DNA of 50,910 nucleotides from a virus. This document shows positions 1-50,910 of this stretch, in pieces. The notes below the pieces were generated by a model. The model had not been told where the DNA came from and did no database searches. It saw only the letters and a list, made by a program, of their open reading frames with translations. Both the position numbers and the translations under genes were made by a program. Numbering within the stretch: position 1 is the stretch's first letter; each line of letters starts with the position of its first letter. Where the stretch lies: IMG/VR virus record IMGVR_UViG_3300033475_000035; one strand, given 5' to 3'.

Positions 1-127
1 TGGGGTTCTTCGGGGATAGGAGCCTCTGAAGAATATTGATCTAACTCTATGCAGGGGTAATCTTCTGGATTTTGCATGTGAAGACTAAAGTCAAGATTAT
101 ATAAAGCATTAAGTAATTCTCTCTTTA
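1..127. repeat. Exact 127-bp terminal direct repeat, copy 1 (identical to 50784-50910). Circular-closure overlap of the contig.
   Basis: Compared base by base: tggggttcttcgggg...tctctcttta is identical at both ends. Confidence 0.95.
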
Positions 128-290
128 TATGGATGCTTGGCTCAGTTTGAATTAATCTAGCTATACGATGCCAATCCATAATCTTGTCACAAATACGATT
201 AATGTCGGAAACTTCCTTGGCAAGCCTAACCATTCTTGCGGTTTCTTCAAAGCATTCATCATGTTCACGCGTTAACAAAGAGTCAGTCAT
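1..290 (-). CDS. 5' part of the junction-spanning gene. The start codon is at 288-290 and the ORF continues across the circular junction to 50570. Hypothetical protein with an alpha-CTD-like HhH C-terminus.
   Basis: Manual reverse translation gives MTDSLLTREHDECFEETARMV...SLHMQNPEDYPC with no stop. GGAG lies 7 nt upstream of the ATG. The reading frame joins the 50570-50860 ORF. Confidence 0.7.
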   Translation of the reverse strand, partial: MTDSLLTREHDECFEETARMVRLAKEVSDINRICDKIMDWHRIARLIQTEPSIHIKRELLNALYNLDFSLHMQNPEDYPCIELDQYSSEAPIPEEP

Positions 291-456
291 ATTTATCTCC
301 AATTTTAAAAAGTACCCCATCTTAAAGAGTAACTAGCCAAAAGACTATGGCTAATATCTTAACTTATTGTGAGACATTAGCCATACGTGAAAAGCAGGGT
401 TGATAGTATAGCTTATACGTTGTACGGTAGAGCTCTTCACGAAAAAGAGTAAAAAA

Positions 457-1146
457 GTGGATATTATTAATAAGGCTAAAATAGGCTTGAAAGCATTATT
501 TGACAAAAAGTCATTGATATATCAACGCTTATGCTGCCTAAATATAAAGCGCTCAAAACGACAAGAGAGACTTCACGCCATCTCTAGTGTTTGTGATGTT
601 ATGTTAACTCATCTAGAGTTAGCTAGCTTTAGAGTTGGTATTGATGAAGGGAATGGTTTTATTCCTCTTTGTGATCAGGAGTACATTGCTCAAGAAAGTG
701 GTCTCTCTCTTATTCGAGTTAAAAGAGCTTTTGCAGACCTTAAAAAGTCTGGTTATCTTTCAGTAAAGCGTAAGTTCATAAGATGCATAGATGGCTCTAA
801 AAGAGCTTTAACAGCCATCAAAACATTTAGTGAACGTTTCTTCAATGACATTAATGTGCACTCAGCAGTAATAAATAAACAAAGAGAATGGAAAAAAGAG
901 AAACTAAAGCAAAGACAAGACAAGCGAGAAGATGTCAAAAAAATGACGGACTTCACATTGACGAATGCACTAGGAAATATTTTAAATAAAATAAGTGCAA
1001 AACCAGTTAAAAATACTGGCAGTGATTTAAGCGCCGAGTTGAAAAAGAGAATAATTACAGAGGCTTACAATATTGCAGGGAATGATATTCAAAAATATCG
1101 GATTATTTATGACCAACTCATAGCTCACTATCAAAAACTACTTTGA
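457..1146 (+). CDS. Replication initiator-like protein (plasmid IncFII RepA-like pattern with a winged-helix segment)
   Basis: GTG start. The segment RSKRQERLHAISSV...GLSLIRVKRAFADLKKSGYLSV...FFNDINV...REWKKEKLKQRQ parallels the RepA layout RRRAIDALL...SITRATRALTFLSELGLI...VWENKQRKKQ as I recall it. Confidence 0.5.
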   Translation: MDIINKAKIGLKALFDKKSLIYQRLCCLNIKRSKRQERLHAISSVCDVMLTHLELASFRVGIDEGNGFIPLCDQEYIAQESGLSLIRVKRAFADLKKSGYLSVKRKFIRCIDGSKRALTAIKTFSERFFNDINVHSAVINKQREWKKEKLKQRQDKREDVKKMTDFTLTNALGNILNKISAKPVKNTGSDLSAELKKRIITEAYNIAGNDIQKYRIIYDQLIAHYQKLL

Positions 1147-1437
1147 GCAGTTACAAATGTTAACGAGCTTTATTTCCATAAACTCAAAAGATGCAAAAAT
1201 ATTGGCATTTAACGAGCTATTAGCATACAAGAAACATCAAAAAAACCATTAATTTGACGGAAAACATGAATTCATTAACTGGGTTTATAAGGAGGAAAAT
1301 ATTTTGATTAAAATTAAGTGATACCTATATTTGAGTTAAGTGAGACCTGATAAAACATGTAAGATATAAACATATATTAGCTACAGCATTAAATATTTGT
1401 ATTTGACATTACATAAATTATTAACAATACTGAAAAT
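1147..1437. promoter_or_regulatory. AT-rich non-coding region with two pairs of direct repeats. Candidate origin or iteron region downstream of the rep-like gene.
   Basis: TTAACGAGCT occurs at 1160-1169 and 1209-1218. TTAAGTGA(T/G)ACC occurs at 1314-1325 and 1336-1347, spaced 22 bp apart. There is no convincing ORF. Confidence 0.4.
1403..1431 (+). promoter_or_regulatory. Sigma-70-like promoter for the receiver operon
   Basis: TTGACA (1403-1408), 17-nt spacer, AATACT (1426-1431). Confidence 0.4.
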
Positions 1438-1461
1438 GTGATTAACCCAAGGAGACTTATT

Positions 1462-1824
1462 ATGTATACAGCGTTACTTATCGAAGATGATCCAATGCAA
1501 GCAAAAATACAGTCACACATGTTAACAGCAGCAGGCTTTGAAGTTACCCATTGCGAAAACGGCTGCAAAGGCATAGGACGTGCATTAAAATCACGTTTTG
1601 ACGTTATTGTAACTGATATTGATTTACCTGACATCCAAGGTGACTCTATTGCAAAGATATTAAGCTCATACTACAATGGCACCGTGCCTATTTATATGCT
1701 TTCAGCAAATCAAGAGCACTTTAAAGTTGGCATAGATGATCATGGCATTGCATGCAGAATGCAAAAACCATTTAATAAAACTATGGCTGCAATGATAAAA
1801 ACTCAAGTTTCAAAGAGGATATGA
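1462..1824 (+). CDS. Stand-alone CheY-like response-regulator receiver domain
   Basis: AAGGAG RBS then ATG 1462. All canonical receiver residues are present: E8-D9-D10, D52 in VIVTDIDLPD, S81 in MLSA, and K102-P103 in QKPF. Confidence 0.85.
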   Translation: MYTALLIEDDPMQAKIQSHMLTAAGFEVTHCENGCKGIGRALKSRFDVIVTDIDLPDIQGDSIAKILSSYYNGTVPIYMLSANQEHFKVGIDDHGIACRMQKPFNKTMAAMIKTQVSKRI

Positions 1825-1825
1825 G

Positions 1826-2167
1826 ATGAGTGAAGATGAAAAAGATTTATCAACTAAAGATAAAATAAAATATGGAAGCGAGTATAATCTTTATACCCTT
1901 ATTGAGTCTCTTCATAAGATGAACATGCATCTAGTGGATTACATTCGCGTGTATCATCAAAAGCAGGTCGAGACACTTAGTAAATTTAATGATAACAATA
2001 AAGATGAAAATATTGATCTCTACCAAGCTGTAAAAGATGGATATGACATGTCGCATAATGTTATTACTTTTCTAAATGCTAACAAGAAAATGCTACATGA
2101 GCTTGAGAAACTGCCTGGAGGAGTTAGACCTAAAGAATCCTATTACTCGGTCTCTGAAGAGCTTTAA
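1826..2167 (+). CDS. Hypothetical protein, translationally coupled to the receiver gene
   Basis: The ATG lies 1 nt after the receiver stop codon. No recognisable motif. Confidence 0.6.
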   Translation: MSEDEKDLSTKDKIKYGSEYNLYTLIESLHKMNMHLVDYIRVYHQKQVETLSKFNDNNKDENIDLYQAVKDGYDMSHNVITFLNANKKMLHELEKLPGGVRPKESYYSVSEEL

Positions 2168-2188
2168 TAGGGCTACAAGACGCTATAA

Positions 2189-2215
2189 CTGTCGATACTT
2201 ATCTGGTATCGACAG
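2189..2215. terminator. Perfect 10-bp hairpin at a convergent gene junction (bidirectional terminator candidate)
   Basis: CTGTCGATAC ttatctg GTATCGACAG. Confidence 0.55.
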
Positions 2216-2335
2216 GTCTCTTTCAAAGCTAAGGTAAAGTTGACAAGGATAATAACCCGTTGTACCATAAAATGGCTAAAACAGGGGTTGGTTAATTACC
2301 TCATCTATAACCTGCTACGTACCTTGTTTTAGCAA

Positions 2336-2713
2336 TTAATCAAACCTGATACGTCTTTTATATTTCTTGAAATACATTTCATTAAGATTATATTTATCCC
2401 AATTATCCCAAACTTGTAACTTCTTAGAATAACTATGAACGATAGCCTCTTCAAGAAGGCTGGGTCTTTTACATTTGACTTTGTCTTGCTTTATACAAGG
2501 AACTCTCCTAGAGGGAATAAATACAGATTGAACACTTCCTTGTTCCCAACTCTTAAAACTTGCCTTTAGTTCTTCCTGGACACATCTAAATTTTTTTTTA
2601 TGATCATGAAGAGCATAAATTGAGGGGGAGTCATGCCTGACAGAGGTAATAATTATGTCTTTCTTTTTAAACAAATTTTTAAAATAACTTATAAATATCT
2701 CTAGATATTTCAT
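2336..2713 (-). CDS. Hypothetical protein
   Basis: An internal ATG (MKYLEIF...) is preceded by GGAGG. The longer track ORF lacks an RBS. Confidence 0.6.
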   Translation of the reverse strand: MKYLEIFISYFKNLFKKKDIIITSVRHDSPSIYALHDHKKKFRCVQEELKASFKSWEQGSVQSVFIPSRRVPCIKQDKVKCKRPSLLEEAIVHSYSKKLQVWDNWDKYNLNEMYFKKYKRRIRFD

Positions 2714-2777
2714 GTTACCTCCTAAGCCACCATCACGATAACAAGTACTATTTAATAATATCCTATGTTTTCTCGTT

Positions 2778-3158
2778 TTAAGCATAAAATTCGTTAGAGA
2801 AATCAAATATCTCTATAGAAATACCCTCTTCATCATGAGGGTTATAAAGCTTGTAAGCGCGCATAAAGACTATCTGGCTATCATCATTGTATGCAAGTCC
2901 ATTACACGCGTCTAAAACCGCTTTTACGCAATTATCTATGTCTATCTTCCTGTTGTTTTTTAGTATGAATTTTATATCCGCTCCTATAAGCCCATTCATG
3001 GGGCTATAAAGGCCATTTTTTAACATGCAAGCCTTAACATGCCACGCTATCTCCGTTTCATATTCCTTCGTCTGTTTAGGCGTATAAACCCCCTTAGCGC
3101 CAATTCTTGGCCTTTGTTTACTCCGAATCTTTGTTTTTATATGGAGCTTAAGGTTCAT
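2778..3158 (-). CDS. rusA: RusA-family Holliday junction resolvase
   Basis: IDIDNCVKAVLDACNGLAYNDDSQIV matches the RusA D-x-D-N...K-A..D-A....D-D-x-Q-V core. Confidence 0.85.
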   Translation of the reverse strand: MNLKLHIKTKIRSKQRPRIGAKGVYTPKQTKEYETEIAWHVKACMLKNGLYSPMNGLIGADIKFILKNNRKIDIDNCVKAVLDACNGLAYNDDSQIVFMRAYKLYNPHDEEGISIEIFDFSNEFYA

Positions 3159-3367
3159 TCCGGTCTAGCTTCTAAAATCATAATGACACTTCTAAGACCA
3201 TGAATAAGTCCTTGAATAAAGTTATATTGCCTTTTAAACTCCTCATCTCCTCCCAGAGCCCGAGACATTTGTGATAGACTCTTAAGCTCTTGAAGCTTCC
3301 TATTTTGAATTTCTAGGAGTTTTTTCGCGAATTTCTCAGTAAAATCAAGATGTTCTCTATCGCCCAT
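3155..3367 (-). CDS. Hypothetical protein
   Basis: ORF with a 4-nt overlap to rusA, in an operon context. Confidence 0.6.
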   Translation of the reverse strand: MGDREHLDFTEKFAKKLLEIQNRKLQELKSLSQMSRALGGDEEFKRQYNFIQGLIHGLRSVIMILEARPE

Positions 3368-3554
3368 CTGTATTCTCCATTTTTATCCTATAAAGCTCCT
3401 GATTCCTTGATATAAACAAATCCCCATCATGCGCATGGTGTAACACTGACAATGCATTCATTATCAGTGAATTTATATCCCCCACCTTATAATGCTTTAC
3501 TAAATAATCAAGCGCTACCATCTCTTCATCAGTAAAATCTATTTCTATTTTCAT
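3357..3554 (-). CDS. Hypothetical protein
   Basis: ATG (MKIEIDFTDEEM) immediately after the hfq stop codon. Confidence 0.5.
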   Translation of the reverse strand: MKIEIDFTDEEMVALDYLVKHYKVGDINSLIMNALSVLHHAHDGDLFISRNQELYRIKMENTDGR

Positions 3555-3555
3555 A

Positions 3556-3819
3556 TTAATACCTGTACATCTCATCTTCAGAAGAGGTCAGATTGAAAAC
3601 GAGATTCTTAGGAACAATAGAAGAGATAGCAGTTTTATAAATAATCTGACTTGAAGTCGATTCAAGATTGACTAACAATATGCAGGTTCTATTAAACTCT
3701 TGAATATGCCCTGAGAGCTTGATGCCATTTACTAAATATATATTCACCTCACTTCTTCTTCTTTTAAGCTCTTTAAATAAACGATATTCGAGATGATCTT
3801 CTCTTGGTTTTTGTAACAT
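3556..3819 (-). CDS. hfq: Hfq-like Sm-fold RNA chaperone
   Basis: [25 protein letters not shown]...[13 protein letters not shown] aligns with E. coli Hfq [25 protein letters not shown]...QMVYKHAISTVVP. AAGAGGA RBS. Confidence 0.9.
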   Translation of the reverse strand: [87 protein letters not shown]

Positions 3820-3861
3820 TTTATTCCTCTTTTAGCATTTGTTTGTGTAAATAAAAATAAC

Positions 3862-4065
3862 TTATAAAAGAAAGGTCGATATAATGGACTTCTTTGGTAT
3901 TTTCCAGTATTTTTGTCCTGTTTGCGTTTCCATCAACTTCGCTCTTTTTAATCTGCCATTTTGGCATGCCATGGCTAAACATCTCGGCGTTCTTTCTACA
4001 CCATGGAAATTCAGAAAGCTTATGGCCTCTTTAATAGTAAGATAGTTTTTTTCCACTTTGATCAC
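3862..4065 (-). CDS. Excisionase/AlpA-like HTH DNA-binding protein, first gene of the leftward operon
   Basis: GTG start after GGAGGGAGG. YLTIKEAISFLN...WKIPKKSI resembles 11484-11699. Confidence 0.55.
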   Translation of the reverse strand: MIKVEKNYLTIKEAISFLNFHGVERTPRCLAMACQNGRLKRAKLMETQTGQKYWKIPKKSIISTFLL

Positions 4066-4202
4066 TAGTCCTCCCTCCTGTCATTAAATTAACCCATACA
4101 TTATGGTTCCACATATAGAAGAAGTCAAATTCTTTTTAAAAAGTTTGATTTTTTTTTAGATGTTGCTATTCTAATACCAAATCATAGGTTAAAGAGGGTG
4201 TG

Positions 4203-4775
4203 ATGGCTAATAAAAAAGGCCGGTCTTCTATTAAAGGTGAGATAGAAGCAGGAAGACCGAGCATGTTAACAAAAGAGACTCACGACAAAATAGTTTATGC
4301 GGTAGGGAAAGGTGCCACATATCTTTTAGCGGCTGAATATGCGCGCATTTCGAAGGAGACATTACGAAGGTGGAAAGCGTGGGGAGAGCAGTTTGAGAGT
4401 GAATTTATCGATGAAAAAATGGATAGCATGACCGCGGAAGAAAAAAAGACTTACCTTGAAGAAATAAGTCAGTTGGAGCGCTATAAGTACTATGCATTAT
4501 GTGTATCTCTACGCGAGGCAAGGGCTACTGATGCCTTGGCTTTATTAGATAGGATAGATGCTGCTTGTGCAGAGGCTAAAGGCTGGGGTGCTGCTGCGTG
4601 GAAATTGGAAAGGGTTCATAGCTATACTGAGAAAAGAGTTGTAGAGAGTAATATTGAGCTTAATGGCAAGGTAGCTAATTTCAATGCTGATATGACAAAT
4701 ATGACTGAAGAGCAGGCGGTTAATCTTTATAAAGATTTCTTAAATAGTCTTTCGAGTCAAGAAGGAGACTTGTGA
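4203..4775 (+). CDS. HTH protein with a terminase-small-subunit-like N-terminus (early regulator or TerS candidate)
   Basis: GRPSMLTKETHDKIVYAVGKGATYLLAAEYARISKETLRRW resembles the common GRPSKY...TIYRW TerS N-terminal HTH. It lies 12 kb from terL. Confidence 0.6.
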   Translation: MANKKGRSSIKGEIEAGRPSMLTKETHDKIVYAVGKGATYLLAAEYARISKETLRRWKAWGEQFESEFIDEKMDSMTAEEKKTYLEEISQLERYKYYALCVSLREARATDALALLDRIDAACAEAKGWGAAAWKLERVHSYTEKRVVESNIELNGKVANFNADMTNMTEEQAVNLYKDFLNSLSSQEGDL

Positions 4776-4825
4776 GAAATGTAATAATGGACTTTAATTA
4801 AATCAGAATTGATATAGGTGGAAAA

Positions 4826-5050
4826 ATGCTTAGCGAAGAAGATGTAAAATTAATACATGAGGCAGCAATTCTTTATAAAGACGTCTTGCGTAGAGGAACA
4901 TTATCGTTATCAGATTTAAAGCAGATTTTTGATGAGATGATGGATAGTGGCAAGTTAGAATGGGAAAATAAAATGAGGCATTCATTTATAGAAATATTTG
5001 CCACACATGGGATTGATTGTAGTATCTTTTTGAAAGACTATAAAAAATAA
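4826..5050 (+). CDS. Hypothetical protein, paralogue of 5467-5715
   Basis: AGGTGG RBS. The shared C-terminus is FATHGIDCSIFLKDYKK versus FASHGIDATIFLKDFKG. Confidence 0.65.
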   Translation: MLSEEDVKLIHEAAILYKDVLRRGTLSLSDLKQIFDEMMDSGKLEWENKMRHSFIEIFATHGIDCSIFLKDYKK

Positions 5051-5065
5051 TGATTGGGGTGATAA

Positions 5066-5323
5066 ATGATATTTGAGGAGCATGAGGGAAAGCAGGCTGT
5101 TGTTTTTGATTTATCAAAATCTGGTAGCGATCGCCTGTGCCGATTGTTACGTAAAAAATTTATTCTACCTCTTGGTAGTAAACGTCATTTATCTCTAGAG
5201 AAGCATGGAGATTATATACAGGCGTTTGTTGATATGGGTTTTCCAGGCTCTGCCATGTTAAAGTCGGTGCTGGAGCAGTTTGGTGAAGCAATAATCTATT
5301 TTAATTTAAAAAAAACAGAATGA
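5066..5323 (+). CDS. Hypothetical protein
   Basis: ORF with a GGGGTG RBS. Confidence 0.6.
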   Translation: MIFEEHEGKQAVVFDLSKSGSDRLCRLLRKKFILPLGSKRHLSLEKHGDYIQAFVDMGFPGSAMLKSVLEQFGEAIIYFNLKKTE

Positions 5324-5451
5324 AAGATTTTTTAACAATGTTCCTGTTGATTTTCTTTATTTTTTTGTTACTATGTGTATTACTGGGTGTGGGGGGATTG
5401 TTGGTTCTTTCTATTGACCAGGCTATGATTGATTTGGGGATGTATAATTAA
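5320..5451 (+). CDS. Small hydrophobic membrane peptide (43 aa), not in the ORF track
   Basis: ATGA overlap with the upstream stop codon. Translation is MKDFLTMFLLIFFIFLLLCVLLGVGGLLVLSIDQAMIDLGMYN. It fills an otherwise empty gap. Confidence 0.4.
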   Translation: MKDFLTMFLLIFFIFLLLCVLLGVGGLLVLSIDQAMIDLGMYN

Positions 5452-5466
5452 AAAGGAGATAGTTAA

Positions 5467-5715
5467 ATGAATGAAGATGTGCTAAGTGATGTGGTTAGGG
5501 CGCAGGTGATATTGCTTCTTAATGATGTAGCAGCAGAATATAAGGAGAAGGAGAGCAGGGGAGTGCTAACTATTACTGACCTGAAAAGGATTTTCGATCA
5601 TATCATCGAAAAGACGGTTTGTGATTATGAAAAAGAAATTAGAGCGACCTGTGTTGAGGTATTTGCTTCGCACGGGATTGATGCAACTATTTTCTTGAAG
5701 GACTTTAAAGGATAA
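5467..5715 (+). CDS. Hypothetical protein, paralogue of 4826-5050
   Basis: AAAGGAG RBS. Shares the motif TL(S/T)..DLK.IFD and the C-terminus. Confidence 0.65.
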   Translation: MNEDVLSDVVRAQVILLLNDVAAEYKEKESRGVLTITDLKRIFDHIIEKTVCDYEKEIRATCVEVFASHGIDATIFLKDFKG

Positions 5716-5752
5716 AGATTAAAAAATATATATTATTTAATAGGAGGTTAAA

Positions 5753-5968
5753 ATGCCTGGATTAGTGTTAACAAGGAGAGTAGGTGAGTCAGTTTTCATT
5801 GGAAGAAAAATAAAGGTGACAGTTATTTCTGCCGCAGGAGGTCAGGCCAAAATTCGGTTTGATGCCCCTGAGGAAGTTGAAATTCACCGAGAAGAGGTTC
5901 TAAATAGAATCTTAGGTGTGGAAGAAGACGGCGATTTCGCCAAGGATGAGCATCAGAACCATGACTAA
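5753..5968 (+). CDS. csrA: CsrA/RsmA-family translational regulator
   Basis: LVLTRRVGESVFIG..IKVTVI...IRFDAPEEVEIHREEV aligns with CsrA [22 protein letters not shown]...IGVNAPKEVSVHREEI. AGGAGG RBS. Confidence 0.9.
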   Translation: MPGLVLTRRVGESVFIGRKIKVTVISAAGGQAKIRFDAPEEVEIHREEVLNRILGVEEDGDFAKDEHQNHD

Positions 5969-6152
5969 GATTGTCGCAAGTCTAGATAATTACATTGCCC
6001 TTTTGAATATGATTAAAGAGTTATATCCGAATGCTACGATAACTCATGATTCCGATATCAATATAAATGTTGAAGTTGAACATCAAATTACGAATATTTG
6101 TATTCGTGGTTATTTACATGATGGAGGTATGGATAGTGTTGACGAATATTGA
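5961..6152 (+). CDS. Hypothetical protein
   Basis: The ATG overlaps the csrA stop region. The upstream part of the track ORF lies inside csrA. Confidence 0.5.
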   Translation: MTKIVASLDNYIALLNMIKELYPNATITHDSDININVEVEHQITNICIRGYLHDGGMDSVDEY

Positions 6153-6264
6153 AGATATTGTGCTTTTTAACGAAGAAATAGACATACTCAAGCAGAGTGT
6201 CATGGAGATGGCTCATAAATGGGATGTTAGTGTACCTATTTGTAGTGAAGATGATAAGGAGTAA
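6136..6264 (+). CDS. Small hypothetical protein (start uncertain; ATG 6118 and 6121 are alternatives)
   Basis: GGAGG at 6123-6127, 8 nt before GTG 6136. Confidence 0.3.
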   Translation: MLTNIEDIVLFNEEIDILKQSVMEMAHKWDVSVPICSEDDKE

Positions 6265-6268
6265 AGAA

Positions 6269-6514
6269 ATGTCACGTAATTTGTATGCCTGTTTGACGCC
6301 TATTGAATACTTCGTCGGTGGTGGGGAATTGATAGATATTTTAACCAAGCACTGTGAGCGAAGTGGACGTAGATCAGATTTGCGGGATGTGATGGTAAAT
6401 GCTAATGATATACCATATTTTTATGGTCTAGCTGATGGAGGGATTGAAGGGGCACAGAAAATAATTGATTTGATAGAAAAGTATGGGTCCATTGAATTAA
6501 AGGTGCGTTATTAA
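6269..6514 (+). CDS. Hypothetical protein, paralogue of 9360-9614
   Basis: AGGAG RBS. MSRNLYA... and the C-terminus GIEGAQKIIDLIEKYGSIELKVRY match MSRSLHA...GVDGAQRLLDLIEKYDSIEVYVQY. Confidence 0.6.
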   Translation: MSRNLYACLTPIEYFVGGGELIDILTKHCERSGRRSDLRDVMVNANDIPYFYGLADGGIEGAQKIIDLIEKYGSIELKVRY

Positions 6515-6564
6515 AGCTGCAGATTACATGTAATACATGTTTAAACAAAAATAGGAGGATAAGC

Positions 6565-6864
6565 ATGAATATAGAGATAAAACCAGAAGATATAGATAAG
6601 ATAGTTAAAGACGCAATTTTAAATTCATCACTAGGTAGTATTATCACTGATATAGTTAAGGAGTGTCTTGACCCAAGGAATATCTATCGTAGCGGAATGG
6701 TAAATGTTATTGAATCAGTAGTTAGAGAAACAACAAAAAATATTCTGCGTGATCAGCACTATGATAAGCTCGTGTCTGCAATCAATGAAGGCTTGGAGAA
6801 GAAGTTAACACCAAAATATTTTAATAAAATAGTTGATAAAGTATTACAGGAGATTATGGATTAA
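6565..6864 (+). CDS. Hypothetical protein
   Basis: AGGAGG RBS and a clean ORF. Confidence 0.65.
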   Translation: MNIEIKPEDIDKIVKDAILNSSLGSIITDIVKECLDPRNIYRSGMVNVIESVVRETTKNILRDQHYDKLVSAINEGLEKKLTPKYFNKIVDKVLQEIMD

Positions 6865-6888
6865 TTATATTAATAAAGGGAAAAAACA

Positions 6889-7482
6889 ATGACAGCAGAT
6901 AAACGTACAGTATCAACAGATGCTTTAGAAACGCTAGGCATGATACACACTAAAGAAGAATTCAGGGATGCTATTCATTTAGCAGTTATTCCTGCAGTTG
7001 CTGGCCAGCTTTTGGATATTGGTACGCATGTAATGCTTCAGGATGGTATTGCGTCTATGGCCAAACCATATGGCCCGGAGGCGATAGGTATAGTTGACCC
7101 CTTTTTAAAAAAACATGTAAGCCCCGGAGAGAAATTCTGGGTAGTCATTTATCCTCGTCAAATAAACTCTTTACGTCACGTTTGGACTCACCCTAAAATT
7201 GATATTGAAGTTGATTCATCGCGTAGCTCTATTGAAGAGAATGCAAAATTTAAGAAATCCTGGGCCTGGATGGAGCGTTATGCATCTTCTTTGGGTGTCG
7301 ATGTTGTTTATCTTATGCGTGGAGCTGGAAATTTTATAGCTACCGGTGAATGTCTCTCTGGCATCAATAACAAGGATAAGGAAGATTGTTACAAGGAAAC
7401 AGATCCGGAGTTTTGGCATCATTATAATATAATTACAGGGTCCGAAATACATGATGTTGATTTCTTTGCGTGTTGTTGCTAG
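6889..7482 (+). CDS. Hypothetical protein (ends in FFACCC)
   Basis: 197-aa ORF with an RBS. No motif recognised. Confidence 0.65.
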   Translation: MTADKRTVSTDALETLGMIHTKEEFRDAIHLAVIPAVAGQLLDIGTHVMLQDGIASMAKPYGPEAIGIVDPFLKKHVSPGEKFWVVIYPRQINSLRHVWTHPKIDIEVDSSRSSIEENAKFKKSWAWMERYASSLGVDVVYLMRGAGNFIATGECLSGINNKDKEDCYKETDPEFWHHYNIITGSEIHDVDFFACCC

Positions 7483-7574
7483 GTTTAGGAGCGCGATAGG
7501 CTTTATCCGAATAAATATTATTCCGTATGTATAAATCCGGAATGCGAAGACCACCCTAATGAAATGAGGTAAAT

Positions 7575-7766
7575 ATGACTAACTTTATAATGTGTCCAGA
7601 GGGTATGAACGCTAGTATAGAACCATTCGTAATAGTGCTAACTCGAACTGAACATAATGAGACTATCAAGTATGGAGTTTTCGATGTAAGAGCGAATCGA
7701 ATCATATCTATCTTCGCAGACTATGAATCAGCGAAAAAATATTTGGATGAGATGTCGCATGAATAA
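7575..7766 (+). CDS. Hypothetical protein
   Basis: GAGG RBS. Confidence 0.6.
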   Translation: MTNFIMCPEGMNASIEPFVIVLTRTEHNETIKYGVFDVRANRIISIFADYESAKKYLDEMSHE

Positions 7767-7816
7767 AAGTGAGAGTACAAGACAAAGGTATTTTTAGATG
7801 TTCGGAGGTGAAATCA

Positions 7817-7990
7817 ATGGGGCTATTTTTTCCACCAAAATGTCTTTATTGTAGCAAGAAAAAGTGTAAAGGCAGAGCAAATACTATGTATTGTTCGGAA
7901 TATAAAAGAGATGAACAGGAAAGAGAAAATAAAAGGATAGAAAGGATTGTTGATGAATTGTGTAGGATAATAGTCAGAAAAAGAGGTTAA
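7817..7990 (+). CDS. Small Cys-rich basic protein
   Basis: GGAGG 8 nt before the internal ATG. Contains CLYCSKKKCKG...YCSEY. Confidence 0.5.
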   Translation: MGLFFPPKCLYCSKKKCKGRANTMYCSEYKRDEQERENKRIERIVDELCRIIVRKRG

Positions 7991-7991
7991 T

Positions 7992-8582
7992 ATGTTTAAA
8001 AATGGTGGATATCAGCCTGAAGGACCTTCAATTAATACAAATAATCCTCCAACAGGAGGGTCTGGAGTTTTTAGGGTGGAACCAAAGATGAGTAATGACC
8101 CTATTTCTTGTCATAAGTGTGGTTATGATATGTCACTTGTCCTTTCTCCTTGTTGGTCTGGACTTGTATGCAGGAATGCATCTTGTGATGATTTTGATCG
8201 GCGGTTTTTGGAAGATAATATTCAATCAGAATACTCATCAACTAGTGTTTGCTTGGTATGTGGGCATAGTGGCTGTCAAGGAGCCAACGGTCTTCCATGT
8301 CCATGGGTCTTTCCTTCTGCAGATGGGGCGGTCATAAAAAATCATGATTTATCTGACAATGTTAACCATCCCACTCATTACAAAGCCGATGCAAGATGCT
8401 CGAATTGTAATCATGAAATTGAATGTATTGATGTTGTAAGGGGGATGTCATTTAATCTTGGAAACGCCATGAAATATATCTGGCGTTGCGAAAAGAAAGG
8501 AAATAAAATAGAGGATTTAAGGAAGGCGCTCTGGTACATAGAGGATGAGATAAAAAATAATGAGAAAAATAACAACATATAA
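7992..8582 (+). CDS. DUF3310-type protein with a Cys-rich (zinc-ribbon-like) N-terminal half
   Basis: The C-terminus NHPTHY...IECIDV...FNLGNAMKYIWRCEKKG..IEDLRKALWYI matches my recollection of the DUF3310 pattern. The N-terminus has CHKCG...CRNASC and CLVCGHSGC. Confidence 0.7.
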   Translation: MFKNGGYQPEGPSINTNNPPTGGSGVFRVEPKMSNDPISCHKCGYDMSLVLSPCWSGLVCRNASCDDFDRRFLEDNIQSEYSSTSVCLVCGHSGCQGANGLPCPWVFPSADGAVIKNHDLSDNVNHPTHYKADARCSNCNHEIECIDVVRGMSFNLGNAMKYIWRCEKKGNKIEDLRKALWYIEDEIKNNEKNNNI

Positions 8583-8772
8583 ATTAATATGCATTGATAC
8601 AAAAAATCTGACTAAATCTATGATGGAAATCAATACCTTGCTAACTGAAGGGTTTGAGTTTTTCCGATATGATGCAAATACGGAGGAGCAAAATAGGTGT
8701 TTATCCTACAATTGGATGGACATGTTATGCGTTGAGCTTGTTAAGTATAGTGATAAGGAGGATATTAAATAA
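8560..8772 (+). CDS. Hypothetical protein (DUF1737-like pattern)
   Basis: YKLICID....MMEINTLLTEGFEFF. Overlaps the upstream gene by 23 nt. Confidence 0.45.
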   Translation: MRKITTYKLICIDTKNLTKSMMEINTLLTEGFEFFRYDANTEEQNRCLSYNWMDMLCVELVKYSDKEDIK

Positions 8773-8975
8773 TGGGATATGGGATGACTACACCTGTTAA
8801 GGATTACATAATTCATACGAATAGATGTGAGCTGGCTCTTTCAAAAGATATAAATGATTCATTGAAGAAAGGTTATGATCTCTACGGTTCGCCATTCTCT
8901 GTGGGTATCAACTTCTGTCAGGCTATGATTTATATTGAAAAAAGTTGGGAGTCTTGGATTAAAGGTGCTGTATAG
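8772..8975 (+). CDS. Hypothetical protein (DUF1737-like pattern)
   Basis: YIIHTN...LSKDINDSLKKGYDLYGSPF. Confidence 0.5.
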   Translation: MGYGMTTPVKDYIIHTNRCELALSKDINDSLKKGYDLYGSPFSVGINFCQAMIYIEKSWESWIKGAV

Positions 8976-8989
8976 CATTGGGGTAAAAC

Positions 8990-9343
8990 ATGATATTTAA
9001 AGACTTAATTAAAATAGAAGAGACTCATCGCGAAAATGAAATTTTTAACTTTACTTCATCAGTTTCCGCTTGCCATACTATAATATTAAATCCCCTACAT
9101 CGCGTATTGCGGTTAACCGAATACCGAGATCAGCTAGAAGAAGAGATAAAAGGGCGATTCCTTTGGGAGCTTTATGCAGAGCCAATTCGTCCCGTTATCA
9201 ATGATTTAACTCATGTTATTAGGTCTTTATATGGTGACCATGACTTTCCTCCGTGTGAAGGTACGGCCTTAATGCTTAATAGTTGTATCGATAGGCTTAG
9301 AAGCATCTGTGGTGGATATCATAGAGTGATTAAGGATAATTAA
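8990..9343 (+). CDS. Hypothetical protein
   Basis: ORF with a GGGG RBS. Confidence 0.6.
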   Translation: MIFKDLIKIEETHRENEIFNFTSSVSACHTIILNPLHRVLRLTEYRDQLEEEIKGRFLWELYAEPIRPVINDLTHVIRSLYGDHDFPPCEGTALMLNSCIDRLRSICGGYHRVIKDN

Positions 9344-9359
9344 GGAGGGGTTGGCTAAT

Positions 9360-9614
9360 ATGTCTCGTAGTTTACACGCAAGAAAAGTTATCCATGGCGA
9401 GTTTGTTGGAGAAGGGCCATTGATAGATATGTTGTCAAAAAAACATGGTATGTTTAGTCATGTAACACCGTATACTGATTCATGGCCATTGAAGTTAGAT
9501 TGCAGTGATTTAGAGTATATTACTGGTCTTAGAGATGATGGGGTGGATGGGGCGCAAAGATTATTAGATTTAATAGAAAAATATGACTCTATTGAAGTAT
9601 ATGTTCAATATTAA
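9360..9614 (+). CDS. Hypothetical protein, paralogue of 6269-6514
   Basis: AAGGAGG upstream. ATG 9360 gives MSRSLHA, which matches the paralogue N-terminus. Confidence 0.6.
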   Translation: MSRSLHARKVIHGEFVGEGPLIDMLSKKHGMFSHVTPYTDSWPLKLDCSDLEYITGLRDDGVDGAQRLLDLIEKYDSIEVYVQY

Positions 9615-9645
9615 GAAAGAGAGATTGAATAAGGAGAATCTCATA

Positions 9646-9846
9646 ATGAGTGAGGATAAAGTAGGTATATGTGTTTCCACGATTTTGAACGTGAAGACGG
9701 AAGAAGTTGGGGTTATTTTCGCAATACCGCTTGACGATGATTGGATAGTTTTGGAGAGTAAATTCTATACGCTTGAAGGAGATGATTGTAAAAAATACAT
9801 GATGGAACGCAATAATAAAAATAATACCATTGTGCATGCGGTATAA
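9646..9846 (+). CDS. Hypothetical protein
   Basis: AAGGAG RBS before the internal ATG. Confidence 0.55.
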   Translation: MSEDKVGICVSTILNVKTEEVGVIFAIPLDDDWIVLESKFYTLEGDDCKKYMMERNNKNNTIVHAV

Positions 9847-9901
9847 AATGATGGCATGTGAGGTTGGCCTATATTACGTCGATTGGTGAACAGGAGGAAA
9901 T

Positions 9902-9976
9902 ATGGAAATAAAATTTAGGGCCTGGGTGAAACCCCTGGACAAGTTGATGCGGGAAGTTATAAATGAAACCATTTAA
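9902..9976 (+). pseudogene. 24-codon remnant resembling a YopX-family N-terminus
   Basis: AGGAGG RBS then MEIKFRAWVKPLDKLMREVINETI and a stop. IKFRAW is the typical YopX N-terminal motif. Confidence 0.35.
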
Positions 9977-10202
9977 TTTAGAAAAAGCATTAGCTGGAGA
10001 GACAGTTATCACCAGAGATGGGCGCAAGATAACTGAGGTTTCTTACTGCAAAGATCGAACCACCCATTATCCTGTCAGAGCTAAGATAGAGGGTCAATAT
10101 TATCGTAAAACCTATACTATAGATGGTTATACATATCTCGATAAAGAGGAAGATAAACGTGATTTGCTCATGTTAGGGGAGCAAGAAAGTGAGACCTTTT
10201 AA
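9963..10202 (+). CDS. KPFNLEEALAG-module protein (paralogue family, 1 module)
   Basis: MKPFNLEKALAGETVITRDGRKITEV...DLLM. Confidence 0.65.
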   Translation: MKPFNLEKALAGETVITRDGRKITEVSYCKDRTTHYPVRAKIEGQYYRKTYTIDGYTYLDKEEDKRDLLMLGEQESETF

Positions 10203-10623
10203 CTTAGAAGAAGCTTTAGCAGGAAAACCAGTTGTTACGAGAGACGGTCGTAAAGTAACAGACATTTTTTGTTGTAAAGATCGGAATATTAAGTATCCAG
10301 TGATAGCTAGAGTTGTTGAAATAGATCTTGATGACTCCATTCAAGACTATACTATAGACTATACTATAGATGGTCATTATTGGGATGATAAAGAGGAATC
10401 TTCCTTTGACTTATTTATGGCGGAGGAAGGTCTCCCTAAATACGAAATTCATATTATAATGACAAAGCATGGTCCTATGTGTCGTATTGATAAGGAAGGG
10501 TGTGGATTAGTTTTTTTGGATAAAGGCGATTATCTTATAAAAACAATTTATGGAGTAGACATTCCCATAGACATTCACAATGAAATTTTACATGTAGCTG
10601 AGTTAATGCAAAAAAAGAAGTAA
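10189..10623 (+). CDS. KPFNLEEALAG-module protein (1 module plus a C-terminal extension)
   Basis: GTG start after GGGGAG. Translation begins RPFNLEEALAGKPVVTRDGRKVTDI...DLFM. Overlaps the previous paralogue by 14 nt. Confidence 0.65.
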   Translation: MRPFNLEEALAGKPVVTRDGRKVTDIFCCKDRNIKYPVIARVVEIDLDDSIQDYTIDYTIDGHYWDDKEESSFDLFMAEEGLPKYEIHIIMTKHGPMCRIDKEGCGLVFLDKGDYLIKTIYGVDIPIDIHNEILHVAELMQKKK

Positions 10624-10634
10624 GGAGTAACTAA

Positions 10635-10868
10635 ATGATTACATTTCAATATAAAAACTTAAGAAGGCAGGCTGAAATTAGTGGCAGTGTTGAAGAGGCA
10701 TCTTTAAAGGCCATAGAAGCGCTTTCAAGGTTCCAGATATGCGTTTCACGTTATATTAGGCTAGATAGTTATGCGACAGGTATTACTCAAGCCACTGACC
10801 TGGAGTCATACGAGGTTTACAGTGGGCGCAATACACATCTGTTTACTAGAGGGAATCTTAAAAAATAG
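10635..10868 (+). CDS. Hypothetical protein
   Basis: AAGGAG RBS. Confidence 0.55.
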   Translation: MITFQYKNLRRQAEISGSVEEASLKAIEALSRFQICVSRYIRLDSYATGITQATDLESYEVYSGRNTHLFTRGNLKK

Positions 10869-10883
10869 GGAAATAGGCTCAAT

Positions 10884-11255
10884 ATGACTGACCTACCAAT
10901 ACCATTCTCTTTAGAAGAAGGACTGGCTGCAAAGAGGGTAATTACAGTAACTGGAATTGTTGTTGGAAAATTGAGTGTAGTAGACTTACCAGAGCCGCTC
11001 TTATATGGGTCTGTTAAAGGATGTATGTACACATGGGATTTATTGGGAAAGAATTGTAAGACCATATTTAAGGAGAAAATGGGTCAAGATTATGACCTCT
11101 TAATCTCATTAGATACTCCTAAGTACTATATTGCATTATATAGAGATAGAGAAGGTTGTGTTAGGAATCATCTTTTTACGGAGTCTCAAAAGCATTGCGT
11201 GCCTAAAGATAAGGATAATATTTATAAGATAATAGAGGTGGAATTTGATGGTTAG
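10884..11255 (+). CDS. Divergent KPFNLEEALAG-module protein
   Basis: IPFSLEEGLAAKRVITVTG...YDLLI. Confidence 0.55.
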   Translation: MTDLPIPFSLEEGLAAKRVITVTGIVVGKLSVVDLPEPLLYGSVKGCMYTWDLLGKNCKTIFKEKMGQDYDLLISLDTPKYYIALYRDREGCVRNHLFTESQKHCVPKDKDNIYKIIEVEFDG

Positions 11256-11487
11256 CCCATTTGAAACATATGAAATGAGAGTTTTCCTAACTCTAATGCG
11301 GCATAAGAGAGATTTTTACATAAAAGAAAGGAATAGAATATCATATAGCATGTTTCGTTTCTTAAACCCATTCTATAAAATGCAAATGAAATTCCTAAAT
11401 AGCATAATCTGGGATATGGATGAGATTATTCTTTACATAGAAAAAGAGCAGGCAAAAGCTAAGCATGCACAGGTTAGATCTCCTTAA
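11248..11487 (+). CDS. Hypothetical protein
   Basis: GAGGTGG RBS before ATG 11248. Confidence 0.5.
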   Translation: MVSPFETYEMRVFLTLMRHKRDFYIKERNRISYSMFRFLNPFYKMQMKFLNSIIWDMDEIILYIEKEQAKAKHAQVRSP

Positions 11488-11699
11488 TCTAGCTTAAAAT
11501 ATTTAATTAGGTCTTGTTTTCTTACATACCATAAGTACCCGTTTCCTGTTCGAGGCACTGCAATTTTCTGACATGGGAAGCACCCTCTGTTGTAATAACC
11601 TCTGAGGGAAGTTCCTGTTTGGCATATTCCATATGTTTCATAGAGCCACTTGGCTGCTTCTGATAAAGTAAGCTTATCTTCTGATGGTAACTTGCTCAT
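11484..11699 (-). CDS. Excisionase/AlpA-like HTH protein, divergent from the XRE gene
   Basis: LTLSEAAKWLYETYG...WYVRKQDLIKYF. Same architecture as 3862-4065. Confidence 0.6.
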   Translation of the reverse strand: MSKLPSEDKLTLSEAAKWLYETYGICQTGTSLRGYYNRGCFPCQKIAVPRTGNGYLWYVRKQDLIKYFKLD

Positions 11700-11749
11700 G
11701 TTTTATTTCCAGCATATTACAGAATAATTCTAGTTACAGACGGGTGTGT

Positions 11750-11790
11750 TGTCAATATGATGTCAATTTTATTGATAAGAGAATTGATAA
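11750..11790. promoter_or_regulatory. Four phased operator-like half-sites in the divergent intergenic region
   Basis: TGTCAAT at 11750 and 11761. ATTGATAA, the near reverse complement, at 11771 and 11783. Spacing is 10-12 bp. Confidence 0.45.
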
Positions 11791-11833
11791 TTTAATTTTT
11801 TCTGCTATTATTAAAAATTTTAAGGGGGAAGGT

Positions 11834-12178
11834 ATGAGAAAATCAAACAAGTTGAACATTGGTAAAAATATTCGTAGTCTTAGGATTAGGGCCGGGCTTA
11901 CTATTAATGATTTGGCCACAAGGATAGGTGTGACTCATTCATGTCTTCTAGGTCTTGAGAACAGGGCGATGCCTGCTGCGATAAAGAGATTAGATCAAAT
12001 CGCCAATGAGCTTGGGGTTGGGCTTCTAGATATTATTGATGTAGAAAAGAGTAGTATTAAAGAAAGCAATGATTCTTTGTTTTTTGCGAAATGGTCTATT
12101 TTAAAAAAATTATCTAAAAAGGATGCTAAGTTGTTATTAATGATTGCCGAGAAAATTGCCTTGAATAGCAAAAAATAG
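11834..12178 (+). CDS. XRE/Cro-CI-family HTH transcriptional regulator
   Basis: GGGGGAAGG RBS. IGKNIRSLRIRAGLTINDLATRIGVTHSCLLGLENR is a classic HTH_3 pattern. Confidence 0.8.
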   Translation: MRKSNKLNIGKNIRSLRIRAGLTINDLATRIGVTHSCLLGLENRAMPAAIKRLDQIANELGVGLLDIIDVEKSSIKESNDSLFFAKWSILKKLSKKDAKLLLMIAEKIALNSKK

Positions 12179-12205
12179 TAAGGTTTAATATAGGAGGATT
12201 AAGAG

Positions 12206-12655
12206 GTGGGGCCATCATTTTCCGAAATAAATCAGGATTCGGTTGAAAAATTCTTAAATAATGAAACTGATTTGTATATTTATCTGAGTCAGGTTGAAGG
12301 CGTAGTCAGTCCGTTATTCGATAATACTTTCATAACAAAAGTAAGTGTTACAGGTTATTGTAAGCTAACTGATGAGCATCGAAGACCTGATATTTTTGCA
12401 GATGCTCCTGGGATGATTATTATTAGTGCATACAAGCTTGAAATCTTTGCCCGTGATTCTGTCTATCCTAAAGCATGGAGTACCAATAAGAAGGATAATT
12501 TCTTTAGGCCCCTTGTTTATTATGATAAGGATGCGGTCTTGAATAAGAGATATGCTCTACATCCTGTAAAAGATGAGTTTGGTGTAACGTGCTATAGCTA
12601 TGCTATTACGCAAAAAATGCTGTTTATTGAAGATGAGGAGATATTAAATGATTGA
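12206..12655 (+). CDS. Hypothetical protein
   Basis: AGGAGG 8 nt before GTG. Confidence 0.6.
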   Translation: MGPSFSEINQDSVEKFLNNETDLYIYLSQVEGVVSPLFDNTFITKVSVTGYCKLTDEHRRPDIFADAPGMIIISAYKLEIFARDSVYPKAWSTNKKDNFFRPLVYYDKDAVLNKRYALHPVKDEFGVTCYSYAITQKMLFIEDEEILND

Positions 12656-12839
12656 ATGGGTTTATGTGATTTTCTTGAGCACTCCTGGGTCAGGCGGTAT
12701 GGAGGCCATTCCTATGGCAACACAAGCTGCTTGTATACAGGCTTTGCGTGAGCAGCATAAGGTGAGTGGTTTTGGTAAACACATTGATGATTTTTGCATA
12801 AACTCTAAAACTGGAAAAATAATAAAAAAAGATGATTAA
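12648..12839 (+). CDS. Small hypothetical protein (hydrophobic N-terminus)
   Basis: GAGGAG RBS and overlapping start. Confidence 0.5.
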   Translation: MIEWVYVIFLSTPGSGGMEAIPMATQAACIQALREQHKVSGFGKHIDDFCINSKTGKIIKKDD

Positions 12840-12993
12840 TACATTAATCGAGTTACAGAATAGAATAAGAAATAGGATTTTTGAGTGGGAAGAGTCTCAT
12901 GTATTTTATACTAGTGATATAGTTCAGGGGTTGCAGGAAGCTTCTGACATAATTGATGACATGCTAAAGGAGTTAAAGAAATATGAGCGATAA
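12832..12993 (+). CDS. Small hypothetical protein (53 aa), not in the ORF track
   Basis: Manual translation is MINTLIELQNRIRNRIFEWEESHVFYTSDIVQGLQEASDIIDDMLKELKKYER. It overlaps both neighbouring genes in typical operon style and fills a gap. Confidence 0.35.
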   Translation: MINTLIELQNRIRNRIFEWEESHVFYTSDIVQGLQEASDIIDDMLKELKKYER

Positions 12994-13492
12994 TATAAGT
13001 ATTGGAAGTGAAAGGGTTAGAGCTGCTTTCAATCCAAGTGGGAATGATATGGTAACTATTCTTAAGGAACAAACAGCTGTCTTGATTGATCACTGCGAAG
13101 CGTTGAAAAGACTAGATGGTCGTCTTGCGTCTTTAGCTCAAACAGCTTATGAGGAAGCATGCATGTGGGCAGTTAAAGCAGCTACAACTCAACCAAATGG
13201 CTTCCCTGTGCGTAATCCAGATAATTTTCATATTACACAGTCTGTAGATGACCAAGATTTTCATGATGTATGGATAGATGTTACTGAGCGGTTACCAATG
13301 CCTAACCAAGTTGTGCTGGTGTTGGGTGAGAATTATGAAGGCACGCGGCCTTTTACAGCTAGATATTATGAGGTTGAGAAGCAAATAGATTGGTTCTCTA
13401 ATACCGACCGTGCTCCAATTTCCAATGTGACGCATTGGATGCCCGTTCCATCGATATCATCGCATAGGATAAGGATAAAAAAGGATGAGTGA
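12983..13492 (+). CDS. Two-domain protein: an N-terminal helical hairpin (NPSG...MWAVKA motif) plus a C-terminal DUF551-like domain
   Basis: The N-terminus is RVRAAFNPSGNDMVTILKEQTAVLIDHCE...LASLAQTAYEEACMWAVKAAT. The C-terminus is WIDVTERLP...VLVL...NVTHWMPVP. Confidence 0.7.
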   Translation: MSDNISIGSERVRAAFNPSGNDMVTILKEQTAVLIDHCEALKRLDGRLASLAQTAYEEACMWAVKAATTQPNGFPVRNPDNFHITQSVDDQDFHDVWIDVTERLPMPNQVVLVLGENYEGTRPFTARYYEVEKQIDWFSNTDRAPISNVTHWMPVPSISSHRIRIKKDE

Positions 13493-13570
13493 TCTCTACT
13501 TTATATAAAAGGTGAGGCTAAATACTATCCTGAATGAAGAAGATTAAATAAAGTTAAACAGAGGTACTGT

Positions 13571-14044
13571 ATGAAACCATTTAATTTACAGGAAGCTTTA
13601 GCAGGTAAGCCCGTGGGTACTCGGGACGGAAGGAAGGTTCTTAATATTGCTTGTTATACCTCTCCTGAGACCCTGAGTTTTCCGATAAGAGCCATAATTG
13701 ATTACCCAGATGGGTTCGAGGCATGTGAGCAACGCTATACCTTAAATGGATGTTATTATATATCTGAGTGCAAATCTGATATGGATTTGTTCATGCAGGA
13801 AGACTTCATTAAGCCAATACTTAAGCCGTTCAATATTGAGCAGGCTATCCACGCTATACATACTGTAACTACTAGGGATGGCAATGGGATTGCAACTCTT
13901 TATTTGCTTGATAGAGAAAAATATGGATTCCCGATCATGGCAGCGCTAAAAGGAGAGCCTAATTTCATGTTTTGGACTATAGACGGGATTTATTATCCAG
14001 GTAAGCAGAGTGGATTGGATTTATTTATATTGGGCCCTGAATGA
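13571..14044 (+). CDS. Tandem two-module KPFNLEEALAG-family protein
   Basis: MKPFNLQEALAGKPVGTRDGRKV...DLFM is followed by LKPFNIEQAIHA..TTRDGNG...DLFI. Confidence 0.7.
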   Translation: MKPFNLQEALAGKPVGTRDGRKVLNIACYTSPETLSFPIRAIIDYPDGFEACEQRYTLNGCYYISECKSDMDLFMQEDFIKPILKPFNIEQAIHAIHTVTTRDGNGIATLYLLDREKYGFPIMAALKGEPNFMFWTIDGIYYPGKQSGLDLFILGPE

Positions 14045-14167
14045 CCTATAAAAATATTTTAGACAATAATTATCAATTTTTATTTGAAATATTTTTTATT
14101 AAGAGCTATTATAAGAGTGTAGTGCTAGTAGTTTACTTTCAACAACATATCATAATCGGAGATAGTT

Positions 14168-14527
14168 ATGACCGTAGAAATTTTAGAATCCCAAAAAAGA
14201 TGTAGAGAAACTCTTGTAAAAATGAATAATACGTTGACAGCGTATCAGACTTATCGAATATCTGCAGAGGCTCTTATTAATTATACTGAGGCTAGTCAGG
14301 AGTTTAGAGCTGATATAGAGAAGATAAAGAAAGGATTAGCAGAGTTAAAGAGTACAAGAGAATCAAATACTCTTATTTTTTCTAACTGGCTTGAAGAGAG
14401 GAAGCAAAGGTTTAAGCCAAATCCACGCTCCTTTATCCCGCAAATGGAAAAAGAGACTCTTCCTAAGTCTAATAATTCATCAAATGGAACTTGGTGGAGT
14501 AGATGGACTAGAATGTTTGGTTTGTAA
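14168..14527 (+). CDS. Hypothetical coiled-coil protein in a self-contained cassette (own promoter-like element and terminator)
   Basis: TTGAAA-17-TATTAT lies upstream (about 14085-14113) and a hairpin lies downstream. Confidence 0.6.
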   Translation: MTVEILESQKRCRETLVKMNNTLTAYQTYRISAEALINYTEASQEFRADIEKIKKGLAELKSTRESNTLIFSNWLEERKQRFKPNPRSFIPQMEKETLPKSNNSSNGTWWSRWTRMFGL

Positions 14528-14539
14528 TAGGTAATTCTC

Positions 14540-14571
14540 ATTGCACCAGTATGTATATTTGCTGGTGCAAT
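14540..14571 (+). terminator. Hairpin terminator candidate
   Basis: ATTGCACCAG, 12-nt loop, CTGGTGCAAT, then atcttt. Confidence 0.5.
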
Positions 14572-14594
14572 ATCTTTAATAAAGAGCTTCAATC

Positions 14595-14768
14595 ATGAAA
14601 ATTCAAGAATGGATTTCCTATGGGAAATTTATAGATGACAATAAGATGTTTAGAAGGCCAAGGGCTAATGCATCAGTAAGTCCTGAGGGTAAAAGTGTTG
14701 ATGTAAAAGCCTATCAAGATAATAAAGATAAGGTATTGCTCTCTCTAAAGCAAAGTAATAAGAGTTAG
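14595..14768 (+). CDS. Possible small ORF (57 aa) upstream of the sigma-4 gene
   Basis: Open frame MKIQEWISYGKFIDDNKMF... with a weak RBS. Confidence 0.25.
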   Translation: MKIQEWISYGKFIDDNKMFRRPRANASVSPEGKSVDVKAYQDNKDKVLLSLKQSNKS

Positions 14769-14772
14769 CGCA

Positions 14773-15396
14773 ATGACATTTGAAAAGGAATATAGAGTAA
14801 AGATTGGGGTAAGAAATAATCTTATACTGAGAAAAATTGAAGGACTTGGTTGTAAGAGCGTTAGTGAGTTTTGCAGAGTATATAATTTGAGCGCAACCCT
14901 TGTGAATTCTATTATAGCAATGACCCTCTCTCCTTTAACTTCTTCTGGATTCCCCCGCCGCATAGTGCAGGAGCTTCTTGATATATTTAATTGTGGTTTG
15001 GATGATTTATTTACTGAAAATCAAATTAATACCAAGCTTGAGCATTCCACCCGTCAAGTGGAGGTTTCTGAGACGGAAGCCGCTTATTATCTGCAGTCTC
15101 AATCATATAATATTGTTGAAAATATGCTTGAACATGAGTCTCAGGAGATAATCGATAAGCAAATTTTTGGTCATCTTGGTAGTCTGTCACCAAGAGAGCA
15201 ATTAGTAATTAAGGCTAGATTTGGACTTGATGGGAATCCTGAGCAAACCCTTGCTGAAATAGCAAAAGAACAAAGATTGAGCATGGAAAGAATTAGGGGT
15301 ATTGAAGCTAGAGCATTAAGAAAGCTGAGATGGAGGTTTTGTAGAGAGAGTGGCTTAGTGCATCACCCTTGGGGTAGATTTACAACATCTTATTAA
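14773..15396 (+). CDS. Sigma-70 region-4 domain protein with an N-terminal HTH. No recognisable region 2.
   Basis: LSPREQLVIKARFGLDGNPEQTLAEIAKEQRLSMERIRGIEARALRKLR matches sigma-70 region 4 (LTPREEKVLRMRFGI....TLEEVG..F.VTRERIRQIEAKALRKLR). Confidence 0.8.
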   Translation: MTFEKEYRVKIGVRNNLILRKIEGLGCKSVSEFCRVYNLSATLVNSIIAMTLSPLTSSGFPRRIVQELLDIFNCGLDDLFTENQINTKLEHSTRQVEVSETEAAYYLQSQSYNIVENMLEHESQEIIDKQIFGHLGSLSPREQLVIKARFGLDGNPEQTLAEIAKEQRLSMERIRGIEARALRKLRWRFCRESGLVHHPWGRFTTSY

Positions 15397-15424
15397 AAAT
15401 CAGATACATAAAAGGATCAAATTT

Positions 15425-15760
15425 ATGAACAATTGGATAGAAAAGGATGCATTGGGTCTGCTATATGAAGCGATAGAAATTGAAAATAAAATGCCTGAGC
15501 AGGGTGAATGGGTATTGGTAGTTGCACAGATCTCTGAAGATCTTCCTAAGGAAATTTTTATAGCCCGCTGGATTGAAGATCTTATCAGGTTTGACCCTAG
15601 AACAGGATATGGAGAAACTGTATGGTCTACACATACTTGTGAGCGTATCATTAACGTAACTCATTGGATGCCACTTGGAAATATGCCAATGGTCGATGCA
15701 AAAGTCGCATCCTTTGTAAGTTGTAAAGCATGCTGTCCGTCCGAGGTCGTAAAAGAATAA
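15425..15760 (+). CDS. DUF551-like protein
   Basis: WIE...MPEQGEWVLVV...VTHWMPLGNMP. Confidence 0.7.
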   Translation: MNNWIEKDALGLLYEAIEIENKMPEQGEWVLVVAQISEDLPKEIFIARWIEDLIRFDPRTGYGETVWSTHTCERIINVTHWMPLGNMPMVDAKVASFVSCKACCPSEVVKE

Positions 15761-15948
15761 CGCCCTTTGGTTTGAAGGCTATTGGTAAATTCTTTTGTTT
15801 TCATAGAGTACCTTTTGTGTTAAAACTTATCCAGCATGTCATTTTTCGACTTTTTAATCAACTTTTAACACATTTTTGCAAGCATTTTTCGAAGCCTGTT
15901 TTGCGTTAGGAGAGATATACAGCTATAAAAAAAGATGAGGTATTAAAT

Positions 15949-16668
15949 ATGAAATGGATAAGGACAATAGAAGAGTATCCTCTTGATGCGGAAGAAGACC
16001 TTGTTGTCCGTAATATATTTGGTAAGTATGAGATTGCCACATATAGGCGCATGGGTGGAAAAGGAGTATGGCTTATTGGTTCATCCATAGTGGATGATGA
16101 GATGATATATGCTTGGATGAGAATCCCGTTAGTAGATGCGATTCCCCTGGAAAAGGTTGTTGATTTGATGATTGAAGATGGTAGTAGTTATTCTAAGGAG
16201 TTTGATACGCACTCGGGCGCTGTCCAGAGAATGTTAAACGTATTGCGTGATTGTGGGATAATATATTTAGATCAATTAAATAATATCGATTTGATAAATC
16301 TTATTAAGACTCCTAATGTAGGGATTGCAATAATACGCCTATTAATTCTTATTATGAAGCGTTATAAGATAAAATCTTATCAGGAGTCTATTATTGAGAA
16401 CATTGATGAACATCCTATTACTCTTAATAAATTTATAGATATCTTATTTTTATACCCCGAAAAAATTCTTGCCACTGAACTCGCTAGGAAAGAGCTAGAG
16501 GACACGGGGAAAGCCAAGATTATGGCTACGTTGAGGAAATTAGGAATGAGTTCCTTAAAAGATTTAAAGAGCTTAACCATACGTCAATTAAATCGGATGA
16601 TTAAGCACGACTATCCAGGAAATAGGGTTATCAAATCGGTAGCGGAATATTTAAACCGCAAGAATTAA
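15949..16668 (+). CDS. DUF551-like N-terminus plus two RNAP alpha-CTD-like helix-hairpin-helix modules. TerS candidate by position only.
   Basis: N-terminus: KWIRTIEEYP...YAWMRIP. HhH modules: MLNVLRDCGIIYLDQL...LIKTPNVG and MATLRKLGMSSLKDLKSLTIRQL. Compare alpha-CTD SANCLKAENIHYIGDL...LLKTPNLG. Confidence 0.65.
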   Translation: MKWIRTIEEYPLDAEEDLVVRNIFGKYEIATYRRMGGKGVWLIGSSIVDDEMIYAWMRIPLVDAIPLEKVVDLMIEDGSSYSKEFDTHSGAVQRMLNVLRDCGIIYLDQLNNIDLINLIKTPNVGIAIIRLLILIMKRYKIKSYQESIIENIDEHPITLNKFIDILFLYPEKILATELARKELEDTGKAKIMATLRKLGMSSLKDLKSLTIRQLNRMIKHDYPGNRVIKSVAEYLNRKN

Positions 16669-16755
16669 ATCATTCACCTATCCTCCTTTTAACGTTTGGC
16701 CTATATTGATTCAATACTGAATTATTGATAGCCTCGGTTGATAACTGAGGCGTCT

Positions 16756-18285
16756 ATGAAACCAGCACCAATCACTTTAGATATATCGAACAAAATAAAA
16801 CGCATTAATTTTATTAACGAGAGCCCCTTGAATGCTCGAGCGGCATCGATTTTCTATTCTAGAAATCCCATCAACTTTATTAACGACTTTTGCATGACTT
16901 ATGACCCTAGGCAAAAAACAAAGGTCATGCCATTTCTTTTATACCCAAGACAGCGTGAATATATCCAATGGCTACATGATAAATATGTTACCAAGCAAGA
17001 TGGGTGTGTACTTAAGTGTCGTGATGTTGGCGCCTCATGGCTGAACTGTGCATTTGCTGTTTGGATGTGGTTATTCGTAGAAAACTCCACCATTACTTTC
17101 ATCTCTAGGAAAGAAGATTATGTCGATAAGATTGGGGACCTACGCTCCATCCTGGAGAAATGTCGATTTATTATTTCTAACCTTCCTCCTTTTTTCATGC
17201 CGGCTGAGAAAAATAAGTTAATTCGTCATCACTTGAAATTTAAATTGTTAATAAATCCAAAAAATGGCTCTTCAATAGTAGGCGAGTCAGGCGATGAAGC
17301 GGGCCGTGGTGGTCGTTCAACATTAATATTTGGCGATGAATTTGCCTTCATTCCTAGGGATGAAAAAGTAGAGGCAGCAATATCCCAAAACTCTGATGTC
17401 AAAATATATGTCTCAACACCAAATGGCTGCAGAGGAGTTTTTTACAATAAGATAGACAAGGGTGTTGTTGATGTATTTTATTTCAAATGGCATCAAGACC
17501 CGCGTAAAACACCGGAATGGTACGATGAGCAAAAGCGCAAACTAGATCCAGTAATATTTGCACAAGAGATAGAGGGCGATTTCTTTGCTTCTACTGACAT
17601 GATTTGCATTCCCCGCAAATATATTGAGGCAGCAATTAATTTCAAATTAGCAAAAACCGGTAAGAAAATTGCTGGCCTTGATGTGGCGGATGAGGGGGGT
17701 GATAAGAACGCACTCGTTATCCGTCACGGGTATGTGGTGGAGTCTATAACCGCATGGGAGCATGGCGATACCACAATGACAGCCAGGCGCGCAAGTGTTT
17801 CAGCGTCCGCATCTAGCGTGGATATTATAAATTATGATAGCGTTGGTGTGGGAGCTGGCGTCAAAGGCGAATTTAATTCTCTGAAGAAGAACGGGCAGTT
17901 GAAGATAGCTGTAAATGGGGTGAATACCGGTCAGCCTCCCACCAACAGGCGATATGAAAATACCGATAAATTGAATTCCGAGATGTTTCTTAATCTGAAA
18001 GCAGAGCTTTGGTGGAAATCTCGTCGCAGATTTGAAAAAACATACGAAAAAGTTAACGGCATTAAGGATTGGCCAGATGATGAGCTTATTAGCATTCCTG
18101 ATGATAAAGAGCTTATTACCGAGCTTTGTCAGCTGAAGTACGATTTTGAAGATGACGGAAGAATTAGAATCGAGTCTAAGAAGCAAATGGCAAGCCGAGG
18201 GATAAAATCTCCAAACAAAGCCGACGCGTTCATGTTGGCATTTTCATGGGCAGAAGAAAGAGGTGTTCGAGCTAGAGCATTATGA
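16756..18285 (+). CDS. terL: Terminase large subunit
   Basis: 515-aa class ORF upstream of the portal gene. Walker-like LKCRDVGASW and STLIFGDEFAF, plus a C-terminal nuclease-like half. TTG 16738 is an alternative start. Confidence 0.9.
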   Translation: MKPAPITLDISNKIKRINFINESPLNARAASIFYSRNPINFINDFCMTYDPRQKTKVMPFLLYPRQREYIQWLHDKYVTKQDGCVLKCRDVGASWLNCAFAVWMWLFVENSTITFISRKEDYVDKIGDLRSILEKCRFIISNLPPFFMPAEKNKLIRHHLKFKLLINPKNGSSIVGESGDEAGRGGRSTLIFGDEFAFIPRDEKVEAAISQNSDVKIYVSTPNGCRGVFYNKIDKGVVDVFYFKWHQDPRKTPEWYDEQKRKLDPVIFAQEIEGDFFASTDMICIPRKYIEAAINFKLAKTGKKIAGLDVADEGGDKNALVIRHGYVVESITAWEHGDTTMTARRASVSASASSVDIINYDSVGVGAGVKGEFNSLKKNGQLKIAVNGVNTGQPPTNRRYENTDKLNSEMFLNLKAELWWKSRRRFEKTYEKVNGIKDWPDDELISIPDDKELITELCQLKYDFEDDGRIRIESKKQMASRGIKSPNKADAFMLAFSWAEERGVRARAL

Positions 18286-19745
18286 TTAATCCATTCAAAA
18301 AAATCTCACAAGTGTTTTCTCGCAAACAAGTTCAAAAAAAGAGCTTCTTATATCCATCAATGGGTGATTCTTTATATCAAAGACTTATATGGTCAGGTTG
18401 GAATATATTAAGCCCCTATATCGCTATTCAATACTATATGCAATGCTCGGTATTAGCAGATGCGATAGATACGATATCAAGAGAAGTTAAATCAATAGAG
18501 CCAGTTATTTTCGACAAAAGAAGAGAGAGATTCATATATTCCCATCCTTTGTTAGACCTATTAGCCTACCCTAATGCAGATGTGGTTTATGAAGAATTCA
18601 TGGAGCGGTTATGTAACTATCGTTACTTAACAGGAAATTCCTACATTATTGCAACAGGGCGTGTGTCAAAACCCCCTTTAGAATTATTTGTGCCATCTCC
18701 ACAAGCAGTATCGCTCGCAATGGGTCGTGATGGATTTACAAGTCAGATAGAGCTTTCTAATCAATATCAAAGCAGAAGCTATAATAGATATGATGTCAAT
18801 GGGCGATTTAAGTATTACGATAAGGATGGTGTTTCAGAAATTTATCATATTCGTTCATTTAATCCTTACTATGGCATCAACCAAAACTATGGCTTATCTG
18901 AACTTGCTGCTATTTATTATGAAGTTGAACAATTTATAGGTGCTTCTCAGCATAATCTCTCCTTAATTTCGCGTGGAGTCAAGACAACAGGCGCATTTTT
19001 ATCTAAAGAACCTCTGAGCGATGACCAGTATCAGAGATTGCAGGAACAAATTAATTCTTTATATGCCGGAGCTTCAAACGCTGGGCGTCCAATTCTATTA
19101 GATGGTGGTGATATAGACTTTCGAGAAATGGGTGTTACGGCACAGGACATGGATTTTGATAAGCTTTATCATCGCACAAGAGATGCTATTTATAATCGCT
19201 TTAAAATACCTTTGGCAGGTGTCACTACTGAAAATATGAAGTACGATAATCTCGAGCAATCGCAGATAATGCTTTATCACAACTGTATTCTTCCAATTGC
19301 CAAGTCTCTGTTCAAAGAAATGAATAATATGCTTGTCTGGCGATACGATGACCTGAAAGATTGTGAACTTACTTTTGATATGGATAGTATTCCTGCCATT
19401 CAAGTCTATCGTATGTATGAAATGAAAAAACTCAAAGAGCTGGGCGCTTATACTATTAATGAAATCAGGGCCTTGCGTGGCGATAAGCCTGTGCAAGGTG
19501 GTGATGTTATCCTTGCAGCTCAAAATAATGTTCCAGTTGCTCGTGATACCAATCAGGAAACATACGTCCAACCTGCTGATGATACCCCACCTGATTCACC
19601 CAAGGGTAATGTGTTTTTATTGCAACATGCTAAAGACAAGCGAGATATATTTATGGAATCGGTATCAAAAATACAAGATGGAACGGGTAGGTCAAAATAT
19701 AGTCAAGAAGATATACGGAAACTAGCTGATAAATTTGAGATTTAG
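18282..19745 (+). CDS. Portal protein
   Basis: 487 aa, with an ATGA overlap to terL. Position and size are typical. Confidence 0.85.
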   Translation: MINPFKKISQVFSRKQVQKKSFLYPSMGDSLYQRLIWSGWNILSPYIAIQYYMQCSVLADAIDTISREVKSIEPVIFDKRRERFIYSHPLLDLLAYPNADVVYEEFMERLCNYRYLTGNSYIIATGRVSKPPLELFVPSPQAVSLAMGRDGFTSQIELSNQYQSRSYNRYDVNGRFKYYDKDGVSEIYHIRSFNPYYGINQNYGLSELAAIYYEVEQFIGASQHNLSLISRGVKTTGAFLSKEPLSDDQYQRLQEQINSLYAGASNAGRPILLDGGDIDFREMGVTAQDMDFDKLYHRTRDAIYNRFKIPLAGVTTENMKYDNLEQSQIMLYHNCILPIAKSLFKEMNNMLVWRYDDLKDCELTFDMDSIPAIQVYRMYEMKKLKELGAYTINEIRALRGDKPVQGGDVILAAQNNVPVARDTNQETYVQPADDTPPDSPKGNVFLLQHAKDKRDIFMESVSKIQDGTGRSKYSQEDIRKLADKFEI

Positions 19746-19746
19746 C

Positions 19747-20589
19747 ATGAGAAGTCTTCGTAGTTATAATAGTAATTCAGACAAAAGGATTGCATCTGCA
19801 GTTAGAGATTTGGCCATAAAATTAAAGTTAGAGCCAAAAATCAAGAGAGAAATGATTAATTTGTTTGATGAGATGGCTACGTATGGGAAAAATCTTTATA
19901 AAAAAGAAAGAAAGATAGCTACTTTTAATGCTTATAAACCTGAATTAGTCTACCTTTTAAAAAATCACTACAAAAGAGTACAGCTAGTTTTCTCTAATCA
20001 AATTAGAGAGGAGGTCGATAAGGTTAGATCTAAAGCTGATGATAGGATGTCGTACCAGATTCAGTATGAATTAGACCGGTACTCAGATGAACAGTCAAAC
20101 CAATCTGCAAATCAAATCATTGAAACATCTAATGAGGAATTCCAAGAGTATATTTTGTCTGCCTATGCCTATTATGCTTCACAAGGGATTATTCCTACGG
20201 AAAAGCAGGTTATAGAAAAGGCTTACGAAGACTTCATGGCTCGCGCACACTCCCGCGCAGAAACTATTGCCATTACTGAAACACAAGGCCCAGCTGAGAA
20301 TGCTAAATATACTGAAGCCCTTCTATTATCATCTATTAGCGCAGGACTTCTTTATGACAGTGTTGTTGAGGCTAAGGTTGGCACCAAATATTGGATGGCT
20401 ATTTTGGATGATCGCACGAGGGAATGGCATGTAGAAGCGGATGGCCAAAAAAGACCTCTTGACCAGCCATTCATTGTGATGGGAGAGAATCTCATGTACC
20501 CAAAAGATACTAGTATGGGTGCATCTGCTGAGAATGTCATCAATTGCAGATGCTCTACAGTATATAAAATGGAAGAAATTTATTATTGA
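19747..20589 (+). CDS. Head morphogenesis protein (Mu F / SPP1 gp7-like)
   Basis: It follows the portal gene. The C-terminal motif ...TREWHVEADGQ...NVINCRCS is typical of the Phage_Mu_F family. Confidence 0.8.
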   Translation: MRSLRSYNSNSDKRIASAVRDLAIKLKLEPKIKREMINLFDEMATYGKNLYKKERKIATFNAYKPELVYLLKNHYKRVQLVFSNQIREEVDKVRSKADDRMSYQIQYELDRYSDEQSNQSANQIIETSNEEFQEYILSAYAYYASQGIIPTEKQVIEKAYEDFMARAHSRAETIAITETQGPAENAKYTEALLLSSISAGLLYDSVVEAKVGTKYWMAILDDRTREWHVEADGQKRPLDQPFIVMGENLMYPKDTSMGASAENVINCRCSTVYKMEEIYY

Positions 20590-20592
20590 TAA

Positions 20593-20793
20593 TTAATTGA
20601 TTTTTATACCTTCAGGAACTTGTTCGAGCAGCTTTAAATATGCAATCGCTCTTGCAGAAGGTCCGTGAGCATAAAATGCTGAGCCTTTACCCTGTCTCGT
20701 ATACCCGCACTTTACAAGAAAATCTAGAAAACATTTAGCGCCAATTTTTTGATATTGAGCTTTCGCTCTTTCTTTAAATTCTTGCTGTTTCAT
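20593..20793 (-). CDS. Hypothetical 66-aa protein on the opposite strand inside the head module
   Basis: GGAG RBS. A TGGAAT-17-TAGAAT promoter-like element lies upstream on the minus strand. Confidence 0.55.
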   Translation of the reverse strand: MKQQEFKERAKAQYQKIGAKCFLDFLVKCGYTRQGKGSAFYAHGPSARAIAYLKLLEQVPEGIKIN

Positions 20794-20952
20794 ATTAACT
20801 CCATTTTTTGACAGGATATTCTATCCCACAAATCACGTAGATTCCAGTATTGACGCATTAACAGCGTAAAAAGTACGCGTTTTTAAATGTTTTCGGATTT
20901 TTATAATAAGTTATTATCTGAGTAATTAATTTATATCCTAAGGAATAATTCG

Positions 20953-21414
20953 ATGACTGCTAACGTTCTAAATTATGTAGATCAACCTGTTACTACTGAT
21001 TTTGGTGACAATGACAATGCTTATAATTTCAATGGCACTGTAAATATTCAAGGCGCCCCTCTTTCATCGAGCGTTAATGGCACATTAATTAACCATGCTG
21101 CAGGGAATAGTAAAGTCACTGTCGTGAACGCATCTAGAACTATTGTGATTGCTGACTTAAAGGCAGTCTTATATTGCATTAACACCCCAGGAATTACTCT
21201 TACATTTGATTTGATTGCCAATTTAGGTGGTGCTGGATTTGAAGTTGAAATTATTGCGGCTGGATCTGGATCTGTAACTGTTGCTGGCACGGATGGTCAA
21301 ACGATTGTTACAACGCTTGGTAGTTCAGTAATTGCCAGCGGTAGTGCAGCAAAATTCGTTGGTGTAGGCCAATCAACAACTTGGTTCGGATTATTTTACG
21401 CGGTCGCAGCTTAA
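20953..21414 (+). CDS. Hypothetical Gly/Thr/Val-rich (beta-rich) protein
   Basis: AAGGA RBS. Sits in the head module. Confidence 0.6.
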   Translation: MTANVLNYVDQPVTTDFGDNDNAYNFNGTVNIQGAPLSSSVNGTLINHAAGNSKVTVVNASRTIVIADLKAVLYCINTPGITLTFDLIANLGGAGFEVEIIAAGSGSVTVAGTDGQTIVTTLGSSVIASGSAAKFVGVGQSTTWFGLFYAVAA

Positions 21415-21429
21415 TAATTGAGGATAAAA

Positions 21430-22092
21430 ATGTCGAACAAACGTGCACGAGAAGAAAAGCCAGAAGACTTCGAAATCGATGATGAGAAAGATACCTACTT
21501 CGGTGAAGACGAAGAGGAAGAAAACTGGGGTAATGAAGAAGAAGTCGAAGAGCCAGTGAAAGCTGGTGATTACGTTTCATATAACGATCGCGGTGATATG
21601 AAATATGCAAAGGTCGTTGATACTTTAGATCATGGCGAAGTCGAAGGTGAAATGCATGGCATGAAGGTCCGCATGAAAGCTCATGAAAAACCTATTGCAA
21701 TTATGAAGTCTTATGATTTTCAAGATGGAGCATATGTAGCAGATGGCGATTTTAAAGCATATCCAATGCACAAGCTGCGCAAAGCTGAGGGCATCGATGA
21801 GGAAAAGTTTTTCGAATCTTCAAGAGAAAGCAAAGCTGAAGGCTCAGAAGATGAAGCATGGTCTCCTGATGATTATGAAGAAGAATTTGAACCAAAAGAC
21901 AAAAAGAAACGAAGAAAAGAAGAAATAATGAAGCTTCTTGATGAGCTCTTAGAAGAGGAACTCGAAGACGAATCTGATTTAGATGAAATTGAAGGTCGTC
22001 CCGAAGATGAAACCGAAGACCGAGATATCTTAGATGATGAAGAGATGGACGAATTAGAAGAAATGGCTCGTCGCAAACGCTCTAAGAGATAA
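21430..22092 (+). CDS. Extremely acidic protein (scaffold-like or internal protein candidate)
   Basis: GAGGA RBS. Long D/E runs at both ends flank a central folded-looking segment. Lies immediately upstream of the protease gene. Confidence 0.65.
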   Translation: MSNKRAREEKPEDFEIDDEKDTYFGEDEEEENWGNEEEVEEPVKAGDYVSYNDRGDMKYAKVVDTLDHGEVEGEMHGMKVRMKAHEKPIAIMKSYDFQDGAYVADGDFKAYPMHKLRKAEGIDEEKFFESSRESKAEGSEDEAWSPDDYEEEFEPKDKKKRRKEEIMKLLDELLEEELEDESDLDEIEGRPEDETEDRDILDDEEMDELEEMARRKRSKR

Positions 22093-22096
22093 ATAC

Positions 22097-23194
22097 ATGA
22101 AAGAAACAAAGGTTTTTTCTCTTGAGATTCAAGAAGCAAAAGAAATAAAGCGAGACAACGGTAGCTTTGGATATGTTAAAGCTTTTGTTTCTACTTATGA
22201 CAACGTAGACCGTGGTGGTGACAAGGTCTTAAAAGGCGCATTTACGCAATCAATCTCTGAATATTGCGACAAAAATCGCCCAATAAAGATGCTCTATCAG
22301 CACGATCCAAACGAAATCATCGGTATTTGGAATCCCGCTTCAGCTAAAGATTCAGACCATGGTTTGATGATGGAAGGCGAGATTAATCTCGATATTCAGC
22401 GCGGTAAAGAAGCTTATTCGTTATTAAAGCAAAAAGCATTAAGTGATGTATCAATAGGCTATTCCATTGATGATTACGATTTTATAGATGGTGTGCGTGA
22501 ATTAAAGAAATTAACTCTTTGGGAAGTATCGTTGGTGGGTGAACCAATGAATCCTGAAGCAAGGGTAATGAGCGTTAAGGCCGTTGGTGCAGTAACAACA
22601 TTACCCTTGGCTCCTCACGATAGAGAATGGAGCGCAAACGCAGCCACCATGCGCGTTCGCAAATTAACCAATTCCATTGATGAGCCAAGTGCTGAATACA
22701 AGAAAGCATTCATGTATTACGACGCTGATAATGAAAAAGATTTTACAGCATATAAATTGCCTTATGCAGATGTCATCGATGGGAAGTTACATGCAGTACC
22801 ACGCGCTATTTTCGCAATAGCAGCCGCTCTAAATGGAGCACGTGGTGGAGTAAAAATTCCTGAAGCTGACAGAAAAAAGATAGAAAGCATTGTAAACAGT
22901 TATTACGACAAGATGGATATAGAGAGTCCTCTAGGAAAATCCTATATCACATCTCCTACACAGCTAAGTATTGAAGATGTAGAACATATTCAATCAAAAA
23001 GAGATTTTGAACAACTTCTGAGAGATTCGGGAGTTTTCAGTAAAAAAGCAAGTGTATTTCTTGCAAGTTTCTTTCATCCCAAGTCACAGAGTGAGTCTGG
23101 CGCCGAAAAGGTTGAAGAAAAAAAGGAAGCATCTCCAAACGATTTAATCGTTAAAGAGCTAAGAAAATTTCGTCAACAAATTAATCAAATTTAA
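22097..23194 (+). CDS. Prohead serine protease (HK97/S78 type) with a C-terminal extension
   Basis: FVSTYDNVDRGGDKVLKGAF, MLYQHD and DVSIGYS are motifs typical of S78. The extension carries YKLPYAD...AVPRAIFAIAAALNGARGG. Confidence 0.85.
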   Translation: MKETKVFSLEIQEAKEIKRDNGSFGYVKAFVSTYDNVDRGGDKVLKGAFTQSISEYCDKNRPIKMLYQHDPNEIIGIWNPASAKDSDHGLMMEGEINLDIQRGKEAYSLLKQKALSDVSIGYSIDDYDFIDGVRELKKLTLWEVSLVGEPMNPEARVMSVKAVGAVTTLPLAPHDREWSANAATMRVRKLTNSIDEPSAEYKKAFMYYDADNEKDFTAYKLPYADVIDGKLHAVPRAIFAIAAALNGARGGVKIPEADRKKIESIVNSYYDKMDIESPLGKSYITSPTQLSIEDVEHIQSKRDFEQLLRDSGVFSKKASVFLASFFHPKSQSESGAEKVEEKKEASPNDLIVKELRKFRQQINQI

Positions 23195-23204
23195 GGTGGT
23201 TAAA

Positions 23205-24440
23205 ATGGCAAGCAACTCTATTTCTGTAGAAATGGGTCAGTTACGTAATGAAATCGTTCGTAACATTAAAGATAATCGAGCAGAAACCAAACAAATCGTT
23301 GAAAGACTAAATGGTCGATTAGATGAGATGGAAGTAGATAATCAGAAGTTAGCTAAGAATGTTATTAAGCTAAAAAATGATTTGATGCAAAAAGAACAAG
23401 ATTTCAAGAATCTTGAAAAACAACTTTATCGTCCTGGCATGCGTGGTGATGAAGTTAAGCAAAAATCAATGCAAATTAAAGCATTTGAAAAATTCATTAT
23501 CGGTGGCATTGGCAATTTAAATGCAGAAGAAATGAAAGCTTTCCGTGCTTCAGATGTTGGTGCTCGTCAAGAATTAAATATTGAATCTAAATATTTAAGA
23601 ACCGATAGCGGTGTCGAAGGTGCATACTTAGCTCCTCCAGAATATTCTCAAGAAATTATCAAACGTATCACTGAAATTTCTCCATGGCGTGAAGTTTGTC
23701 GCGTAAGAACAATTTCTCGTGAATCTTTGATGATCCCAATGCGTAATGTGTTAATGCAAGGTTACTGGGTAGGTGAAGGTATGCCAACTAACGAGGCAAA
23801 CTCTGACTACGCATTAAACGAGCTAAAAACCAAAAAATTAGCTGTTTTCACCGATGCAACCACTGAAATGTTAGAAGATGCTGCATTCGATATGGAAGCA
23901 GAAATCACTAAAGATGCTGCAGAAAGATTTGCTCAATTAGAAGGCGAAGCTTTCACAACTGGTGATGGCGTTAACCAACCAGATGGCATTTTATTAAACC
24001 CTGATATTCAAGTTATTAATTCTGGTATCGCTAACAGCTTTACCGCTGACAATATCATCGAAATTGTTGGCGAATTAAAAGTTGGCTATAACCCAGCATA
24101 TGCATTTAACCGTCGTACCTTGGCTTACATCCGAACTCTTAAAGATGGTGTTGGTCAATATCTATGGCAACCTGGTATTGCAAATGGCTATCCCGCTCAA
24201 TTAAACGGATTCCCATACATTAATGCAATCAACGTACCAGATATCGGTGCTGACAATATTCCTCTGTTCTTTGGTGATTTCTATCGTGGTTACACAATTA
24301 TTGACAGAACAATCATGCTGGTAATTCGTGACGCAATCACTCAAGCAACTCAAGGTAAAGTTCGTTTCGTATTTGTTCGTCGAGTAGGTGGACAAGTAGT
24401 AATGGATGAAGCAATTAAATTCTTAAAATGCTCTGTTTAA
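23205..24440 (+). CDS. Major capsid protein (HK97 fold, N-terminal coiled-coil delta domain)
   Basis: Follows the protease gene. AAGGTGG RBS before ATG 23205. About 410 aa. Confidence 0.85.
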   Translation: MASNSISVEMGQLRNEIVRNIKDNRAETKQIVERLNGRLDEMEVDNQKLAKNVIKLKNDLMQKEQDFKNLEKQLYRPGMRGDEVKQKSMQIKAFEKFIIGGIGNLNAEEMKAFRASDVGARQELNIESKYLRTDSGVEGAYLAPPEYSQEIIKRITEISPWREVCRVRTISRESLMIPMRNVLMQGYWVGEGMPTNEANSDYALNELKTKKLAVFTDATTEMLEDAAFDMEAEITKDAAERFAQLEGEAFTTGDGVNQPDGILLNPDIQVINSGIANSFTADNIIEIVGELKVGYNPAYAFNRRTLAYIRTLKDGVGQYLWQPGIANGYPAQLNGFPYINAINVPDIGADNIPLFFGDFYRGYTIIDRTIMLVIRDAITQATQGKVRFVFVRRVGGQVVMDEAIKFLKCSV

Positions 24441-24452
24441 TACGAGGTAATC

Positions 24453-24893
24453 ATGTCAACTAAAGATTTACATACTAGAATTTTTCCTGGTACCTCTTAT
24501 GGTACTCAAGCATTGGCTTTAAATCCAACTGCAATCACTACTGACACAGCAACCGCTGGCGCAACAGTAGATACGCAATTGTTTGAAGGCTTAGAGTTCT
24601 TTGTTTTTGCAACAGCACGAACAGACGGTACTTTTACACCTTCTCTTCAAGATTCTGATGATGGCGTTAACTGGACAGCCGTAGATCCAAAATGGGTACT
24701 CGGTACTTCAGCTGCACAAGCAATTACCGCAGCTCATGTTCCTTCTTGGCTCGGATATGTTGGTAAGCACCGCTATGTACGCTTAGTAATTACATCTACT
24801 AACGTTACATCTGGCGCTACTTTAACTGCAGTTTGCGGTCAATACTGGCCTCATTTTGCTCCAACTGACTCTACATTTGTTCCTGTTAATTAA
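24453..24893 (+). CDS. Hypothetical virion-associated protein downstream of the capsid gene
   Basis: GAGG RBS. Distant resemblance to 41215-41577. Confidence 0.6.
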   Translation: MSTKDLHTRIFPGTSYGTQALALNPTAITTDTATAGATVDTQLFEGLEFFVFATARTDGTFTPSLQDSDDGVNWTAVDPKWVLGTSAAQAITAAHVPSWLGYVGKHRYVRLVITSTNVTSGATLTAVCGQYWPHFAPTDSTFVPVN

Positions 24894-24900
24894 TAAATAT

Positions 24901-24925
24901 TCCCCCTTCCCTTAAAGAAGGGGGA
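24901..24925 (+). terminator. GC-rich 9-bp hairpin after the capsid gene block
   Basis: TCCCCCTTC ccttaaa GAAGGGGGA. Confidence 0.45.
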
Positions 24926-24940
24926 TATATAGGACTAAAA

Positions 24941-25195
24941 ATGAAATCAGTTAAATGTTTAAAAGATTTTAGGTGGATGTTCCGGGACAAGATTAAATCT
25001 TTTTCCCGTGGGCAGATTATAGATTCTCTTCCAAATTATGTGGCAGCAGAAATGGTTAATCATCACTATGCGGAATATGTTGAACAAGATATTCCTGTAT
25101 ATGAAGAAAAAATGCTGGAAGAAAAAGTAGAGAACAAAATGCTTTCTCCTAAGAAAAAAACTAAGGAAAAGCAAAAAGATGATGACAAGGAATAA
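24941..25195 (+). CDS. Hypothetical protein with a Lys/Glu-rich tail
   Basis: ORF in the head-tail joining region. Confidence 0.5.
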   Translation: MKSVKCLKDFRWMFRDKIKSFSRGQIIDSLPNYVAAEMVNHHYAEYVEQDIPVYEEKMLEEKVENKMLSPKKKTKEKQKDDDKE

Positions 25196-25201
25196 TTAAC
25201 A

Positions 25202-26080
25202 ATGGGTAGCTCTTTGTTGTGGCCCCTGGCTTATCCACAAGCACTGCAAAAAGCTTATCCCTATATTGTTACGGTTCCTGCTGTAGGTACGGCATTGCCG
25301 CTTTATTTAGTAAAGCAACATTTGCGATTAAATACTGTTACAAACTTCCTTGTACCAATTAATGGCACCGTGGCTGTTACTAACAACAGCACAAACGTAA
25401 CTGGAACGAACACAGTTTTTACTCAGCAATTATCTGCTGGGCAGAATATCCAGATTAATAATGTGCAATATATGGTTGGCGCTGTAATTAGTAACACTCA
25501 ATTTACATTGGCCACAGCATATGCAGGCGTTACAGCATCAGGATTAAGTGTCATTGTAGATCCAGAAGATTTATATCTAATTGATTTGATGTATGCAGTT
25601 CAAGAATATGCAGAAAAAATAACACGAAGAACTTTCTTGAATACAACATTCCAAACATATAGAGACCAATTTGATTTTGAGTCCACGACATTAAGACGTT
25701 CAAGGCTTCAACAATTAATTTCCGTTGAAGGGCTCGTGGAAGGAATATGGAATGTAGTAGATCCAAGTTTTTACTATACAGACCATCAAAATGATTACAG
25801 CTCTTTATATTTACAGCCCGGGCAAAGTTGGCCATTTTCAACACCAACCTATGTTTTCCAGTCTGTAAGAATTACTTTCATTGCTGGTTATGGCACCAGT
25901 TACACAGCAATTCCCATGGAATTAAGAACCGCAATGCTACATCACATTGCAGATATGTATATGAATAGAGGTGATTGCTCAAATTGTGGATGTGCGCTAC
26001 CTCCACAGAGCAACGCTGCTTACCGTGCATACAGAATTATTGATATCACTGGCGAAGATTATTCTGCGAGATATGGGTAA
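25202..26080 (+). CDS. Head-tail connector (gp6-like) with an inserted module of about 62 aa
   Basis: LVKQHLRLN ... DLYLIDLMYAVQEYAEKITRRTF is the gp6-like pattern. The insert at aa 55-116 is shared with the tail fibre at 42702-45644. Confidence 0.7.
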   Translation: MGSSLLWPLAYPQALQKAYPYIVTVPAVGTALPLYLVKQHLRLNTVTNFLVPINGTVAVTNNSTNVTGTNTVFTQQLSAGQNIQINNVQYMVGAVISNTQFTLATAYAGVTASGLSVIVDPEDLYLIDLMYAVQEYAEKITRRTFLNTTFQTYRDQFDFESTTLRRSRLQQLISVEGLVEGIWNVVDPSFYYTDHQNDYSSLYLQPGQSWPFSTPTYVFQSVRITFIAGYGTSYTAIPMELRTAMLHHIADMYMNRGDCSNCGCALPPQSNAAYRAYRIIDITGEDYSARYG

Positions 26081-26481
26081 TGGTTAAATGCGTCCAATTA
26101 GTCGATAAAAAAACACAGGTATGTGCGGGCTCATTAAACAAGCTAATTACATTGGAAACAAGAAGTATTACACCGCCCTTATCAGGCACTGTTGACTTGG
26201 GTGAATCATTTAGCACGGTTATTAATTGCTATGCCATGGTGGTTCAAACAAGAGGCGAACAGATTTTTAATGGCGTAGATATTGTAGGTATTGCAACACA
26301 TGATTGGTATATCAGATATATACCCAACGTTACCTTTGAGAACTGGATTAAATATTCTTGGGATGGGAAAACACAGTATTTTCGAATACTAGATGTCATA
26401 AATTACGAAGAAAAAGGCATTTTCTACCAATTCAAGTGTGAAAAACGTGGAGATGTCGAATTACCGGCAAACTGGGCTTAA
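26080..26481 (+). CDS. Head closure / head-tail adaptor protein
   Basis: LNKLITLE....YAMV...RGEQ....THDWYIRY pattern and position. Confidence 0.7.
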   Translation: MVKCVQLVDKKTQVCAGSLNKLITLETRSITPPLSGTVDLGESFSTVINCYAMVVQTRGEQIFNGVDIVGIATHDWYIRYIPNVTFENWIKYSWDGKTQYFRILDVINYEEKGIFYQFKCEKRGDVELPANWA

Positions 26482-26483
26482 AA

Positions 26484-26936
26484 ATGTTGTACGTAAGAAA
26501 TCCTACAAATAATGGAAAAATTTTTGAAGACCTGAGAACCCATGAAGAAAAAATAAAAAATGGTATCAGGAAAGCTTATTACCGAATGGGTAAGCAATGC
26601 ACGAAAGATGCGCGTGAGAGTATTTTGCAAGGACCAAAGACAGGTCGGATTTATTACATAAAAAAAGGAAGCAGAACATATAAGCATCAAGCTTCTGCTC
26701 CTGGTGAACCACCCGCTAATTTAACGGGAAGACTTAGAAAGAGTATTGATTTTGAAGTGCGAAGCTTCCGTCAATTAGAGTTCGGCGCCAATACGCCATA
26801 TGCAGCTGCATTGGAACTTGGAAGCCCACAAAGAAAATTATTGCCACGCCCTTATTTAGTGCGTGCTTTAGATAAGAATCATAAGAATTTCCATAATTTT
26901 TTAGCTAGTGAGATGGAGAAGTCCTTAGGAATATGA
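26484..26936 (+). CDS. HK97 gp10-like tail-completion/neck protein
   Basis: SAPGEPPANLTGRLRKSI...YAAALELG. Confidence 0.75.
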   Translation: MLYVRNPTNNGKIFEDLRTHEEKIKNGIRKAYYRMGKQCTKDARESILQGPKTGRIYYIKKGSRTYKHQASAPGEPPANLTGRLRKSIDFEVRSFRQLEFGANTPYAAALELGSPQRKLLPRPYLVRALDKNHKNFHNFLASEMEKSLGI

Positions 26937-28024
26937 AAATAGAACCGGTTATATTATGGTTGCAGCAAAACCTGCCTTTATATACGAGTCTTTTTAGTGA
27001 CACGGTATCTGTTACGTCCTTAGAAAATAATAGTGGAATCGTTACAGCAACCACTTCATCTGCTCATAATTTTGTAAATGGTCAATTAATCAATATTGGT
27101 GGAGCATTTGTTCCAAATAATCTGGTTTCTCTGACGCGAGTGAATAATATTGGTTATGGAACCACACAAACGAATCACGATTTAACTCAAGGATGGCAGC
27201 CAAATATAACCATTTCCGGTGCGGACCAAGCTGAATATAACGGAACTTTCCCGTTATTAACTGTGCCCAATCGCAGGAATTTCTCATTCCAATTGCCTGA
27301 TGATTCAGCTCCCACTCCAGCGACGGGCACACCTCAATTAATTGAATTTAGACCTGCTGGATATAACGGGTATTTTCCTATTGTTGTTATTAGTCCCACG
27401 CAATTTTCATATGAGGCCCCAGTTGGTAATGAGTTAAATGCAACCGGGTCCATAGTTGCATCTTCAAATACCAGAATATCCGGTGCAGCAAGCATAGAAA
27501 GAGCGATTGATGCCTATACGAAGCAAGGTATCGACAGGATGTGGATGATTGTCGTTTCAGGGCCTACACGTGCTAATAATGACAGAAACACAAAGTCTGA
27601 CGCTACGGCTCAATTTAGTAAAACAGACCAGTACTGGCAAAGACTTATAGAGAGCCTCTCTGTGTATGTGATTTGTTCTACAACAAGTGGGATTACCGCT
27701 AGACGAGAAAGAGATTTGGTGGAAGACGAAGTCATGTATTCATTGCTTGAGGTCATGTGTGGAACGAAATTCACCAATAATTTTCCTGTGAATAAATGGG
27801 CAAGAATGGTTTTCGTTGGGCATGACATTTTTGAATATAACTCTTCTTACTATATCCATAAATTTGATTTTGAGACTCAAACTGACTTGTCATTTAACTT
27901 CTTATTACTGCCATTTACAACAGCATTCAGAGATATTTCTTTGAATTTCTTAGAAAACGATGAATTTGAGTCACCAACAATCATGACTGCGCATGTTGAT
28001 TTAGATGATGAACCATTGGAGTAA
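26933..28024 (+). CDS. Virion protein with internally repeated beta-modules, function unknown
   Basis: ISGADQAEYNGTFPLLTV..NFSFQLP is followed by GYNGYFPIVVISPTQFSYEAP. The module is shared with the baseplate J-like protein. Confidence 0.65.
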   Translation: MKIEPVILWLQQNLPLYTSLFSDTVSVTSLENNSGIVTATTSSAHNFVNGQLINIGGAFVPNNLVSLTRVNNIGYGTTQTNHDLTQGWQPNITISGADQAEYNGTFPLLTVPNRRNFSFQLPDDSAPTPATGTPQLIEFRPAGYNGYFPIVVISPTQFSYEAPVGNELNATGSIVASSNTRISGAASIERAIDAYTKQGIDRMWMIVVSGPTRANNDRNTKSDATAQFSKTDQYWQRLIESLSVYVICSTTSGITARRERDLVEDEVMYSLLEVMCGTKFTNNFPVNKWARMVFVGHDIFEYNSSYYIHKFDFETQTDLSFNFLLLPFTTAFRDISLNFLENDEFESPTIMTAHVDLDDEPLE

Positions 28025-28026
28025 TT

Positions 28027-28227
28027 ATGAACGCGATAAAAATTAAATTAAATCGAGATTTAAAAGGGGTTCCATGTGGAACAGTTCTAACTCTTGAGTT
28101 AGATCCATGGGGAAATATTAAAGACAGATTCTGGAGACGAAGACTAAGAGATAGCGCGCATGATGAATGTGTAGAAGTCGTTACAGAGAAAGAGAAGATC
28201 GTTAAGAAAGAGGAAACTAAATCATGA
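28027..28227 (+). CDS. Small basic protein
   Basis: GGAG RBS, overlapped by the sheath gene start. Confidence 0.5.
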   Translation: MNAIKIKLNRDLKGVPCGTVLTLELDPWGNIKDRFWRRRLRDSAHDECVEVVTEKEKIVKKEETKS

Positions 28228-29792
28228 GTACTATTGTATCAATGCCGATTACTAATATCGCTATTACTAGCGCTCCACAGGCTGCACAAAATCAAGACCA
28301 AAAGATTTTATTTCTTGGTCAGATGACAAGTGCCGGCACTGCACAACCTGGCATATTAATTGAAGATTTAGACAATGTGGGCTCATTTAACACCTTGTTT
28401 GGTGCTAACTCACATCTAGCTAATATGATTAGAGCCGCAAAATCAATTAACTCTATAACCCAAATGGATGTTATTCCTTTTAATGATGCAGATGAGGCCG
28501 TCGCAGCAACATCAACCCTGACATTTACAGGAACTGCAACTGCGGATGGGGTTTTAACCATAAACCTTGGCTCATCTTTTTATCATCAAGTTTCAGTGGC
28601 TATTTCTTCTGGCAATACCGCTACACAAGCCGCTGCAGCCGCAGTAGCAGCCATCAATGCTGATGCACAGGCCATGGTGACTGCATCCAACCTTGCTGGT
28701 GTTGTTACGATTACCGCTGTTAATGCTGGCACATTGGGTAATGAAATTGGATTGCAGGTTATTGGTGCTGTAGCTGGCATATCTTACACAATAACGATTA
28801 TGAGTGGTGGTGCTACAGATCCAGTCTTAACGGATGCTTTTGACCAAATCGCTAATATCCGATATCAAACAGTTGTTTATCCTTCTACATGGGATTTATC
28901 AACCATCCAAGCATTTATGGACCCTCGTTTTAATGCTGTAAATAAGATATTAGATGGCGAAGTAATTATTGTAAGAACCGATACTTATGCCAATCTGGTC
29001 ACCCTTGGTGAAGGATTGAATGATAAGAATATCAATATTACTGCCAATGCACTTGTAAATCCTGAGATTTACCCACAATATCCAGCTTATTTTGGTCCTT
29101 CAAAATTCGAATATAACGATGTTTTTGCAGCTGAAATTGCTGCTATTCGAGGACTCCGATTAACTGCTGGCGCTCCTATTTCTAATTTCGTGGTAGCCCC
29201 ATCAAATTTAGATTCTATCGGCGGCCCAGCTATTGCATCTCTTCCTTATTTTAATACACCGATGCAATTTATTCCTATTTCTACTGCTGGAACCGGATTT
29301 ACTGATGATGAAATTACTGGCCTTCTTGCAGCTGGTATATCAGTAGTTGGAGACAATCCACCATTAACCCAGTCAATCATGGGGCAAATGGTTACAACTT
29401 ACAAAACGGATGCGGCTGGTAATGATGATGTTACATTTAAATTCTTGGAGTATTTAGACACAGAATCAAATGTCCGTGAATTTTATTTCAATAATTTGAA
29501 ATCAAATTACTCTCAATGCCGTTTAACCGAAGGTGATTTAATCCCAGGTCGAAATATGGCTAATGCAGAAAGTATCGCAGCATACTGCGTTGGTTTATTT
29601 ACGACTTTATCTGGCGAAGACTACGTGTTAACACAAGCCGGACAGCAAGCCCTGTCATTTTATAAAAATAATCTGCAAGTTTCTTTAGATTTAAGCATTG
29701 GCCTGGTAACGATTTATATGGTCGTTCCTATCGTTACTCAATTACGACAAATCAATGCAACGATGCAGATAGCATTTTCAACTAACGGTTAA
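28224..29792 (+). CDS. Tail sheath protein
   Basis: 522 aa, immediately upstream of the tube, chaperone and tape-measure genes. Ala/Thr-rich insertion domain. Confidence 0.8.
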   Translation: MSTIVSMPITNIAITSAPQAAQNQDQKILFLGQMTSAGTAQPGILIEDLDNVGSFNTLFGANSHLANMIRAAKSINSITQMDVIPFNDADEAVAATSTLTFTGTATADGVLTINLGSSFYHQVSVAISSGNTATQAAAAAVAAINADAQAMVTASNLAGVVTITAVNAGTLGNEIGLQVIGAVAGISYTITIMSGGATDPVLTDAFDQIANIRYQTVVYPSTWDLSTIQAFMDPRFNAVNKILDGEVIIVRTDTYANLVTLGEGLNDKNINITANALVNPEIYPQYPAYFGPSKFEYNDVFAAEIAAIRGLRLTAGAPISNFVVAPSNLDSIGGPAIASLPYFNTPMQFIPISTAGTGFTDDEITGLLAAGISVVGDNPPLTQSIMGQMVTTYKTDAAGNDDVTFKFLEYLDTESNVREFYFNNLKSNYSQCRLTEGDLIPGRNMANAESIAAYCVGLFTTLSGEDYVLTQAGQQALSFYKNNLQVSLDLSIGLVTIYMVVPIVTQLRQINATMQIAFSTNG

Positions 29793-29806
29793 TAGGAGCT
29801 TTTAAA

Positions 29807-30193
29807 ATGGCAAATAATGTAGTATTAAGTAACCCGTCGATCGTGGTGAACAACGTTTCGGTGGGCGTTATCCCAAACTCAATCTCTTTCACAGAGGGAT
29901 TGGGTGAGCAACAAATTAGGACTTATTCGTCTGGCGGTGGCAACGTTCAAACGGCTTATGTTCAAAACCTTGAAACAGCCTATTCAATGGTTAAATTCTC
30001 ATTATTACCTACCGATGAGAACATTGCTTTAGCACGCGGTTGGAAAACAAATGGTGCTAATAATGTTGTAACCATGTCAGATGTTAATTTCACAAGAACA
30101 TTCTTACAAGCAGCCTTATTAAACAATTATGAAGTAAATACTTCCGCTGATGGCAATATTGATTTAGAATTTACCGCTCTAACGGCCGTATAA
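29807..30193 (+). CDS. Tail tube protein
   Basis: 128 aa between the sheath and chaperone genes. AGGAG RBS. Confidence 0.7.
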   Translation: MANNVVLSNPSIVVNNVSVGVIPNSISFTEGLGEQQIRTYSSGGGNVQTAYVQNLETAYSMVKFSLLPTDENIALARGWKTNGANNVVTMSDVNFTRTFLQAALLNNYEVNTSADGNIDLEFTALTAV

Positions 30194-30207
30194 TCTAAGA
30201 GGAATCT

Positions 30208-30657
30208 ATGAAATTACAAAAATCTTTTGAATATGAACTTCTGGTAAGCACCATTAAATATCAAAGGCAAAATGAAGGTATGCTGGAAGGAACAAAGCTC
30301 CTAATGATGGCTCCTAGCAATAAACAGCTTTCGTTATGCATTAAATTAAAGCAGTTTTTCTTGCAGGCAGCTCGGAAAGCAGGGGACTCTAAAGCTGAAA
30401 CTACCTCGACTCCTTCTAACTCAACAGAAGATTCTAAAATAGATGGCGAAGCAATTATGTTGATGCTGACTATGTCCGATATCAATGTTGGCGAATTAAT
30501 TGATTGTTTTAAGCAATTATTATTCTCTGGTATTTGTTTCGTTGATGGAAAAGAACCTTTTGTTGCATTTCATTATGAACAGATGGATATGCGAGATACC
30601 GAAATATTGCTAGGGGAATATATCAAGCATTTTTTGTTACCATCCCAGATGAAGTAG
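30208..30657 (+). CDS. Tail assembly chaperone (G-like, zero-frame product)
   Basis: Positioned just upstream of the tape-measure gene. AGAGG RBS. Confidence 0.75.
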   Translation: MKLQKSFEYELLVSTIKYQRQNEGMLEGTKLLMMAPSNKQLSLCIKLKQFFLQAARKAGDSKAETTSTPSNSTEDSKIDGEAIMLMLTMSDINVGELIDCFKQLLFSGICFVDGKEPFVAFHYEQMDMRDTEILLGEYIKHFLLPSQMK

Positions 30658-30818
30658 ATGAAGATGATATAGGACTGTTAATAGCTCGTTTAATGGTATT
30701 TTACAAAGGCGCAGTAAGTTATAAAGATTTAAACGAAATGCCATTTTATGAGCTATTAAGATTAAATAAGTACGCATCAAAGATAGCTAAAGAACAAGAG
30801 GCTGCACTAAAAAAATGA
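30208..30818 (+). CDS. Tail assembly chaperone frameshift product (GT-like; slip at 30630-30636)
   Basis: The -1 frame reads FFVTIPDEVDEDDIGLLIARLMVFYKGAVSYKDLNEMPFYELLRLNKYASKIAKEQEAALKK and ends overlapping the tape-measure ATG. This explains the otherwise empty 157-nt gap. Confidence 0.55.
30630..30636 (+). promoter_or_regulatory. Slippery heptamer T_TTT_TTG for a programmed -1 frameshift
   Basis: In-frame codons are cat ttt ttg. The -1 frame is open from here to TGA 30816-30818. Confidence 0.6.
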
Positions 30819-32428
30819 GCGATTTTAAAATATCGTATATTTATGAAGCTGTTGATAAGTTCTCACCGGTTATCAATGATGTCGTAAAGAAAATGGAGAA
30901 CGTAAACAAGCAGATTGATATACAAAATTCAAAAATAAATGTAATGAAGAACAATCTAGGTTCTTTATCATCTGCCTTATCAAGTGCTGGTACTGCATTA
31001 ACGGTGAAATTAACAGCCCCGCTTGTTGCAGCCAGCACTGCATTAGTAGCAGCCGCCGCTGATGTTGAAAAGATTACAGTTAGCTTTTATTCAATGCTAC
31101 ATAGTGTAGAAAAATCTCAGCAACTCTCAAAGCAATTACAAGCCTTCTCCGCAGAAAATGCCTTTAATTTTAACGAAATCCAACTTGCTACCAAAAATCT
31201 TATAAACGCAGGCGTTCCATTTGACCAGTTAATAGAAAAGTTAGCTATGCTGGGAGATATTTCTAAAGGCTCTTTGTACTCTATTGAAAGTTTAGGGCAG
31301 ATAGTGCAACGAACGGCAAGTAAGGGTGTATTGGGCTTGGAAGAGTTAAACAGGCTAGAGGATGCTAGTATTCCAATTACTAAAGAATTGGCAAAACTTT
31401 ATAACATGTCTGAAAAAGACATTCGAAAAGCCATCGGCAAGAATCAGATATCAAGTGCTGGATTTCAGGAGGGTCTGAGAAGGTTAACTACAGAAAGCGG
31501 TCCTTATTTCAACAAGTTAAAGCTTCAGGCCGATACTGTTAGTGGTGCCTTTGGCCAGCTAAAGGGCCAGATTTATTTATCGAGTGCCGCGATTGGCGAG
31601 CAGATAATGGAAGTCTCGGAGTTAAAACAAACTCTCGTGGCATTAAGGGTTAAATTAAAAGATATAACGGTAGCTATGGTTGAGTGGATGGAGCAAAACC
31701 CAGAGCTTACTAAATTAATAATAAAAATAGGATTGGTTGTCGCTGCTCTTGGTCCTGTCCTGATAGGTCTTTCACTAGTAGTGAAAACGGTGAGAATGGC
31801 TACAGTGGCTGTAATAGCGCTAGGTGTGGCATTTAAAGCTCTTTTAAGAAATCCTATCGTTTTGATTTTAACATTAATTGGGGCTTTACTCATTTATCTG
31901 TATCAAAACTCTGAAGACTTCCGTAATTCTGCAAATGCTTTATTCAAGGTTCTTTATATTGGATTTAAAAGCGTATTTGATTTTGTAACGAAATATCAAA
32001 AAGAGATAATGGCATTCTTCGATGCGGTATGGACCGTTGTTATGGCTCCTTTAGAGGCGGCATTGTTTGTTATTAGAACATTAGCTAACGCGCTGCGTGG
32101 GGTTTTTGGTTTATTAACGGGAGCTAATAAAGACTCGGAACAGATTGTTAATAAAGCCAAGAAGATTTCAGCACAAAATCCAGTTTTTGTTAATGAAGTT
32201 AACGCTATGATGGCGCAGGGTCGTGGATTCTCTGTGTCAGAGCAGATAAAATCAAATGCCACGAATTCTTCTATAAATAAACCTGTTGAAGTAAATTCTG
32301 GGGCAAGTATTGATATTAATATAAAAGACCCTGCCAAACTTGTTGAATCAACCAAAACAACTAATAAAAATGCTGACCGTTTAAAAATTAACACGGGCTC
32401 CAATATGCAAATGCAAGGAGCATATTAG
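30815..32428 (+). CDS. Tape measure protein
   Basis: 537 aa with helical, Ala/Leu-rich and hydrophobic segments, in the canonical position. Confidence 0.85.
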   Translation: MSDFKISYIYEAVDKFSPVINDVVKKMENVNKQIDIQNSKINVMKNNLGSLSSALSSAGTALTVKLTAPLVAASTALVAAAADVEKITVSFYSMLHSVEKSQQLSKQLQAFSAENAFNFNEIQLATKNLINAGVPFDQLIEKLAMLGDISKGSLYSIESLGQIVQRTASKGVLGLEELNRLEDASIPITKELAKLYNMSEKDIRKAIGKNQISSAGFQEGLRRLTTESGPYFNKLKLQADTVSGAFGQLKGQIYLSSAAIGEQIMEVSELKQTLVALRVKLKDITVAMVEWMEQNPELTKLIIKIGLVVAALGPVLIGLSLVVKTVRMATVAVIALGVAFKALLRNPIVLILTLIGALLIYLYQNSEDFRNSANALFKVLYIGFKSVFDFVTKYQKEIMAFFDAVWTVVMAPLEAALFVIRTLANALRGVFGLLTGANKDSEQIVNKAKKISAQNPVFVNEVNAMMAQGRGFSVSEQIKSNATNSSINKPVEVNSGASIDINIKDPAKLVESTKTTNKNADRLKINTGSNMQMQGAY

Positions 32429-32429
32429 A

Positions 32430-33665
32430 ATGACGCTATCACCATCTACATTACAACAAGCTTCCTTTAAAGGCGCTAACTTTTTAGTGGACGAAGCGGA
32501 ATATATCAGTGGCAGAAAAGTAGCGATATTTGAATATCCCAATCAAGACACGCGAAACGTAGAAGATTTAGGGTTACTCCCTCCCATTATTGAAATTAAT
32601 GGAATTATAACTGGCGATAATTATTATGCGGCTAGAGATGCCTTGATTGCCGCATTAACATCCCCTGGTTCAGGAGAATTAGTGCATCCTTTCTATGGGC
32701 AGATGACGGTGACCGCAGATCCATTCAGACTAAGGGAGTCCATGACGAATTTTGGGGCTGCCTTATTCCGTATGACATTTTATACGTCTTCTGCATTACC
32801 CCAGCCATCATTGGCTAATAATTCATTGCCCCAGATTGGCAGATTATCTGAGCAGCTACAAGGCGGCATTTTGGATGATTTTGAATCAATTTATGATTTG
32901 ATATATAACGCCCAACAAAACTATTCGGCTGCATTATCAAAGATGAACTCTTTTGTCGCTACACTTAATCGACTAACATTTGGCGCAATTGGTAATCTCA
33001 GTGAATTAAATGAATTTACATCAGGGCTTAACAACTTTTCTGCTAATTTAACGCAATATGTTGGGGATGCGACATCATTAGGTTCGCAAACGCAAGGTGT
33101 TTTGACTTCACTGAATAACATATCCAGTACGCCATCTACACAATATTCTATTAATTCCCAGCTATTCTCATTCGGCAGTGATGATGTGCCTATATCAATC
33201 CCTCCGCAAGTAAATTCACTACAATCTAGCAGCAATTCAGCTTATTATATTCGAGAGGAAAGACTAAGGAATAATTATTCTATAAACAATTTGGTAAATG
33301 TTTCAGTTATTGCAAATGCTTATGTAAATGCCTCATTGATGACCTATCAAAGCCAAGATGAAATAGATACCATACAGGCGCAGTTAGAAGAGCAGTATCA
33401 ATTTATTATAAATAGCACGGGAATATCGCCTGATACAATAGGATTGCTAGAAGATTTGAGATTACAAGTTACTTATTTATTAGAGAAATTAAGCGTTAAT
33501 GTTAACAGGGTTATCTCTATTTATACTCCAACCATTCCGTTGACAATCTTAACTTATAACTATTATGGAAGCTTAGATGATAGAGAACCCTTATCCATAC
33601 TTAATCAATTGTATAATCCCGCACTTACCTCCGGGGATATTAATATATTCACGGGTGAAGAATGA
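32430..33665 (+). CDS. Mu gp43-like DNA circulation / baseplate hub-associated protein
   Basis: N-terminus LQQASFKGANFLVDEAEYISGRKVAIFEYPNQDTRNVEDLG matches the DNA_circ_N pattern (ASFRG..F......GRR...HEYP..D....EDLG). Confidence 0.8.
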   Translation: MTLSPSTLQQASFKGANFLVDEAEYISGRKVAIFEYPNQDTRNVEDLGLLPPIIEINGIITGDNYYAARDALIAALTSPGSGELVHPFYGQMTVTADPFRLRESMTNFGAALFRMTFYTSSALPQPSLANNSLPQIGRLSEQLQGGILDDFESIYDLIYNAQQNYSAALSKMNSFVATLNRLTFGAIGNLSELNEFTSGLNNFSANLTQYVGDATSLGSQTQGVLTSLNNISSTPSTQYSINSQLFSFGSDDVPISIPPQVNSLQSSSNSAYYIREERLRNNYSINNLVNVSVIANAYVNASLMTYQSQDEIDTIQAQLEEQYQFIINSTGISPDTIGLLEDLRLQVTYLLEKLSVNVNRVISIYTPTIPLTILTYNYYGSLDDREPLSILNQLYNPALTSGDINIFTGEE

Positions 33666-34783
33666 TCACAGCAGAAGTCAATGGGCAGACCTATGAAGGG
33701 TTTATGGACTACTCACTTACGTGCTCCATTGAAGAAGTCAGTGGAAGCTTTATGCTCACATCCTCGATATTACCAGGTAATGTATTTCCTATTCGCGTCC
33801 AAGATAGAATTACTATTTATGTGGATAATACGCCACGTCTTATAGGATATGTTGATGCTATCGAAATTTCTTATGATACAAATAACCATTATATATCCAT
33901 ATCAGGTCGCGATAAGACATGTGATTTAATTGATAGTACTTTAGGTGCGAATGTAACATTTAATTCACCAATAACCATAGAGCAAGTTGCGCGGTCCATA
34001 TTAAACACTATTGGGTTAACTGATGTTCGGGTCATCAATACAGTTAATGTTGCTCCATTTACTCAAGCTGAAGTGGTTAATGCAGAGGTTGGGCAAAGTG
34101 GTTTTGATGTTATTGAGCAGTATTGTCGCAAAAGACAGATATTGGCAACAACTGATGGGGCGGGGAATTTATTATTAACCCAATCAAGCAATAATACTAT
34201 TAAAACGATTCTTTTTAATCGGGTATTAAATGGATGCAATATTTTACAAGCAAGTGTAAGTTATAATTGGCAACAAAGATATAATAAATATGTTTGTCAT
34301 TCGCAAGGAAACGACAGTGTTTTAGGCTTCCCTGGCGCAGAAGAGCTACCAGATTCTGAGGGGTTCTCTGGAAGTCCATCATACGATAGTGCTGTAAGAA
34401 ATACTCGACAATACAATTTTATTGCTGAATCCTCATCAAATTCCGATGAATGTCAATTAAGGGCTAGATGGCAAAGAGATTGGAATAAAACTCAATCTTT
34501 TCGATATTTTGCTACTGTTCAAGGTCATACGGCACTCCTAGATAACATAGTTTGGACACCTAATTTGTTGGTTACTGTTATTGATGAATTTGCTGATATT
34601 AATGCGCAGTTATTAACTTCACGTGTAACGTACACCGAGACCTTAAACGGCCCAACGACAACCATAGAATTTGTGGACAGAAACTCATACAAGCTTCAAT
34701 CAGAGCAAGAGCAACGCGATACCGAATCACAAACCAATCAAGAAGGTGACGCAATAATACGTCTGCCGGGGATAGACACATGA
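33662..34783 (+). CDS. Baseplate hub protein (Mu gp44 / P2 gpD-like)
   Basis: Synteny within a Mu gp43-48-like block. ISISGRDKTCDLID motif. Confidence 0.75.
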   Translation: MITAEVNGQTYEGFMDYSLTCSIEEVSGSFMLTSSILPGNVFPIRVQDRITIYVDNTPRLIGYVDAIEISYDTNNHYISISGRDKTCDLIDSTLGANVTFNSPITIEQVARSILNTIGLTDVRVINTVNVAPFTQAEVVNAEVGQSGFDVIEQYCRKRQILATTDGAGNLLLTQSSNNTIKTILFNRVLNGCNILQASVSYNWQQRYNKYVCHSQGNDSVLGFPGAEELPDSEGFSGSPSYDSAVRNTRQYNFIAESSSNSDECQLRARWQRDWNKTQSFRYFATVQGHTALLDNIVWTPNLLVTVIDEFADINAQLLTSRVTYTETLNGPTTTIEFVDRNSYKLQSEQEQRDTESQTNQEGDAIIRLPGIDT

Positions 34784-35307
34784 TTAGGTTCATTCGAAAT
34801 TTAATAAAAAGAGGGGTGGTGACTATAAACGTTCCTGACTCAGGTGAGCGTCCGGTTGCTCAGGTTAAATACTTTGGGAATGCAGCCACTATTGAAGCGA
34901 TTTACCCCTATGGGTTCTGCGCAAGTGCGCCGGTTGGTTCAAAGGTAGTTATGTTCAACGTCAATGGACAAGAAGAGAATCGGGTAGGAATTATATATTC
35001 TCCGCAAAATCGATTCTCCGAATTGTCACCAGGTGAAGTTGCCGTTGGTAACCAGGTTACGCAGAGCTATATCAAGTTTGATGATGAAGGGAACATCGAA
35101 ATCATTTCGACATCGGATTTAAATGTGACGGTTACGGGGAATGTGAATCTCTCGGTACAGGGGAATGTGAACGTAACAGCAACTACAACCACTATTAATG
35201 GCGATGTGAATTTAGGTGGAGAGGGTGGCCAGGGGGTGGCACGAATTGGTGATAGCGTGGTTGATGGCGTTATTACAACAGGTTCTACGAGGGTGAAATC
35301 ATTATGA
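34780..35307 (+). CDS. Baseplate spike / assembly protein V (Mu gp45-like)
   Basis: Synteny, size, and the C-terminal beta-helix-like VTVTGNVNLSVQGNVNVTATT. Confidence 0.75.
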   Translation: MIRFIRNLIKRGVVTINVPDSGERPVAQVKYFGNAATIEAIYPYGFCASAPVGSKVVMFNVNGQEENRVGIIYSPQNRFSELSPGEVAVGNQVTQSYIKFDDEGNIEIISTSDLNVTVTGNVNLSVQGNVNVTATTTTINGDVNLGGEGGQGVARIGDSVVDGVITTGSTRVKSL

Positions 35308-35813
35308 GTATTAATCCAACTGATATTGCTTTGTCATTTAATCCAGAGATTGGGTTATACGATATATCCATCGTTAATGATGAGGATATTAATGTATTAG
35401 ATACACAGCCCTTGAAGGGTGATTTATCTCCCGAGTACGGGTTTTATACTTCATTATTAATATCAACTTTCTGTGAAAGACGTGCGGACAGCACTGAAGT
35501 ATCTCCGCCTCAGCAGCGGCGAGGCTGGTGGGGCAATCTATTTGCATTTGTTACGGGGTATGAAATTGGTAGTAAATTATGGATTTTATCTCAAGCACGC
35601 AACACTCCTTTAACATTAACTCGAGCCATTAATTATCTACAAACGGCGTTTCAGTGGTACATAGATGATAAGCATTTGAAACGTGTTAATGTTACGGGTG
35701 TTCAAACAGATTTTGGAATTATTCTGGATGTTCAGCTCTTGAGATTTGATAATCAGGTGATCAACATTTCGTACAATTTATGGGAAAACACGATAACAGT
35801 ACTGGGTTTATAA
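35304..35813 (+). CDS. Mu gp46-family baseplate protein
   Basis: RRGWWGN...GSKLWILSQARNT is the GP46 family pattern. Confidence 0.85.
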   Translation: MSINPTDIALSFNPEIGLYDISIVNDEDINVLDTQPLKGDLSPEYGFYTSLLISTFCERRADSTEVSPPQQRRGWWGNLFAFVTGYEIGSKLWILSQARNTPLTLTRAINYLQTAFQWYIDDKHLKRVNVTGVQTDFGIILDVQLLRFDNQVINISYNLWENTITVLGL

Positions 35814-37130
35814 ATGCCAATTTTATTTGATACATCTCTACAAGCCATTATTGCACGCACCCAAAGTGATGTGTATAACAATCTACCGGGTTCCAATCCC
35901 TATTTACGTGCGTCATTTTTAAATGCATTGGTTGTTAGTTATGCGGGGCGAGTTTCAGATTTTTATTTGCAAGGAAAGCAGCTTGAAAAAGAGCTTTTCA
36001 TGGACACCGCGTCTCAAGACTTTCTCGAAACTAGATGGGCCTCTTATAAGAATATAAAGCCATTGCCTGCATCTCAGGCCGCTGGATTTATAACCGTTTC
36101 AGGAACTGAAGGTGTCGTTATTCCATTGAATACCCTTTTCCAATCATCACAGAATATCCAGTATCAGACTCTACAAGAAACGGTTATCGAGGAAATTGAT
36201 TACAATGCTGTATCGATGATACGAGATGGAGAGACAGTTGCGGTTGTCGTGGATGGCGAACACAATCTTGCTAATAATTCGGTAGTGACAATAAGTGGTG
36301 CAGATCAACCCGAATATAATATCACCACCATTATAGAGGTTACTGGGGTAAGCTCTTTTCAATTTCAAATTAATACTACTCCTGTGAGTCCTGCAACGGG
36401 TGATATTAAGATAACCTCGGTTTTTGCAAGCCCAAAAGTGGAATCCCTAACGTTTGGAATAAATACTAATCTTCAAGCAGGCGCTCCTTTAAGTATTCTT
36501 TCACAAATCCCAGGTGTAAATAATACAGCTTATGTTCAATTTTCTCAGGTTTCTGGTGGTGCTGATGTTGAGTCATATCCTTCATTCCGTCAGCGAGTTA
36601 TCGAGGCTTACTATAATCCTGAGGCCCAATTTAATGCAGCAAATATTGAGGCGACGGCTAAAGATGTGCCGGGTGTAACAAGGGTTTGGGTAGAACCTAC
36701 TACTCCTGAGCCTGGTCAGGTCACTGTTTATTTCGTTGAGGATAATAACGAATCTATTATGCCTTCTGCTCAAGATATAGAAAATGTAAAGCAGGCATTA
36801 GTAGAGATAGCGCCATCAAATACCTATCCAGGCGATATTTTCGTTAATGATCCACTTAGTCCTCTTCCAGTTGATTTTACGTTTACAACGCTTTCCCCTA
36901 ATACCACTTCTATGCAAGAAGCTATTACGGCTAATTTAAGAGATTATTTCACCACTAGAAATGCTCCTGGTGTGGATATACCTGCTTATGCATATGAAGC
37001 GGTTATTTATCAGACGATAGATACATTGACGGGGCAATTTGTTGAAACATTTACCTTGTCAGAACCATCCGGTGATATTGAGGTTGATACGGGATATATA
37101 GCTGTACTGGGGAGTATTTTATTCCCATGA
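35814..37130 (+). CDS. Baseplate J-like wedge protein (Mu gp47-like) with an inserted module
   Basis: Synteny, with an N-terminal pattern and QAAGFITVSGTEGVVIPLNTLF typical of Baseplate_J. The insert is at aa 139-200. Confidence 0.85.
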   Translation: MPILFDTSLQAIIARTQSDVYNNLPGSNPYLRASFLNALVVSYAGRVSDFYLQGKQLEKELFMDTASQDFLETRWASYKNIKPLPASQAAGFITVSGTEGVVIPLNTLFQSSQNIQYQTLQETVIEEIDYNAVSMIRDGETVAVVVDGEHNLANNSVVTISGADQPEYNITTIIEVTGVSSFQFQINTTPVSPATGDIKITSVFASPKVESLTFGINTNLQAGAPLSILSQIPGVNNTAYVQFSQVSGGADVESYPSFRQRVIEAYYNPEAQFNAANIEATAKDVPGVTRVWVEPTTPEPGQVTVYFVEDNNESIMPSAQDIENVKQALVEIAPSNTYPGDIFVNDPLSPLPVDFTFTTLSPNTTSMQEAITANLRDYFTTRNAPGVDIPAYAYEAVIYQTIDTLTGQFVETFTLSEPSGDIEVDTGYIAVLGSILFP

Positions 37131-37798
37131 GCAACCAAACATATTTCGAAGTGTCTACGCAAGATGAATTTGCGACGTCATTATCACAGTACATGCCTGG
37201 TGGGTCTGCATTTGATGCAAAAAATCATTTACAATCTAGAATGCGAAAACTGCTGAATGGTTTATCCGGCGAAGGTATTAGAGCTGAGCAATATATTAAG
37301 GATATTGCGGATAATCATAATATCAATGAAACCGTGGATTATATTGAGGAGTGGGAAAGCTGTGTTGGAATTCCTGATAGTTGCTTCCCTGGTCAAGGAA
37401 CAATAGAAGAGCGAAGAAGAGACGTTATTACAAAATTAGCTCGTATGAATATCAGTACGAGAGAAGAGCTTATAGCATTAGCCGCTGAGTACGGCTACAC
37501 GATTAGAATTTACTCAGCTATAGAATTATCAGTTTTCCCCATGGAATTCCCCTATCATTTTACGGGGGATGGGAAAACCAATAGATTTACAATTTATGTA
37601 GAATTTTCCGAGGTAGATTCGGAGTATATTTTCCCCGTGACATTTCCGTGGAAATTTGCTCCATCCTCTCTAAACATTGTTCAGTGCATGTTCAATAAGA
37701 TCGTGGCTGCCAATGTTCGAATTATTTATGTTTTTGCTGGCGACAAACCTCCTCCTCAATTAAGGGGATTCCCTGTCGCTTTTCCATGGTCATTTTAA
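37127..37798 (+). CDS. Mu gp48-like (DUF2313) baseplate/tail protein
   Basis: YMPGGSAFDAK....LLNGLSGE......IEEWESCVGIP. Confidence 0.8.
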   Translation: MSNQTYFEVSTQDEFATSLSQYMPGGSAFDAKNHLQSRMRKLLNGLSGEGIRAEQYIKDIADNHNINETVDYIEEWESCVGIPDSCFPGQGTIEERRRDVITKLARMNISTREELIALAAEYGYTIRIYSAIELSVFPMEFPYHFTGDGKTNRFTIYVEFSEVDSEYIFPVTFPWKFAPSSLNIVQCMFNKIVAANVRIIYVFAGDKPPPQLRGFPVAFPWSF

Positions 37799-37808
37799 AG
37801 GTGAATAA

Positions 37809-39053
37809 ATGCAAATAATTCCAACGATGATAGATTATCAAACATCTTTATCGGCAACTTATTTTAATCAAATTCCTCTGGAAGAAACCAATTTTATTTC
37901 TTCTGCGGGGATAACTCCATCTTCTAGCGATTTAAACCAGCTAGGCAAAGCTTCTGCGAACTATGCTGCTGCTGGTGCTTATTATTTAGATAGTGGTGCT
38001 GCAAACGTTTATATCTTAAATCCAGTCTCCGGCGGTGGTTTGAATATGCGTGGGGTAACCAGATATTTTACTGGAGCGCTTTACAGATTTATTGCCTCCC
38101 ATACAAACACAGGGGCTTCTACAGCAAATATAAATGGATTGGGATTAAGAGAAATTCGCTTACCTAATGGAGCTAATATTGCTCCTGGTGATTTACAGTT
38201 GGGTAAGGTGGCGTTATTAACTGATAACGGCACTACTTTGGTTTTATTAAATGGTCAGGTTTCCTTGACTACCCCCTGGAACCAGGGCTATCAATATAAA
38301 TGCTATGTCAATAGTAATGCGGGAAGTCCTGATAATTTAGTAGATTTTTCAGCCGGTAAGGTTCGTGATCAGGACAATATTGCCAACATTACATTGGCAG
38401 CTGATATTACTAAAGATATTTCGGTAGCCTGGATAGCAGGTAATAATAATGGTGGATTGCCAAGCAATTTGACTTTGTCCCCAAATACCACTTATGCATG
38501 CTTTGTAATTCAAGATGAAGATGGCAACGTAGATGCTGGTTTTGATACCGATTTTAGCGCAGCTAATTTACTCGTAACATCAGGATATATTTATTATAGA
38601 CGTCGTGGATATCTTCGTACTGATTCCTCTTCTAACATCATTGAATTCTTTCAAAGTGGCGATGAATTCTTCATAAAAGACATCAGTAGAACATTAACTA
38701 CATTTACTCCTACTGGTGCTCCTCAATTGGTTTCTGTAGTTGGAGTTCCAGAAGCGGAAGTTAAGGTTGATATTTATGGGTACTTTACGGGAATTTCTAC
38801 CACTGACGAGGTTAACGCTGCAAACTTATATAGCCCAAGCTGTTCCACTCCTCCCGGCCCAGATAGGGGTGAAGGATATTCTCACTTTTCTGAAGTTATT
38901 ACGTTGTTAACGGTTGATTACTCACAAACTGCGAAATCCACTGTATATAAAATATTGACCAATTCATCAGGTCAGATTTATGCAGATACAGCAACTACCA
39001 CAGGAACTGGAAATTTATTGTTCATTTCATGGACTGATGAGAGGAATGATTAA
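37809..39053 (+). CDS. Tail fibre protein, short paralogue (1 repeat unit)
   Basis: Shares its N-terminus (M.I.PTMIDY.T.LSA...NQ.PLE.TNFISS) and C-terminal region (GYQYK...NVDAGFD...YRRRG) with 39056-41212. Confidence 0.75.
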   Translation: MQIIPTMIDYQTSLSATYFNQIPLEETNFISSAGITPSSSDLNQLGKASANYAAAGAYYLDSGAANVYILNPVSGGGLNMRGVTRYFTGALYRFIASHTNTGASTANINGLGLREIRLPNGANIAPGDLQLGKVALLTDNGTTLVLLNGQVSLTTPWNQGYQYKCYVNSNAGSPDNLVDFSAGKVRDQDNIANITLAADITKDISVAWIAGNNNGGLPSNLTLSPNTTYACFVIQDEDGNVDAGFDTDFSAANLLVTSGYIYYRRRGYLRTDSSSNIIEFFQSGDEFFIKDISRTLTTFTPTGAPQLVSVVGVPEAEVKVDIYGYFTGISTTDEVNAANLYSPSCSTPPGPDRGEGYSHFSEVITLLTVDYSQTAKSTVYKILTNSSGQIYADTATTTGTGNLLFISWTDERND

Positions 39054-39055
39054 TC

Positions 39056-41212
39056 ATGGAAATTTTCCCAACGATGATTGATTATGAAACCTTTCTAAGT
39101 GCTATTCAGTATAATCAATCCCCCCTTGAACAAACTAATTTTATTTCCTCAACTGGGCAGTTACCGTCGGCTGATGATTTAAATCAAACTAGTAAATCAG
39201 CTGCTAACTATGCATCAGCAGGGGATTATTATATAGATTCTGGTATTGCAGATAGTTATATTCTACTTCCTTTCACGACTACAGGCATAAATTTCTTTGG
39301 TATTACGCAATATTTCACAGGCGCCAGATTTCGTTTCAAACCTTTGCATAATAATACGGGTGCGTGCAGTGCTTCTATAAACGGCTTATCTCCGAAATTG
39401 ATTAAATTAAAGAGCGGTTCAGATCCGGTTGCTGGAGACTTATCTAACACTGAGTTTTATGAGCTAACATACGATGGTACTAACCTAATATTAGACAACC
39501 CATCTATTAGCTCAGGAAAGAGTGTATCTAATTATGTGGCTGGCGCTGATTACTATAATGAGACTGGAGCAGCGAATGCTTATGTTCTAACGCATTTAAC
39601 ATCACCTCTTAATTTTGAGCCAATTACTCAATATTTCACTGGTTGTCGCGTAAGATTTACACCGACGCATGCAAATACAGGAGCCTCTACAGTTAATGTG
39701 AATGGTCTTGGGGTGAAGAGTATTAAGCTGCCCTCTCTTGGTGATCCAAAAGCTGGAGACATTCCTGCTATTACACAAACAGAATTAGTTTATGATGGCA
39801 CTTATTTCATTCTGCAAAATCCATCAACTACTGACAGAATAGTAATTGCTGATTATTCATCATCTGGTGATTTTTACATCGATAGTGGGACAGCAGATGA
39901 TTATATTTTATCGCCAAAAGATGGATATGAAGGAATATCAGCTTATATTGAAGGGTGTCGAGTAAGATTTATTCCTGGAAATGATAATACAGGTGCGTGC
40001 ACCATTAATGTTAATGGGCATGGTCCTGTTAACGTTAAGTTAAATGGTGGTTCTGATCCAAAAGCGGGTGATATACCTTCAGGGATAGAGACGACTGTTG
40101 TTTATACTGGATCTGTTTTTATTATTGAAAATCCACCGGTAACCGATAATATTAATGTGTCTAATTATTCTTCCGCTGGTGACTTCTACGTAGATTCTGG
40201 CACCACAAACACCTATATACTTTCAGCGAGTAGTGGTTTTGAGCCGATGTCCAGTTATTTTATTGGTGGGCGAGTAAGATTTCTTCCCTTAGCAAGTAAT
40301 ACTGGAGCTTCTACTGTCAATGTTAATGGATTGGGAACAAAGAGCATTAAATTAGCAAATACTGCTGACCCAACTGCTCTTGATATTCTACGTGGTTCAG
40401 AATGTATTTTATATTATGACGGAGCTAATTTTGTATTAGTCAATCCGCTTGGCTCTAGCCAGAGCCCCTATCCAACTGGCTATCAATATAAAGCAAAAAT
40501 AGCGAGCAACGAAGCAGATCCAGATAACTATGTAGATTTTGACCCTGGAAATGTTAGAGATCAGAACGATTTGTACAATATTGTTCTTACAGATTTCATT
40601 ACTAAAAATATTTCTAGAAATTGGGAGCCTGGCAGCGGTAATGGTGGTATGGCTGGGGATTATGATGTGAACACGTGCTATGGATGCTTTCTTATTGCAG
40701 ATGGCGAAGGCAACGTAGATGCTGGTTTTGATGATAATTTTAATGCGGGAAATCTATTAGCTGCTTCTGGATATACATTTTATCGAAGAAGAGGCTTTGT
40801 TTTAACTGATTCTGCTGCCAGGGTTAGACGTTTCTATGTCACTGGAAATGATTTCTGGTTGGAAAAATTCACTGATACTATCGTTACTGCCCCTAACTCT
40901 TCTACACCAGCATTAATGGCAACCGTATCGCCACCAAAAGAAATGTTAGTTTATTTATTCCATTCCATTATAACGGGCTCGGGACTAAATACAGCAGCAA
41001 TATTATCTCCTTTATCTGAGCAGCCAACTATTAATACGGCCAGCTATTACACCGCTTATACGACAGTTCCTGACGGTGATGAGGATATGATATCTGCAAG
41101 ATTATCTGTTGTTACTAATGATGTGCCACAAGTATATCTTAAAGCTAATACAGCAGATGGTAGTGAAAGTTTGATTTATACAATGGGTTGGCATGACCCG
41201 CTAGAGGATTAA
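39056..41212 (+). CDS. Tail fibre protein, long paralogue (4 tandem repeat units)
   Basis: Same ends as 37809-39053, plus four units of about 105 aa. Confidence 0.75.
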   Translation: MEIFPTMIDYETFLSAIQYNQSPLEQTNFISSTGQLPSADDLNQTSKSAANYASAGDYYIDSGIADSYILLPFTTTGINFFGITQYFTGARFRFKPLHNNTGACSASINGLSPKLIKLKSGSDPVAGDLSNTEFYELTYDGTNLILDNPSISSGKSVSNYVAGADYYNETGAANAYVLTHLTSPLNFEPITQYFTGCRVRFTPTHANTGASTVNVNGLGVKSIKLPSLGDPKAGDIPAITQTELVYDGTYFILQNPSTTDRIVIADYSSSGDFYIDSGTADDYILSPKDGYEGISAYIEGCRVRFIPGNDNTGACTINVNGHGPVNVKLNGGSDPKAGDIPSGIETTVVYTGSVFIIENPPVTDNINVSNYSSAGDFYVDSGTTNTYILSASSGFEPMSSYFIGGRVRFLPLASNTGASTVNVNGLGTKSIKLANTADPTALDILRGSECILYYDGANFVLVNPLGSSQSPYPTGYQYKAKIASNEADPDNYVDFDPGNVRDQNDLYNIVLTDFITKNISRNWEPGSGNGGMAGDYDVNTCYGCFLIADGEGNVDAGFDDNFNAGNLLAASGYTFYRRRGFVLTDSAARVRRFYVTGNDFWLEKFTDTIVTAPNSSTPALMATVSPPKEMLVYLFHSIITGSGLNTAAILSPLSEQPTINTASYYTAYTTVPDGDEDMISARLSVVTNDVPQVYLKANTADGSESLIYTMGWHDPLED
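39203..40447 (+). repeat. Four tandem in-frame repeats of about 103-108 aa inside the tail fibre gene
   Basis: Each unit reads (A/S)NY.S(A/S)GD(Y/F)Y.DSG....YIL......F..I..YF.G.R.RF.P...NTGA.T.NVNGLG.K.IKL...DP.AGDI......YDG..F.L.NP. Confidence 0.8.
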
Positions 41213-41214
41213 AA

Positions 41215-41577
41215 ATGAGCATAGCATCACAATTTATTAACAATATAGTTCCACCTTTGACTGCACAAATTATTGTTTCTCAAAGTACAACTGTTTCTAC
41301 TCCAGTATTTTTATGCGGATTGACGGCAGTGAGCCTGGTTGTGCCACCAGATTTACAGAGCACATTGATTACATTCGAAAAAAGCTACGATGGTACTAAT
41401 TATTATCCCATTAGAGACAGCATAAGTAATATTGATGTTTCAGTGGCAAATGACGGCGTAGGTGCTGCTTATGACCTGGACGCTCGATATTTCATAGGAA
41501 CCCCTTGGATTAGATTAATCATGCAAACTGCTGAAATATCTAACAAGACGTTTTTAGTAGGTGCTTGGTCGTTATGA
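41215..41577 (+). CDS. Hypothetical protein in the fibre cluster
   Basis: ORF 2 nt after the fibre stop codon. Weak resemblance to 24453-24893. Confidence 0.6.
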   Translation: MSIASQFINNIVPPLTAQIIVSQSTTVSTPVFLCGLTAVSLVVPPDLQSTLITFEKSYDGTNYYPIRDSISNIDVSVANDGVGAAYDLDARYFIGTPWIRLIMQTAEISNKTFLVGAWSL

Positions 41578-41819
41578 TAAGGTACATGCGATATTATTTA
41601 TTAACAGGCGGTGATAGAGGTGTATTTCCTCCTATTGGAAATAACCTTATCGATGAAGATGGCAATAAATTAATCGATGAATTATCAAACGAATCAGTAG
41701 TTAATTATTTAATTCCAGAAGATGGGGGAACTCCTCCCATCCATGAACTTATAATTACCCAAGATACCCTTGAAGATATACTCGGGCAAGATGGCGAGCC
41801 CTTGGTTACGGAGCATTAA
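41574..41819 (+). CDS. Small acidic protein with LIDEDGNKLIDE-type repeats (fibre-associated)
   Basis: ATGA overlap start. Confidence 0.5.
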   Translation: MIRYMRYYLLTGGDRGVFPPIGNNLIDEDGNKLIDELSNESVVNYLIPEDGGTPPIHELIITQDTLEDILGQDGEPLVTEH

Positions 41820-41821
41820 AA

Positions 41822-42682
41822 ATGGCAAAGATGTTTAGTGATTTTACTGAAGAAAGTGGGGATTCCTTACAAGGTAGCGATTTCTTCGCTGGGTATCGTA
41901 GTGGTGTAAACAATATTCGATCAAGCGTTGATGCAATTCATCAATACTTATTTAATAACTTGCAAGGATTAAATGGTGTTACCTATCCAGCAACGTCTGG
42001 AGTATCAGGTAACATAATATCGAGTGATGGTGAGAATTTTAGCTCTGTTGCTCCTGATTCTTTGGGATTAGTAATGGGACCTGATTCAAGTGAAGACGGT
42101 GGCTTAGTCGTTTTTAGTGGAATATCGGGGAATAATATCGATGATGCACCAATTACAGCTACTGCAACCACACTTATTGGTTATTTAAACTCAGGTTCAC
42201 TGGGCAATATAAATTTAGGAGATAACCTATCACTAGATGATGACGGAAATTTAAATGCTGCTGGCGGTGGTGGTGGTGGAATTTCATATAATGCTGACGT
42301 TTTATTCTCTGGTCCATGGGCTACAAGTTTAGAGACAGCTATTTATTTATCAAAATCTGGCAATTGCGTCACCATGACATTAAATAATTTGCGCAGTCAA
42401 ATATCTGGAGCTACCAACCCATTTAGTATTGTTGGCTCCGCGGTCATCCCGTCGCAATATAGACCTCCCGTTACGATTTATGCTGACATTGTCCCAGTTC
42501 AAATTGACGCTATCGTTACTTTCCAAACCGGTAGAGTCGCAATTAATCCTTCAGGAACTATCACAATTAGCACGCGCACTGATGCGCCGCCTACATCACC
42601 TGTGAGTTTTTGGGATGGAACATCTGGGGTAACAGTTGTCGGTGCATATGCTTTTGGGTTGGCATGGGCAACGGAATCATAA
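41822..42682 (+). CDS. Tail fibre-like protein, short paralogue of 42702-45644
   Basis: Shared N-terminus FS.F......L.G.DFFAGYRSG..N.R and shared ...G.NL..D.DG.LNA.GGGGGGIS hinge. Confidence 0.65.
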   Translation: MAKMFSDFTEESGDSLQGSDFFAGYRSGVNNIRSSVDAIHQYLFNNLQGLNGVTYPATSGVSGNIISSDGENFSSVAPDSLGLVMGPDSSEDGGLVVFSGISGNNIDDAPITATATTLIGYLNSGSLGNINLGDNLSLDDDGNLNAAGGGGGGISYNADVLFSGPWATSLETAIYLSKSGNCVTMTLNNLRSQISGATNPFSIVGSAVIPSQYRPPVTIYADIVPVQIDAIVTFQTGRVAINPSGTITISTRTDAPPTSPVSFWDGTSGVTVVGAYAFGLAWATES

Positions 42683-42701
42683 TATTTTGGGGTGAAAGTA
42701 A

Positions 42702-45644
42702 ATGGCAGATAGAAAGTTTAGTCAATTTATCCTAATAGATTCAGAAGATTTATTAGGTACAGATTTTTTCGCAGGATATCGAAGTGGTTTAGATAATACT
42801 CGTACTACGTTAGATGATTTATCAACCTATATTTGGAATAATTTCCCACTATCTTTTGATAATGGCTCATTAATTGGTTTTGATTTGGGTGGCAATCTCG
42901 CAAATATCAAAATAGGTAGCAATTTAAATATCGACGGTGATGGCTTTTTAAACGCCACTGGTGGCGGTGGTGGTGGTATATCCTCTGTTACGGGTACTGT
43001 AGATCAAATTGATGCGACACCAGGTCCTGACGTTGTTTTGTCTTTTGCTAATGATCCGGTTCTCCCTGGAAATGCCACAGCAGCTTCCTTTAATGCCCAA
43101 GGTATTCATTCAGTTGCTGGCCCAGGAACTCTTACTGTCACTAATGGCAATCCAGTTATCAATGGGGATAGTACATTTTTTACTAGGGATTTGGGCGTAA
43201 ATTCATCAATCTATATTGATGGGGTGGGGTACACTGTTTCCCAGGTTATAACTGATAATACGATTATTTTAACTGCGAATTATGCAGGAAGCGATGCGTC
43301 AGGTCTTTCTTATGAATTTGATGCTCCATTTTTAGCAATGACCACTAGTGATGGCGTTCATTTAGGTCAAATCACAAATTCCGGAGAGCTCGTTTATGAT
43401 GCATTTATGCATGGTACATATGCTCCGAGCATTAAACCCAGTTCATTAGGTGGTACGAGTAGTTTAATCTTATCTGCAGATGCTTTATTTGTAAAAATAG
43501 CATCAGATAGTAGTGGTCAGATTCAGTTTTCTGCCGAAAACAATGCTATAGGTAGCATTGATAATGTAGGAAATATGATGCTTGCTGGAAGCATGTCTCT
43601 AGGATCACTTGGCTCACTGACAGGCTCTACGCTTGCGATGCCCGTACAAACTTATGATACCTATAGTCCACGGATTGTCAGCTCGACTGTTTCAGACAGG
43701 GGTAGATATACATTTAATGCTGATGAATATGTTTTTAACTCTGCTTCTGATGAGGCTTTTACGTTTAATGGTATCGCAATCTTCTCAACAGAAATATTAG
43801 TAGGTGGGGATGTAGTTTCTAATAGAACTGTAGCTCCGAGTTCTGTGGCATTATCAGTTGATGGTAGCGGTTATCCACAAATACAATTTGGTGGAAGTAG
43901 TAATACATTGACTTTTGATGGCACTACATTCCTTTTCTCTAACCCGATTCAAGCATCAATCGGCACATTTACGGGTTCTGTCTCCGCATTTGGTAGTAAT
44001 TTGGTTATGACAGATGATGGTTCTGGTAATCCTGTAATTAATTTCTTCGATAGCGTACAGGGTATTAAATTTTCACAAAACCTTGTATTTAATGGAATTA
44101 CAGCTCCATCGGGTATTTGGGATATTGTGACGTTCAACTCTGTTGGGACAGCAACGGATGGTAATTTTAAAGCAGTACAATTTTTAAGCTTTAATGGAAC
44201 ATCCGATTGGAATGTTTCGCCAGGAGTTCATTATGAGAATGGAGAATTTGTAGCCCGCGATGGAACAATATTTTTTGATATCCCGAATGACGGGTTATTA
44301 CAATTCGGCGACTTTGTAGAAGTTTATTTATCAATAGGTGTTGGTAGTACCCCAACGGGCGCATACGGTATCGAGATTTTTAATGCTCGGGCTACCCCTA
44401 CGTTATATTTACAAAATATGGATGATATTCCTTTTACTCCAACTACGCCTGGAATTGTTTTTTACTCTCAATTTGATGAAGGTCTTGGACACTCTATTGG
44501 CTTTTATAAAGATGAAGCTGGTAACGTAACGCAAATCGGCGCTGGCTCTGGTGGTGGTGGTACCGTTACTGAAGTTGATGTAACAAGCGATTTAACTGTG
44601 GATGGAACTCCTGGTGGATCATTTACAGTAGATGGAACTATTGGACTTGCGCCTACAGGTGTAACAGCTGCTTTTTATGATTTCCCAGCCTTGAGTATTG
44701 ATGCAAATGGTCGCGTAACTGATGGTGTTAGTCGGGGTTTTTATAATAGTTCATCAAGTGTTCTCTTGATAAACGGAAGTGGTACTACCTCACATAGTGG
44801 AATAGCTGCTGGAACTATATTCGGTGAATTTGCTGATGCGAGTGATGATGATATTGCTAATTTTGTTGCGCTTGGTAATAATGCTCAAGCAGGGAATCAC
44901 GGTATTTCTATTGGAAGCGGAGCTGGATTTTCTACAAGTGGGCATAATATTCATTTGTTCATTGGATCAGGTGCTGATGCGACAGTTAATGAGTTATTAA
45001 ACATCGCAGCGATAGGCCCAAATGCACGTGTATCAAGAGACAATACTTATTCTTATGGTGATCCAGCAACACCAGTGTCGCATGGATTTAATACACCAGC
45101 TGCTGATTCAAGTCTGCATGTAGTGAGTGGATCAACAAGCGGAGCATTAGGGGCTAAAGGTGTTGCGAGATTTAATGGTATACCTACAGACCCCAGCAAT
45201 AATTGGCCAGTTACTGATAAAGTCTTTCAACAGAATGCTTTAATCACTACAGGTGTAAGTACAAATACAATCTTAACCATTCCTATTTCTAATGCATTAG
45301 GTGGGTGTATTACACGTGCCAGAATTCAAGTTTCTGGAATAATAAATAATGGAACTGCCAGCGGGGCTGGAGAAATATCGGTAGTGGGTGCATTTGATGG
45401 AACAAATACGTTTTATTTAAATGCTGTATCTTCAACGACCCCTGTGGCTATTGTTTTAGATCCAGGTACTACTGCCCCATTTGGATTACCTGCCGGTACC
45501 GCATCAGCGCAAGTGGTTTTATCAGGGACATCAGGTCCTGGAGCTGAAAATATATTAGTGCAAGTAATTGGAATAAATGCAACAACAATAAATTGGATCG
45601 CATGGTGTGAGTATTATACAACACAGGCAATAAGCAATGATTAA
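42702..45644 (+). CDS. Large tail fibre / receptor-binding protein (980 aa)
   Basis: N-terminus shared with 41822-42682. Two poly-Gly hinges. Carries the module shared with the connector at aa 142-203. Confidence 0.75.
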   Translation: MADRKFSQFILIDSEDLLGTDFFAGYRSGLDNTRTTLDDLSTYIWNNFPLSFDNGSLIGFDLGGNLANIKIGSNLNIDGDGFLNATGGGGGGISSVTGTVDQIDATPGPDVVLSFANDPVLPGNATAASFNAQGIHSVAGPGTLTVTNGNPVINGDSTFFTRDLGVNSSIYIDGVGYTVSQVITDNTIILTANYAGSDASGLSYEFDAPFLAMTTSDGVHLGQITNSGELVYDAFMHGTYAPSIKPSSLGGTSSLILSADALFVKIASDSSGQIQFSAENNAIGSIDNVGNMMLAGSMSLGSLGSLTGSTLAMPVQTYDTYSPRIVSSTVSDRGRYTFNADEYVFNSASDEAFTFNGIAIFSTEILVGGDVVSNRTVAPSSVALSVDGSGYPQIQFGGSSNTLTFDGTTFLFSNPIQASIGTFTGSVSAFGSNLVMTDDGSGNPVINFFDSVQGIKFSQNLVFNGITAPSGIWDIVTFNSVGTATDGNFKAVQFLSFNGTSDWNVSPGVHYENGEFVARDGTIFFDIPNDGLLQFGDFVEVYLSIGVGSTPTGAYGIEIFNARATPTLYLQNMDDIPFTPTTPGIVFYSQFDEGLGHSIGFYKDEAGNVTQIGAGSGGGGTVTEVDVTSDLTVDGTPGGSFTVDGTIGLAPTGVTAAFYDFPALSIDANGRVTDGVSRGFYNSSSSVLLINGSGTTSHSGIAAGTIFGEFADASDDDIANFVALGNNAQAGNHGISIGSGAGFSTSGHNIHLFIGSGADATVNELLNIAAIGPNARVSRDNTYSYGDPATPVSHGFNTPAADSSLHVVSGSTSGALGAKGVARFNGIPTDPSNNWPVTDKVFQQNALITTGVSTNTILTIPISNALGGCITRARIQVSGIINNGTASGAGEISVVGAFDGTNTFYLNAVSSTTPVAIVLDPGTTAPFGLPAGTASAQVVLSGTSGPGAENILVQVIGINATTINWIAWCEYYTTQAISND

Positions 45645-45732
45645 TTGTTGTTTTATTTTACCTGGCATTGTGTTATACATGCTGTATAGCGTCATGCTAA
45701 ATTAAAACTTTATGATATATTGGAGAAGGTAA

Positions 45733-45930
45733 ATGAGTGAATTTACACATCAAATTAGTGGTATTTTATTACAAAATACAATTAGCGCCCTTGCAGAATT
45801 GCCTCATAAATATAGTTTCGTAGGTGAATTATTAAAATTATGGCGAGATCAGAAACACTGCGCCCCCTTAGAGAAAGATGAACCAGCCCAAATTCCTGAG
45901 GTTCAACCTGAGAAGGCCGAAAATGCTTGA
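45733..45930 (+). CDS. Hypothetical protein, first gene of the lysis cassette
   Basis: GGAGAAGG RBS. No TM segment seen. Confidence 0.45.
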   Translation: MSEFTHQISGILLQNTISALAELPHKYSFVGELLKLWRDQKHCAPLEKDEPAQIPEVQPEKAENA

Positions 45931-46327
45931 AGCAAGAGTGGATCAGACAGACGTGGTCTTTCCACTTGACGATCGTGTACGTCATTTAGAAACGCAATTT
46001 GCAGTATTACAAAATGATGTGGGCCATGTAGTTGATGGTTTAAATAATTTGGTAGAACAGTTGAAAGAACATACTGAAAAAATTGCTGAATATATCATCC
46101 TCGATAGAAAAGTCATTTCTATCGAGAGTGAGATGACAAGTATAAAAAATGATTTGTCTGAAATAAAAAAGACAGCTCTGATAACCCAGAGTCGGTGGGA
46201 TTTTTTCTCATCTTTGTTTAAAAACCCTCAGCTTTTGATATTCATTACATTTGTTATATTAGCGCTCTCGCCAAATATTGATATTCCCCAAGCATTTGCA
46301 GCGGTATCTAACTTTTTAGCGAAATAA
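45923..46327 (+). CDS. Coiled-coil protein with a single C-terminal TM helix (holin or lysis-associated candidate)
   Basis: The ATG overlaps the upstream stop codon. LLIFITFVILALSP lies near the C-terminus. Abuts the endolysin gene. Confidence 0.5.
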   Translation: MLEARVDQTDVVFPLDDRVRHLETQFAVLQNDVGHVVDGLNNLVEQLKEHTEKIAEYIILDRKVISIESEMTSIKNDLSEIKKTALITQSRWDFFSSLFKNPQLLIFITFVILALSPNIDIPQAFAAVSNFLAK

Positions 46328-46785
46328 TGAAAGCATCCCAAGTTTGTAAAGACTTAATCATTAAATATGAATGCTCGGGAGACGCATTTAAATATTTATG
46401 CGCATATAAATGCCCAGCCGGATATTGGACTATTGGCATAGGATTTACAACCTATGAGGATGGTCAGTATGTACGAGAGGGTGATTGTATTACACCAGAA
46501 AGATGCATGTCACTATTTGAGCATAAGCTTGAAGAATTCGAATCCTGTATAAATAAACTAGTTATTCAACCCACAAATCAAAATCAATTTGATGCATTAG
46601 TTAGTTTTTGCTTCAACATTGGATGTCAAAATTTTAAAGTTAGTACGCTTTTGCAGAAAATAAATAAGAACCCAAATGATCCATCAATTAAAGACGAAAT
46701 AAAGAGATGGATATACGTTCATGGCACTCAAAGCAAAGGACTTATAAATCGAAGAGAAGAGGAAGCTCAATTATATTTTAGATAG
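46327..46785 (+). CDS. Endolysin, GH24 (T4/P22-type lysozyme)
   Basis: YKCPAGYWTIGIGFT and NQNQFDALVSFCFNIG match P22 gp19 YSDSRGIPTIGVGHT and NQNQYDALCSLIFNIG. A Cys occupies the usual Asp position, which is the known D/C variation. Confidence 0.85.
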   Translation: MKASQVCKDLIIKYECSGDAFKYLCAYKCPAGYWTIGIGFTTYEDGQYVREGDCITPERCMSLFEHKLEEFESCINKLVIQPTNQNQFDALVSFCFNIGCQNFKVSTLLQKINKNPNDPSIKDEIKRWIYVHGTQSKGLINRREEEAQLYFR

Positions 46786-46806
46786 CTATCTAATTTAATA
46801 TATAAT

Positions 46807-46834
46807 TTGACCATAAAATATGTGATGGTATAAT
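46807..46834 (+). promoter_or_regulatory. Near-consensus sigma-70 promoter with an extended -10 and no downstream plus-strand ORF
   Basis: TTGACC (46807-46812), 16-nt spacer, TGG-TATAAT (46826-46834). Confidence 0.65.
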
Positions 46835-46840
46835 ACAAAT

Positions 46841-46917
46841 GCGCGTGGCGGAATGCTACTCAAAAACCCTACGGAGTGGTAGTTCGAAGAACTGCTTTAC
46901 ATATAAGCGCCGCCACA
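46841..46917 (+). ncRNA. Candidate small structured RNA with a tRNA-like cloverleaf (not a canonical tRNA)
   Basis: 7-bp closing stem GTGGCGG/CCGCCAC (46845-51 / 46910-16) and a 2-nt linker. Three hairpins follow: 46854-81, 46882-92 and 46893-909. The last has a 5-bp stem and 7-nt loop abutting the 3' strand. The G-U pairs only work on the plus strand. Confidence 0.45.
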
Positions 46918-46927
46918 AGCATTCTTC

Positions 46928-47170
46928 TTATAACTCTCCAGTTACTTTATAGAATGTCCACTCATCTTCTTCTTGGTCAGGAATTTCTGGATAAGGAATA
47001 GGTTCTGAGCCCAATAAAAATTGATTTAATCCCTTTACTATGGCATCTGCTTCATGCTGTTGGCAATCCATTAGTTCTGCAACATGCCTTACTGCTTTAC
47101 CAGTCTCAGCAAAAGCAACTCGAAATCGTTGTTTATTAACGCCCTTTTTATGTTGAATAATATAATACAT
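46928..47170 (-). CDS. Hypothetical protein
   Basis: AAGAGA RBS. 80 aa. Confidence 0.6.
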   Translation of the reverse strand: MYYIIQHKKGVNKQRFRVAFAETGKAVRHVAELMDCQQHEADAIVKGLNQFLLGSEPIPYPEIPDQEEDEWTFYKVTGEL

Positions 47171-47205
47171 AGTTTTCTCTTTAAAATAATTAATAATGAA
47201 TTTTG

Positions 47206-47234
47206 ATAGTATCTTATATCGATCTGGTACGCAA
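47206..47234 (-). promoter_or_regulatory. Sigma-70-like promoter for 46928-47170
   Basis: On the minus strand: TTGCGT-17-TACTAT. Confidence 0.35.
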
Positions 47235-47279
47235 CAAACAGATAACTTACTTATGATTGAAGTGACTGGATTAAAGAAT

Positions 47280-47319
47280 AAAAAAAGCCCGTAGAGCTTT
47301 TTAAGGCAATACGGGCTTT
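47280..47319 (-). terminator. Rho-independent terminator (minus strand)
   Basis: On the minus strand, AAAGCCCGTA, 16-nt loop, TACGGGCTTT, followed by a T7 run. Confidence 0.7.
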
Positions 47320-47409
47320 GTGTACCAGCAGCAAAAGATTATAGCGAGAGAATCTCTTACATAAAGCCAGTACGGATCTGACAGCTTAAGTATACCAAAT
47401 TTCGGTAAT

Positions 47410-48084
47410 TTATCCACATACTTCGTCAGTTCCCCCTCTTATCGGCTCTGCAATCATCCCAAATGGCCTGAGTCCATATAATTTTTCAGGGAGATAAAAG
47501 TGGTGATCAAGATAAACTTCATTGTAGTATGAGCCAGGTTCTACAGCTTCTACAGGAACTCTTATCGTTGTAGATCTAATGATGTTCGCTATGGGTTTGT
47601 GAAGCTTGCACATTCCATCATAGTAGCGGTGATCTGAAGGACTATGACTAAAAGTTAATCCACTATTAGTGTGGTGAGTAGGCTTAGCAATTTTTCCATT
47701 TAAACAGGAATACCCTCGCATATCTTCAATATATACCTCGGAATCCATCGTAAAGAAATAATTATAGGTCAGATAGTCATAGTAAAGAATAAAACTATTT
47801 CTATCATTAATCTGATTAATAGAGCTTAATACCTTACTGCTAACAGCAAATGGTGTTATGGTTTTGGTCGATATATATTGCCTTCCAAGCTCATCAGTAA
47901 ATATAGTTCCAGCCTCGACTGGAGCAGCTTTATGGCCTATATTATGAGTATCTCCCGATACAATAATATGGCCTGTCGCCTTTTTACCAGGAACACACTG
48001 ACTGCTTGCATAGACTACTGAGTAACTGAGAAGAAGCAGAATTAAAAAGCACGTGCATATCATTATTGTTCTTTGTGTTTGCAT
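47410..48084 (-). CDS. Secreted protein with a cleavable signal peptide (moron candidate)
   Basis: N-terminus MQTQRTIMICTCFLILLLLSYSVVYA-SSQ. AAGGAG RBS. Has its own terminator. Confidence 0.7.
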   Translation of the reverse strand: MQTQRTIMICTCFLILLLLSYSVVYASSQCVPGKKATGHIIVSGDTHNIGHKAAPVEAGTIFTDELGRQYISTKTITPFAVSSKVLSSINQINDRNSFILYYDYLTYNYFFTMDSEVYIEDMRGYSCLNGKIAKPTHHTNSGLTFSHSPSDHRYYDGMCKLHKPIANIIRSTTIRVPVEAVEPGSYYNEVYLDHHFYLPEKLYGLRPFGMIAEPIRGGTDEVCG

Positions 48085-48108
48085 AGTTATCTCCTTTTAT
48101 TAATATAC

Positions 48109-48597
48109 TTATTTGTTTGCTAGCTTGTTATCTTTTTTTATTTTCTCTACAGTATAGTTATCACGGCTTGGATCTGAATCAGATATAAAATAATTTAAAA
48201 TACAGCAATATATCCTATTGTTAAGAACTGGGATTGCTTTTTGATTGGAATCATAGCAGCACAAAAATATCTTTATTACCATGCTAACATCACTTCCAGA
48301 TTGGGCAGGTACTATACTGCATTTGGCTAAATGCGTCTTTAATCTAAAATTAAGATATTGGTCTAACCTTCTTTCTATGAACCGCCTTTTTTCGATCAGA
48401 AACAACTCATGCGGATCTCGAGTAAATACATCTCGGTCCATCTGAATAATACGACAAGTTTCTGTAATGACCTCTGGGTCACGTAGAATATCTATCTCTC
48501 TCTCGAAAACATTAACCCAATGGAATATCGAATCAAGGAAGTAATTATAGTCATTAATTGCTTGTGAATAGACTTTCTTCAAGAATAGTGTATGCAT
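48109..48597 (-). CDS. Hypothetical protein
   Basis: AGGAG RBS. 162 aa. Confidence 0.65.
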   Translation of the reverse strand: MHTLFLKKVYSQAINDYNYFLDSIFHWVNVFEREIDILRDPEVITETCRIIQMDRDVFTRDPHELFLIEKRRFIERRLDQYLNFRLKTHLAKCSIVPAQSGSDVSMVIKIFLCCYDSNQKAIPVLNNRIYCCILNYFISDSDPSRDNYTVEKIKKDNKLANK

Positions 48598-48618
48598 AAT
48601 ATCTTTATCTCCTAAGAA

Positions 48619-48644
48619 AGCCGCTAGGGAGATAGCTAGCGGCT
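48619..48644 (-). terminator. 9-bp hairpin between the ATPase gene and the downstream gene (attenuator or terminator candidate)
   Basis: AGCCGCTAG ggagatag CTAGCGGCT. Confidence 0.4.
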
Positions 48645-48687
48645 AATAACACCTATAAATGCTATCAATAAAATAATATAATATATA

Positions 48688-49857
48688 TTATATGTTGGCA
48701 ACATTATTTTTTATTTTAAATGCATCAGATGCATTAACCGTTCCACTTAATATGCAATCATAAATCCCTTGTAGATGTTGCACGTCATTATCGTCAAACT
48801 CATCCTGCTTTTTACGTTTAAAGTAAGACACAATGTCATTCTCTTTTATTCCGTATTTAACATAGAGATTAGATATGATATCTTGCTGACCTAAAGGTTT
48901 TTCTTCCTTTTTAACCGATGTTTCGATAGTTATCGGGTCTGAATAAACCTTTAATTCCTTGTCAAAAACAAGGCCAATTCCTTTAGCCCTGTCTCTTATT
49001 AATAACCCCGCTCTATTTTTGGAATCCCATATATTTTCTTCTGAATTAACTAATGTAACAAACTCATTAGCTTCTTTAGCATTTTTAACTAAAGATGCTT
49101 TAAGAGAGTAATCTGACACTAACTGATTATATTTTTTCATCTGCTCAGCTCTTTCTTTTATAGCATCCTCATATTTGCTAAAGATAGTTTCTAAAAGATT
49201 ATTATCTGTTTTATTCTCTGCGTTAACAACATGTATTACTTCTTCTATAGAACACGTATTTTTTCCATAATATCTTTCGCAGGGATCAAAACTAATCGTT
49301 CTCTTCTTTCCATGTGCTTCCATATATCCAACTAAGTCTAATTCCTTGATCAAATCAACAGAGCTAGAGCCTCCAATTTCTGGCCTAAGCACTCGATTAT
49401 CTCCTTCTTTCTCTTCTTTCTCATGTGCAACAAACACAATGTGCTTGCCTAATAACGAGATGGTAGATATAAATCGAGAAAACATCGTTTTTCTAGCGCC
49501 ATATCCTTGTAGAGATAAGCTCCCATCTCTTTTGCCATTTTTAGGGTCTGACTTTATCAGATAGTCACTCATGTGATCTAACATCTTGCCAGCTGTATCA
49601 ATTACTAGTGTCTTATATAACCGAGGGTTTTCCTGAAGATGCTTAACGACATCACAAACCTCAGACCAGCTTTTGACTTGTACTGTGTCATGAAGATGTT
49701 GTTGTTTAACACGATGCGCACCCTTATCAAAATCCAATAAGAGACAATCAGGAGCGGAAAGGGCAAGAGTCGTCTTGCCAATACCGGGTTGTCCATAGAC
49801 AAGCATTCTTATAGTAGTAACCGGCTCAATTTCATGAGGTTTTTTAATTAATTGCAT
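48688..49857 (-). CDS. AAA_24 / Sak4-like RecA-fold ATPase with a long C-terminal extension
   Basis: IRMLVYGQPGIGKTTLALSAP..LLLDFDKGAHRV and TLVIDTAGKM. Confidence 0.8.
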   Translation of the reverse strand: MQLIKKPHEIEPVTTIRMLVYGQPGIGKTTLALSAPDCLLLDFDKGAHRVKQQHLHDTVQVKSWSEVCDVVKHLQENPRLYKTLVIDTAGKMLDHMSDYLIKSDPKNGKRDGSLSLQGYGARKTMFSRFISTISLLGKHIVFVAHEKEEKEGDNRVLRPEIGGSSSVDLIKELDLVGYMEAHGKKRTISFDPCERYYGKNTCSIEEVIHVVNAENKTDNNLLETIFSKYEDAIKERAEQMKKYNQLVSDYSLKASLVKNAKEANEFVTLVNSEENIWDSKNRAGLLIRDRAKGIGLVFDKELKVYSDPITIETSVKKEEKPLGQQDIISNLYVKYGIKENDIVSYFKRKKQDEFDDNDVQHLQGIYDCILSGTVNASDAFKIKNNVANI

Positions 49858-50191
49858 GATCTGTCTCCATTAGTGTTTGTTCGTTAAATTCATCAGTTAT
49901 GATGTCATCAAAATAATTAATGAATATGTTAATAAAAGATGTTCCTAGATAAATACTCGCTCCAACGAAACCCTCTGAACTGCAATCCGTAAAGAACTCT
50001 ATTATAGATTCCTTTAAAAAGCCTTTTTTATCTGCTTGTTTCAAAAGATTATAAAACATATCACCAGAGCCATCATCTACAATGTCTTCAATAATATAGC
50101 CAACTAGAGTTAGTTTCTGCTCTTTAGTTAAAGATTTTATATTGCAGATACCATTTTTAGTTAATTCACTGATTGCAGTCGTTAGTTTCAT
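49844..50191 (-). CDS. Hypothetical protein
   Basis: AGGAGG RBS. Overlaps the start of the ATPase gene. Confidence 0.6.
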   Translation of the reverse strand: MKLTTAISELTKNGICNIKSLTKEQKLTLVGYIIEDIVDDGSGDMFYNLLKQADKKGFLKESIIEFFTDCSSEGFVGASIYLGTSFINIFINYFDDIITDEFNEQTLMETDHAIN

Positions 50192-50261
50192 AGTTTCCTC
50201 CTTTTTGTGGTATTTTATTATTATTTACAAAATAAACTATGTCAAATAATCAAAATTAATA

Positions 50262-50570
50262 TTACATTGGGATGAAAATATATTTAATACTCTCTTCCCC
50301 ATAACCATTTATTATGATGTGTTTCTTAATTTTACCGATAGTTTTCCCACCAATATCAGTTAGCAATATATCTGTACACGCTGAGGGATCTTCTGCAATC
50401 TCACTACTGGCAATTAATTCTGATGACTCAGAAATGGCATCAAATAACTCACGCCTGATTCTATTTTGCTCGACATCAATCCTAGCCTTTTGTTCGTTCA
50501 TCAACTTATAGAAGGCCACTTTATCAGATAGATTACTATCAAGAGATAGTGTTAGAGAGGTAGTTTTCAT
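50262..50570 (-). CDS. Hypothetical protein
   Basis: ATGA-type overlap with the upstream gene. Confidence 0.6.
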   Translation of the reverse strand: MKTTSLTLSLDSNLSDKVAFYKLMNEQKARIDVEQNRIRRELFDAISESSELIASSEIAEDPSACTDILLTDIGGKTIGKIKKHIIINGYGEESIKYIFIPM

Positions 50571-50910
50571 TATCTAATTTCCTGGGCGCCAATTTTAGAT
50601 AAAGCATTGTTAATAACTGAAAGCCCAAAAAATTCCTTTTCATCGTCGTCCCAGCCAACAACGGTATTCCTTAAATCATTAATAGTTTTAATACCTTTAT
50701 GAGCAAGGGATTTCTTCATGCCTTCTGGTATATCCAATAGTGAGATAGAAGTAAATAAATCTTCCTCATAATCATCTTTTACCTGGGGTTCTTCGGGGAT
50801 AGGAGCCTCTGAAGAATATTGATCTAACTCTATGCAGGGGTAATCTTCTGGATTTTGCATGTGAAGACTAAAGTCAAGATTATATAAAGCATTAAGTAAT
50901 TCTCTCTTTA
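50570..50910 (-). CDS. 3' part of the junction-spanning gene (true start at 290 after circularisation; 167 aa in total). Carries an alpha-CTD-like HhH C-terminus.
   Basis: ISLLDIPEGMKKSLAHKGIKTINDLRNT. The frame stays open to the window end and continues in 1-290. Confidence 0.7.
   Translation of the reverse strand, partial: KRELLNALYNLDFSLHMQNPEDYPCIELDQYSSEAPIPEEPQVKDDYEEDLFTSISLLDIPEGMKKSLAHKGIKTINDLRNTVVGWDDDEKEFFGLSVINNALSKIGAQEIR
50784..50910. repeat. Exact 127-bp terminal direct repeat, copy 2
   Basis: Identical to 1-127. Confidence 0.95.

Follow-up and report, generated by a model that had tools for sequence, protein, structure and literature searches.

The window analysed here, that is, the whole stretch of 50,910 nucleotides in IMG/VR record IMGVR_UViG_3300033475_000035, represents a complete genome, that of an uncultured tailed phage. 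The two ends are identical over 127 nt (positions 1-127 and 50784-50910, an exact terminal direct repeat), and joining them gives a circle of 50,783 bp, which agrees with the 50.8 kb given in an earlier note on this DNA, whose open reading frames we also confirmed in their positions. TerL, portal, MuF, protease, capsid, tail and lysozyme genes were found. The virion module spans 16738-46785, and all the putative regulator genes to which that note drew attention lie outside it, as it had said. GC content is uniform across the genome (0.34-0.40). A search for phage relatives returned no close one, while the portal gene is also present on one further short contig and the Hfq locus recurs with the same neighbours in three JGI metagenome samples. 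Because the best matches of the Hfq and CsrA proteins are gammaproteobacterial (45-54% identity), the host is probably a low-GC gammaproteobacterium. The genome has an XRE-type repressor-like gene (11684-12178); no integrase was found.

The earlier note proposed that this phage carries homologues or mimics of five host global-regulator classes. Four of the domain calls (Hfq, CsrA, Response_reg and Sigma70_r4) each exceed the Pfam curated cut-off, while the fifth, an RNA polymerase alpha-CTD, is reduced to one weak partial motif, RNA_pol_A_CTD scoring below its cut-off (Table 1).

Table 1. Positions of the regulator genes, candidate signals and related features in the window
Feature	Position	Strand	Basis or remark
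Assembly overlap	1..127		identical to 50784-50910
Junction gene, N-terminal part	1..320	-	start codon at 320; ORF crosses circle junction
Sigma-70-like promoter match TTGACA-17-AATACT	1403..1431	+	consensus scan 10/12; candidate, just upstream of receiver
Stand-alone response-regulator receiver, 120 aa	1462..1824	+	Pfam Response_reg, pocket residues
Terminator-like hairpin, 11-bp stem	2189..2215	+	closes rightward unit 457-2167 with receiver
Hfq homologue, 87 aa, remodelled proximal face	3556..3819	-	Pfam Hfq, residue alignment
Sigma-70-like promoter match TTGACT-17-CATAAT	4100..4128	-	candidate for leftward hfq unit
CsrA/RsmA homologue, 71 aa	5753..5968	+	Pfam CsrA, phrog_9500
Terminator-like hairpin, 12-bp stem	14540..14571	+	upstream of sigma region 4 unit
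207-aa protein: N-terminal helix-turn-helix, region 3.2-like linker, primary-sigma-like region 4	14773..15396	+	Pfam, profiles, hhalign
Orphan protein, 239 aa, directly upstream of TerL	15949..16668	+	weak alpha-CTD/HhH-like motif aa 94-125 (nt 16228-16323)
Junction gene, C-terminal part	50570..50783	-	location of claimed HhH/alpha-CTD-like stretch

The receiver scores 54.4 bits with Response_reg (cut-off 30.2) over aa 5-106. In an alignment with CheY and Spo0F, its E8/D9, D52, S81 and K102-P103 correspond to D12/D13, D57, T87 and K109-P110 of CheY, and by this alignment its phospho-acceptor pocket is intact. An AAGGAG lies 7 nt 5' of its ATG, and the next open reading frame (1826-2167) directly abuts its stop codon. 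The closest genomic matches are only 32-35% identical, with no close relative among them. Like the single-domain response regulators (CheY, Spo0F, CpdR/DivK-type and phosphate-sink proteins), it consists of a receiver domain only and has the complete acidic pocket, the phospho-Asp, the Ser and the Lys-Pro. Unlike the CheY/Spo0F type, it is encoded by a phage whose genome has no histidine kinase gene, and the aromatic switch residue Y106 of CheY is replaced by Arg. Phosphate would presumably come from the host, through a histidine kinase or an Hpt protein, and the receiver may either drain it as a phosphate sink or bind a partner in a phosphorylation-dependent way, so linking phage development to a host signal.

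Hfq is the most unusual of the four regulators. It scores 56.2 bits (Pfam cut-off 27), is 46% identical to E. coli Hfq, and has no match among PHROG families or GenBank phage records. With bacterial Hfq (E. coli/Pseudomonas type, PF17209) it shares the Sm fold signature, the distal-face strand IYLVNGIKL and the arginine rim patch, retaining K19 R20 R21 R22 on the rim and Y28, I33 and K34 on the distal face. It differs from bacterial Hfq in being phage-encoded, in its altered proximal uridine pocket (Q8E, Q41R, F42T, H57T) and in a beta3-beta4 loop longer by 3 aa. The substitutions may do no more than inactivate the proximal face. However, the changed positions match those of a small group of uncultured-phage Hfq-like proteins, the E8/T42/T57 ('YKTAI') signature being present on contigs L015, L019, L022 and L028-L032, and this recurrence in other phages argues for selection rather than decay. 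We infer a hexamer-forming Sm protein with an arginine rim and an A-rich (distal) RNA face, from which the canonical uridine/3'-end pocket is missing. With that pocket lost, it would bind mRNAs and class-II-type RNAs and would fail to bind sRNA poly-U tails, acting perhaps as a competitor of host Hfq, as a dominant-negative partner or as a chaperone of new specificity.

The CsrA homologue gives 68.6 bits (Pfam cut-off 27) and matches phrog_9500, 'CsrA-like regulator', at E 1.4e-19. In the alignment, L2, L4, R6, R7, V40, H43, R44, E45 and E46 are the same as in E. coli CsrA, and these nine residues are also conserved against a second canonical CsrA/RsmA. Judged by its residues, the phage protein is canonical. 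Since the RNA-binding residues are conserved, it would be a GGA-binding translational regulator that enlarges the host CsrA/RsmA pool. The gene is surrounded by small phage ORFs. GenBank has CsrA in 90 phage records and IMG/VR in at least 231 loci; phage CsrA/RsmA homologues have already been described (Campa et al. 2021, PMC8450108; Sobrero & Valverde 2020, PMC7366521), gp28 of phage PTXU04 being one (Adler et al. 2025, PMC11879866). Like them, the window's copy is small, keeps the RNA-binding residues and comes from the early region of a tailed phage, one whose host lineage probably carries a CsrA too; the difference is that Hfq, a sigma fragment and a receiver accompany it.

In the sigma-like protein, Sigma70_r4 scores 50.5 bits (cut-off 24.1) at aa 135-186 only. 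That region 4 occurs here without region 2, as the earlier note had claimed, is borne out by the family, since a Pfam search of 50 members found Sigma70_r2 in none (HTH_26 in 12, Sigma70_r3 in 2) and the family profile matched PDB entries solely within region 4 of SigA/RpoD. AlphaFold2 gave a pLDDT of 88.3, Foldseek matches of the model are primary sigma factors at a TMq of about 0.3, and hhalign placed the protein on RpoD residues 409-611 with a probability of 99.6. The residues that read the -35 element, R584 and Q589, have become Met and Gly in the window's copy. The family is a large, phage-borne and uncharacterised one that is not peculiar to this phage, with at least 3874 clusters at 90% identity and at least 364 IMG/VR loci, all phage proteins of the same architecture. 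The protein is thus more likely to be a phage-own transcription factor than the host mimic it had been taken for. Genes of the family often close the early block and precede the terminase, and here the gene lies 1.3 kb upstream of TerL, after a terminator-like hairpin. Architecture and gene position suggest that it is the phage's own middle or late transcription factor. Because region 2 is absent, it would be unable to melt promoters or nucleate a holoenzyme, and region 4 would be its means of binding DNA, the beta-flap or both. Comparisons are offered by sigma appropriation through T4 AsiA/MotA and by the RinA/ArpU-type phage late activators (PMC6755090, PMC3152322): the protein may be AsiA/MotA-like, as a phage protein at the sigma region 4/-35/beta-flap interface, or RinA/ArpU-like, as an activator of the packaging/late operon whose gene lies shortly before that operon. 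By sequence it is unrelated to AsiA, MotA and RinA and, unlike them, is a copy of primary-sigma regions 3.2-4 fused to another helix-turn-helix domain.

The alpha-CTD-like modules claimed for the orphan protein and the junction gene did not hold up. The orphan protein reaches 13.7 bits with RNA_pol_A_CTD (cut-off 23.8; E 0.052); HTH_41, which overlaps this match, does better at 19.6 bits, also below cut-off. With a custom HMM, built from seven alpha-CTDs and run on all window ORFs, it ranks first at 12.8 bits (E 8e-4; aa 94-125 only), a score unlike those of 5000 shuffles, none of which reached 10 bits, while its claimed second module scores 1.0 bit, which is noise. The matched stretch aligns with alpha-CTD (PF03118) from helix 1 to where the second hairpin begins, with equivalents of R265, N268 and G296 and a KTPNVG against the alpha-CTD KTPNLG, but only 32 of the 68 model positions are aligned and nothing corresponds to K298 or S299. 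A search of 5.8 billion protein clusters with the orphan protein found only the protein itself and its own 145-aa fragment (100% identical), and a single-sequence AlphaFold2 model was unusable (pLDDT 38.8). Rare phage alpha-CTD-like proteins available for comparison are gp23 of Ruegeria phage V16 and c00050 of Bacillus phage Goe8. The junction gene, rebuilt on the circularised sequence as a 177-aa minus-strand ORF (320 to 1, then 50783 to 50570), found nothing in Pfam at E<=1, gave four weak unrelated matches (E 0.5-1.8) and no alpha-CTD among PDB sequences, and scored 1.7-3.0 bits with the alpha-CTD HMM; with no Pfam match and this noise-level score, the alpha-CTD-like call is unsupported for it. 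The alpha-CTD class is thus barely supported, by one 32-residue sub-threshold match.

The four remaining genes sit in four separate early units, on both strands and spread over 13 kb. The receiver unit runs rightward and ends at a hairpin, hfq overlaps an adjacent gene and shares a leftward unit (4065 to 2336) with RusA (2778-3158), csrA lies inside a long rightward array beginning at 4200, and the sigma-like gene is downstream of the second hairpin. In a sigma-70 consensus scan, promoter-like sites were not above chance over the genome as a whole, and the intergenic regions held no repeated operator or promoter motif and none common to the four regulators.

The co-occurrence search in phage databases that the earlier note had suggested covered ±10 kb around each viral locus. 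No second regulator was found at 25 Hfq-bearing loci or, Hfq and receivers included, at 80 CsrA-bearing loci, and CsrA was present at 1 of 80 sigma-fragment loci, on viral contig L144. There, the sigma-like gene is the first of an operon that diverges from another, early one with CsrA, an arrangement that looks like a switch region and hints at a functional link between the two. No related locus examined keeps more than two of the regulators, and L002, the only structural relative, has none in the 3.9 kb present upstream of its terminase or in the rest of its locus. Precedents on mobile elements, which had been assumed for each gene, exist for CsrA and the sigma-like family; in a tblastn search of 50,697 records, Hfq was absent from true phages and receivers were nearly so. 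Some entries in phage databases are in fact mis-filed bacterial contigs, and these (Acinetobacter 'phage' MD-2021a, Salmonella contigs) do carry the same genes. Hfq, CsrA, receiver and sigma fragment together are unusual and were not found elsewhere, nor did a literature search return a paper describing the four. That the combination was undescribed therefore stands for the full set, with the qualification that its CsrA and sigma pair recurs in L144.

On balance we favour, with modest confidence, the explanation that four host-type regulators have accumulated in the early region of this phage, each in its own unit, and that they act separately and not as one machine; the genes look like independent acquisitions. 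Their functions are extrapolated at every step from homologues, whereas the domain identities, residue patterns, gene positions and rarity of the set are observed.

An unlikely second account is that the regulators serve the phage's own expression programme and not host control, with CsrA and Hfq repressing the translation of phage mRNAs or chaperoning them, like T4 RegA, the sigma fragment acting as a late activator and the receiver timing the switch by host physiology. It would fit the typical place of the sigma-like family between early genes and packaging module, seen here too, as well as the divergent, switch-region-like operons of L144. The Shine-Dalgarno sequence of hfq, AGAGGAA, contains a GGA, but a GGA in any Shine-Dalgarno sequence is trivial. 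In addition, the lack of a repeated operator or promoter motif speaks against it and, with residues that mark it as a general regulator of host type, CsrA would bind host mRNAs too.

The gammaproteobacterial Csr/Rsm cascade needs a two-component relay as well as sRNAs stabilised by Hfq, and the coordinated takeover proposed in the earlier note can be cast, less likely still, as a convergence of receiver, Hfq variant and CsrA on the GacS/BarA - RsmY/Z (CsrB/C) - CsrA cascade. The receiver would drain relay phosphate and so leave fewer decoy sRNAs, the Hfq variant would disturb host Hfq, which stabilises them, the phage CsrA would raise the CsrA dose and the sigma fragment would redirect RNA polymerase, together locking the cell in a growth-like state with high CsrA and low defence. 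The finding of four rare genes together in this genome only, among those examined, all of them early and with sigma-70-like promoter candidates, would suit this account. CRISPR-Cas is repressed by CsrA/RsmA, with exploitation by phages proposed (PMC8450108), and knock-down of a phage csrA reduced plaque size (PMC11879866). However, the dispersal of the genes over separate units on both strands with no regulatory motif in common, the at most two regulators kept by related loci (none in L002) and the failure of the alpha-CTD leg all count against a coordinated takeover. Finally, it is very improbable that bacterial DNA was mis-assembled onto a phage or that recently captured host genes ride along without a role: Hfq, CsrA and RpoD region 4 do show 45-52% identity to gammaproteobacterial proteins and mis-filed bacterial contigs bear exactly these genes, but here the regulators are interleaved with phage genes (hfq overlapping its neighbour, csrA amid phage ORFs), the genome is circular and of uniform composition, the Hfq locus recurs in three samples, and ~45-50% identity with specific, patterned substitutions indicates long residence and not recent capture.

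Separate action, the reading we favour, may nevertheless be too conservative. If the four genes, each of them rare, were independent of one another, they would be very unlikely to meet in one genome, and a common cause is therefore plausible, be it the host lineage, the lifestyle of the phage or a functional link among the four.

We show here that an uncultured phage carries homologues of four classes of host regulator in one genome. The earlier note had ascribed five such classes to it, spread over six genes, and four of the five calls (four of the six genes) stand: the receiver (PF00072, 54.4 bits against a curated cut-off of 30.2), Hfq (PF17209, 56.2 against 27), CsrA (PF02599, 68.6 against 27) and the sigma fragment (Sigma70_r4, 50.5 bits, also above its curated threshold), whereas the two alleged alpha-CTD proteins drop out. 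The gene set on the phage is real, because the regulators are interleaved with phage genes, the composition of the genome is uniform (GC 0.34-0.40 throughout), and the Hfq locus recurs with its neighbours in three samples. The terminal 127 nt are identical at both ends of the window, so that the assembly closes into a circle of 50,783 bp. In JGI metagenome 3300045391 the same proteins are encoded on a contig of 50,763 bp, and samples 3300037473, 3300037474 and 3300037511 also yielded short contigs with proteins of this phage.

Features of the phage genome
Feature	Position	Strand or direction	Content or remarks
Early-type unit	457-2167	rightward	
Receiver gene	1462-1824	+	flanked by a replication-initiator-like gene and an unknown ORF of 113 aa that starts right at the receiver stop
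Early-type unit	4065->2336	leftward	has RusA
hfq	3556-3819	-	
Long array of small genes	starts 4200	rightward	
TerS-like gene	4200-4775	+	phrog_4102, E 2.5e-16; heads the array; only one in the window
Small paralogue pair, unknown function	4826-5050 / 5467-5715	+	43% identity; one member directly upstream of csrA
csrA	5753-5968	+	
Small paralogue pair, unknown function	6197-6514 / 9351-9614	+	42% identity
DUF3310 gene	7992-8582	+	strong PHROG matches annotated 'nucleotide kinase'; Cys-rich N-terminal half
Phage_HP1_YO09-family paralogues	9963-10202, 10189-10623, 13571-14044	+	mutual identity 34-51%
XRE-type gene	11684-12178		
Acb2/Tad1-DUF551 fusion gene	12983-13492	+	Acb2/Tad1 hairpin domain, 42.7 bits, above cut-off
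Sigma-fragment gene	14773-15396	+	after a hairpin with a 12-bp stem; 1.3 kb before TerL
Orphan gene	15949-16668	+	fills the slot before TerL
Virion and lysis module	16738-46785	rightward	TerL, portal, MuF-like protein, S78 protease, major capsid, tail, lysozyme; fibre genes duplicated
TerL gene	16738-18285	+	12 kb downstream of the TerS-like gene
Interval without ORF of at least 90 aa	46786-47409		624 bp, separates the lysozyme gene from the leftward early block
Early-type block	50860->47410	leftward	has a Sak4-like AAA_24 ATPase
Junction gene	320->1 then 50783->50570	-	177 aa, spans the circle junction

None of 50,697 GenBank phage records is a close relative of the phage; megablast of the window against them returned only a 48-nt match. 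This match, 94% identical in Pasteurella phages Pmp12 and Pmp13, is the conserved N-terminal motif of the YO09 paralogues. In portal-based scans, GTDB genomes yielded no relative and IMG/VR a single one, a 53%-identical contig that lacks the regulators; its structural genes are shared with the window at 40-75% identity, its early genes are not. Searches based on the receiver, CsrA and Hfq gave distant matches only. TerL shares 36-39% identity with the terminases of phages of Vibrio, Pseudoalteromonas, Burkholderia and Acinetobacter, and the nearest matches of Hfq and CsrA are gammaproteobacterial proteins (45-54% identity). Given these matches, the host is probably a low-GC gammaproteobacterium. 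Neither tRNAs nor an integrase were found in the window. The Acb2/Tad1 family comprises nucleotide sponges directed against CBASS and Thoeris, and the fusion gene may thus be an anti-defence gene. The interval that lacks an ORF of at least 90 aa shows imperfect inverted repeats at several places and an Rfam match to PK-repBA that is weak and not significant (24.3 bits, E 0.33); an origin could lie here, or a region of non-coding RNA.

Of the four regulators, the phage Hfq is the most unusual. With E. coli Hfq it shares 46% identity, and the distal-face strand (IYLVNGIKL) is the same in both proteins; it keeps both the A-rich distal face (Y28, I33 and K34, corresponding to E. coli Y25, I30 and K31) and the arginine rim (K19, R20, R21 and R22; E. 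coli R16, R17 and R19). The proximal pocket for uridine and RNA 3' ends is not preserved: E11, R44, T45 and T63 stand in for E. coli Q8, Q41, F42 and H57, only K56 and Y55 are retained at this face, and the beta3-beta4 loop has three extra residues. The changes to E8, T42 and T57 recur in other uncultured phage contigs (L015, L019, L022 and L028-L032), whose proteins score above the Pfam Hfq cut-off, also have a longer loop and, two residues ahead of E8, a His, and find no match among GenBank phages. In 14 host-like Hfqs from viral contigs, H57 is invariant, position 42 is aromatic (Ala in one) and Q8 is present in 13. Since one RNA-binding face has been altered recurrently while the others were kept, the patterned proximal change argues for a selected change of function rather than decay. 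From the known roles of the Hfq faces, the variant should still bind RNA through the A-rich face and the rim but have lost binding of sRNA 3' U-tails. Such a protein could act as a competitor of host Hfq, as a poison in mixed rings or as a chaperone of a different set of RNAs. It could also be a tool to separate the Hfq faces, or the first example of a viral anti-Hfq, and it is amenable to direct in vitro test.

Hfq is scarce on phages. A pattern scan of IMG/VR gave 17 Hfq loci against at least 231 CsrA loci, tblastn against the 50,697 phage records matched bacterial contigs only, no PHROG family matches the phage protein, and the literature searched gave no paper on a phage-encoded Hfq; a word-indexed protein database returned only the query itself and was uninformative. 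Several entries in phage collections, namely CAKLQH02/CAKLQF02 ('Acinetobacter phage MD-2021a'), AFYI01/AGRM01 (Salmonella) and the 'Listeria/Enterococcus phage' records OR84xxxx, contain the chromosomal genes hfq, csrA, rpoD, rpoA beside rplQ, kdpE and ompR. These are evidently bacterial sequences filed as phage, which would create false counts of phage-encoded regulators.

Two further arrangements were seen around Hfq-like genes. Contig L027 (BCQK01000122.1) contains at 36-1093 two neighbouring ORFs (the contig end truncates the first), each with what by eye appear to be two tandem Hfq-like (Sm) domains; the complete 150-aa ORF scores 97.4 bits with Pfam Hfq over two matched stretches, and the C-terminal Sm domains carry the variant motif 'YKTAI'/'YKSAV'. 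An hfq of the 'YKTAI' type is overlapped by the next gene in L015 (4870-5545), L019 (4817-5318) and L022 (3380-4112). The neighbour encodes a MarR/SarA-like winged-helix protein, by Pfam in L015 and by eye only in L019 and L022, and its recurrence suggests a conserved two-gene regulatory cassette.

The phage CsrA should behave like normal CsrA, because its RNA-binding residues (L2, L4, R6, R7, V40, V42, R44 and I47) are conserved or conservatively replaced (V42I, I47V). CsrAs of phages are well documented, with 90 GenBank phage records, the IMG/VR loci counted above and a PHROG family, and Campa et al. (PMC8450108) proposed for them a role in manipulating host physiology and CRISPR-Cas. The sole functional test in the literature searched is a CRISPRi knock-down of one phage csrA, which resulted in smaller plaques (PMC11879866).

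The receiver domain covers aa 5-106 of a 120-aa protein that has no output domain, placing it in the single-domain class. To call it phosphorylatable, as the earlier note had done, is reasonable, since the acidic pocket (E8/D9) is complete and the phospho-acceptor Asp52, Ser81 and Lys102-Pro103 are all present. No cognate kinase gene is present in the window. A good Shine-Dalgarno sequence and a promoter candidate of the TTGACA type precede the receiver gene, and a hairpin closes its transcription unit. Its nearest genomic relatives are only 32-35% identical, matches in the phage database are nearly all mis-filed bacterial contigs, and a literature search for phage receivers yielded nothing specific.

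The sigma fragment was described as having sigma-70 region 4 but no region 2, and both halves of this description hold. Region 4 includes the helix-turn-helix of 4.1-4.2; the family profile matches region 4 of SigA/RpoD with E-values down to 3e-32, and hhalign aligns the fragment to Salmonella RpoD from approximately region 3.2 to the end (probability 99.6). Sigma70_r2 matched neither the fragment nor any of 50 relatives, and Sigma70_r3 matched 2 of the 50. The N-terminal domain is instead a five-helix HTH, for which 12 of the 50 relatives match the Cro/C1-type HTH_26. NCBIfam sigma models match the C-terminal part only, far below their cut-offs, and no NCBIfam model exists for the family of fragments with HTH and region 3.2-4. 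Because region 2, which serves core binding, -10 recognition and melting, is missing, the fragment, judged by its domain content, cannot be an autonomous sigma factor and is not filed as sigma.

The idea that the fragment is a mimic special to this phage was rejected, as it belongs, with full-length similarity, to a very large and unnamed phage family. The family counts 967 representatives at E<=1e-10, at least 3874 clusters at 90% identity and at least 364 IMG/VR loci; its members are ~200 aa long (207 aa in the window), and the best 150 of the 967 representatives align over essentially the full length (query positions 5-187). Elsewhere the gene lies in early or middle regions of phage contigs, with some genes between it and the terminase downstream. 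A confident model from a 67-sequence alignment (pLDDT 88.3) matches primary sigma chains over only about one third of its length, and its best match in BFVD, which extends over the whole length, is to a 200-aa protein from an uncultured marine virus (E 5e-10). Region 4 of the family members hardly differs from that of primary sigma factors, down to the 'RHPSR' tail at the C-terminus; in the window's copy R584 and Q589, the residues of sigma-70 that read the -35 element, are replaced by Met and Gly. We regard the fragment as a phage transcription factor that is common but uncharacterised and whose sigma-4 domain would bind DNA and/or the beta-flap. Nothing specific on sigma fragments without region 2 was found in the literature searched.

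The alpha-CTD-like modules claimed for the orphan and the junction gene find no such support. The orphan scores 13.7 bits with RNA_pol_A_CTD (PF03118, cut-off 23.8) over 32 residues only, overlapped by a 19.6-bit match to HTH_41. With our own HMM, built from seven real alpha-CTDs including two from phages, aa 94-125 score 12.8 bits over 32 of 68 positions, the best match among all ORFs of the window (E 8e-4), and none of 5000 shuffles reaches 10 bits. In the alignment with this HMM, R94, N97 and G125 correspond to R265, N268 and G296 of the '265 determinant' for DNA binding, while A127 and I128 replace K298 and S299; the orphan reads 'KTPNVG' where alpha-CTD has 'KTPNLG'. The second 'module' of the orphan and the junction gene have noise-level scores with the same HMM, and the junction gene has no Pfam match and just four weak, unrelated matches to PDB sequences (E 0.5-1.8). 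We conclude that the orphan contains one weak alpha-CTD/HhH-like motif rather than alpha-CTD-like modules. No homologues of it were found, so that no alignment-based structure could be obtained, and a PDB sequence search returned nothing; its single-sequence AlphaFold2 model (pLDDT 38.8) makes a fold search meaningless. Two other identities for the orphan were rejected: an N-terminal DUF551 domain, seen by eye, is unsupported by an HMM built from the window's two DUF551 paralogues, and a small terminase, considered because the gene lies just upstream of TerL, matches no TerS family, the TerS-like protein being encoded elsewhere.

The gene set is rare in screens of the 10 kb on either side of 25 Hfq, 80 CsrA and 80 sigma-fragment loci, for which the window proteins served as queries. 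At this single-sequence sensitivity, none of the flanks holds three regulators, and only contig L144 (IMGVR_UViG_3300040971_000114) has two, CsrA and the sigma fragment. There, at 9363-10612, CsrA is part of a leftward early operon with a Sak4-like ATPase and is directly divergent from the sigma-fragment gene. A literature search for the four-gene combination gave nothing specific, and a Pfam scan of the remaining early ORFs revealed no additional regulators. Phage-borne homologues of host regulators are already known as a kind. The earlier suggestion of a coordinated set of host regulators holds in that the set is unusual and undescribed, but not as to coordination, and one of its members is a common phage factor.

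Indeed, independent acquisition fits better than a regulatory module. The four regulators occupy four transcription units on both strands; no 11-mer is common to three or more intergenic regions; and Rfam identified neither CsrB/RsmY-like decoys nor Hfq-dependent sRNAs in the window, its sole match having E 0.33. Promoter-like sites are not above expectation (61 observed versus 67.5 ± 7.5 in shuffled sequence), and there are no notable iterons or operators in the window. Even so, that four genes, each of them rare, occur in one genome far exceeds the expectation under independence, and a single pathway links three of them: a two-component relay drives decoy sRNAs, Hfq stabilises them, and the decoys titrate CsrA. 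For these two reasons we keep, though as unlikely, the reading that the genes converge on a takeover of the host. In this unlikely reading, the phage Hfq would belong to a previously undescribed class of virus-encoded Hfq whose proximal face (E8/T42/T57, 'YKTAI') was deliberately re-engineered; as an anti-Hfq or re-specified RNA chaperone, aided by a receiver that serves as phosphate sink and by the additional CsrA, it would push the post-transcriptional Gac/Csr network of the host into a single state. If true, this would be a multi-layer viral takeover of bacterial riboregulation.

Phages redirect host transcription, and to our knowledge viral control of bacterial post-transcriptional networks such as Hfq/sRNA and Csr is far less documented. 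A phage with a canonical CsrA, an Hfq of altered sRNA-tail pocket and a receiver predicted to be phosphorylatable offers a natural test case. Experiments would be most worthwhile on two leads, the remodelled Hfq and the family of sigma fragments, the latter being probably a common, unstudied route by which phages control host RNA polymerase.

Follow-up and report, generated by a model that had tools for sequence, protein, structure and literature searches.

Hfq is a central hub of small RNA (sRNA) regulation in many bacteria. The proximal pocket of the cellular protein holds uridines by stacking and recognises the free 3'-OH at the end of sRNA terminator tails. Hfq-dependent sRNAs are also known from phages, VpdS of VP882 being an example. 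Residues Gln8, Phe42, Lys56 and His57 provide the uridine and 3'-OH contacts, Tyr25 belongs to the A-site, and the proximal pocket is formed between neighbouring subunits (PMC5379935). Second copies of Hfq have been described on mobile elements, namely pQBR0137 of plasmid pQBR103, which is carried alongside the CsrA-type regulator RsmQ (PMC9928087), and Hfq3 of the Bacillus anthracis plasmid pXO1 (PMC7843513); Hfq-like genes are likewise present on Thermococcus plasmids (PMC3543421). The crosstalk of the RsmQ/pQBR0137 type is a case of mobile-element homologues of host global post-transcriptional regulators acting on the host regulon (PMC9928087). Phage-encoded proteins with an Sm-like fold are on record for actinobacteriophages, as the "Hfq-like" proteins Adephagia gp39 and those of Tonenili and Phabba, both in the literature and in BFVD matches (PMC11373665). 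We found no genuine Hfq in 50,697 GenBank phage records or among predicted viral protein structures, nor did we find a paper describing a phage Hfq or the Hfq-like genes of IMG/VR viral contigs.

The window analysed here is a stretch of 50,910 nucleotides of viral DNA (IMG/VR record IMGVR_UViG_3300033475_000035), which carries at 3556..3819, on the minus strand, a gene for an Hfq-like protein (87 aa). Like the actinobacteriophage proteins, the product is a phage-encoded Sm-like fold and, as on pQBR103, the gene comes together with a CsrA homologue; the pQBR0137, pXO1 and Thermococcus genes are nevertheless borne by plasmids, not by a virus, and their sequence relation to the phage protein is at the family level only. 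A phage Hfq that has kept two RNA surfaces and lost the third would be a natural separation-of-function variant. It could reveal what the distal face and the rim do alone, and could show whether phages disturb the riboregulation of the host through the chaperone itself. Should the phage protein act as an ordinary Hfq, the finding would amount to no more than a rare accessory gene.

A phage-encoded member of the Hfq family

The window is a closed phage genome that has not been described before. It is the complete genome of a tailed phage of the myovirus type, with a 127-bp terminal overlap, genes for TerL, portal, capsid, sheath, tape measure and lysozyme, and a GC content of 37%. At the DNA level no GenBank phage or plasmid was found to resemble the window, and it contains no tRNA gene. 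The relatives of its TerL are metagenomic and at most 66% identical, one match being a Chloroflexota MAG; those of its capsid in IMG/VR are at most 40% identical, and the small-terminase-like neighbour gene has no relatives in IMG/VR. The original prediction of a phage-encoded gene is borne out by the closed genome and by the hfq neighbourhood, which was assembled independently in two other metagenomes as DNA 100% identical to the window. The hfq-like gene has a GC3 of 0.307 and a CAI of 0.677, equal to the phage means. Contamination or a chimera was considered for hfq and rejected on the grounds of the phage-like composition, the junctions common to independent assemblies and the tightly packed operon. 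There is no second Hfq copy within the window.

We regard it as practically certain that this ORF is a phage-encoded gene of the Hfq (bacterial Sm-like) family, as had been proposed. The Pfam model PF17209 (Hfq) matches it with 56.2 bits (gathering score 27; E 2.7e-15) over residues 16-73 and profile positions 7-62 of 64, which is far past chance. Thirty-five distinct Hfq sequences with solved structures match the protein (best E 2e-12), and Hfq is the sole family found for it among solved structures, both by sequence and by fold. Its identity to bacterial Hfq cores is 45-54%. The AF2 model of the monomer (pLDDT 83) has the canonical order alpha1, beta1-beta5, with a helix at residues 10-20 and strands at 24-29, 34-42, 46-50, 57-61 and 65-70. 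When compared by Foldseek with the crystal structures of the E. coli, Salmonella and Pseudomonas proteins (for example PDB 1HK9, 2YLC, 1U1S, 4V2S), the model gives a target-normalised TM of 0.9-0.96 and an rmsd of 0.6-1.0 Å over about 65 residues, and the top 50 matches are all Hfq (target-normalised TM 0.84-0.97). An assignment to the eukaryotic or archaeal Sm/Lsm proteins was rejected, as Hfq models alone match.

Of the Sm1/Sm2 core described earlier, both the quoted Sm1 motif and YK.AIS..VP were found. As had been noticed, the protein departs from canonical Hfq at its N-terminus and at its short C-terminus; the latter ends in the acidic SSEDEM, without a long disordered domain. A feature that had escaped notice is an insertion of three residues (N51-L52-E53) within the beta3-beta4 loop. 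The protein scores under the cut-offs of both NCBIfam Hfq equivalogs, NF001602 and TIGR02383 (64.2 vs 95 and 52.9 vs 61.7), and at 50% identity it clusters with no other of 1.84 billion representative proteins. The strands that form the contact between subunits (QIIYK, AISSIVP) hardly differ from their counterparts in bacterial Hfq, and the PDB holds a six-chain crystal entry of the P. aeruginosa Hfq H57T mutant, so that a threonine at position 57, natural in the phage, is compatible with a ring. From the conserved beta4/beta5 strands and this entry we infer that the phage protein would form a hexamer. The P. aeruginosa H57T and H57A proteins (PDB 3INZ, 3M4G), which are found as multi-chain rings, are engineered single mutants of a canonical Hfq and, unlike the phage protein, have Q8 and F42 intact.

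The leftward operon

The gene belongs to a tightly packed leftward operon, all on the minus strand, with the order orf67, hfq, orf65, orf70, rusA, orf149. The first gene, orf67 (3862..4065), has a GTG start with GGAGGGAGGA before it. A sigma-70-like site for the operon, TTGACT-17-CATAAT at 4100..4128 on the minus strand, was found by a consensus scan with 10/12 matches; since the region has no more such sites in total than shuffles have, it is a promoter candidate only. The hfq ORF is intact, from an ATG at 3819 to a TAA at 3558-3556, and is preceded on the minus strand by the Shine-Dalgarno sequence AGAGGA (3825..3830), 5 nt before the ATG. The gene call places the ATG of orf65 (3357..3554) 1 nt past the hfq stop codon, a spacing that suggests translational coupling of the two genes. 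The next gene, orf70 (3155..3367), overlaps both orf65 and rusA by a few bases. A RusA-type Holliday junction resolvase is encoded at 2778..3158 (Pfam RusA 72.5 bits; PHROG 140), and the called gene orf149 (2336..2785) ends the operon, followed on the minus strand by a hairpin at 2333-2275 and AUUUUAU. No Pfam or PHROG match was obtained for orf65, orf70 or orf149. The neighbourhood of cellular hfq genes (miaA or der upstream, hflX-hflK-hflC downstream) is absent.

It had been proposed that hfq stands in a leftward operon between an Xis-like HTH gene and rusA. The leftward operon stands, but two small ORFs separate hfq from rusA, and the name Xis-like finds no support for orf67, which has no Pfam match and no sequence match in the PDB. 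Its predicted fold, beta-H-H-beta-beta-H (AF2 single-sequence, pLDDT 83), is possibly a winged helix, and its Foldseek matches to winged helices of the PadR/MarR/Fur type are weak and non-significant (E > 0.1). The public gene call at this place favours an overlapping 53-aa ORF (3821-3982), which has no Shine-Dalgarno sequence.

A second host-type post-transcriptional regulator of this phage lies in the divergent rightward operon: a CsrA/RsmA homologue of 71 aa (5753..5968, plus strand; Pfam CsrA 68.6 bits). The phage is shown to carry homologues of both Hfq and CsrA, whose possible effect on a host regulon would be crosstalk of the RsmQ/pQBR0137 type.

Kept and lost residues of the putative RNA-binding faces

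Among the residues that the original prediction had singled out for inspection, K56 (K62 in the phage protein), the arginine patch and the distal face were found conserved, but Q8, F42 and H57 were not, being replaced by E11, T45 and T63. Three of the four contacts of the proximal pocket are therefore changed. Further changes near the pocket are D40N and Q41R, and the Sm2 motif YKHAIS reads YKTAIS, with 5 of its 6 residues kept; Y55 is conserved alongside K56. Position 57 is a histidine in 213 of 220 representative Hfqs and a threonine in none of them.

The distal face presents a different picture. The ARN residues Y28, N31, G32, I33, K34, L35 and Q58 are identical, and the changes, T61 to S67 and Q33S, are both conservative, S33 being as in the nearest subfamily. 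Of the distal residues whose conservation in 109 representative Hfqs reaches 85% or more (Y25, N28, G29, I30, K31, L32, Q52), the phage protein has lost none; it departs from the representatives at Q8, D40, H57 and F42 (F or Y in 85%). The conserved positions that deviate amount to 4 of 6 on the proximal face versus 3 of 22 elsewhere (Fisher test, p = 0.02, post hoc and on few positions). The rim is more basic than that of E. coli, with K19-R20-R21-R22 in place of R-R-E-R (E18 to R); rim K47 is V50, and N13 and S38 of the lateral pocket are K and E. Missing RNA-face residues, the observation named beforehand as speaking against an Hfq, are thus true of the proximal face and untrue of the distal face and the rim.

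Relatives in cells and in viral contigs

Canonical proteobacterial Hfqs, such as those of E. coli, Salmonella and Pseudomonas, are 45-51% identical to the phage protein, with an identical Sm1 segment IYLVNGIKL, and have in common with it the distal ARN residues, K56, Y55 and a basic rim. They differ from it at Q8E, F42T, H57T, D40N, Q41R and K47V, by the absence of the beta3-beta4 insertion, and by their miaA-hfq-hflX locus as opposed to a phage operon. A search of genome contigs gave, among the matches listed, canonical Hfqs from the Gamma- and Betaproteobacteria; their identity was 41-53%, and the KLSG signature was absent from all of these. That signature is found in a subfamily with the motif YLINGIKLSG (P0009, P0018, P0059, P0157, P0159 and others), encoded on the chromosomes of low-GC proteobacterial MAGs, which shares S33, the 3-residue loop insertion and the short length with the phage protein, and which has often lost the aromatic residue at position 42. 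The DNA that carries these genes has a GC content of 33-34%, close to the 37% of the phage. These genes are evidently the cell's own hfq, their loci being hfq-hflX-hflKC with der upstream in two of three; nearly all of the proteins keep Q8, D40, H57 and T61, unlike the phage protein, and their identity to it is 38-50%. It is plausible that this lineage was the donor of the phage gene.

Short ORFs of the Hfq family are also present in IMG/VR viral contigs (L006/L115, L122, L008/L123, L009/L124, L010/L125), where they adjoin genes for the large terminase, a clamp loader, a lysozyme or an integrase. In six of eight of these viral genes, two or all three of Q8, F42 and H57 are replaced, and Y/F25, G29, I/V30 and K31 are kept. 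The products are 31-43% identical to the window protein, and the sole other gene in common with the window is a distant lysozyme; they are separate acquisitions or go back to a very old split from the window hfq. The recurrence of degenerate pockets in unrelated viral contigs suggests a repeated solution rather than an accident.

Proposed function and its alternatives

The mechanism that we favour, and to which as a whole we give an even chance, is a ring that acts on A-rich sites of mRNAs with no need for sRNA 3' tails, alongside the phage CsrA. The protein would form the usual six-membered ring, its conserved distal face would bind single-stranded A-rich (ARN-type) RNA, and its unusually basic rim would contact the RNA backbone. 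The proximal pocket is remodelled (Q8E, F42T, H57T, D40N, Q41R) and, as a consequence, the protein would probably act chiefly on mRNAs, of the host or of the phage. It could sit on A-rich sites near ribosome-binding sites, where it could repress or remodel mRNAs directly and out-compete host Hfq, which we assume to be present; the stabilisation and presentation of sRNAs in the manner of host Hfq would be unlikely. Together with the CsrA homologue and its GGA motifs, the phage would then have two simple-motif handles on host translation. Competition with host Hfq for sRNAs, or its replacement, had been suggested earlier; simple replacement at sRNA 3' U-tails now appears less likely than was assumed, because Q8, F42 and H57 are changed. 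Judged from its sequence, the phage protein probably acts differently from host Hfq. The loss of F42 need not abolish Hfq function, given that some chromosomal Hfqs of the nearest subfamily, each apparently the sole Hfq and encoded at the usual hfq-hflX locus, have S or T at position 42, and the presence of K56 and Y55 makes residual U binding possible.

An ordinary Hfq, which binds sRNAs and pairs them with mRNAs, and which supplements a limiting pool of host Hfq or works with phage sRNAs where the host has a similar Hfq, would explain the conservation of the Sm1 and Sm2 cores, K56, Y55, the distal face and the rim. The nearest subfamily, with YLINGIKLSG and the same insertion, is chromosomal and tolerates S, T or E at position 42, one Hfq with T57 occupies a canonical miaA-hfq-hflX locus, and the plasmid-borne Hfq3 of B. 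anthracis pXO1 has been reported to be functional in E. coli (PMC7843513). We consider this reading rather unlikely, however, since, of the 220 representatives, none with all three positions aligned departs at Q8, F42 and H57 together. P0059, with E42 and Q57, has a gap at position 8, and the sample contains no T57. The scores under both equivalog cut-offs also count against it, as do the negative charge that Q8E would bring to the point where uracil O2 is read (PMC5379935), and the two candidate phage RNAs, which are without the terminator U-tails typical of Hfq-dependent sRNAs. A bolder reading, which we hold to be unlikely, places the phage protein in a recurrent virus-borne class of rings without a uridine pocket that would have given up holding sRNA 3' ends and would work as an anti-Hfq, either by seizing A-rich mRNA sites or by poisoning host rings. 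Host sRNA regulation would thereby be turned off, including sRNA responses that restrain the phage, and the CsrA homologue would take over GGA-controlled messages.

Poisoning could also be the whole of its action: phage subunits would co-assemble with host Hfq monomers through beta4/beta5, and mixed rings with crippled uridine pockets would shut down host sRNA regulation. The interface strands are indeed near-identical to those of bacterial Hfq while the pocket residues of each subunit are changed and, with neighbouring subunits jointly making up each pocket (PMC5379935), a small number of defective subunits would impair several sites; the phage moreover has other mimics of regulators. We find this distinctly improbable, as the most similar bacterial Hfq is about 54% identical, the loop insertion and the different N-terminal helix may block mixing, and a pure poison would need neither an intact distal face nor a reinforced rim. 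Finally, the protein may not be a regulator of RNA, but a DNA- or nucleoid-binding factor working with recombination genes, or a captured host gene drifting toward loss. Its place in the operon of RusA and the Sak4-like annealing gene that the phage carries elsewhere (48688-49857, minus strand) are compatible with the former, as is the E. coli Hfq core solved bound to dsDNA (PDB 5UK7; PMC7144919), and D40N, H57T and T61S, at otherwise invariant positions, could mean relaxed constraint. This is very improbable in our view: the ORF is intact, with a good Shine-Dalgarno sequence, tight coupling to its neighbours and full adaptation to the phage composition, the losses cluster on one face with the hydrophobic core and the other two faces preserved, and similarly patterned genes are kept by several unrelated phages.

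Candidate RNAs and other regulators of the phage

With regard to the favoured action on A-rich mRNA sites, the counts of ARN motifs in the phage genome are above those of shuffles (49 vs 35; 54 vs 24); this excess is explained by coding bias and thus indicates no target for the phage Hfq. The original prediction had also put forward two phage RNAs, at 46841-46917 and 2275-2333, as possible clients of the protein. Rfam searches over the whole window, at gathering and permissive thresholds, gave no sRNA family and no CsrB/RsmZ-like decoy, the only match being a sub-threshold PK-repBA, and neither candidate has a U-tailed terminator hairpin or a link to the phage Hfq. What stands of the proposal is that both are structured hairpins behind promoter-like sites. 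As for the other regulators, CsrA homologues are present in 90 GenBank phage records, and besides its own CsrA the window phage has two further regulator mimics, a receiver-only response regulator and a sigma-70 region 4 protein.

An Hfq protein resident in a complete phage genome

The intact 87-codon ORF on the minus strand at 3556-3819 encodes a genuine Hfq-fold protein that resides in a phage. The original prediction had recognised a conserved Sm1/Sm2 core; its description of the motif is accurate, and the match to Hfq is far beyond chance. Pfam Hfq (PF17209) scores 56.2 bits (E-value 2.7e-15) against a gathering score of 27, and 35 distinct Hfq sequences of solved structure match (best E 2e-12), the sole non-Hfq match among such sequences being one weak designed-protein hit. 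The AlphaFold2 model (mean pLDDT 83, with 56 aligned homologues as input) has the Hfq topology, a helix at 10-20 followed by five strands, and each of its 50 top-ranking Foldseek matches in the PDB is an Hfq, with a target-normalised TM of 0.84-0.97 and an rmsd mostly of 0.6-1.0 Å.

An exact 127-bp direct repeat (1-127 and 50784-50910) delimits a unique genome length of 50,783 bp (~50.8 kb, GC 37%). Such identical ends are the usual signature of a circularly closed assembly and, together with the phage gene set (large terminase, portal, head protease, major capsid, tail sheath, tape measure and lysozyme, plus a Sak4-like annealing protein and RusA for recombination), indicate a complete myovirus-type phage genome. 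No nucleotide similarity to GenBank phages or PLSDB plasmids was found, and the relatives of the capsid and terminase, 40-66% identical, are metagenomic without exception. An identical hfq protein, flanked by the same genes, is found on contigs from two further JGI metagenomes and on one contig of 50,763 bp; of these, the two short contigs are 100% identical to the window in their DNA. An assembly artefact is thus excluded as the source of the link between hfq and phage genes. The gene is a settled resident rather than a recent capture, as its GC3 (0.307) and codon-adaptation value (0.677) match the phage means (0.307 and 0.682).

Within its family, phage Hfq is an orphan. Its scores reach neither of the NCBIfam Hfq equivalog cut-offs (64.2 of 95 and 52.9 of 61.7). 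Among the 927 relatives that HMMER retrieved when 1.84 billion cluster representatives were searched exhaustively, none exceeds ~54% identity over the core, and the 80 best matches in a scan of one genome for each bacterial species are 41-53% identical. Two rare features, a serine that corresponds to E. coli residue 33 (KLSG) and a three-residue insertion in the beta3-beta4 loop, tie it closest to one subfamily, with the consensus YLINGIKLSG...L[KR]D[NS]KST. In the three contigs looked up, members of this subfamily lie at hfq-hflX-hflK-hflC (der upstream in two), in DNA of 33-34% GC. Members with an NCBI name are labelled uncultured Neisseriaceae, Burkholderiales or 'Pseudomonadota'. This lineage might tentatively be regarded as a plausible donor or host.

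An intact distal face and a remodelled uridine pocket

Phage and E. coli Hfq align without gaps over residues 7-47, HMMER and MAFFT being in agreement. All seven distal residues (Y25, N28, G29, I30, K31, L32, Q52) are identical, with serine at the further positions T61 and Q33, and the rim is K, R, R, R where E. coli has R16, R17, E18, R19 (K47 being replaced by V). In the proximal pocket, by contrast, only K56 is kept, Q8, F42 and H57 being replaced by E, T and T; further on this face, D40, Q41 and Y55 correspond to N, R and Y. Phe42 is described as stacking on the uracil, Gln8 as reading its O2 and His57 as contacting the free 3'-hydroxyl of sRNA tails (PMC5379935). On this alignment, phage Hfq has an intact distal face, a reinforced basic rim and a remodelled uridine/3'-end pocket.

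The losses are concentrated on one face. Compared with 109 representative Hfqs, phage Hfq deviates from the positions of at least 85% consensus only at Q8, L12, S23, D40, H57 and T61, and also at F42, where 85% of the representatives have F or Y; changes affect 4 of the 6 conserved proximal positions and 3 of the remaining 22 (Fisher test, post hoc, p = 0.02). Position 57 is H in 213 of 220 representatives and T in none. Of those with a residue aligned at positions 8, 42 and 57, none has Q8, F42 and H57 all changed; one Hfq (P0059) has E42 and Q57, its position 8 being aligned to a gap. These losses tend to co-occur, the loss of Q8 being strongly associated with that of an aromatic residue at 42 in the 220 representatives (odds ratio 16, p = 8e-9, not corrected for phylogeny). 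A pattern scan for T57 found no such Hfq in IMG/VR, but two in JGI metagenomes (L109, 1026-1241, plus strand; L110, 1988-2215, minus strand), both also with E at 8 and R at 42. One of them lies in a canonical miaA-hfq-hflX locus of 56% GC, the other beside an ankyrin-repeat gene on a 164-kb contig of 29% GC.

The leftward operon

The hfq gene belongs to a leftward operon that diverges from a long rightward operon starting at 4200. It is led by a promoter-like site (TTGACT-17-CATAAT, 4128-4100, minus strand), followed by orf67 (4065-3862, minus strand), of 67 codons with a GTG start preceded by GGAGGGAGGA, and by a 42-nt spacer containing AGAGGA before the hfq ATG. The 65-codon orf65 starts one base past the hfq stop codon, and orf70, rusA and orf149 follow in that order, with overlapping or abutting ends. 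The public gene call upstream of hfq is instead a 53-aa ORF (3821-3982) that overlaps orf67; unlike orf67, which has a strong Shine-Dalgarno sequence, it lacks one. The 'Xis-like' character ascribed to the upstream gene was not borne out: orf67 has no match in Pfam or PDB sequence searches, and its single-sequence model, although confident (pLDDT 83, order beta-H-H-beta-beta-H), shows no more than a weak resemblance to winged-helix regulators (E > 0.1, TM < 0.5). It may be a small winged-helix-like domain.

The first rightward gene (4200-4775, plus strand), without relatives in IMG/VR, has as its sole match phrog_4102, annotated as small terminase subunit (E 2.5e-16); the large terminase (16738-18285) follows 12 kb downstream.

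Possible modes of action

Phage Hfq probably assembles as a hexamer, given the conserved interface strands and the engineered H57T Pseudomonas mutant, which crystallised with six chains, and would bind A-rich single-stranded RNA. The original prediction saw in it a possible competitor of, or replacement for, host Hfq with respect to sRNAs. The phage Hfq itself stands, but a like-for-like competitor is doubtful with such a remodelled uridine/3'-end pocket. We favour an mRNA-side Hfq that would not hold sRNA tails, repressing or remodelling messages directly at A-rich sites or out-competing host Hfq there. It could instead be an ordinary Hfq supplement, as S or T at position 42 is tolerated in chromosomal relatives. 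Alternatively, it might act as a poison subunit mixing into host rings, or the gene might be decaying or its product bind DNA.

An mRNA-side Hfq would act beside the phage CsrA/RsmA homologue (5753-5968, plus strand, 71 aa, Pfam CsrA 68.6 bits), encoded in the rightward operon. The phage thus has homologues of both major bacterial post-transcriptional regulators.

Candidate RNAs

Two candidate RNA elements had been proposed as possible partners of phage Hfq. An 88-nt element (46838-46925, plus strand; 46808-46925 with its promoter-like TTGACC-16-TATAAT) has a predicted cloverleaf-like fold in which a long stem closes three hairpins (MFE -31.4 kcal/mol, z = -4.1); ARAGORN calls no tRNA in it and Rfam gives no match. 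The other (2272-2340, plus strand; 2240-2340 with its promoter-like TTGACA-17-TACCAT) is one long hairpin, closed by a stem of 12 bp (plus-strand z = -3.0), without family hits. On the minus strand this hairpin is followed by AUUUUAU, directly past the last gene of the hfq operon, and it may be the terminator of that operon rather than an sRNA. A terminator U-tail is the usual mark of Hfq-dependent sRNAs. None was found at the end of either element, the pocket that reads such tails appears to be missing from phage Hfq, and we found no link between them. A sub-threshold Rfam match to PK-repBA (47285-47383, plus strand, 24.3 bits against a gathering score of 45), intergenic before the leftward gene block 47410-50570, is probably due to chance.

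Hfq in other phages and mobile elements

The identity of phage Hfq is secure and it is a new variant within a known family, and its setting is very rarely seen and apparently undescribed; we found no description of a phage-encoded Hfq in the literature. Searched by tblastn, 50,697 GenBank phage records yielded four matches, each to a canonical Hfq of Salmonella or Acinetobacter on a record that is evidently bacterial DNA. Relatives of the CsrA homologue, on the other hand, occur in 90 phage records, among them those of Pseudomonas and Vibrio. In a library of predicted viral protein structures, phage Hfq has no matches beyond distant Sm-like proteins with identities below 25%.

When 2.9 million IMG/VR contigs were scanned by pattern, 10 Hfq loci came up in a first round and 21 in a second. 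Some of them carry canonical Hfqs of the Acinetobacter, clostridial or alphaproteobacterial type, and these may be host DNA. Other loci are short and divergent and have phage-type neighbours: a large terminase within 5 kb (L006/L115), a phage clamp loader (L010/L125 and L009/L124), lysozyme and a terminase-sized ORF (L122) or an integrase (L008/L123). At least two of Q8, F42 and H57 are replaced in 6 of 8 such proteins, which retain Y/F25, G29, I/V30 and K31, and their contigs share no other gene with the window except a distant lysozyme. The striking pattern of retained and lost surfaces thus recurs in other viral contigs, and may mark a recurrent class of viral Hfq lacking the uridine pocket.

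Among published proteins and genes, the nearest parallels are the Hfq homologue pQBR0137 of plasmid pQBR103, which also encodes the CsrA-type RsmQ (PMC9928087), Hfq3 of B. anthracis pXO1 (PMC7843513), an Hfq-like gene of Thermococcus plasmids (PMC3543421) and mycobacteriophage Adephagia gp39, 'Hfq-like' at the level of the fold (PMC11373665).

Further host-regulator look-alikes in the phage are a stand-alone response-regulator receiver domain protein (1438-1824, plus strand, Pfam Response_reg 54 bits) and a sigma-70 region 4 protein (14773-15396, plus strand, 50.5 bits). Precomputed Pfam hits to Acb2_Tad1_hairpin and DUF551 suggest that the 169-aa product of 12983-13492 (plus strand) is an anti-CBASS/anti-Thoeris sponge-like protein.

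Follow-up and report, generated by a model that had tools for sequence, protein, structure and literature searches.

What is a homologue of CsrA, a translational regulator of bacteria, doing in the genome of a virus: does it belong to the virus, has it kept what an RNA-binding protein of this family needs, and on whose messages would it act? The question is raised by a short gene in the IMG/VR virus record IMGVR_UViG_3300033475_000035, all 50,910 nucleotides of which (the window) were analysed here; the coordinates of the main features are collected in Table 1.

As to the identity of the gene, the open reading frame begins with ATG, fills its interval exactly with 71 codons, and is preceded, at a distance of 5 nt, by AGGAGG, a strong ribosome-binding site. 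Its full translation (MPGLVLTRRVGESVFIGRKIKVTVISAAGGQAKIRFDAPEEVEIHREEVLNRILGVEEDGDFAKDEHQNHD) matches Pfam PF02599 at 68.6 bits (E 4.4e-19, profile positions 2-51 of 53), with the gathering cutoff at 27 bits, PHROG 9500, 'CsrA-like regulator', at 70.9 bits (E 1.4e-19, profile positions 2-57 of 65), and solved CsrA/RsmA/RsmE chains of the PDB at E of about 2e-12. A preliminary description of this DNA, which had recognised a CsrA-type core by its LTRRVGE and IHREEV motifs, is thus borne out by both the translation and the CsrA HMM, and, judged by these profile scores, the family assignment is far beyond chance resemblance. The two NCBIfam equivalogs, TIGR00202 and NF002469, are both just missed (67.8 versus a cutoff of 70.1 and 67.0 versus a cutoff of 73, respectively), and the protein is therefore a member of the family but not of the housekeeping orthologue type; such sub-equivalog scores fit a diverged accessory copy. 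The gene is an intact but divergent phage-borne copy of the bacterial regulator. A different reading, of CsrA and Hfq of this phage as parts of a defence system, was dropped, as PADLOC gave zero matches for both proteins.

The residues implicated in RNA recognition are in place. L4 and R44 are critical for CsrA RNA binding (PMC7652899), and the phage protein keeps, in E. coli numbering, L2, L4, T5, R6, R7, E10, H43, R44, E45, and E46, the equivalents in its own numbering including L6 (=L4), R8, R9, E12, H45, R46 (=R44, in IHREEV), E47, and E48. The Arg44 equivalent, on whose presence the preliminary description had staked its reading of the protein, is therefore retained. Residue conservation was taken from an alignment of the phage protein with 91 relatives, across which R8, A38, and E48 never vary and R46 is retained in 99%, and the phage protein also follows the residue present in at least 90% of them at L4, L6, T7, G11, E12, G17, T23, V24, G29, Q31, P39, H45, R46, E47, R52, and I53. 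Departures from the residue present in at least 60% include K26A, N28G, V30A, R31K, G33R, K38E, and Y48L, among others, with G33R falling where 92% of the compared sequences have Gly; D16R and E17K are also carried. An AlphaFold2 model built on the same alignment has a mean pLDDT of 87.6, with values above 90 in the core and about 57-67 over residues 56-71, and the top 15 Foldseek matches to it are all CsrA/RsmA/RsmE chains, the best of them at rmsd 0.9-1.2 Å and TM 0.82-0.92 (normalised to target), as measured on the predicted fold. The model predicts the five beta-strands and the C-terminal helix of solved CsrA, on which it superposes, and it leaves beta1 and beta5 unpaired in the single chain, as would be expected if these strands pair with a second subunit in a homodimer. 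The tail (EEDGDFAKDEHQNHD) has a net charge of -6, which, along with the low pLDDT, suggests that it is probably disordered, and the whole protein has a net charge of -4 and a pI of 5.3, versus a charge of +1 for E. coli CsrA. The tail had been singled out in the preliminary description as acidic and diverged; acidic it is, but among 168 compared sequences such acidity is found in the tails of 17, counting the query itself, and the property is a tendency, not a unique feature.

With respect to its relatives, the protein stands apart. A HMMER search of 1.84 billion representatives returned 6168 matches at E<=1e-3, and, the protein itself set aside, none of about 15 billion proteins exceeds approximately 60% identity. 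Word-indexed homologue searches with the phage CsrA and Hfq retrieved nothing beyond the two queries. Over the 52 residues of the core, identity is 60% to the three nearest metagenomic proteins, 52% to the copy of Providencia phage PSTCR8lys, 50% to E. coli CsrA, 48% to the copy of Pseudomonas phage F116, and 44% to the copy of the Legionella pneumophila plasmid pLPP. Placement relied on identity and on nearest-neighbour resampling, and none of the sequences ranked nearest in more than 33 of 200 column resamplings, so that, on the sequences compared, the protein is an isolated long branch, a divergent singleton. The comparison with the Legionella mobile elements made in the preliminary description does not hold at the sequence level: no nearest neighbour is stable, and the pLPP copy, a plasmid sequence and the only Legionella one compared, is less similar than E. 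coli CsrA, by which an affinity to it was ruled out. One IMG/VR CsrA match, found with a single-sequence query, possesses the same MPGLVLTR N-terminus but has no other gene in common with the phage (L005). Many of the top-scoring relatives (P0002, P0003, P0005, P0009, and others) have two to four tandem CsrA domains in one polypeptide, and these may be covalently linked 'single-chain dimers.'

Possession of a csrA gene is in itself not uncommon among mobile elements. Relatives of CsrA were detected by tblastn in 90 of 50,697 GenBank phage records, mostly those of Pseudomonas F116-like and Vibrio phages, and by a pattern scan in at least 515 contigs of IMG/VR, and plasmid records encoding CsrA number 268, with Pseudomonas (142), Piscirickettsia (39), and Legionella (30) represented. 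Phage RsmA/CsrA genes have been described as widespread and as correlating with hosts that have CsrA, and they have been proposed to suppress host functions, including CRISPR-Cas, which RsmA represses (Campa et al., 2021, PMC8450108, with references to previous notes on F116 and DC1 and to a survey of copies found on prophages, plasmids, and ICEs). These counts, that publication, and the existence of a PHROG of its own (9500) make phage CsrA an already known kind of protein, and the preliminary view of an accessory CsrA on a phage as unusual is overstated.

As to the vehicle, the first and the last 127 bases of the window are identical, indicating a complete, circularly closed genome of approximately 50.78 kb. 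The genome, of 37% GC, encodes a large terminase, a portal, an HK97-type major head protein, a tail sheath, by which the tail is of the contractile type, an endolysin, a Sak4-like annealing protein, and a RusA resolvase. No tRNA genes were found in it, no partition gene was seen, and no recombinase or integrase was present among the scanned ORFs of at least 300 aa, the rest of that size lying inside the tail/baseplate block. A 'virulent or episomal myovirus,' as the preliminary description had it, is supported as far as the contractile tail goes, and the absence of a detected integrase fits such a lifestyle, but an XRE-type HTH protein of the repressor type, encoded at 11684-12178, leaves the option of a temperate, non-integrating phage. 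The gene at 14773-15396 (+), immediately before those for packaging and structure, encodes a protein containing Sigma-70 region 4 (Sigma70_r4, 50.5 bits), likely a late-gene activator or a sigma-like factor of the phage. The same DNA has been independently assembled from four other samples at 99.9% identity or higher, so that the gene order is not an assembly accident, and the other contigs with this csrA gene represent the same phage (at least 99.9% identity). Megablast of 5 kb against phage records gave zero matches, and scans of genome contigs with CsrA and TerL found no relatives. The best TerL match to known phages is at 38%, the matches being spread over phages of Vibrio, Pseudoalteromonas, Burkholderia, and Acinetobacter, and neither CsrA nor Hfq is encoded within 10 kb of two distant TerL relatives (approximately 50% identity; L103 and L105).

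Within this genome, two operons diverge from a control region that contains a promoter-like site at 4128-4100 on the minus strand. The leftward operon consists of an HTH gene (3862-4065), hfq, two small ORFs, and the RusA gene, and it continues across the circle junction to the Sak4 gene. The rightward operon begins with the gene at 4206-4775, and csrA is its sixth called gene, a position by which it is probably expressed early. The ATG of the following ORF overlaps the csrA stop codon (ATGA), suggesting that the two are probably translationally coupled; the 63-aa product of this ORF has no match in Pfam. The GC3 of csrA, 0.36, is inside the range of the other phage genes, arguing against recent capture. 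Other genes of this region deserve mention. A response regulator made up of a receiver alone (1438-1824, +; Pfam, 54 bits) has CheY as its best PDB matches; on visual inspection the acidic pocket is there, as are the phospho-acceptor Asp and the positions of Ser and Lys, and an output domain is lacking. This protein could act on a host two-component system as a sink of phosphate. The product of 12983-13492 (+) has an Acb2/Tad1 hairpin domain (42.7 bits versus a cutoff of 27) fused to DUF551 and is a candidate sponge of cyclic-nucleotide immune signals (anti-CBASS or anti-Thoeris). With Hfq, the receiver, and the Acb2/Tad1 protein all in this early region of accessory genes, the neighbourhood is rich in candidates for host manipulation. 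Small early genes that are paralogous by eye are also present (4826-5050/5467-5715; 6269-6514/9351-9614; 9963-10202/10189-10623/13571-14044); one such pair, with the common C-terminus ...HGID..IFLKD.K, adjoins csrA upstream, and three such genes start with MKPFNLE.ALAG.

Table 1. Features of the csrA locus and of the window to which the text refers.
Feature	Position	Strand	Basis
Exact direct repeat, 127 bp, of 50784-50910	1..127	none	terminal overlap
Gene of an 87-aa Hfq homologue, second in the leftward early operon	3556..3819	-	Pfam Hfq, 56.2 bits
Divergent intergenic control region, 140 bp, between the leftward and rightward operons	4066..4205		gene layout
Four GGA motifs around the csrA start (5700, 5710, 5743 in the Shine-Dalgarno sequence, 5759)	5700..5761	+	
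csrA Shine-Dalgarno sequence AGGAGG, containing a GGA	5742..5747	+	direct sequence reading
csrA-family gene, 71 aa	5753..5968	+	ORF; Pfam, PHROG, PDB, and AF2/Foldseek matches
CsrA core	residues 4-55		
Acidic tail, probably disordered	residues 56-71		
Next ORF, 63 aa, no known family	5961..6152	+	sequence; gene call on identical contigs

What then would such a protein do? The explanation we favour, with moderate confidence, is that of a mimic, expressed early, which would occupy GGA sites and supply CsrA activity that the host does not control. The protein would be made by the phage itself, early in infection if the position of the gene is a guide, as a functional RNA-binding protein, and it would act as a homodimer, like cellular CsrA. 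Its two beta1/beta5 surfaces (L6, R8, R9, and V42 to V49, including R46) would grip GGA in single-stranded or hairpin-loop RNA, the targets typically overlapping Shine-Dalgarno sequences. Host mRNAs and host sponge RNAs of the CsrB/RsmZ type would be bound, and the cell may thus be driven into a 'CsrA-high' state, in which the programmes for stationary phase, biofilm, and storage are repressed, as is CRISPR-Cas in some bacteria, favouring phage replication; through the four GGA motifs at its own start, the protein would perhaps also repress its own translation. Family membership, the binding residues, the predicted fold, and the phage context support this explanation, and dimerisation, GGA binding, timing, and host targets are what we infer in addition. 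Counting against it are the sub-equivalog scores, the departures on the surface, recent work in which CsrA specificity proved labile and did not follow from sequence identity (PMC13443453), and a weak GGA signal in the leader.

The last of these points bears on an alternative that we consider unlikely but not negligible, in which the protein is mainly a translational repressor of early phage messages, including its own. A precedent is T4 RegA, a small phage protein that binds the ribosome-binding regions of mRNAs and represses translation, including that of its own message. For CsrA, recognition of GGA in loops, bridging of sites 10-63 nt apart, and autoregulation of csrA are established (PMC7652899), and the leader of the phage gene has GGA at -53, -43, -10 (in the Shine-Dalgarno sequence), and +6, with spacings of 10-33 nt that fit this range and so would suit dual-site bridging. 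In the interval from -60 to +12, four or more GGA are found in only 5 of the 85 phage genes, csrA included, and three or more in 11 of 85, several of them early genes (for example, 3862-4065 and 3155-3367). However, GGA is part of the ordinary Shine-Dalgarno sequence AGGAGG and is found in the Shine-Dalgarno zone of 47 of the 85 genes, so these counts carry little specificity; likewise, the csrA leader folds no better than shuffled sequences, and no SELEX-like RUACARGGAUGU site is present in the phage genome. Given how common GGA is in these zones and how the leader folds, autoregulation of csrA is only a hint, and the four motifs are candidate autoregulatory CsrA sites, a status that we infer only from the sequence. 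In addition, csrA in the other phages F116 and PSTCR8lys is found beside the cI repressor gene, suggesting a host-directed function, which counts against this alternative.

A related question is whether the phage supplies an RNA partner for its CsrA. An Rfam scan of the phage genome found no CsrB, RsmY, RsmZ, or other family above threshold, and at E<=1 it gave a single match, sub-threshold and unrelated; the peaks of GGA density fall in coding sequence, and no non-coding GGA-dense stretch of the CsrB/RsmZ sponge type was found in the genome. The GGA-rich gap at 9847-9962 was considered as a sponge RNA and rejected, as it holds a small ORF with its own Shine-Dalgarno sequence; a sponge RNA, if any, would be that of the host. 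One structured RNA candidate is apparent elsewhere: a near-consensus sigma-70 promoter (TTGACC-16-TGgTATAAT; region 46807-46932, +) lies directly before a multi-hairpin sequence of approximately 86 nt (46838-46923, +) with an MFE of -31.4 kcal/mol (z = -3.7, with 0 of 200 shuffles as good), whose 3' end converges on the stop codon of the minus-strand gene 46928-47170. This candidate is neither a tRNA (ARAGORN) nor a member of an Rfam family, and, having only two GGA, none of them in a loop, it is not a CsrA sponge; that it may be a client of the phage Hfq is speculation. Downstream of the gene 47410-48084 on the minus strand, a hairpin with a flanking A-run and T-run (AAAAAGCCCGTAGAGCTTTTT; 47282-47302) resembles an intrinsic terminator that would work in both directions; it overlaps a sub-threshold Rfam match to PK-repBA (24 versus 45 bits), which is probably due to chance.

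The second RNA-binding protein of this phage, Hfq, is as real as the preliminary description had assumed (Table 1). It matches solved Hfq structures in the PDB at E 2e-12 and has 46% identity with the core of E. coli Hfq, with no match to any PHROG family. The distal-face segment YLVNGIKL and the arginine-rich rim are retained, and the alignment places T at the F42 and H57 positions of the proximal face, which binds sRNA, and reveals a three-residue insertion. The best PDB match, 3inz, which we take to be the H57T mutant of Pseudomonas aeruginosa Hfq, reads YKTAIS at the Sm2 motif, as does the phage protein. Searched by tblastn against the 50,697 phage records, the phage Hfq gave 4 matches, all to bacterial-looking contigs filed as phage, and a Bacillus subtilis Hfq query gave one plausible phage MAG, MT835489.1, along with further records of bacterial type, placing Hfq in at most one plausible record of the 50,697. 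A profile-derived scan of IMG/VR for Hfq gave 17 unvetted contigs, none of which encodes CsrA within 10 kb, and, conversely, none of 81 sampled IMG/VR CsrA loci (±10 kb) encodes Hfq; the phrase 'phage-encoded Hfq' was not found in the literature searched. Hfq is therefore really rare on phages, and the CsrA and Hfq combination is unique to this genome within the limits of the ±10-kb loci sampled. So while CsrA by itself is of a known kind, the preliminary description was right in calling its occurrence together with Hfq unusual, and the unusual element here is Hfq and the pairing. It is tempting to extend the mimic explanation to a takeover kit, in which the phage CsrA, the F42T/H57T Hfq, the receiver, draining phosphate from a kinase of the BarA/GacS type, and at least one promoter-driven structured sRNA (46838-46923) would replace or override both RNA-regulatory hubs of the host during infection; we put this forward with low confidence.

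A quite unlikely alternative reverses the sign of the action, making the protein an antagonist or a decoy that would form inactive heterodimers with the host CsrA or soak up a partner of it (a sponge RNA, or a protein of the FliW/CesT type), with the tail or the charge-swapped surface altering or autoinhibiting RNA binding. It would account for the acidity of the protein and of its tail as compared to E. coli CsrA, for the charge reversals D16R/E17K and K38E, and for an arginine at a mostly glycine position (G33R), and solved structures do show partners binding CsrA near the helix (5z38, CesT; 5dmb, FliW). However, every residue known as critical for RNA binding is intact, comparably acidic tails are carried by the other sequences counted above, and no partner-like gene was found to be conserved next to phage csrA genes. 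The remaining alternative, of csrA as misassembled host DNA or a decaying passenger with no phage function, could appeal to the origin of the contig in a metagenome assembly and to the lack of close relatives of the protein, but it is nearly excluded by the independent assemblies from four other samples, the self-closure of the contig via the 127-bp repeat, the location of csrA among phage genes on its own strand, where stop and start codons overlap, and an intact ORF with a strong Shine-Dalgarno sequence, functional residues kept, and phage-like GC3.

Overall, the significance of the locus lies mainly in the combination. In many Proteobacteria, post-transcriptional control has two global RNA-binding hubs, CsrA and Hfq. 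Taken alone, csrA adds a divergent example to the known phage, plasmid, and ICE copies, and its divergence could be helpful in studying how specificity drifts once a protein is freed from housekeeping constraints. Should the two proteins both have host RNAs as targets, the phage would represent an experiment of nature in how a virus takes over bacterial riboregulation, as well as a source of compact, orthogonal RNA-binding parts.

How does this protein compare with known systems? T4 RegA is a functional analogue only, its fold and family being unrelated, and it acts on phage early mRNAs. The chromosomal proteins of Gammaproteobacteria, E. coli CsrA, P. aeruginosa RsmA, and P. fluorescens RsmE (1y00, 1vpz, 2jpp), have the same domain, length class, and predicted fold (to approximately 1 Å, with TM 0.86-0.92 normalised to the target), and the critical L4, R6, R7, E10, R44, E45, and E46 are common to them and the phage copy. 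The latter differs in a core only about 50% identical, a two-residue N-terminal extension (MPG-), a charge-swapped surface, G33R, the acidic tail, and a net charge of -4, and, in contrast to the chromosomal Csr/Rsm systems, it is phage-borne, with no sponge RNA of the CsrB/RsmZ type found on the phage genome. Among mobile elements, accessory CsrA copies include the pLPP and ICE copies of Legionella, such as LvrC/CsrT, the Sinorhizobium plasmid RsmA, and the Pseudomonas plasmid RsmQ (PMC9928087), and these paralogues presumably take over or retune the host Csr/Rsm regulon; the copy described here differs in being carried by a virus, outside any conjugation or T4SS context. The phage RsmA/CsrA homologues (F116 gp24, PSTCR8lys, Serratia phage Parlo, Burkholderia phage DC1, and others listed in PMC8450108) are likewise encoded in the non-structural region of tailed phages and have the same proposed role of manipulating host post-transcriptional control. 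The copy described here is 48-52% identical in the core to those of F116 and PSTCR8lys and does not group stably with a copy from any phage, and, whereas these two phages are temperate and have csrA by cI, in this genome the gene is part of a presumptive early lytic operon, with no detected integrase and with Hfq also encoded.

Follow-up and report, generated by a model that had tools for sequence, protein, structure and literature searches.

The best sigma-70 promoter match in this phage genome and a predicted 72-nt four-way junction lie together in the gap between two convergent transcription units. The explanation that we tentatively favor is that they give rise to an antisense RNA with a structured 5' end, which represses an orphan 80-aa gene jointly with convergent transcription. 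The promoter match and its intergenic placement, the fold, the lack of a nearby plus-strand terminator and the antisense geometry were all computed here from the window, by which we mean the whole stretch of 50,910 nt that was analyzed. It represents a circular phage genome of ~50.78 kb, bases 1-127 being repeated at 50784-50910. The sequence is metagenome-derived, and fragments of the same genome were also present in three other samples. The features on which the argument draws are as follows.

46327 to 46785, plus strand: endolysin gene (PF00959 Phage_lysozyme, 5e-39; PHROG 7 endolysin, 1.7e-48).
46807 to 46812, plus strand: -35 hexamer TTGACC, a 5/6 match to the consensus.
46826 to 46834, plus strand: extended -10 element TGgTATAAT, with a perfect TATAAT at 46829-46834 and a spacer of 16 nt.
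46841, plus strand: predicted transcription start, a G, placed by sigma-70 geometry 7 nt after the -10.
46845 to 46916, plus strand: 72-nt four-way-junction ('cloverleaf') RNA element, from the predicted fold, its GC island and a topology scan.
46845 to 46851 with 46910 to 46916, plus strand: predicted closing stem P1, 7 bp, all Watson-Crick.
46855 to 46880, plus strand: predicted hairpin A, 7 bp, with the 12-nt loop AAAAACCCUACG at 46862-46873.
46881 to 46893, plus strand: predicted hairpin B, 5 bp, with a GAA triloop.
46894 to 46908, plus strand: predicted hairpin C, 4 bp, with the 7-nt loop UACAUAU at 46898-46904.
46928 to 47170, minus strand: orphan 80-aa gene (ORF call), convergent with the promoter.
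47284 to 47319 (site to 47325), both strands: hairpin AAAGCCCGUA...UACGGGCUUU, from the terminator scan and fold energies.

The left edge of the intergenic region is set by the endolysin gene, the last gene of the rightward late operon (stop codon at 46783-46785), whose nearest relatives are ~51% identical. The gap between it and the convergent 80-aa gene measures 142 bp and holds both the promoter and the RNA element. The leftward operon includes a Sak4-like AAA_24 protein (48688-49857). The 80-aa gene is located beyond the terminator of that operon, just downstream of a strong minus-strand terminator, and the promoter-like sites belonging to the gene itself are weak. No homologue of its product was found among 5.8 billion or 1.84 billion proteins; the 224-aa neighboring protein is also an orphan for which no homologue was found, and relatives of the neighboring proteins displayed no synteny in this region. 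Residues 8-37 of the 80-aa protein weakly resemble an HTH-like unit that is repeated three times in the metagenomic protein P0134 (E 2.4e-4), and its AF2/AlphaFold model was poor (pLDDT 61, too low for use). The product may be a small HTH/DNA-binding protein, which is a reasonable but weak guess. We also considered the 12-bp palindrome AGATAGCTATCT at 46780-46791 as an operator and rejected this role, since it has no repeats elsewhere above chance.

The -35 hexamer begins 21 nt past the endolysin stop codon. No other site in the genome combines the TG with 11 or more of the 12 hexamer matches, in agreement with the first-pass annotation, which had singled out TTGACC-16-TGgTATAAT, right after the endolysin, as the best promoter in the window. 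A site of this quality was present in 15% of first-order Markov shuffles of the genome. The four top-scoring promoter sites (46807+, 50245-, 11755- and 11784+) are all intergenic, and intergenic DNA makes up about 6.6% of the genome; because all four best sites fall in this scarce fraction, the promoter at 46807 is probably real. Two of the four, 11755(-) and 11784(+), point away from each other in the interval that separates a 71-aa gene from a CI-like HTH_3 gene, the real start of which is the SD-preceded ATG at 11835. The further claim that no plus-strand ORF follows the promoter stands insofar as there is no convincing gene; it had passed over a candidate 37-codon ORF, lacking a Shine-Dalgarno sequence, that opens at an ATG at 46839 and whose ATG ends at the predicted +1. 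This ORF is the only candidate, and we found no credible plus-strand coding capacity.

The RNA element starts ~4 nt after the predicted transcription start, and a stable four-way junction is indeed predicted at 46845-46916, where a 72-nt structured element had been proposed. In the minimum free energy (MFE) fold a 3-nt linker separates P1 from hairpin A. The variant with tRNA-like geometry that had been described (a linker of 2 nt and a last arm that abuts the 3' strand and has 5 bp and a 7-nt loop) is isoenergetic with it, lying 0.3 kcal/mol above the MFE (-24.6 vs -24.9 kcal/mol). The 80 nt from 46841 fold with -27.7 kcal/mol (z -3.09), none of 200 shuffles being as stable, and the MFE structure accounts for 22% of the ensemble, that is, for one well-populated structure. 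The cloverleaf was retained in longer sequence context. The opposite strand of the same 80 nt reaches -24.6 kcal/mol (z -1.22), a difference that stems from two G-U pairs in the first hairpin. Thus, the view that G-U pairs make the fold specific to the plus strand survives as to the strand difference, but these pairs are not several: the MFE fold has two and the tRNA-like variant three. In the 80-nt fold positions 46841-46842 pair with 46919-46920, so the 5' end of the RNA would be sequestered.

How unusual such a fold is depends on what is counted. The element is the GC-richest 72-nt segment of all intergenic regions (50-51% GC, compared to 26% in its flanks and an intergenic mean of 32%). 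After adjustment for GC, by regressing MFE on GC over 80-nt windows, its stability only reaches the top 1% (z -2.6), and 71 loci, mostly inside genes, fold as well as the element or better; fold stability by itself is unremarkable. In the topology scan, the element is the only window at L=72 whose MFE structure is a cloverleaf closed by at least 7 bp. Such folds occur about once per window length in the genome; this one is the most stable cloverleaf-shaped fold of the genome, and the chance cloverleaves seen at other lengths fall far short of its stability (about -14 vs -24.9 kcal/mol). Our argument for a functional role is that two extremes, the highest intergenic GC content and the top cloverleaf stability, coincide with the best promoter within 110 nt.

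That coincidence is also the main objection to reading the locus as a chance promoter beside a chance GC-rich inverted repeat, or as a promoter that serves a leaderless 37-aa peptide from 46839, an explanation that we consider improbable. It draws on the proportion of shuffles with a promoter of this quality, on the 71 loci that fold as well, on the roughly single cloverleaf found per window length, on the lack of visible conservation of the element and, for the peptide, on the ATG at 46839 that opens the 37-codon ORF. Intergenic DNA is scarce, and chance would nonetheless have to gather three independent outliers in 110 nt of it. For the peptide, no homologue context exists, and a leaderless start at 46839 is geometrically unfavorable because its ATG lies only 4 nt after the -10.

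Where the transcript would end bears directly on what it could do. The terminator scan returned no intrinsic-terminator-like site on the plus strand between 46845 and 47283. The first such site is the hairpin at 47284-47319. As minus-strand RNA, with a U7 tail, it forms a canonical intrinsic terminator of the leftward operon (-17.8 kcal/mol, z -2.9); on the plus strand it folds with -20.4 kcal/mol (z -3.9) and is followed by UUUGUGU, a poor U-tract. The 47284-47325 site is a candidate 3' end for plus-strand transcripts, and is weaker in this capacity than in its minus-strand role. Since no plus-strand terminator precedes 47284, a transcript from ~46841 would cross the whole 80-aa gene in antisense, as the first-pass annotation had anticipated for the case that transcription continues beyond the element; read-through from the late operon would do the same. 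The measure used for Rho sites gave a C/G ratio of 1.2-1.7 just downstream of the element (top 14% of windows), by which a Rho-dependent stop at this place is possible but not indicated.

The same scan speaks to a second alternative, also considered improbable, by which the element is a non-canonical bidirectional terminator or a 3'-end protector for the endolysin and 80-aa mRNAs and the promoter is unrelated or non-functional. The element occupies the very gap between two convergent stop codons, a place for which terminators would be expected, and the endolysin gene has no other terminator after it. Read on the minus strand, the stem of the element lengthens to 10 bp at the cost of one mismatch before running into AUUUGUAUUAU. 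However, the scan called the element on neither strand, no plus-strand U-tract abuts the stem (AAGCAUUC...), and the fold is better on the plus strand (z -3.1 vs -1.2). Furthermore, the canonical terminators of this phage, which include a second one at about 48620-48655(-), are compact, and the 58-nt branched interior of the element is therefore unlike them. This alternative also leaves unexplained the best promoter of the genome, 4 nt upstream. A bidirectional terminator had been named in the first-pass annotation as one of the findings that would undo its proposal; it is kept here as a lesser rival.

Given this anatomy, antisense read-through is the likeliest product of the promoter, as no plus-strand terminator precedes 47284-47325. 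We suggest that a host-sigma70 promoter in the convergent gap fires rightwards at about 46841 and that the first 72-80 nt of the transcript adopt a GC-rich, compact four-way-junction fold in which the 5' end is buried. Polymerase would then run on in antisense through the 80-aa gene, its ribosome-binding site and its upstream region, and the transcript would end at the 47284-47325 hairpin (about 485 nt) or at earlier factor-dependent stops. Formation of an RNA duplex together with polymerase collision would hold down the small, possibly DNA-binding, 80-aa protein; a strong convergent promoter would be expected to dominate this gene, because the promoter-like sites of its own are weak. The 5' cloverleaf would serve mainly as a stabilizing cap against 5'-end-dependent decay, and its complement may stabilize the 3' end of the opposing mRNA of the 80-aa gene. 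Transcription itself, its start site and 3' end, the repressive effect and the stabilizing role are what we infer in this model.

The antisense model explains the promoter, the missing terminator, the strand bias and the location. An antisense RNA of ~0.5 kb also fits the anatomy at least as well as the 72-nt product that had first been put forward. The elaborate four-way junction is left unexplained, as a simple 5' hairpin would suffice as a stabilizer. We counted against the model the ordinary stability of the fold, the 15% of shuffles that match the promoter in quality and the poor plus-strand U-tract, and likewise that the element appears to be a singleton, all other copies being 100% identical. 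Those copies are contigs or fragments from the three other samples (L084, L234, L235 and L239), which are identical to the window wherever they overlap it; only one of them covers the RNA element. A fifth fragment (L236) differs from the window by four mismatches and two gaps, all far from the RNA. Two contigs of one sample end at 46933-46942 and share a 10-nt overlap, which might have marked a cos or genome-end site. We rejected this reading: the neighboring contigs of that sample are likewise interrupted, by gaps of 92 and 55 nt, and gaps occurring roughly every 3 kb indicate low coverage.

Promoter-driven antisense and small RNAs at operon boundaries are familiar from phages, with lambda OOP, P1/P7 C4 and P22 sar as examples, and the element is best seen as a single-sequence prediction of this kind, an antisense or small regulatory phage RNA. 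Lambda OOP, a defined RNA of 77 nt, ends at an intrinsic terminator of its own, and its overlap with cII is confined to the 3' end of that gene. The present locus resembles OOP and other cis-antisense RNAs of temperate phages in that a constitutive-looking promoter converges with a small regulator-like gene at an operon boundary. In contrast to OOP, it has no nearby terminator, its structured part is predicted to lie outside the gene, and the overlap would cover the whole 80-aa gene.

We likewise asked whether the element belongs to a described RNA class. ARAGORN at default settings reported 0 tRNA or tmRNA genes in the window. With relaxed thresholds (80%) it gave a sub-threshold 'tRNA-Phe(gaa)' with an 88-nt span at 46818-46905, which starts inside the promoter, uses the hairpin-B region as its anticodon arm and differs from the predicted cloverleaf. 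None of the 4227 Rfam families matched at gathering scores, and at E<=10 the interval 46700-47000 gave only two irrelevant fragments outside the element and no match to the tRNA clan. C4, YrlA, tmRNA, known riboswitches and small ribozymes are thus excluded by Rfam as family assignments.

The loops agree with this outcome. The predicted first arm pairs over 7-8 bp, and its 12-nt loop has no GG, where the D arm of a tRNA expects G18G19. The middle arm ends in a GAA triloop and, if opened to 7 nt, places C rather than U at position 33. The last-arm loop UACAUAU has A at position 55 and U at 58, unlike the T-loop consensus U54-U55-C56-R57-A58. There is no variable region and no CCA or 3' RCCA. 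The absence of the D-loop GG, the T-loop consensus and the CCA had been noted from the start, and the sequence bears it out. With ARAGORN at default settings and Rfam both negative and the loop signatures absent, tRNA identity was rejected, and 'tRNA-like' can be retained for the outline only.

The outline does recall tRNAs and the YrlA Y RNAs, which are bacterial tRNA-like RNAs (PMC4201824): a cloverleaf of 72 nt that is closed by a terminal stem of 7 bp, on which the last arm, with its loop of 7 nt, is predicted to stack. Together with a promoter of its own and the sub-threshold tRNA-Phe(gaa), these likenesses could be taken to point to a degenerate or non-decoding tRNA-derived gene, a tRNA mimic or a decoy. 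The element differs from tRNA and YrlA in the missing D-loop GG, T-loop consensus, U33 anticodon loop, variable region and CCA; moreover, the span of the relaxed call is not that of the predicted cloverleaf. In view of these differences, and of the negative default ARAGORN and Rfam searches, we find a tRNA-derived gene hardly credible. No Ro60/Rsr Pfam domain was detected among the 30 early-region and 10 neighboring ORFs, a set that excludes the structural genes.

Searches for relatives placed the element outside known families. Blastn gave no match in 50,697 GenBank phage records or 72,556 PLSDB plasmids. Exact 17-18-mers from three parts of the RNA, searched in IMG/VR and the JGI metagenomes and judged by alignments and a covariance model, gave only chance matches to unrelated DNA. 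A closing-stem pattern returned more than 120 matches, all GC-rich and attributable to chance, the best of which scored 24 bits with the covariance model, a score biased by the search pattern itself. A pattern with fixed loops and free stems, suited to covarying relatives, had 0 matches in 185,579 species genomes and 0 in metagenomes. The covariance model R1, run over ~1.4 Mb of fetched loci, recovered the element only; these loci included 89 endolysin neighborhoods (78 viral and 11 genomic), Sak4 relatives and a 75%-identical tail-gene relative (L089). As far as these collections reach, the element fits no RNA family and is a sequence without known relatives. The absence of relatives was not counted against the structure.

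The strongest competitor to a long antisense transcript, although in itself unlikely, is a short, structured RNA of ~72-80 nt that would exist on its own, in the manner of C4 RNA from P1/P7. C4 RNA, ~77 nt long, is processed by RNase P, which cleaves it where the P1 stem begins on the 5' side (PMC5320573; PMC11143913, citing Hartmann 1995). By analogy, RNase P would cleave just 5' of G46845 and trimming from the 3' end would halt at the stem base, the closing stem and the 3'-proximal hairpin mimicking a tRNA acceptor/T minihelix (7 + 4-5 bp, 7-nt loop); the released RNA would act in trans through the 12-nt loop of hairpin A. What invites the comparison with C4 (RF01695) is the common plan of two phage RNAs of ~72-77 nt: their ends are brought together by a closing stem, which encloses hairpins whose loops are exposed. 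Both are also located just downstream of a promoter and could be excised from longer RNAs. RNase P might accept the minihelix-like stack as a substrate, and the 7/5/7 geometry is isoenergetic with the MFE fold.

The genome offers this competitor some further encouragement. In the early region we detected neither an ORF of integrase size nor an integrase domain, which also makes an attP reading of the locus unlikely, and the phage has a weak RepA-like match; it is therefore possibly a phage-plasmid like P1. In addition, 13 nt at 32095-32107(+) are complementary to the loop of hairpin A and would pair with it at -20.8 kcal/mol. Shuffled loops, however, gave best duplexes with a mean of -16.8 (sd 1.65) and a minimum of -21.5 kcal/mol, which places the complement within the control range; it sits inside a coding region, and matches to the loop with up to 2 mismatches occur at chance frequency. 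The element further differs from C4 in having three predicted internal hairpins rather than two and in lacking any Rfam match, to the C4 model or another family, at E<=10. It has no 3' RCCA, and the hairpin C loop is not a T-loop. Unlike c4-icd-ant, there is no co-directional target gene downstream, and loop-target complementarity is not significant. The CI RNA of P4 embodies an idea related to the C4 antisense RNA of P1/P7.

A more adventurous version of the short RNA would be a new class: a promoter-driven, tRNA-shaped, non-decoding RNA, excised by RNase P via the minihelix and acting as an immunity or decoy RNA. We regard this as a long shot. If true, the RNA might titrate a host tRNA-directed enzyme or defence nuclease, or pair through the 12-nt loop, in a phage without integrase, maybe plasmid-like, that carries its own Hfq and CsrA.

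Both of these chaperone genes were found, as had been claimed: hfq at 3556-3819 on the minus strand and csrA, called as a CsrA homologue, at 5753-5968 on the plus strand. The first-pass annotation had gone on to suggest that the RNA could engage CsrA, and had proposed a binding test with both proteins. For CsrA, the two GGA motifs that it listed are present, but their number is that of chance (2 vs 0.98 expected in the 72-nt element, and 6 vs about 6.6 expected in a read-through transcript of 487 nt). One lies at a predicted stem-junction boundary and the other at a loop edge, the latter being the single ANGGA (ACGGA), at the 3' edge of the loop. The presence of a CsrA homologue and this one loop-edge ANGGA are what the locus shares with CsrB, RsmY and RsmZ; sponge RNAs of that type display many GGA motifs in loops, compared to only 2 in 72 nt here. 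As the GGA frequency equals chance, engagement of CsrA is not indicated, and a role as a CsrA sponge was rejected. For Hfq, the sequence that follows the closing stem is AAGCAUUCUUC, without a 3' U-tail, the site to which the proximal face of Hfq binds. Lacking a U-tailed intrinsic terminator, the element does not have the architecture of an Hfq-type sRNA. Judged by its predicted features, nothing in the RNA ties it to the phage Hfq or CsrA.

This phage is unusual in carrying its own RNA chaperones. If transcribed, the locus would constitute a clean, minimal phage 'moron-like' island at the late/early boundary, in which a strong promoter and a structured RNA accompany a small orphan protein, and it would provide an entry point to the question of whether phages that carry Hfq and CsrA also bring their own RNA regulators.

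Complementarity to the 12-nt loop of the predicted 72-nt RNA (46845-46916, plus strand; loop at 46862-46873) was found at 32095-32107 on the plus strand, within a gene encoding a 537-aa protein (30815-32428). This site, CGUGGGGUUUUUG, pairs over 13 nt with the loop and its closing base, one G-U pair included, at a duplex energy of -20.8 kcal/mol. As a control, 40 shuffled loops gave best duplexes with a mean energy of -16.8 (sd 1.65), the lowest reaching -21.5. The match is borderline relative to shuffled loops. Two global RNA-binding regulators and a receiver domain are encoded by the phage itself:

3556-3819, minus strand, Hfq homologue (PF17209, 2.7e-15)
5753-5968, plus strand, CsrA homologue (PF02599, 4.4e-19)
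1438-1824, plus strand, stand-alone response-regulator receiver domain (PF00072, 2e-14)

The presence of both Hfq and CsrA homologues in one phage is unusual in itself.

Upstream of the RNA, a perfect 12-bp palindrome, AGATAGCTATCT (46780-46791), overlaps the endolysin stop codon and lies 16 nt ahead of the -35 element; no repeats of it elsewhere rose above chance. Downstream, two contigs of sample 3300037473 that are identical to the window where they overlap it meet within the orphan 80-aa gene, L084 ending at 46942 and L234 starting at 46933. Their 10-nt overlap (46933-46942) could mark a physical genome end, a reading that is disfavoured because adjacent contigs of that sample are separated by 92 and 55 nt of missing sequence, so that the break looks like a product of low coverage.

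Two related phage contigs were also noted. L089 is the closest structural-module relative (tail protein 75% identical); at 10862-21128 it carries a prohead protease and capsid-like genes directly after the tail-fibre gene, with no lysis cassette at that position. Because these genes follow the tail-fibre gene, L089 has no counterpart there to the part of the window that holds the lysis genes, the RNA and the orphan gene. In L087, whose Sak4 is 52% identical, ARAGORN made two odd calls on the plus strand upstream of Sak4, at 4743-4831 and 4929-5003. One is a 'tRNA-Stop' with anticodon tta, the other a tRNA whose called anticodon has 2 nt; they may represent suppressor or non-canonical tRNAs.

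The regulatory gap at 11700-11834 contains two divergent near-consensus promoters:

within 11700-11834, minus strand, TTGACA-17-TAGAAT
within 11700-11834, plus strand, TTGATA-16-TATTAT, with TG

It is flanked by a 71-aa leftward gene on one side and a CI-like HTH_3 gene on the other, the true start of the latter being the ATG at 11835, with AAGGGGGAAGG just ahead of it. This arrangement looks like a lambda-type immunity switch. Since a 229-aa protein (457-1146, plus strand) gave weak HTH_Crp_2/HTH_36 matches and a weak precomputed IncFII_repA match, and since the early region of the window showed neither an ORF of integrase size nor an integrase domain, the phage may be maintained as a phage-plasmid.

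The protein encoded at 12983-13492 (plus strand) joins an Acb2/Tad1 hairpin domain (6.4e-11) to DUF551, making it a candidate nucleotide sponge with a putative anti-CBASS or anti-Thoeris role. An 87-nt module (direct-repeat family D2; 70-72% identity) is common to the 5' starts of three ORFs:

9964-10050, start of an ORF
10190-10276, start of an ORF
13572-13658, start of an ORF

These copies suggest that the three ORFs encode a small family of paralogous early proteins with the N-terminus in common.

Two further folds were observed on the minus strand. Intergenic positions 300-440 form a strong structure (-37.7 kcal/mol, z -3.6) that includes a 14-bp hairpin. Within 48598-48687, a compact GC-rich hairpin with UUUCUU behind it looks like the terminator after the Sak4 gene.
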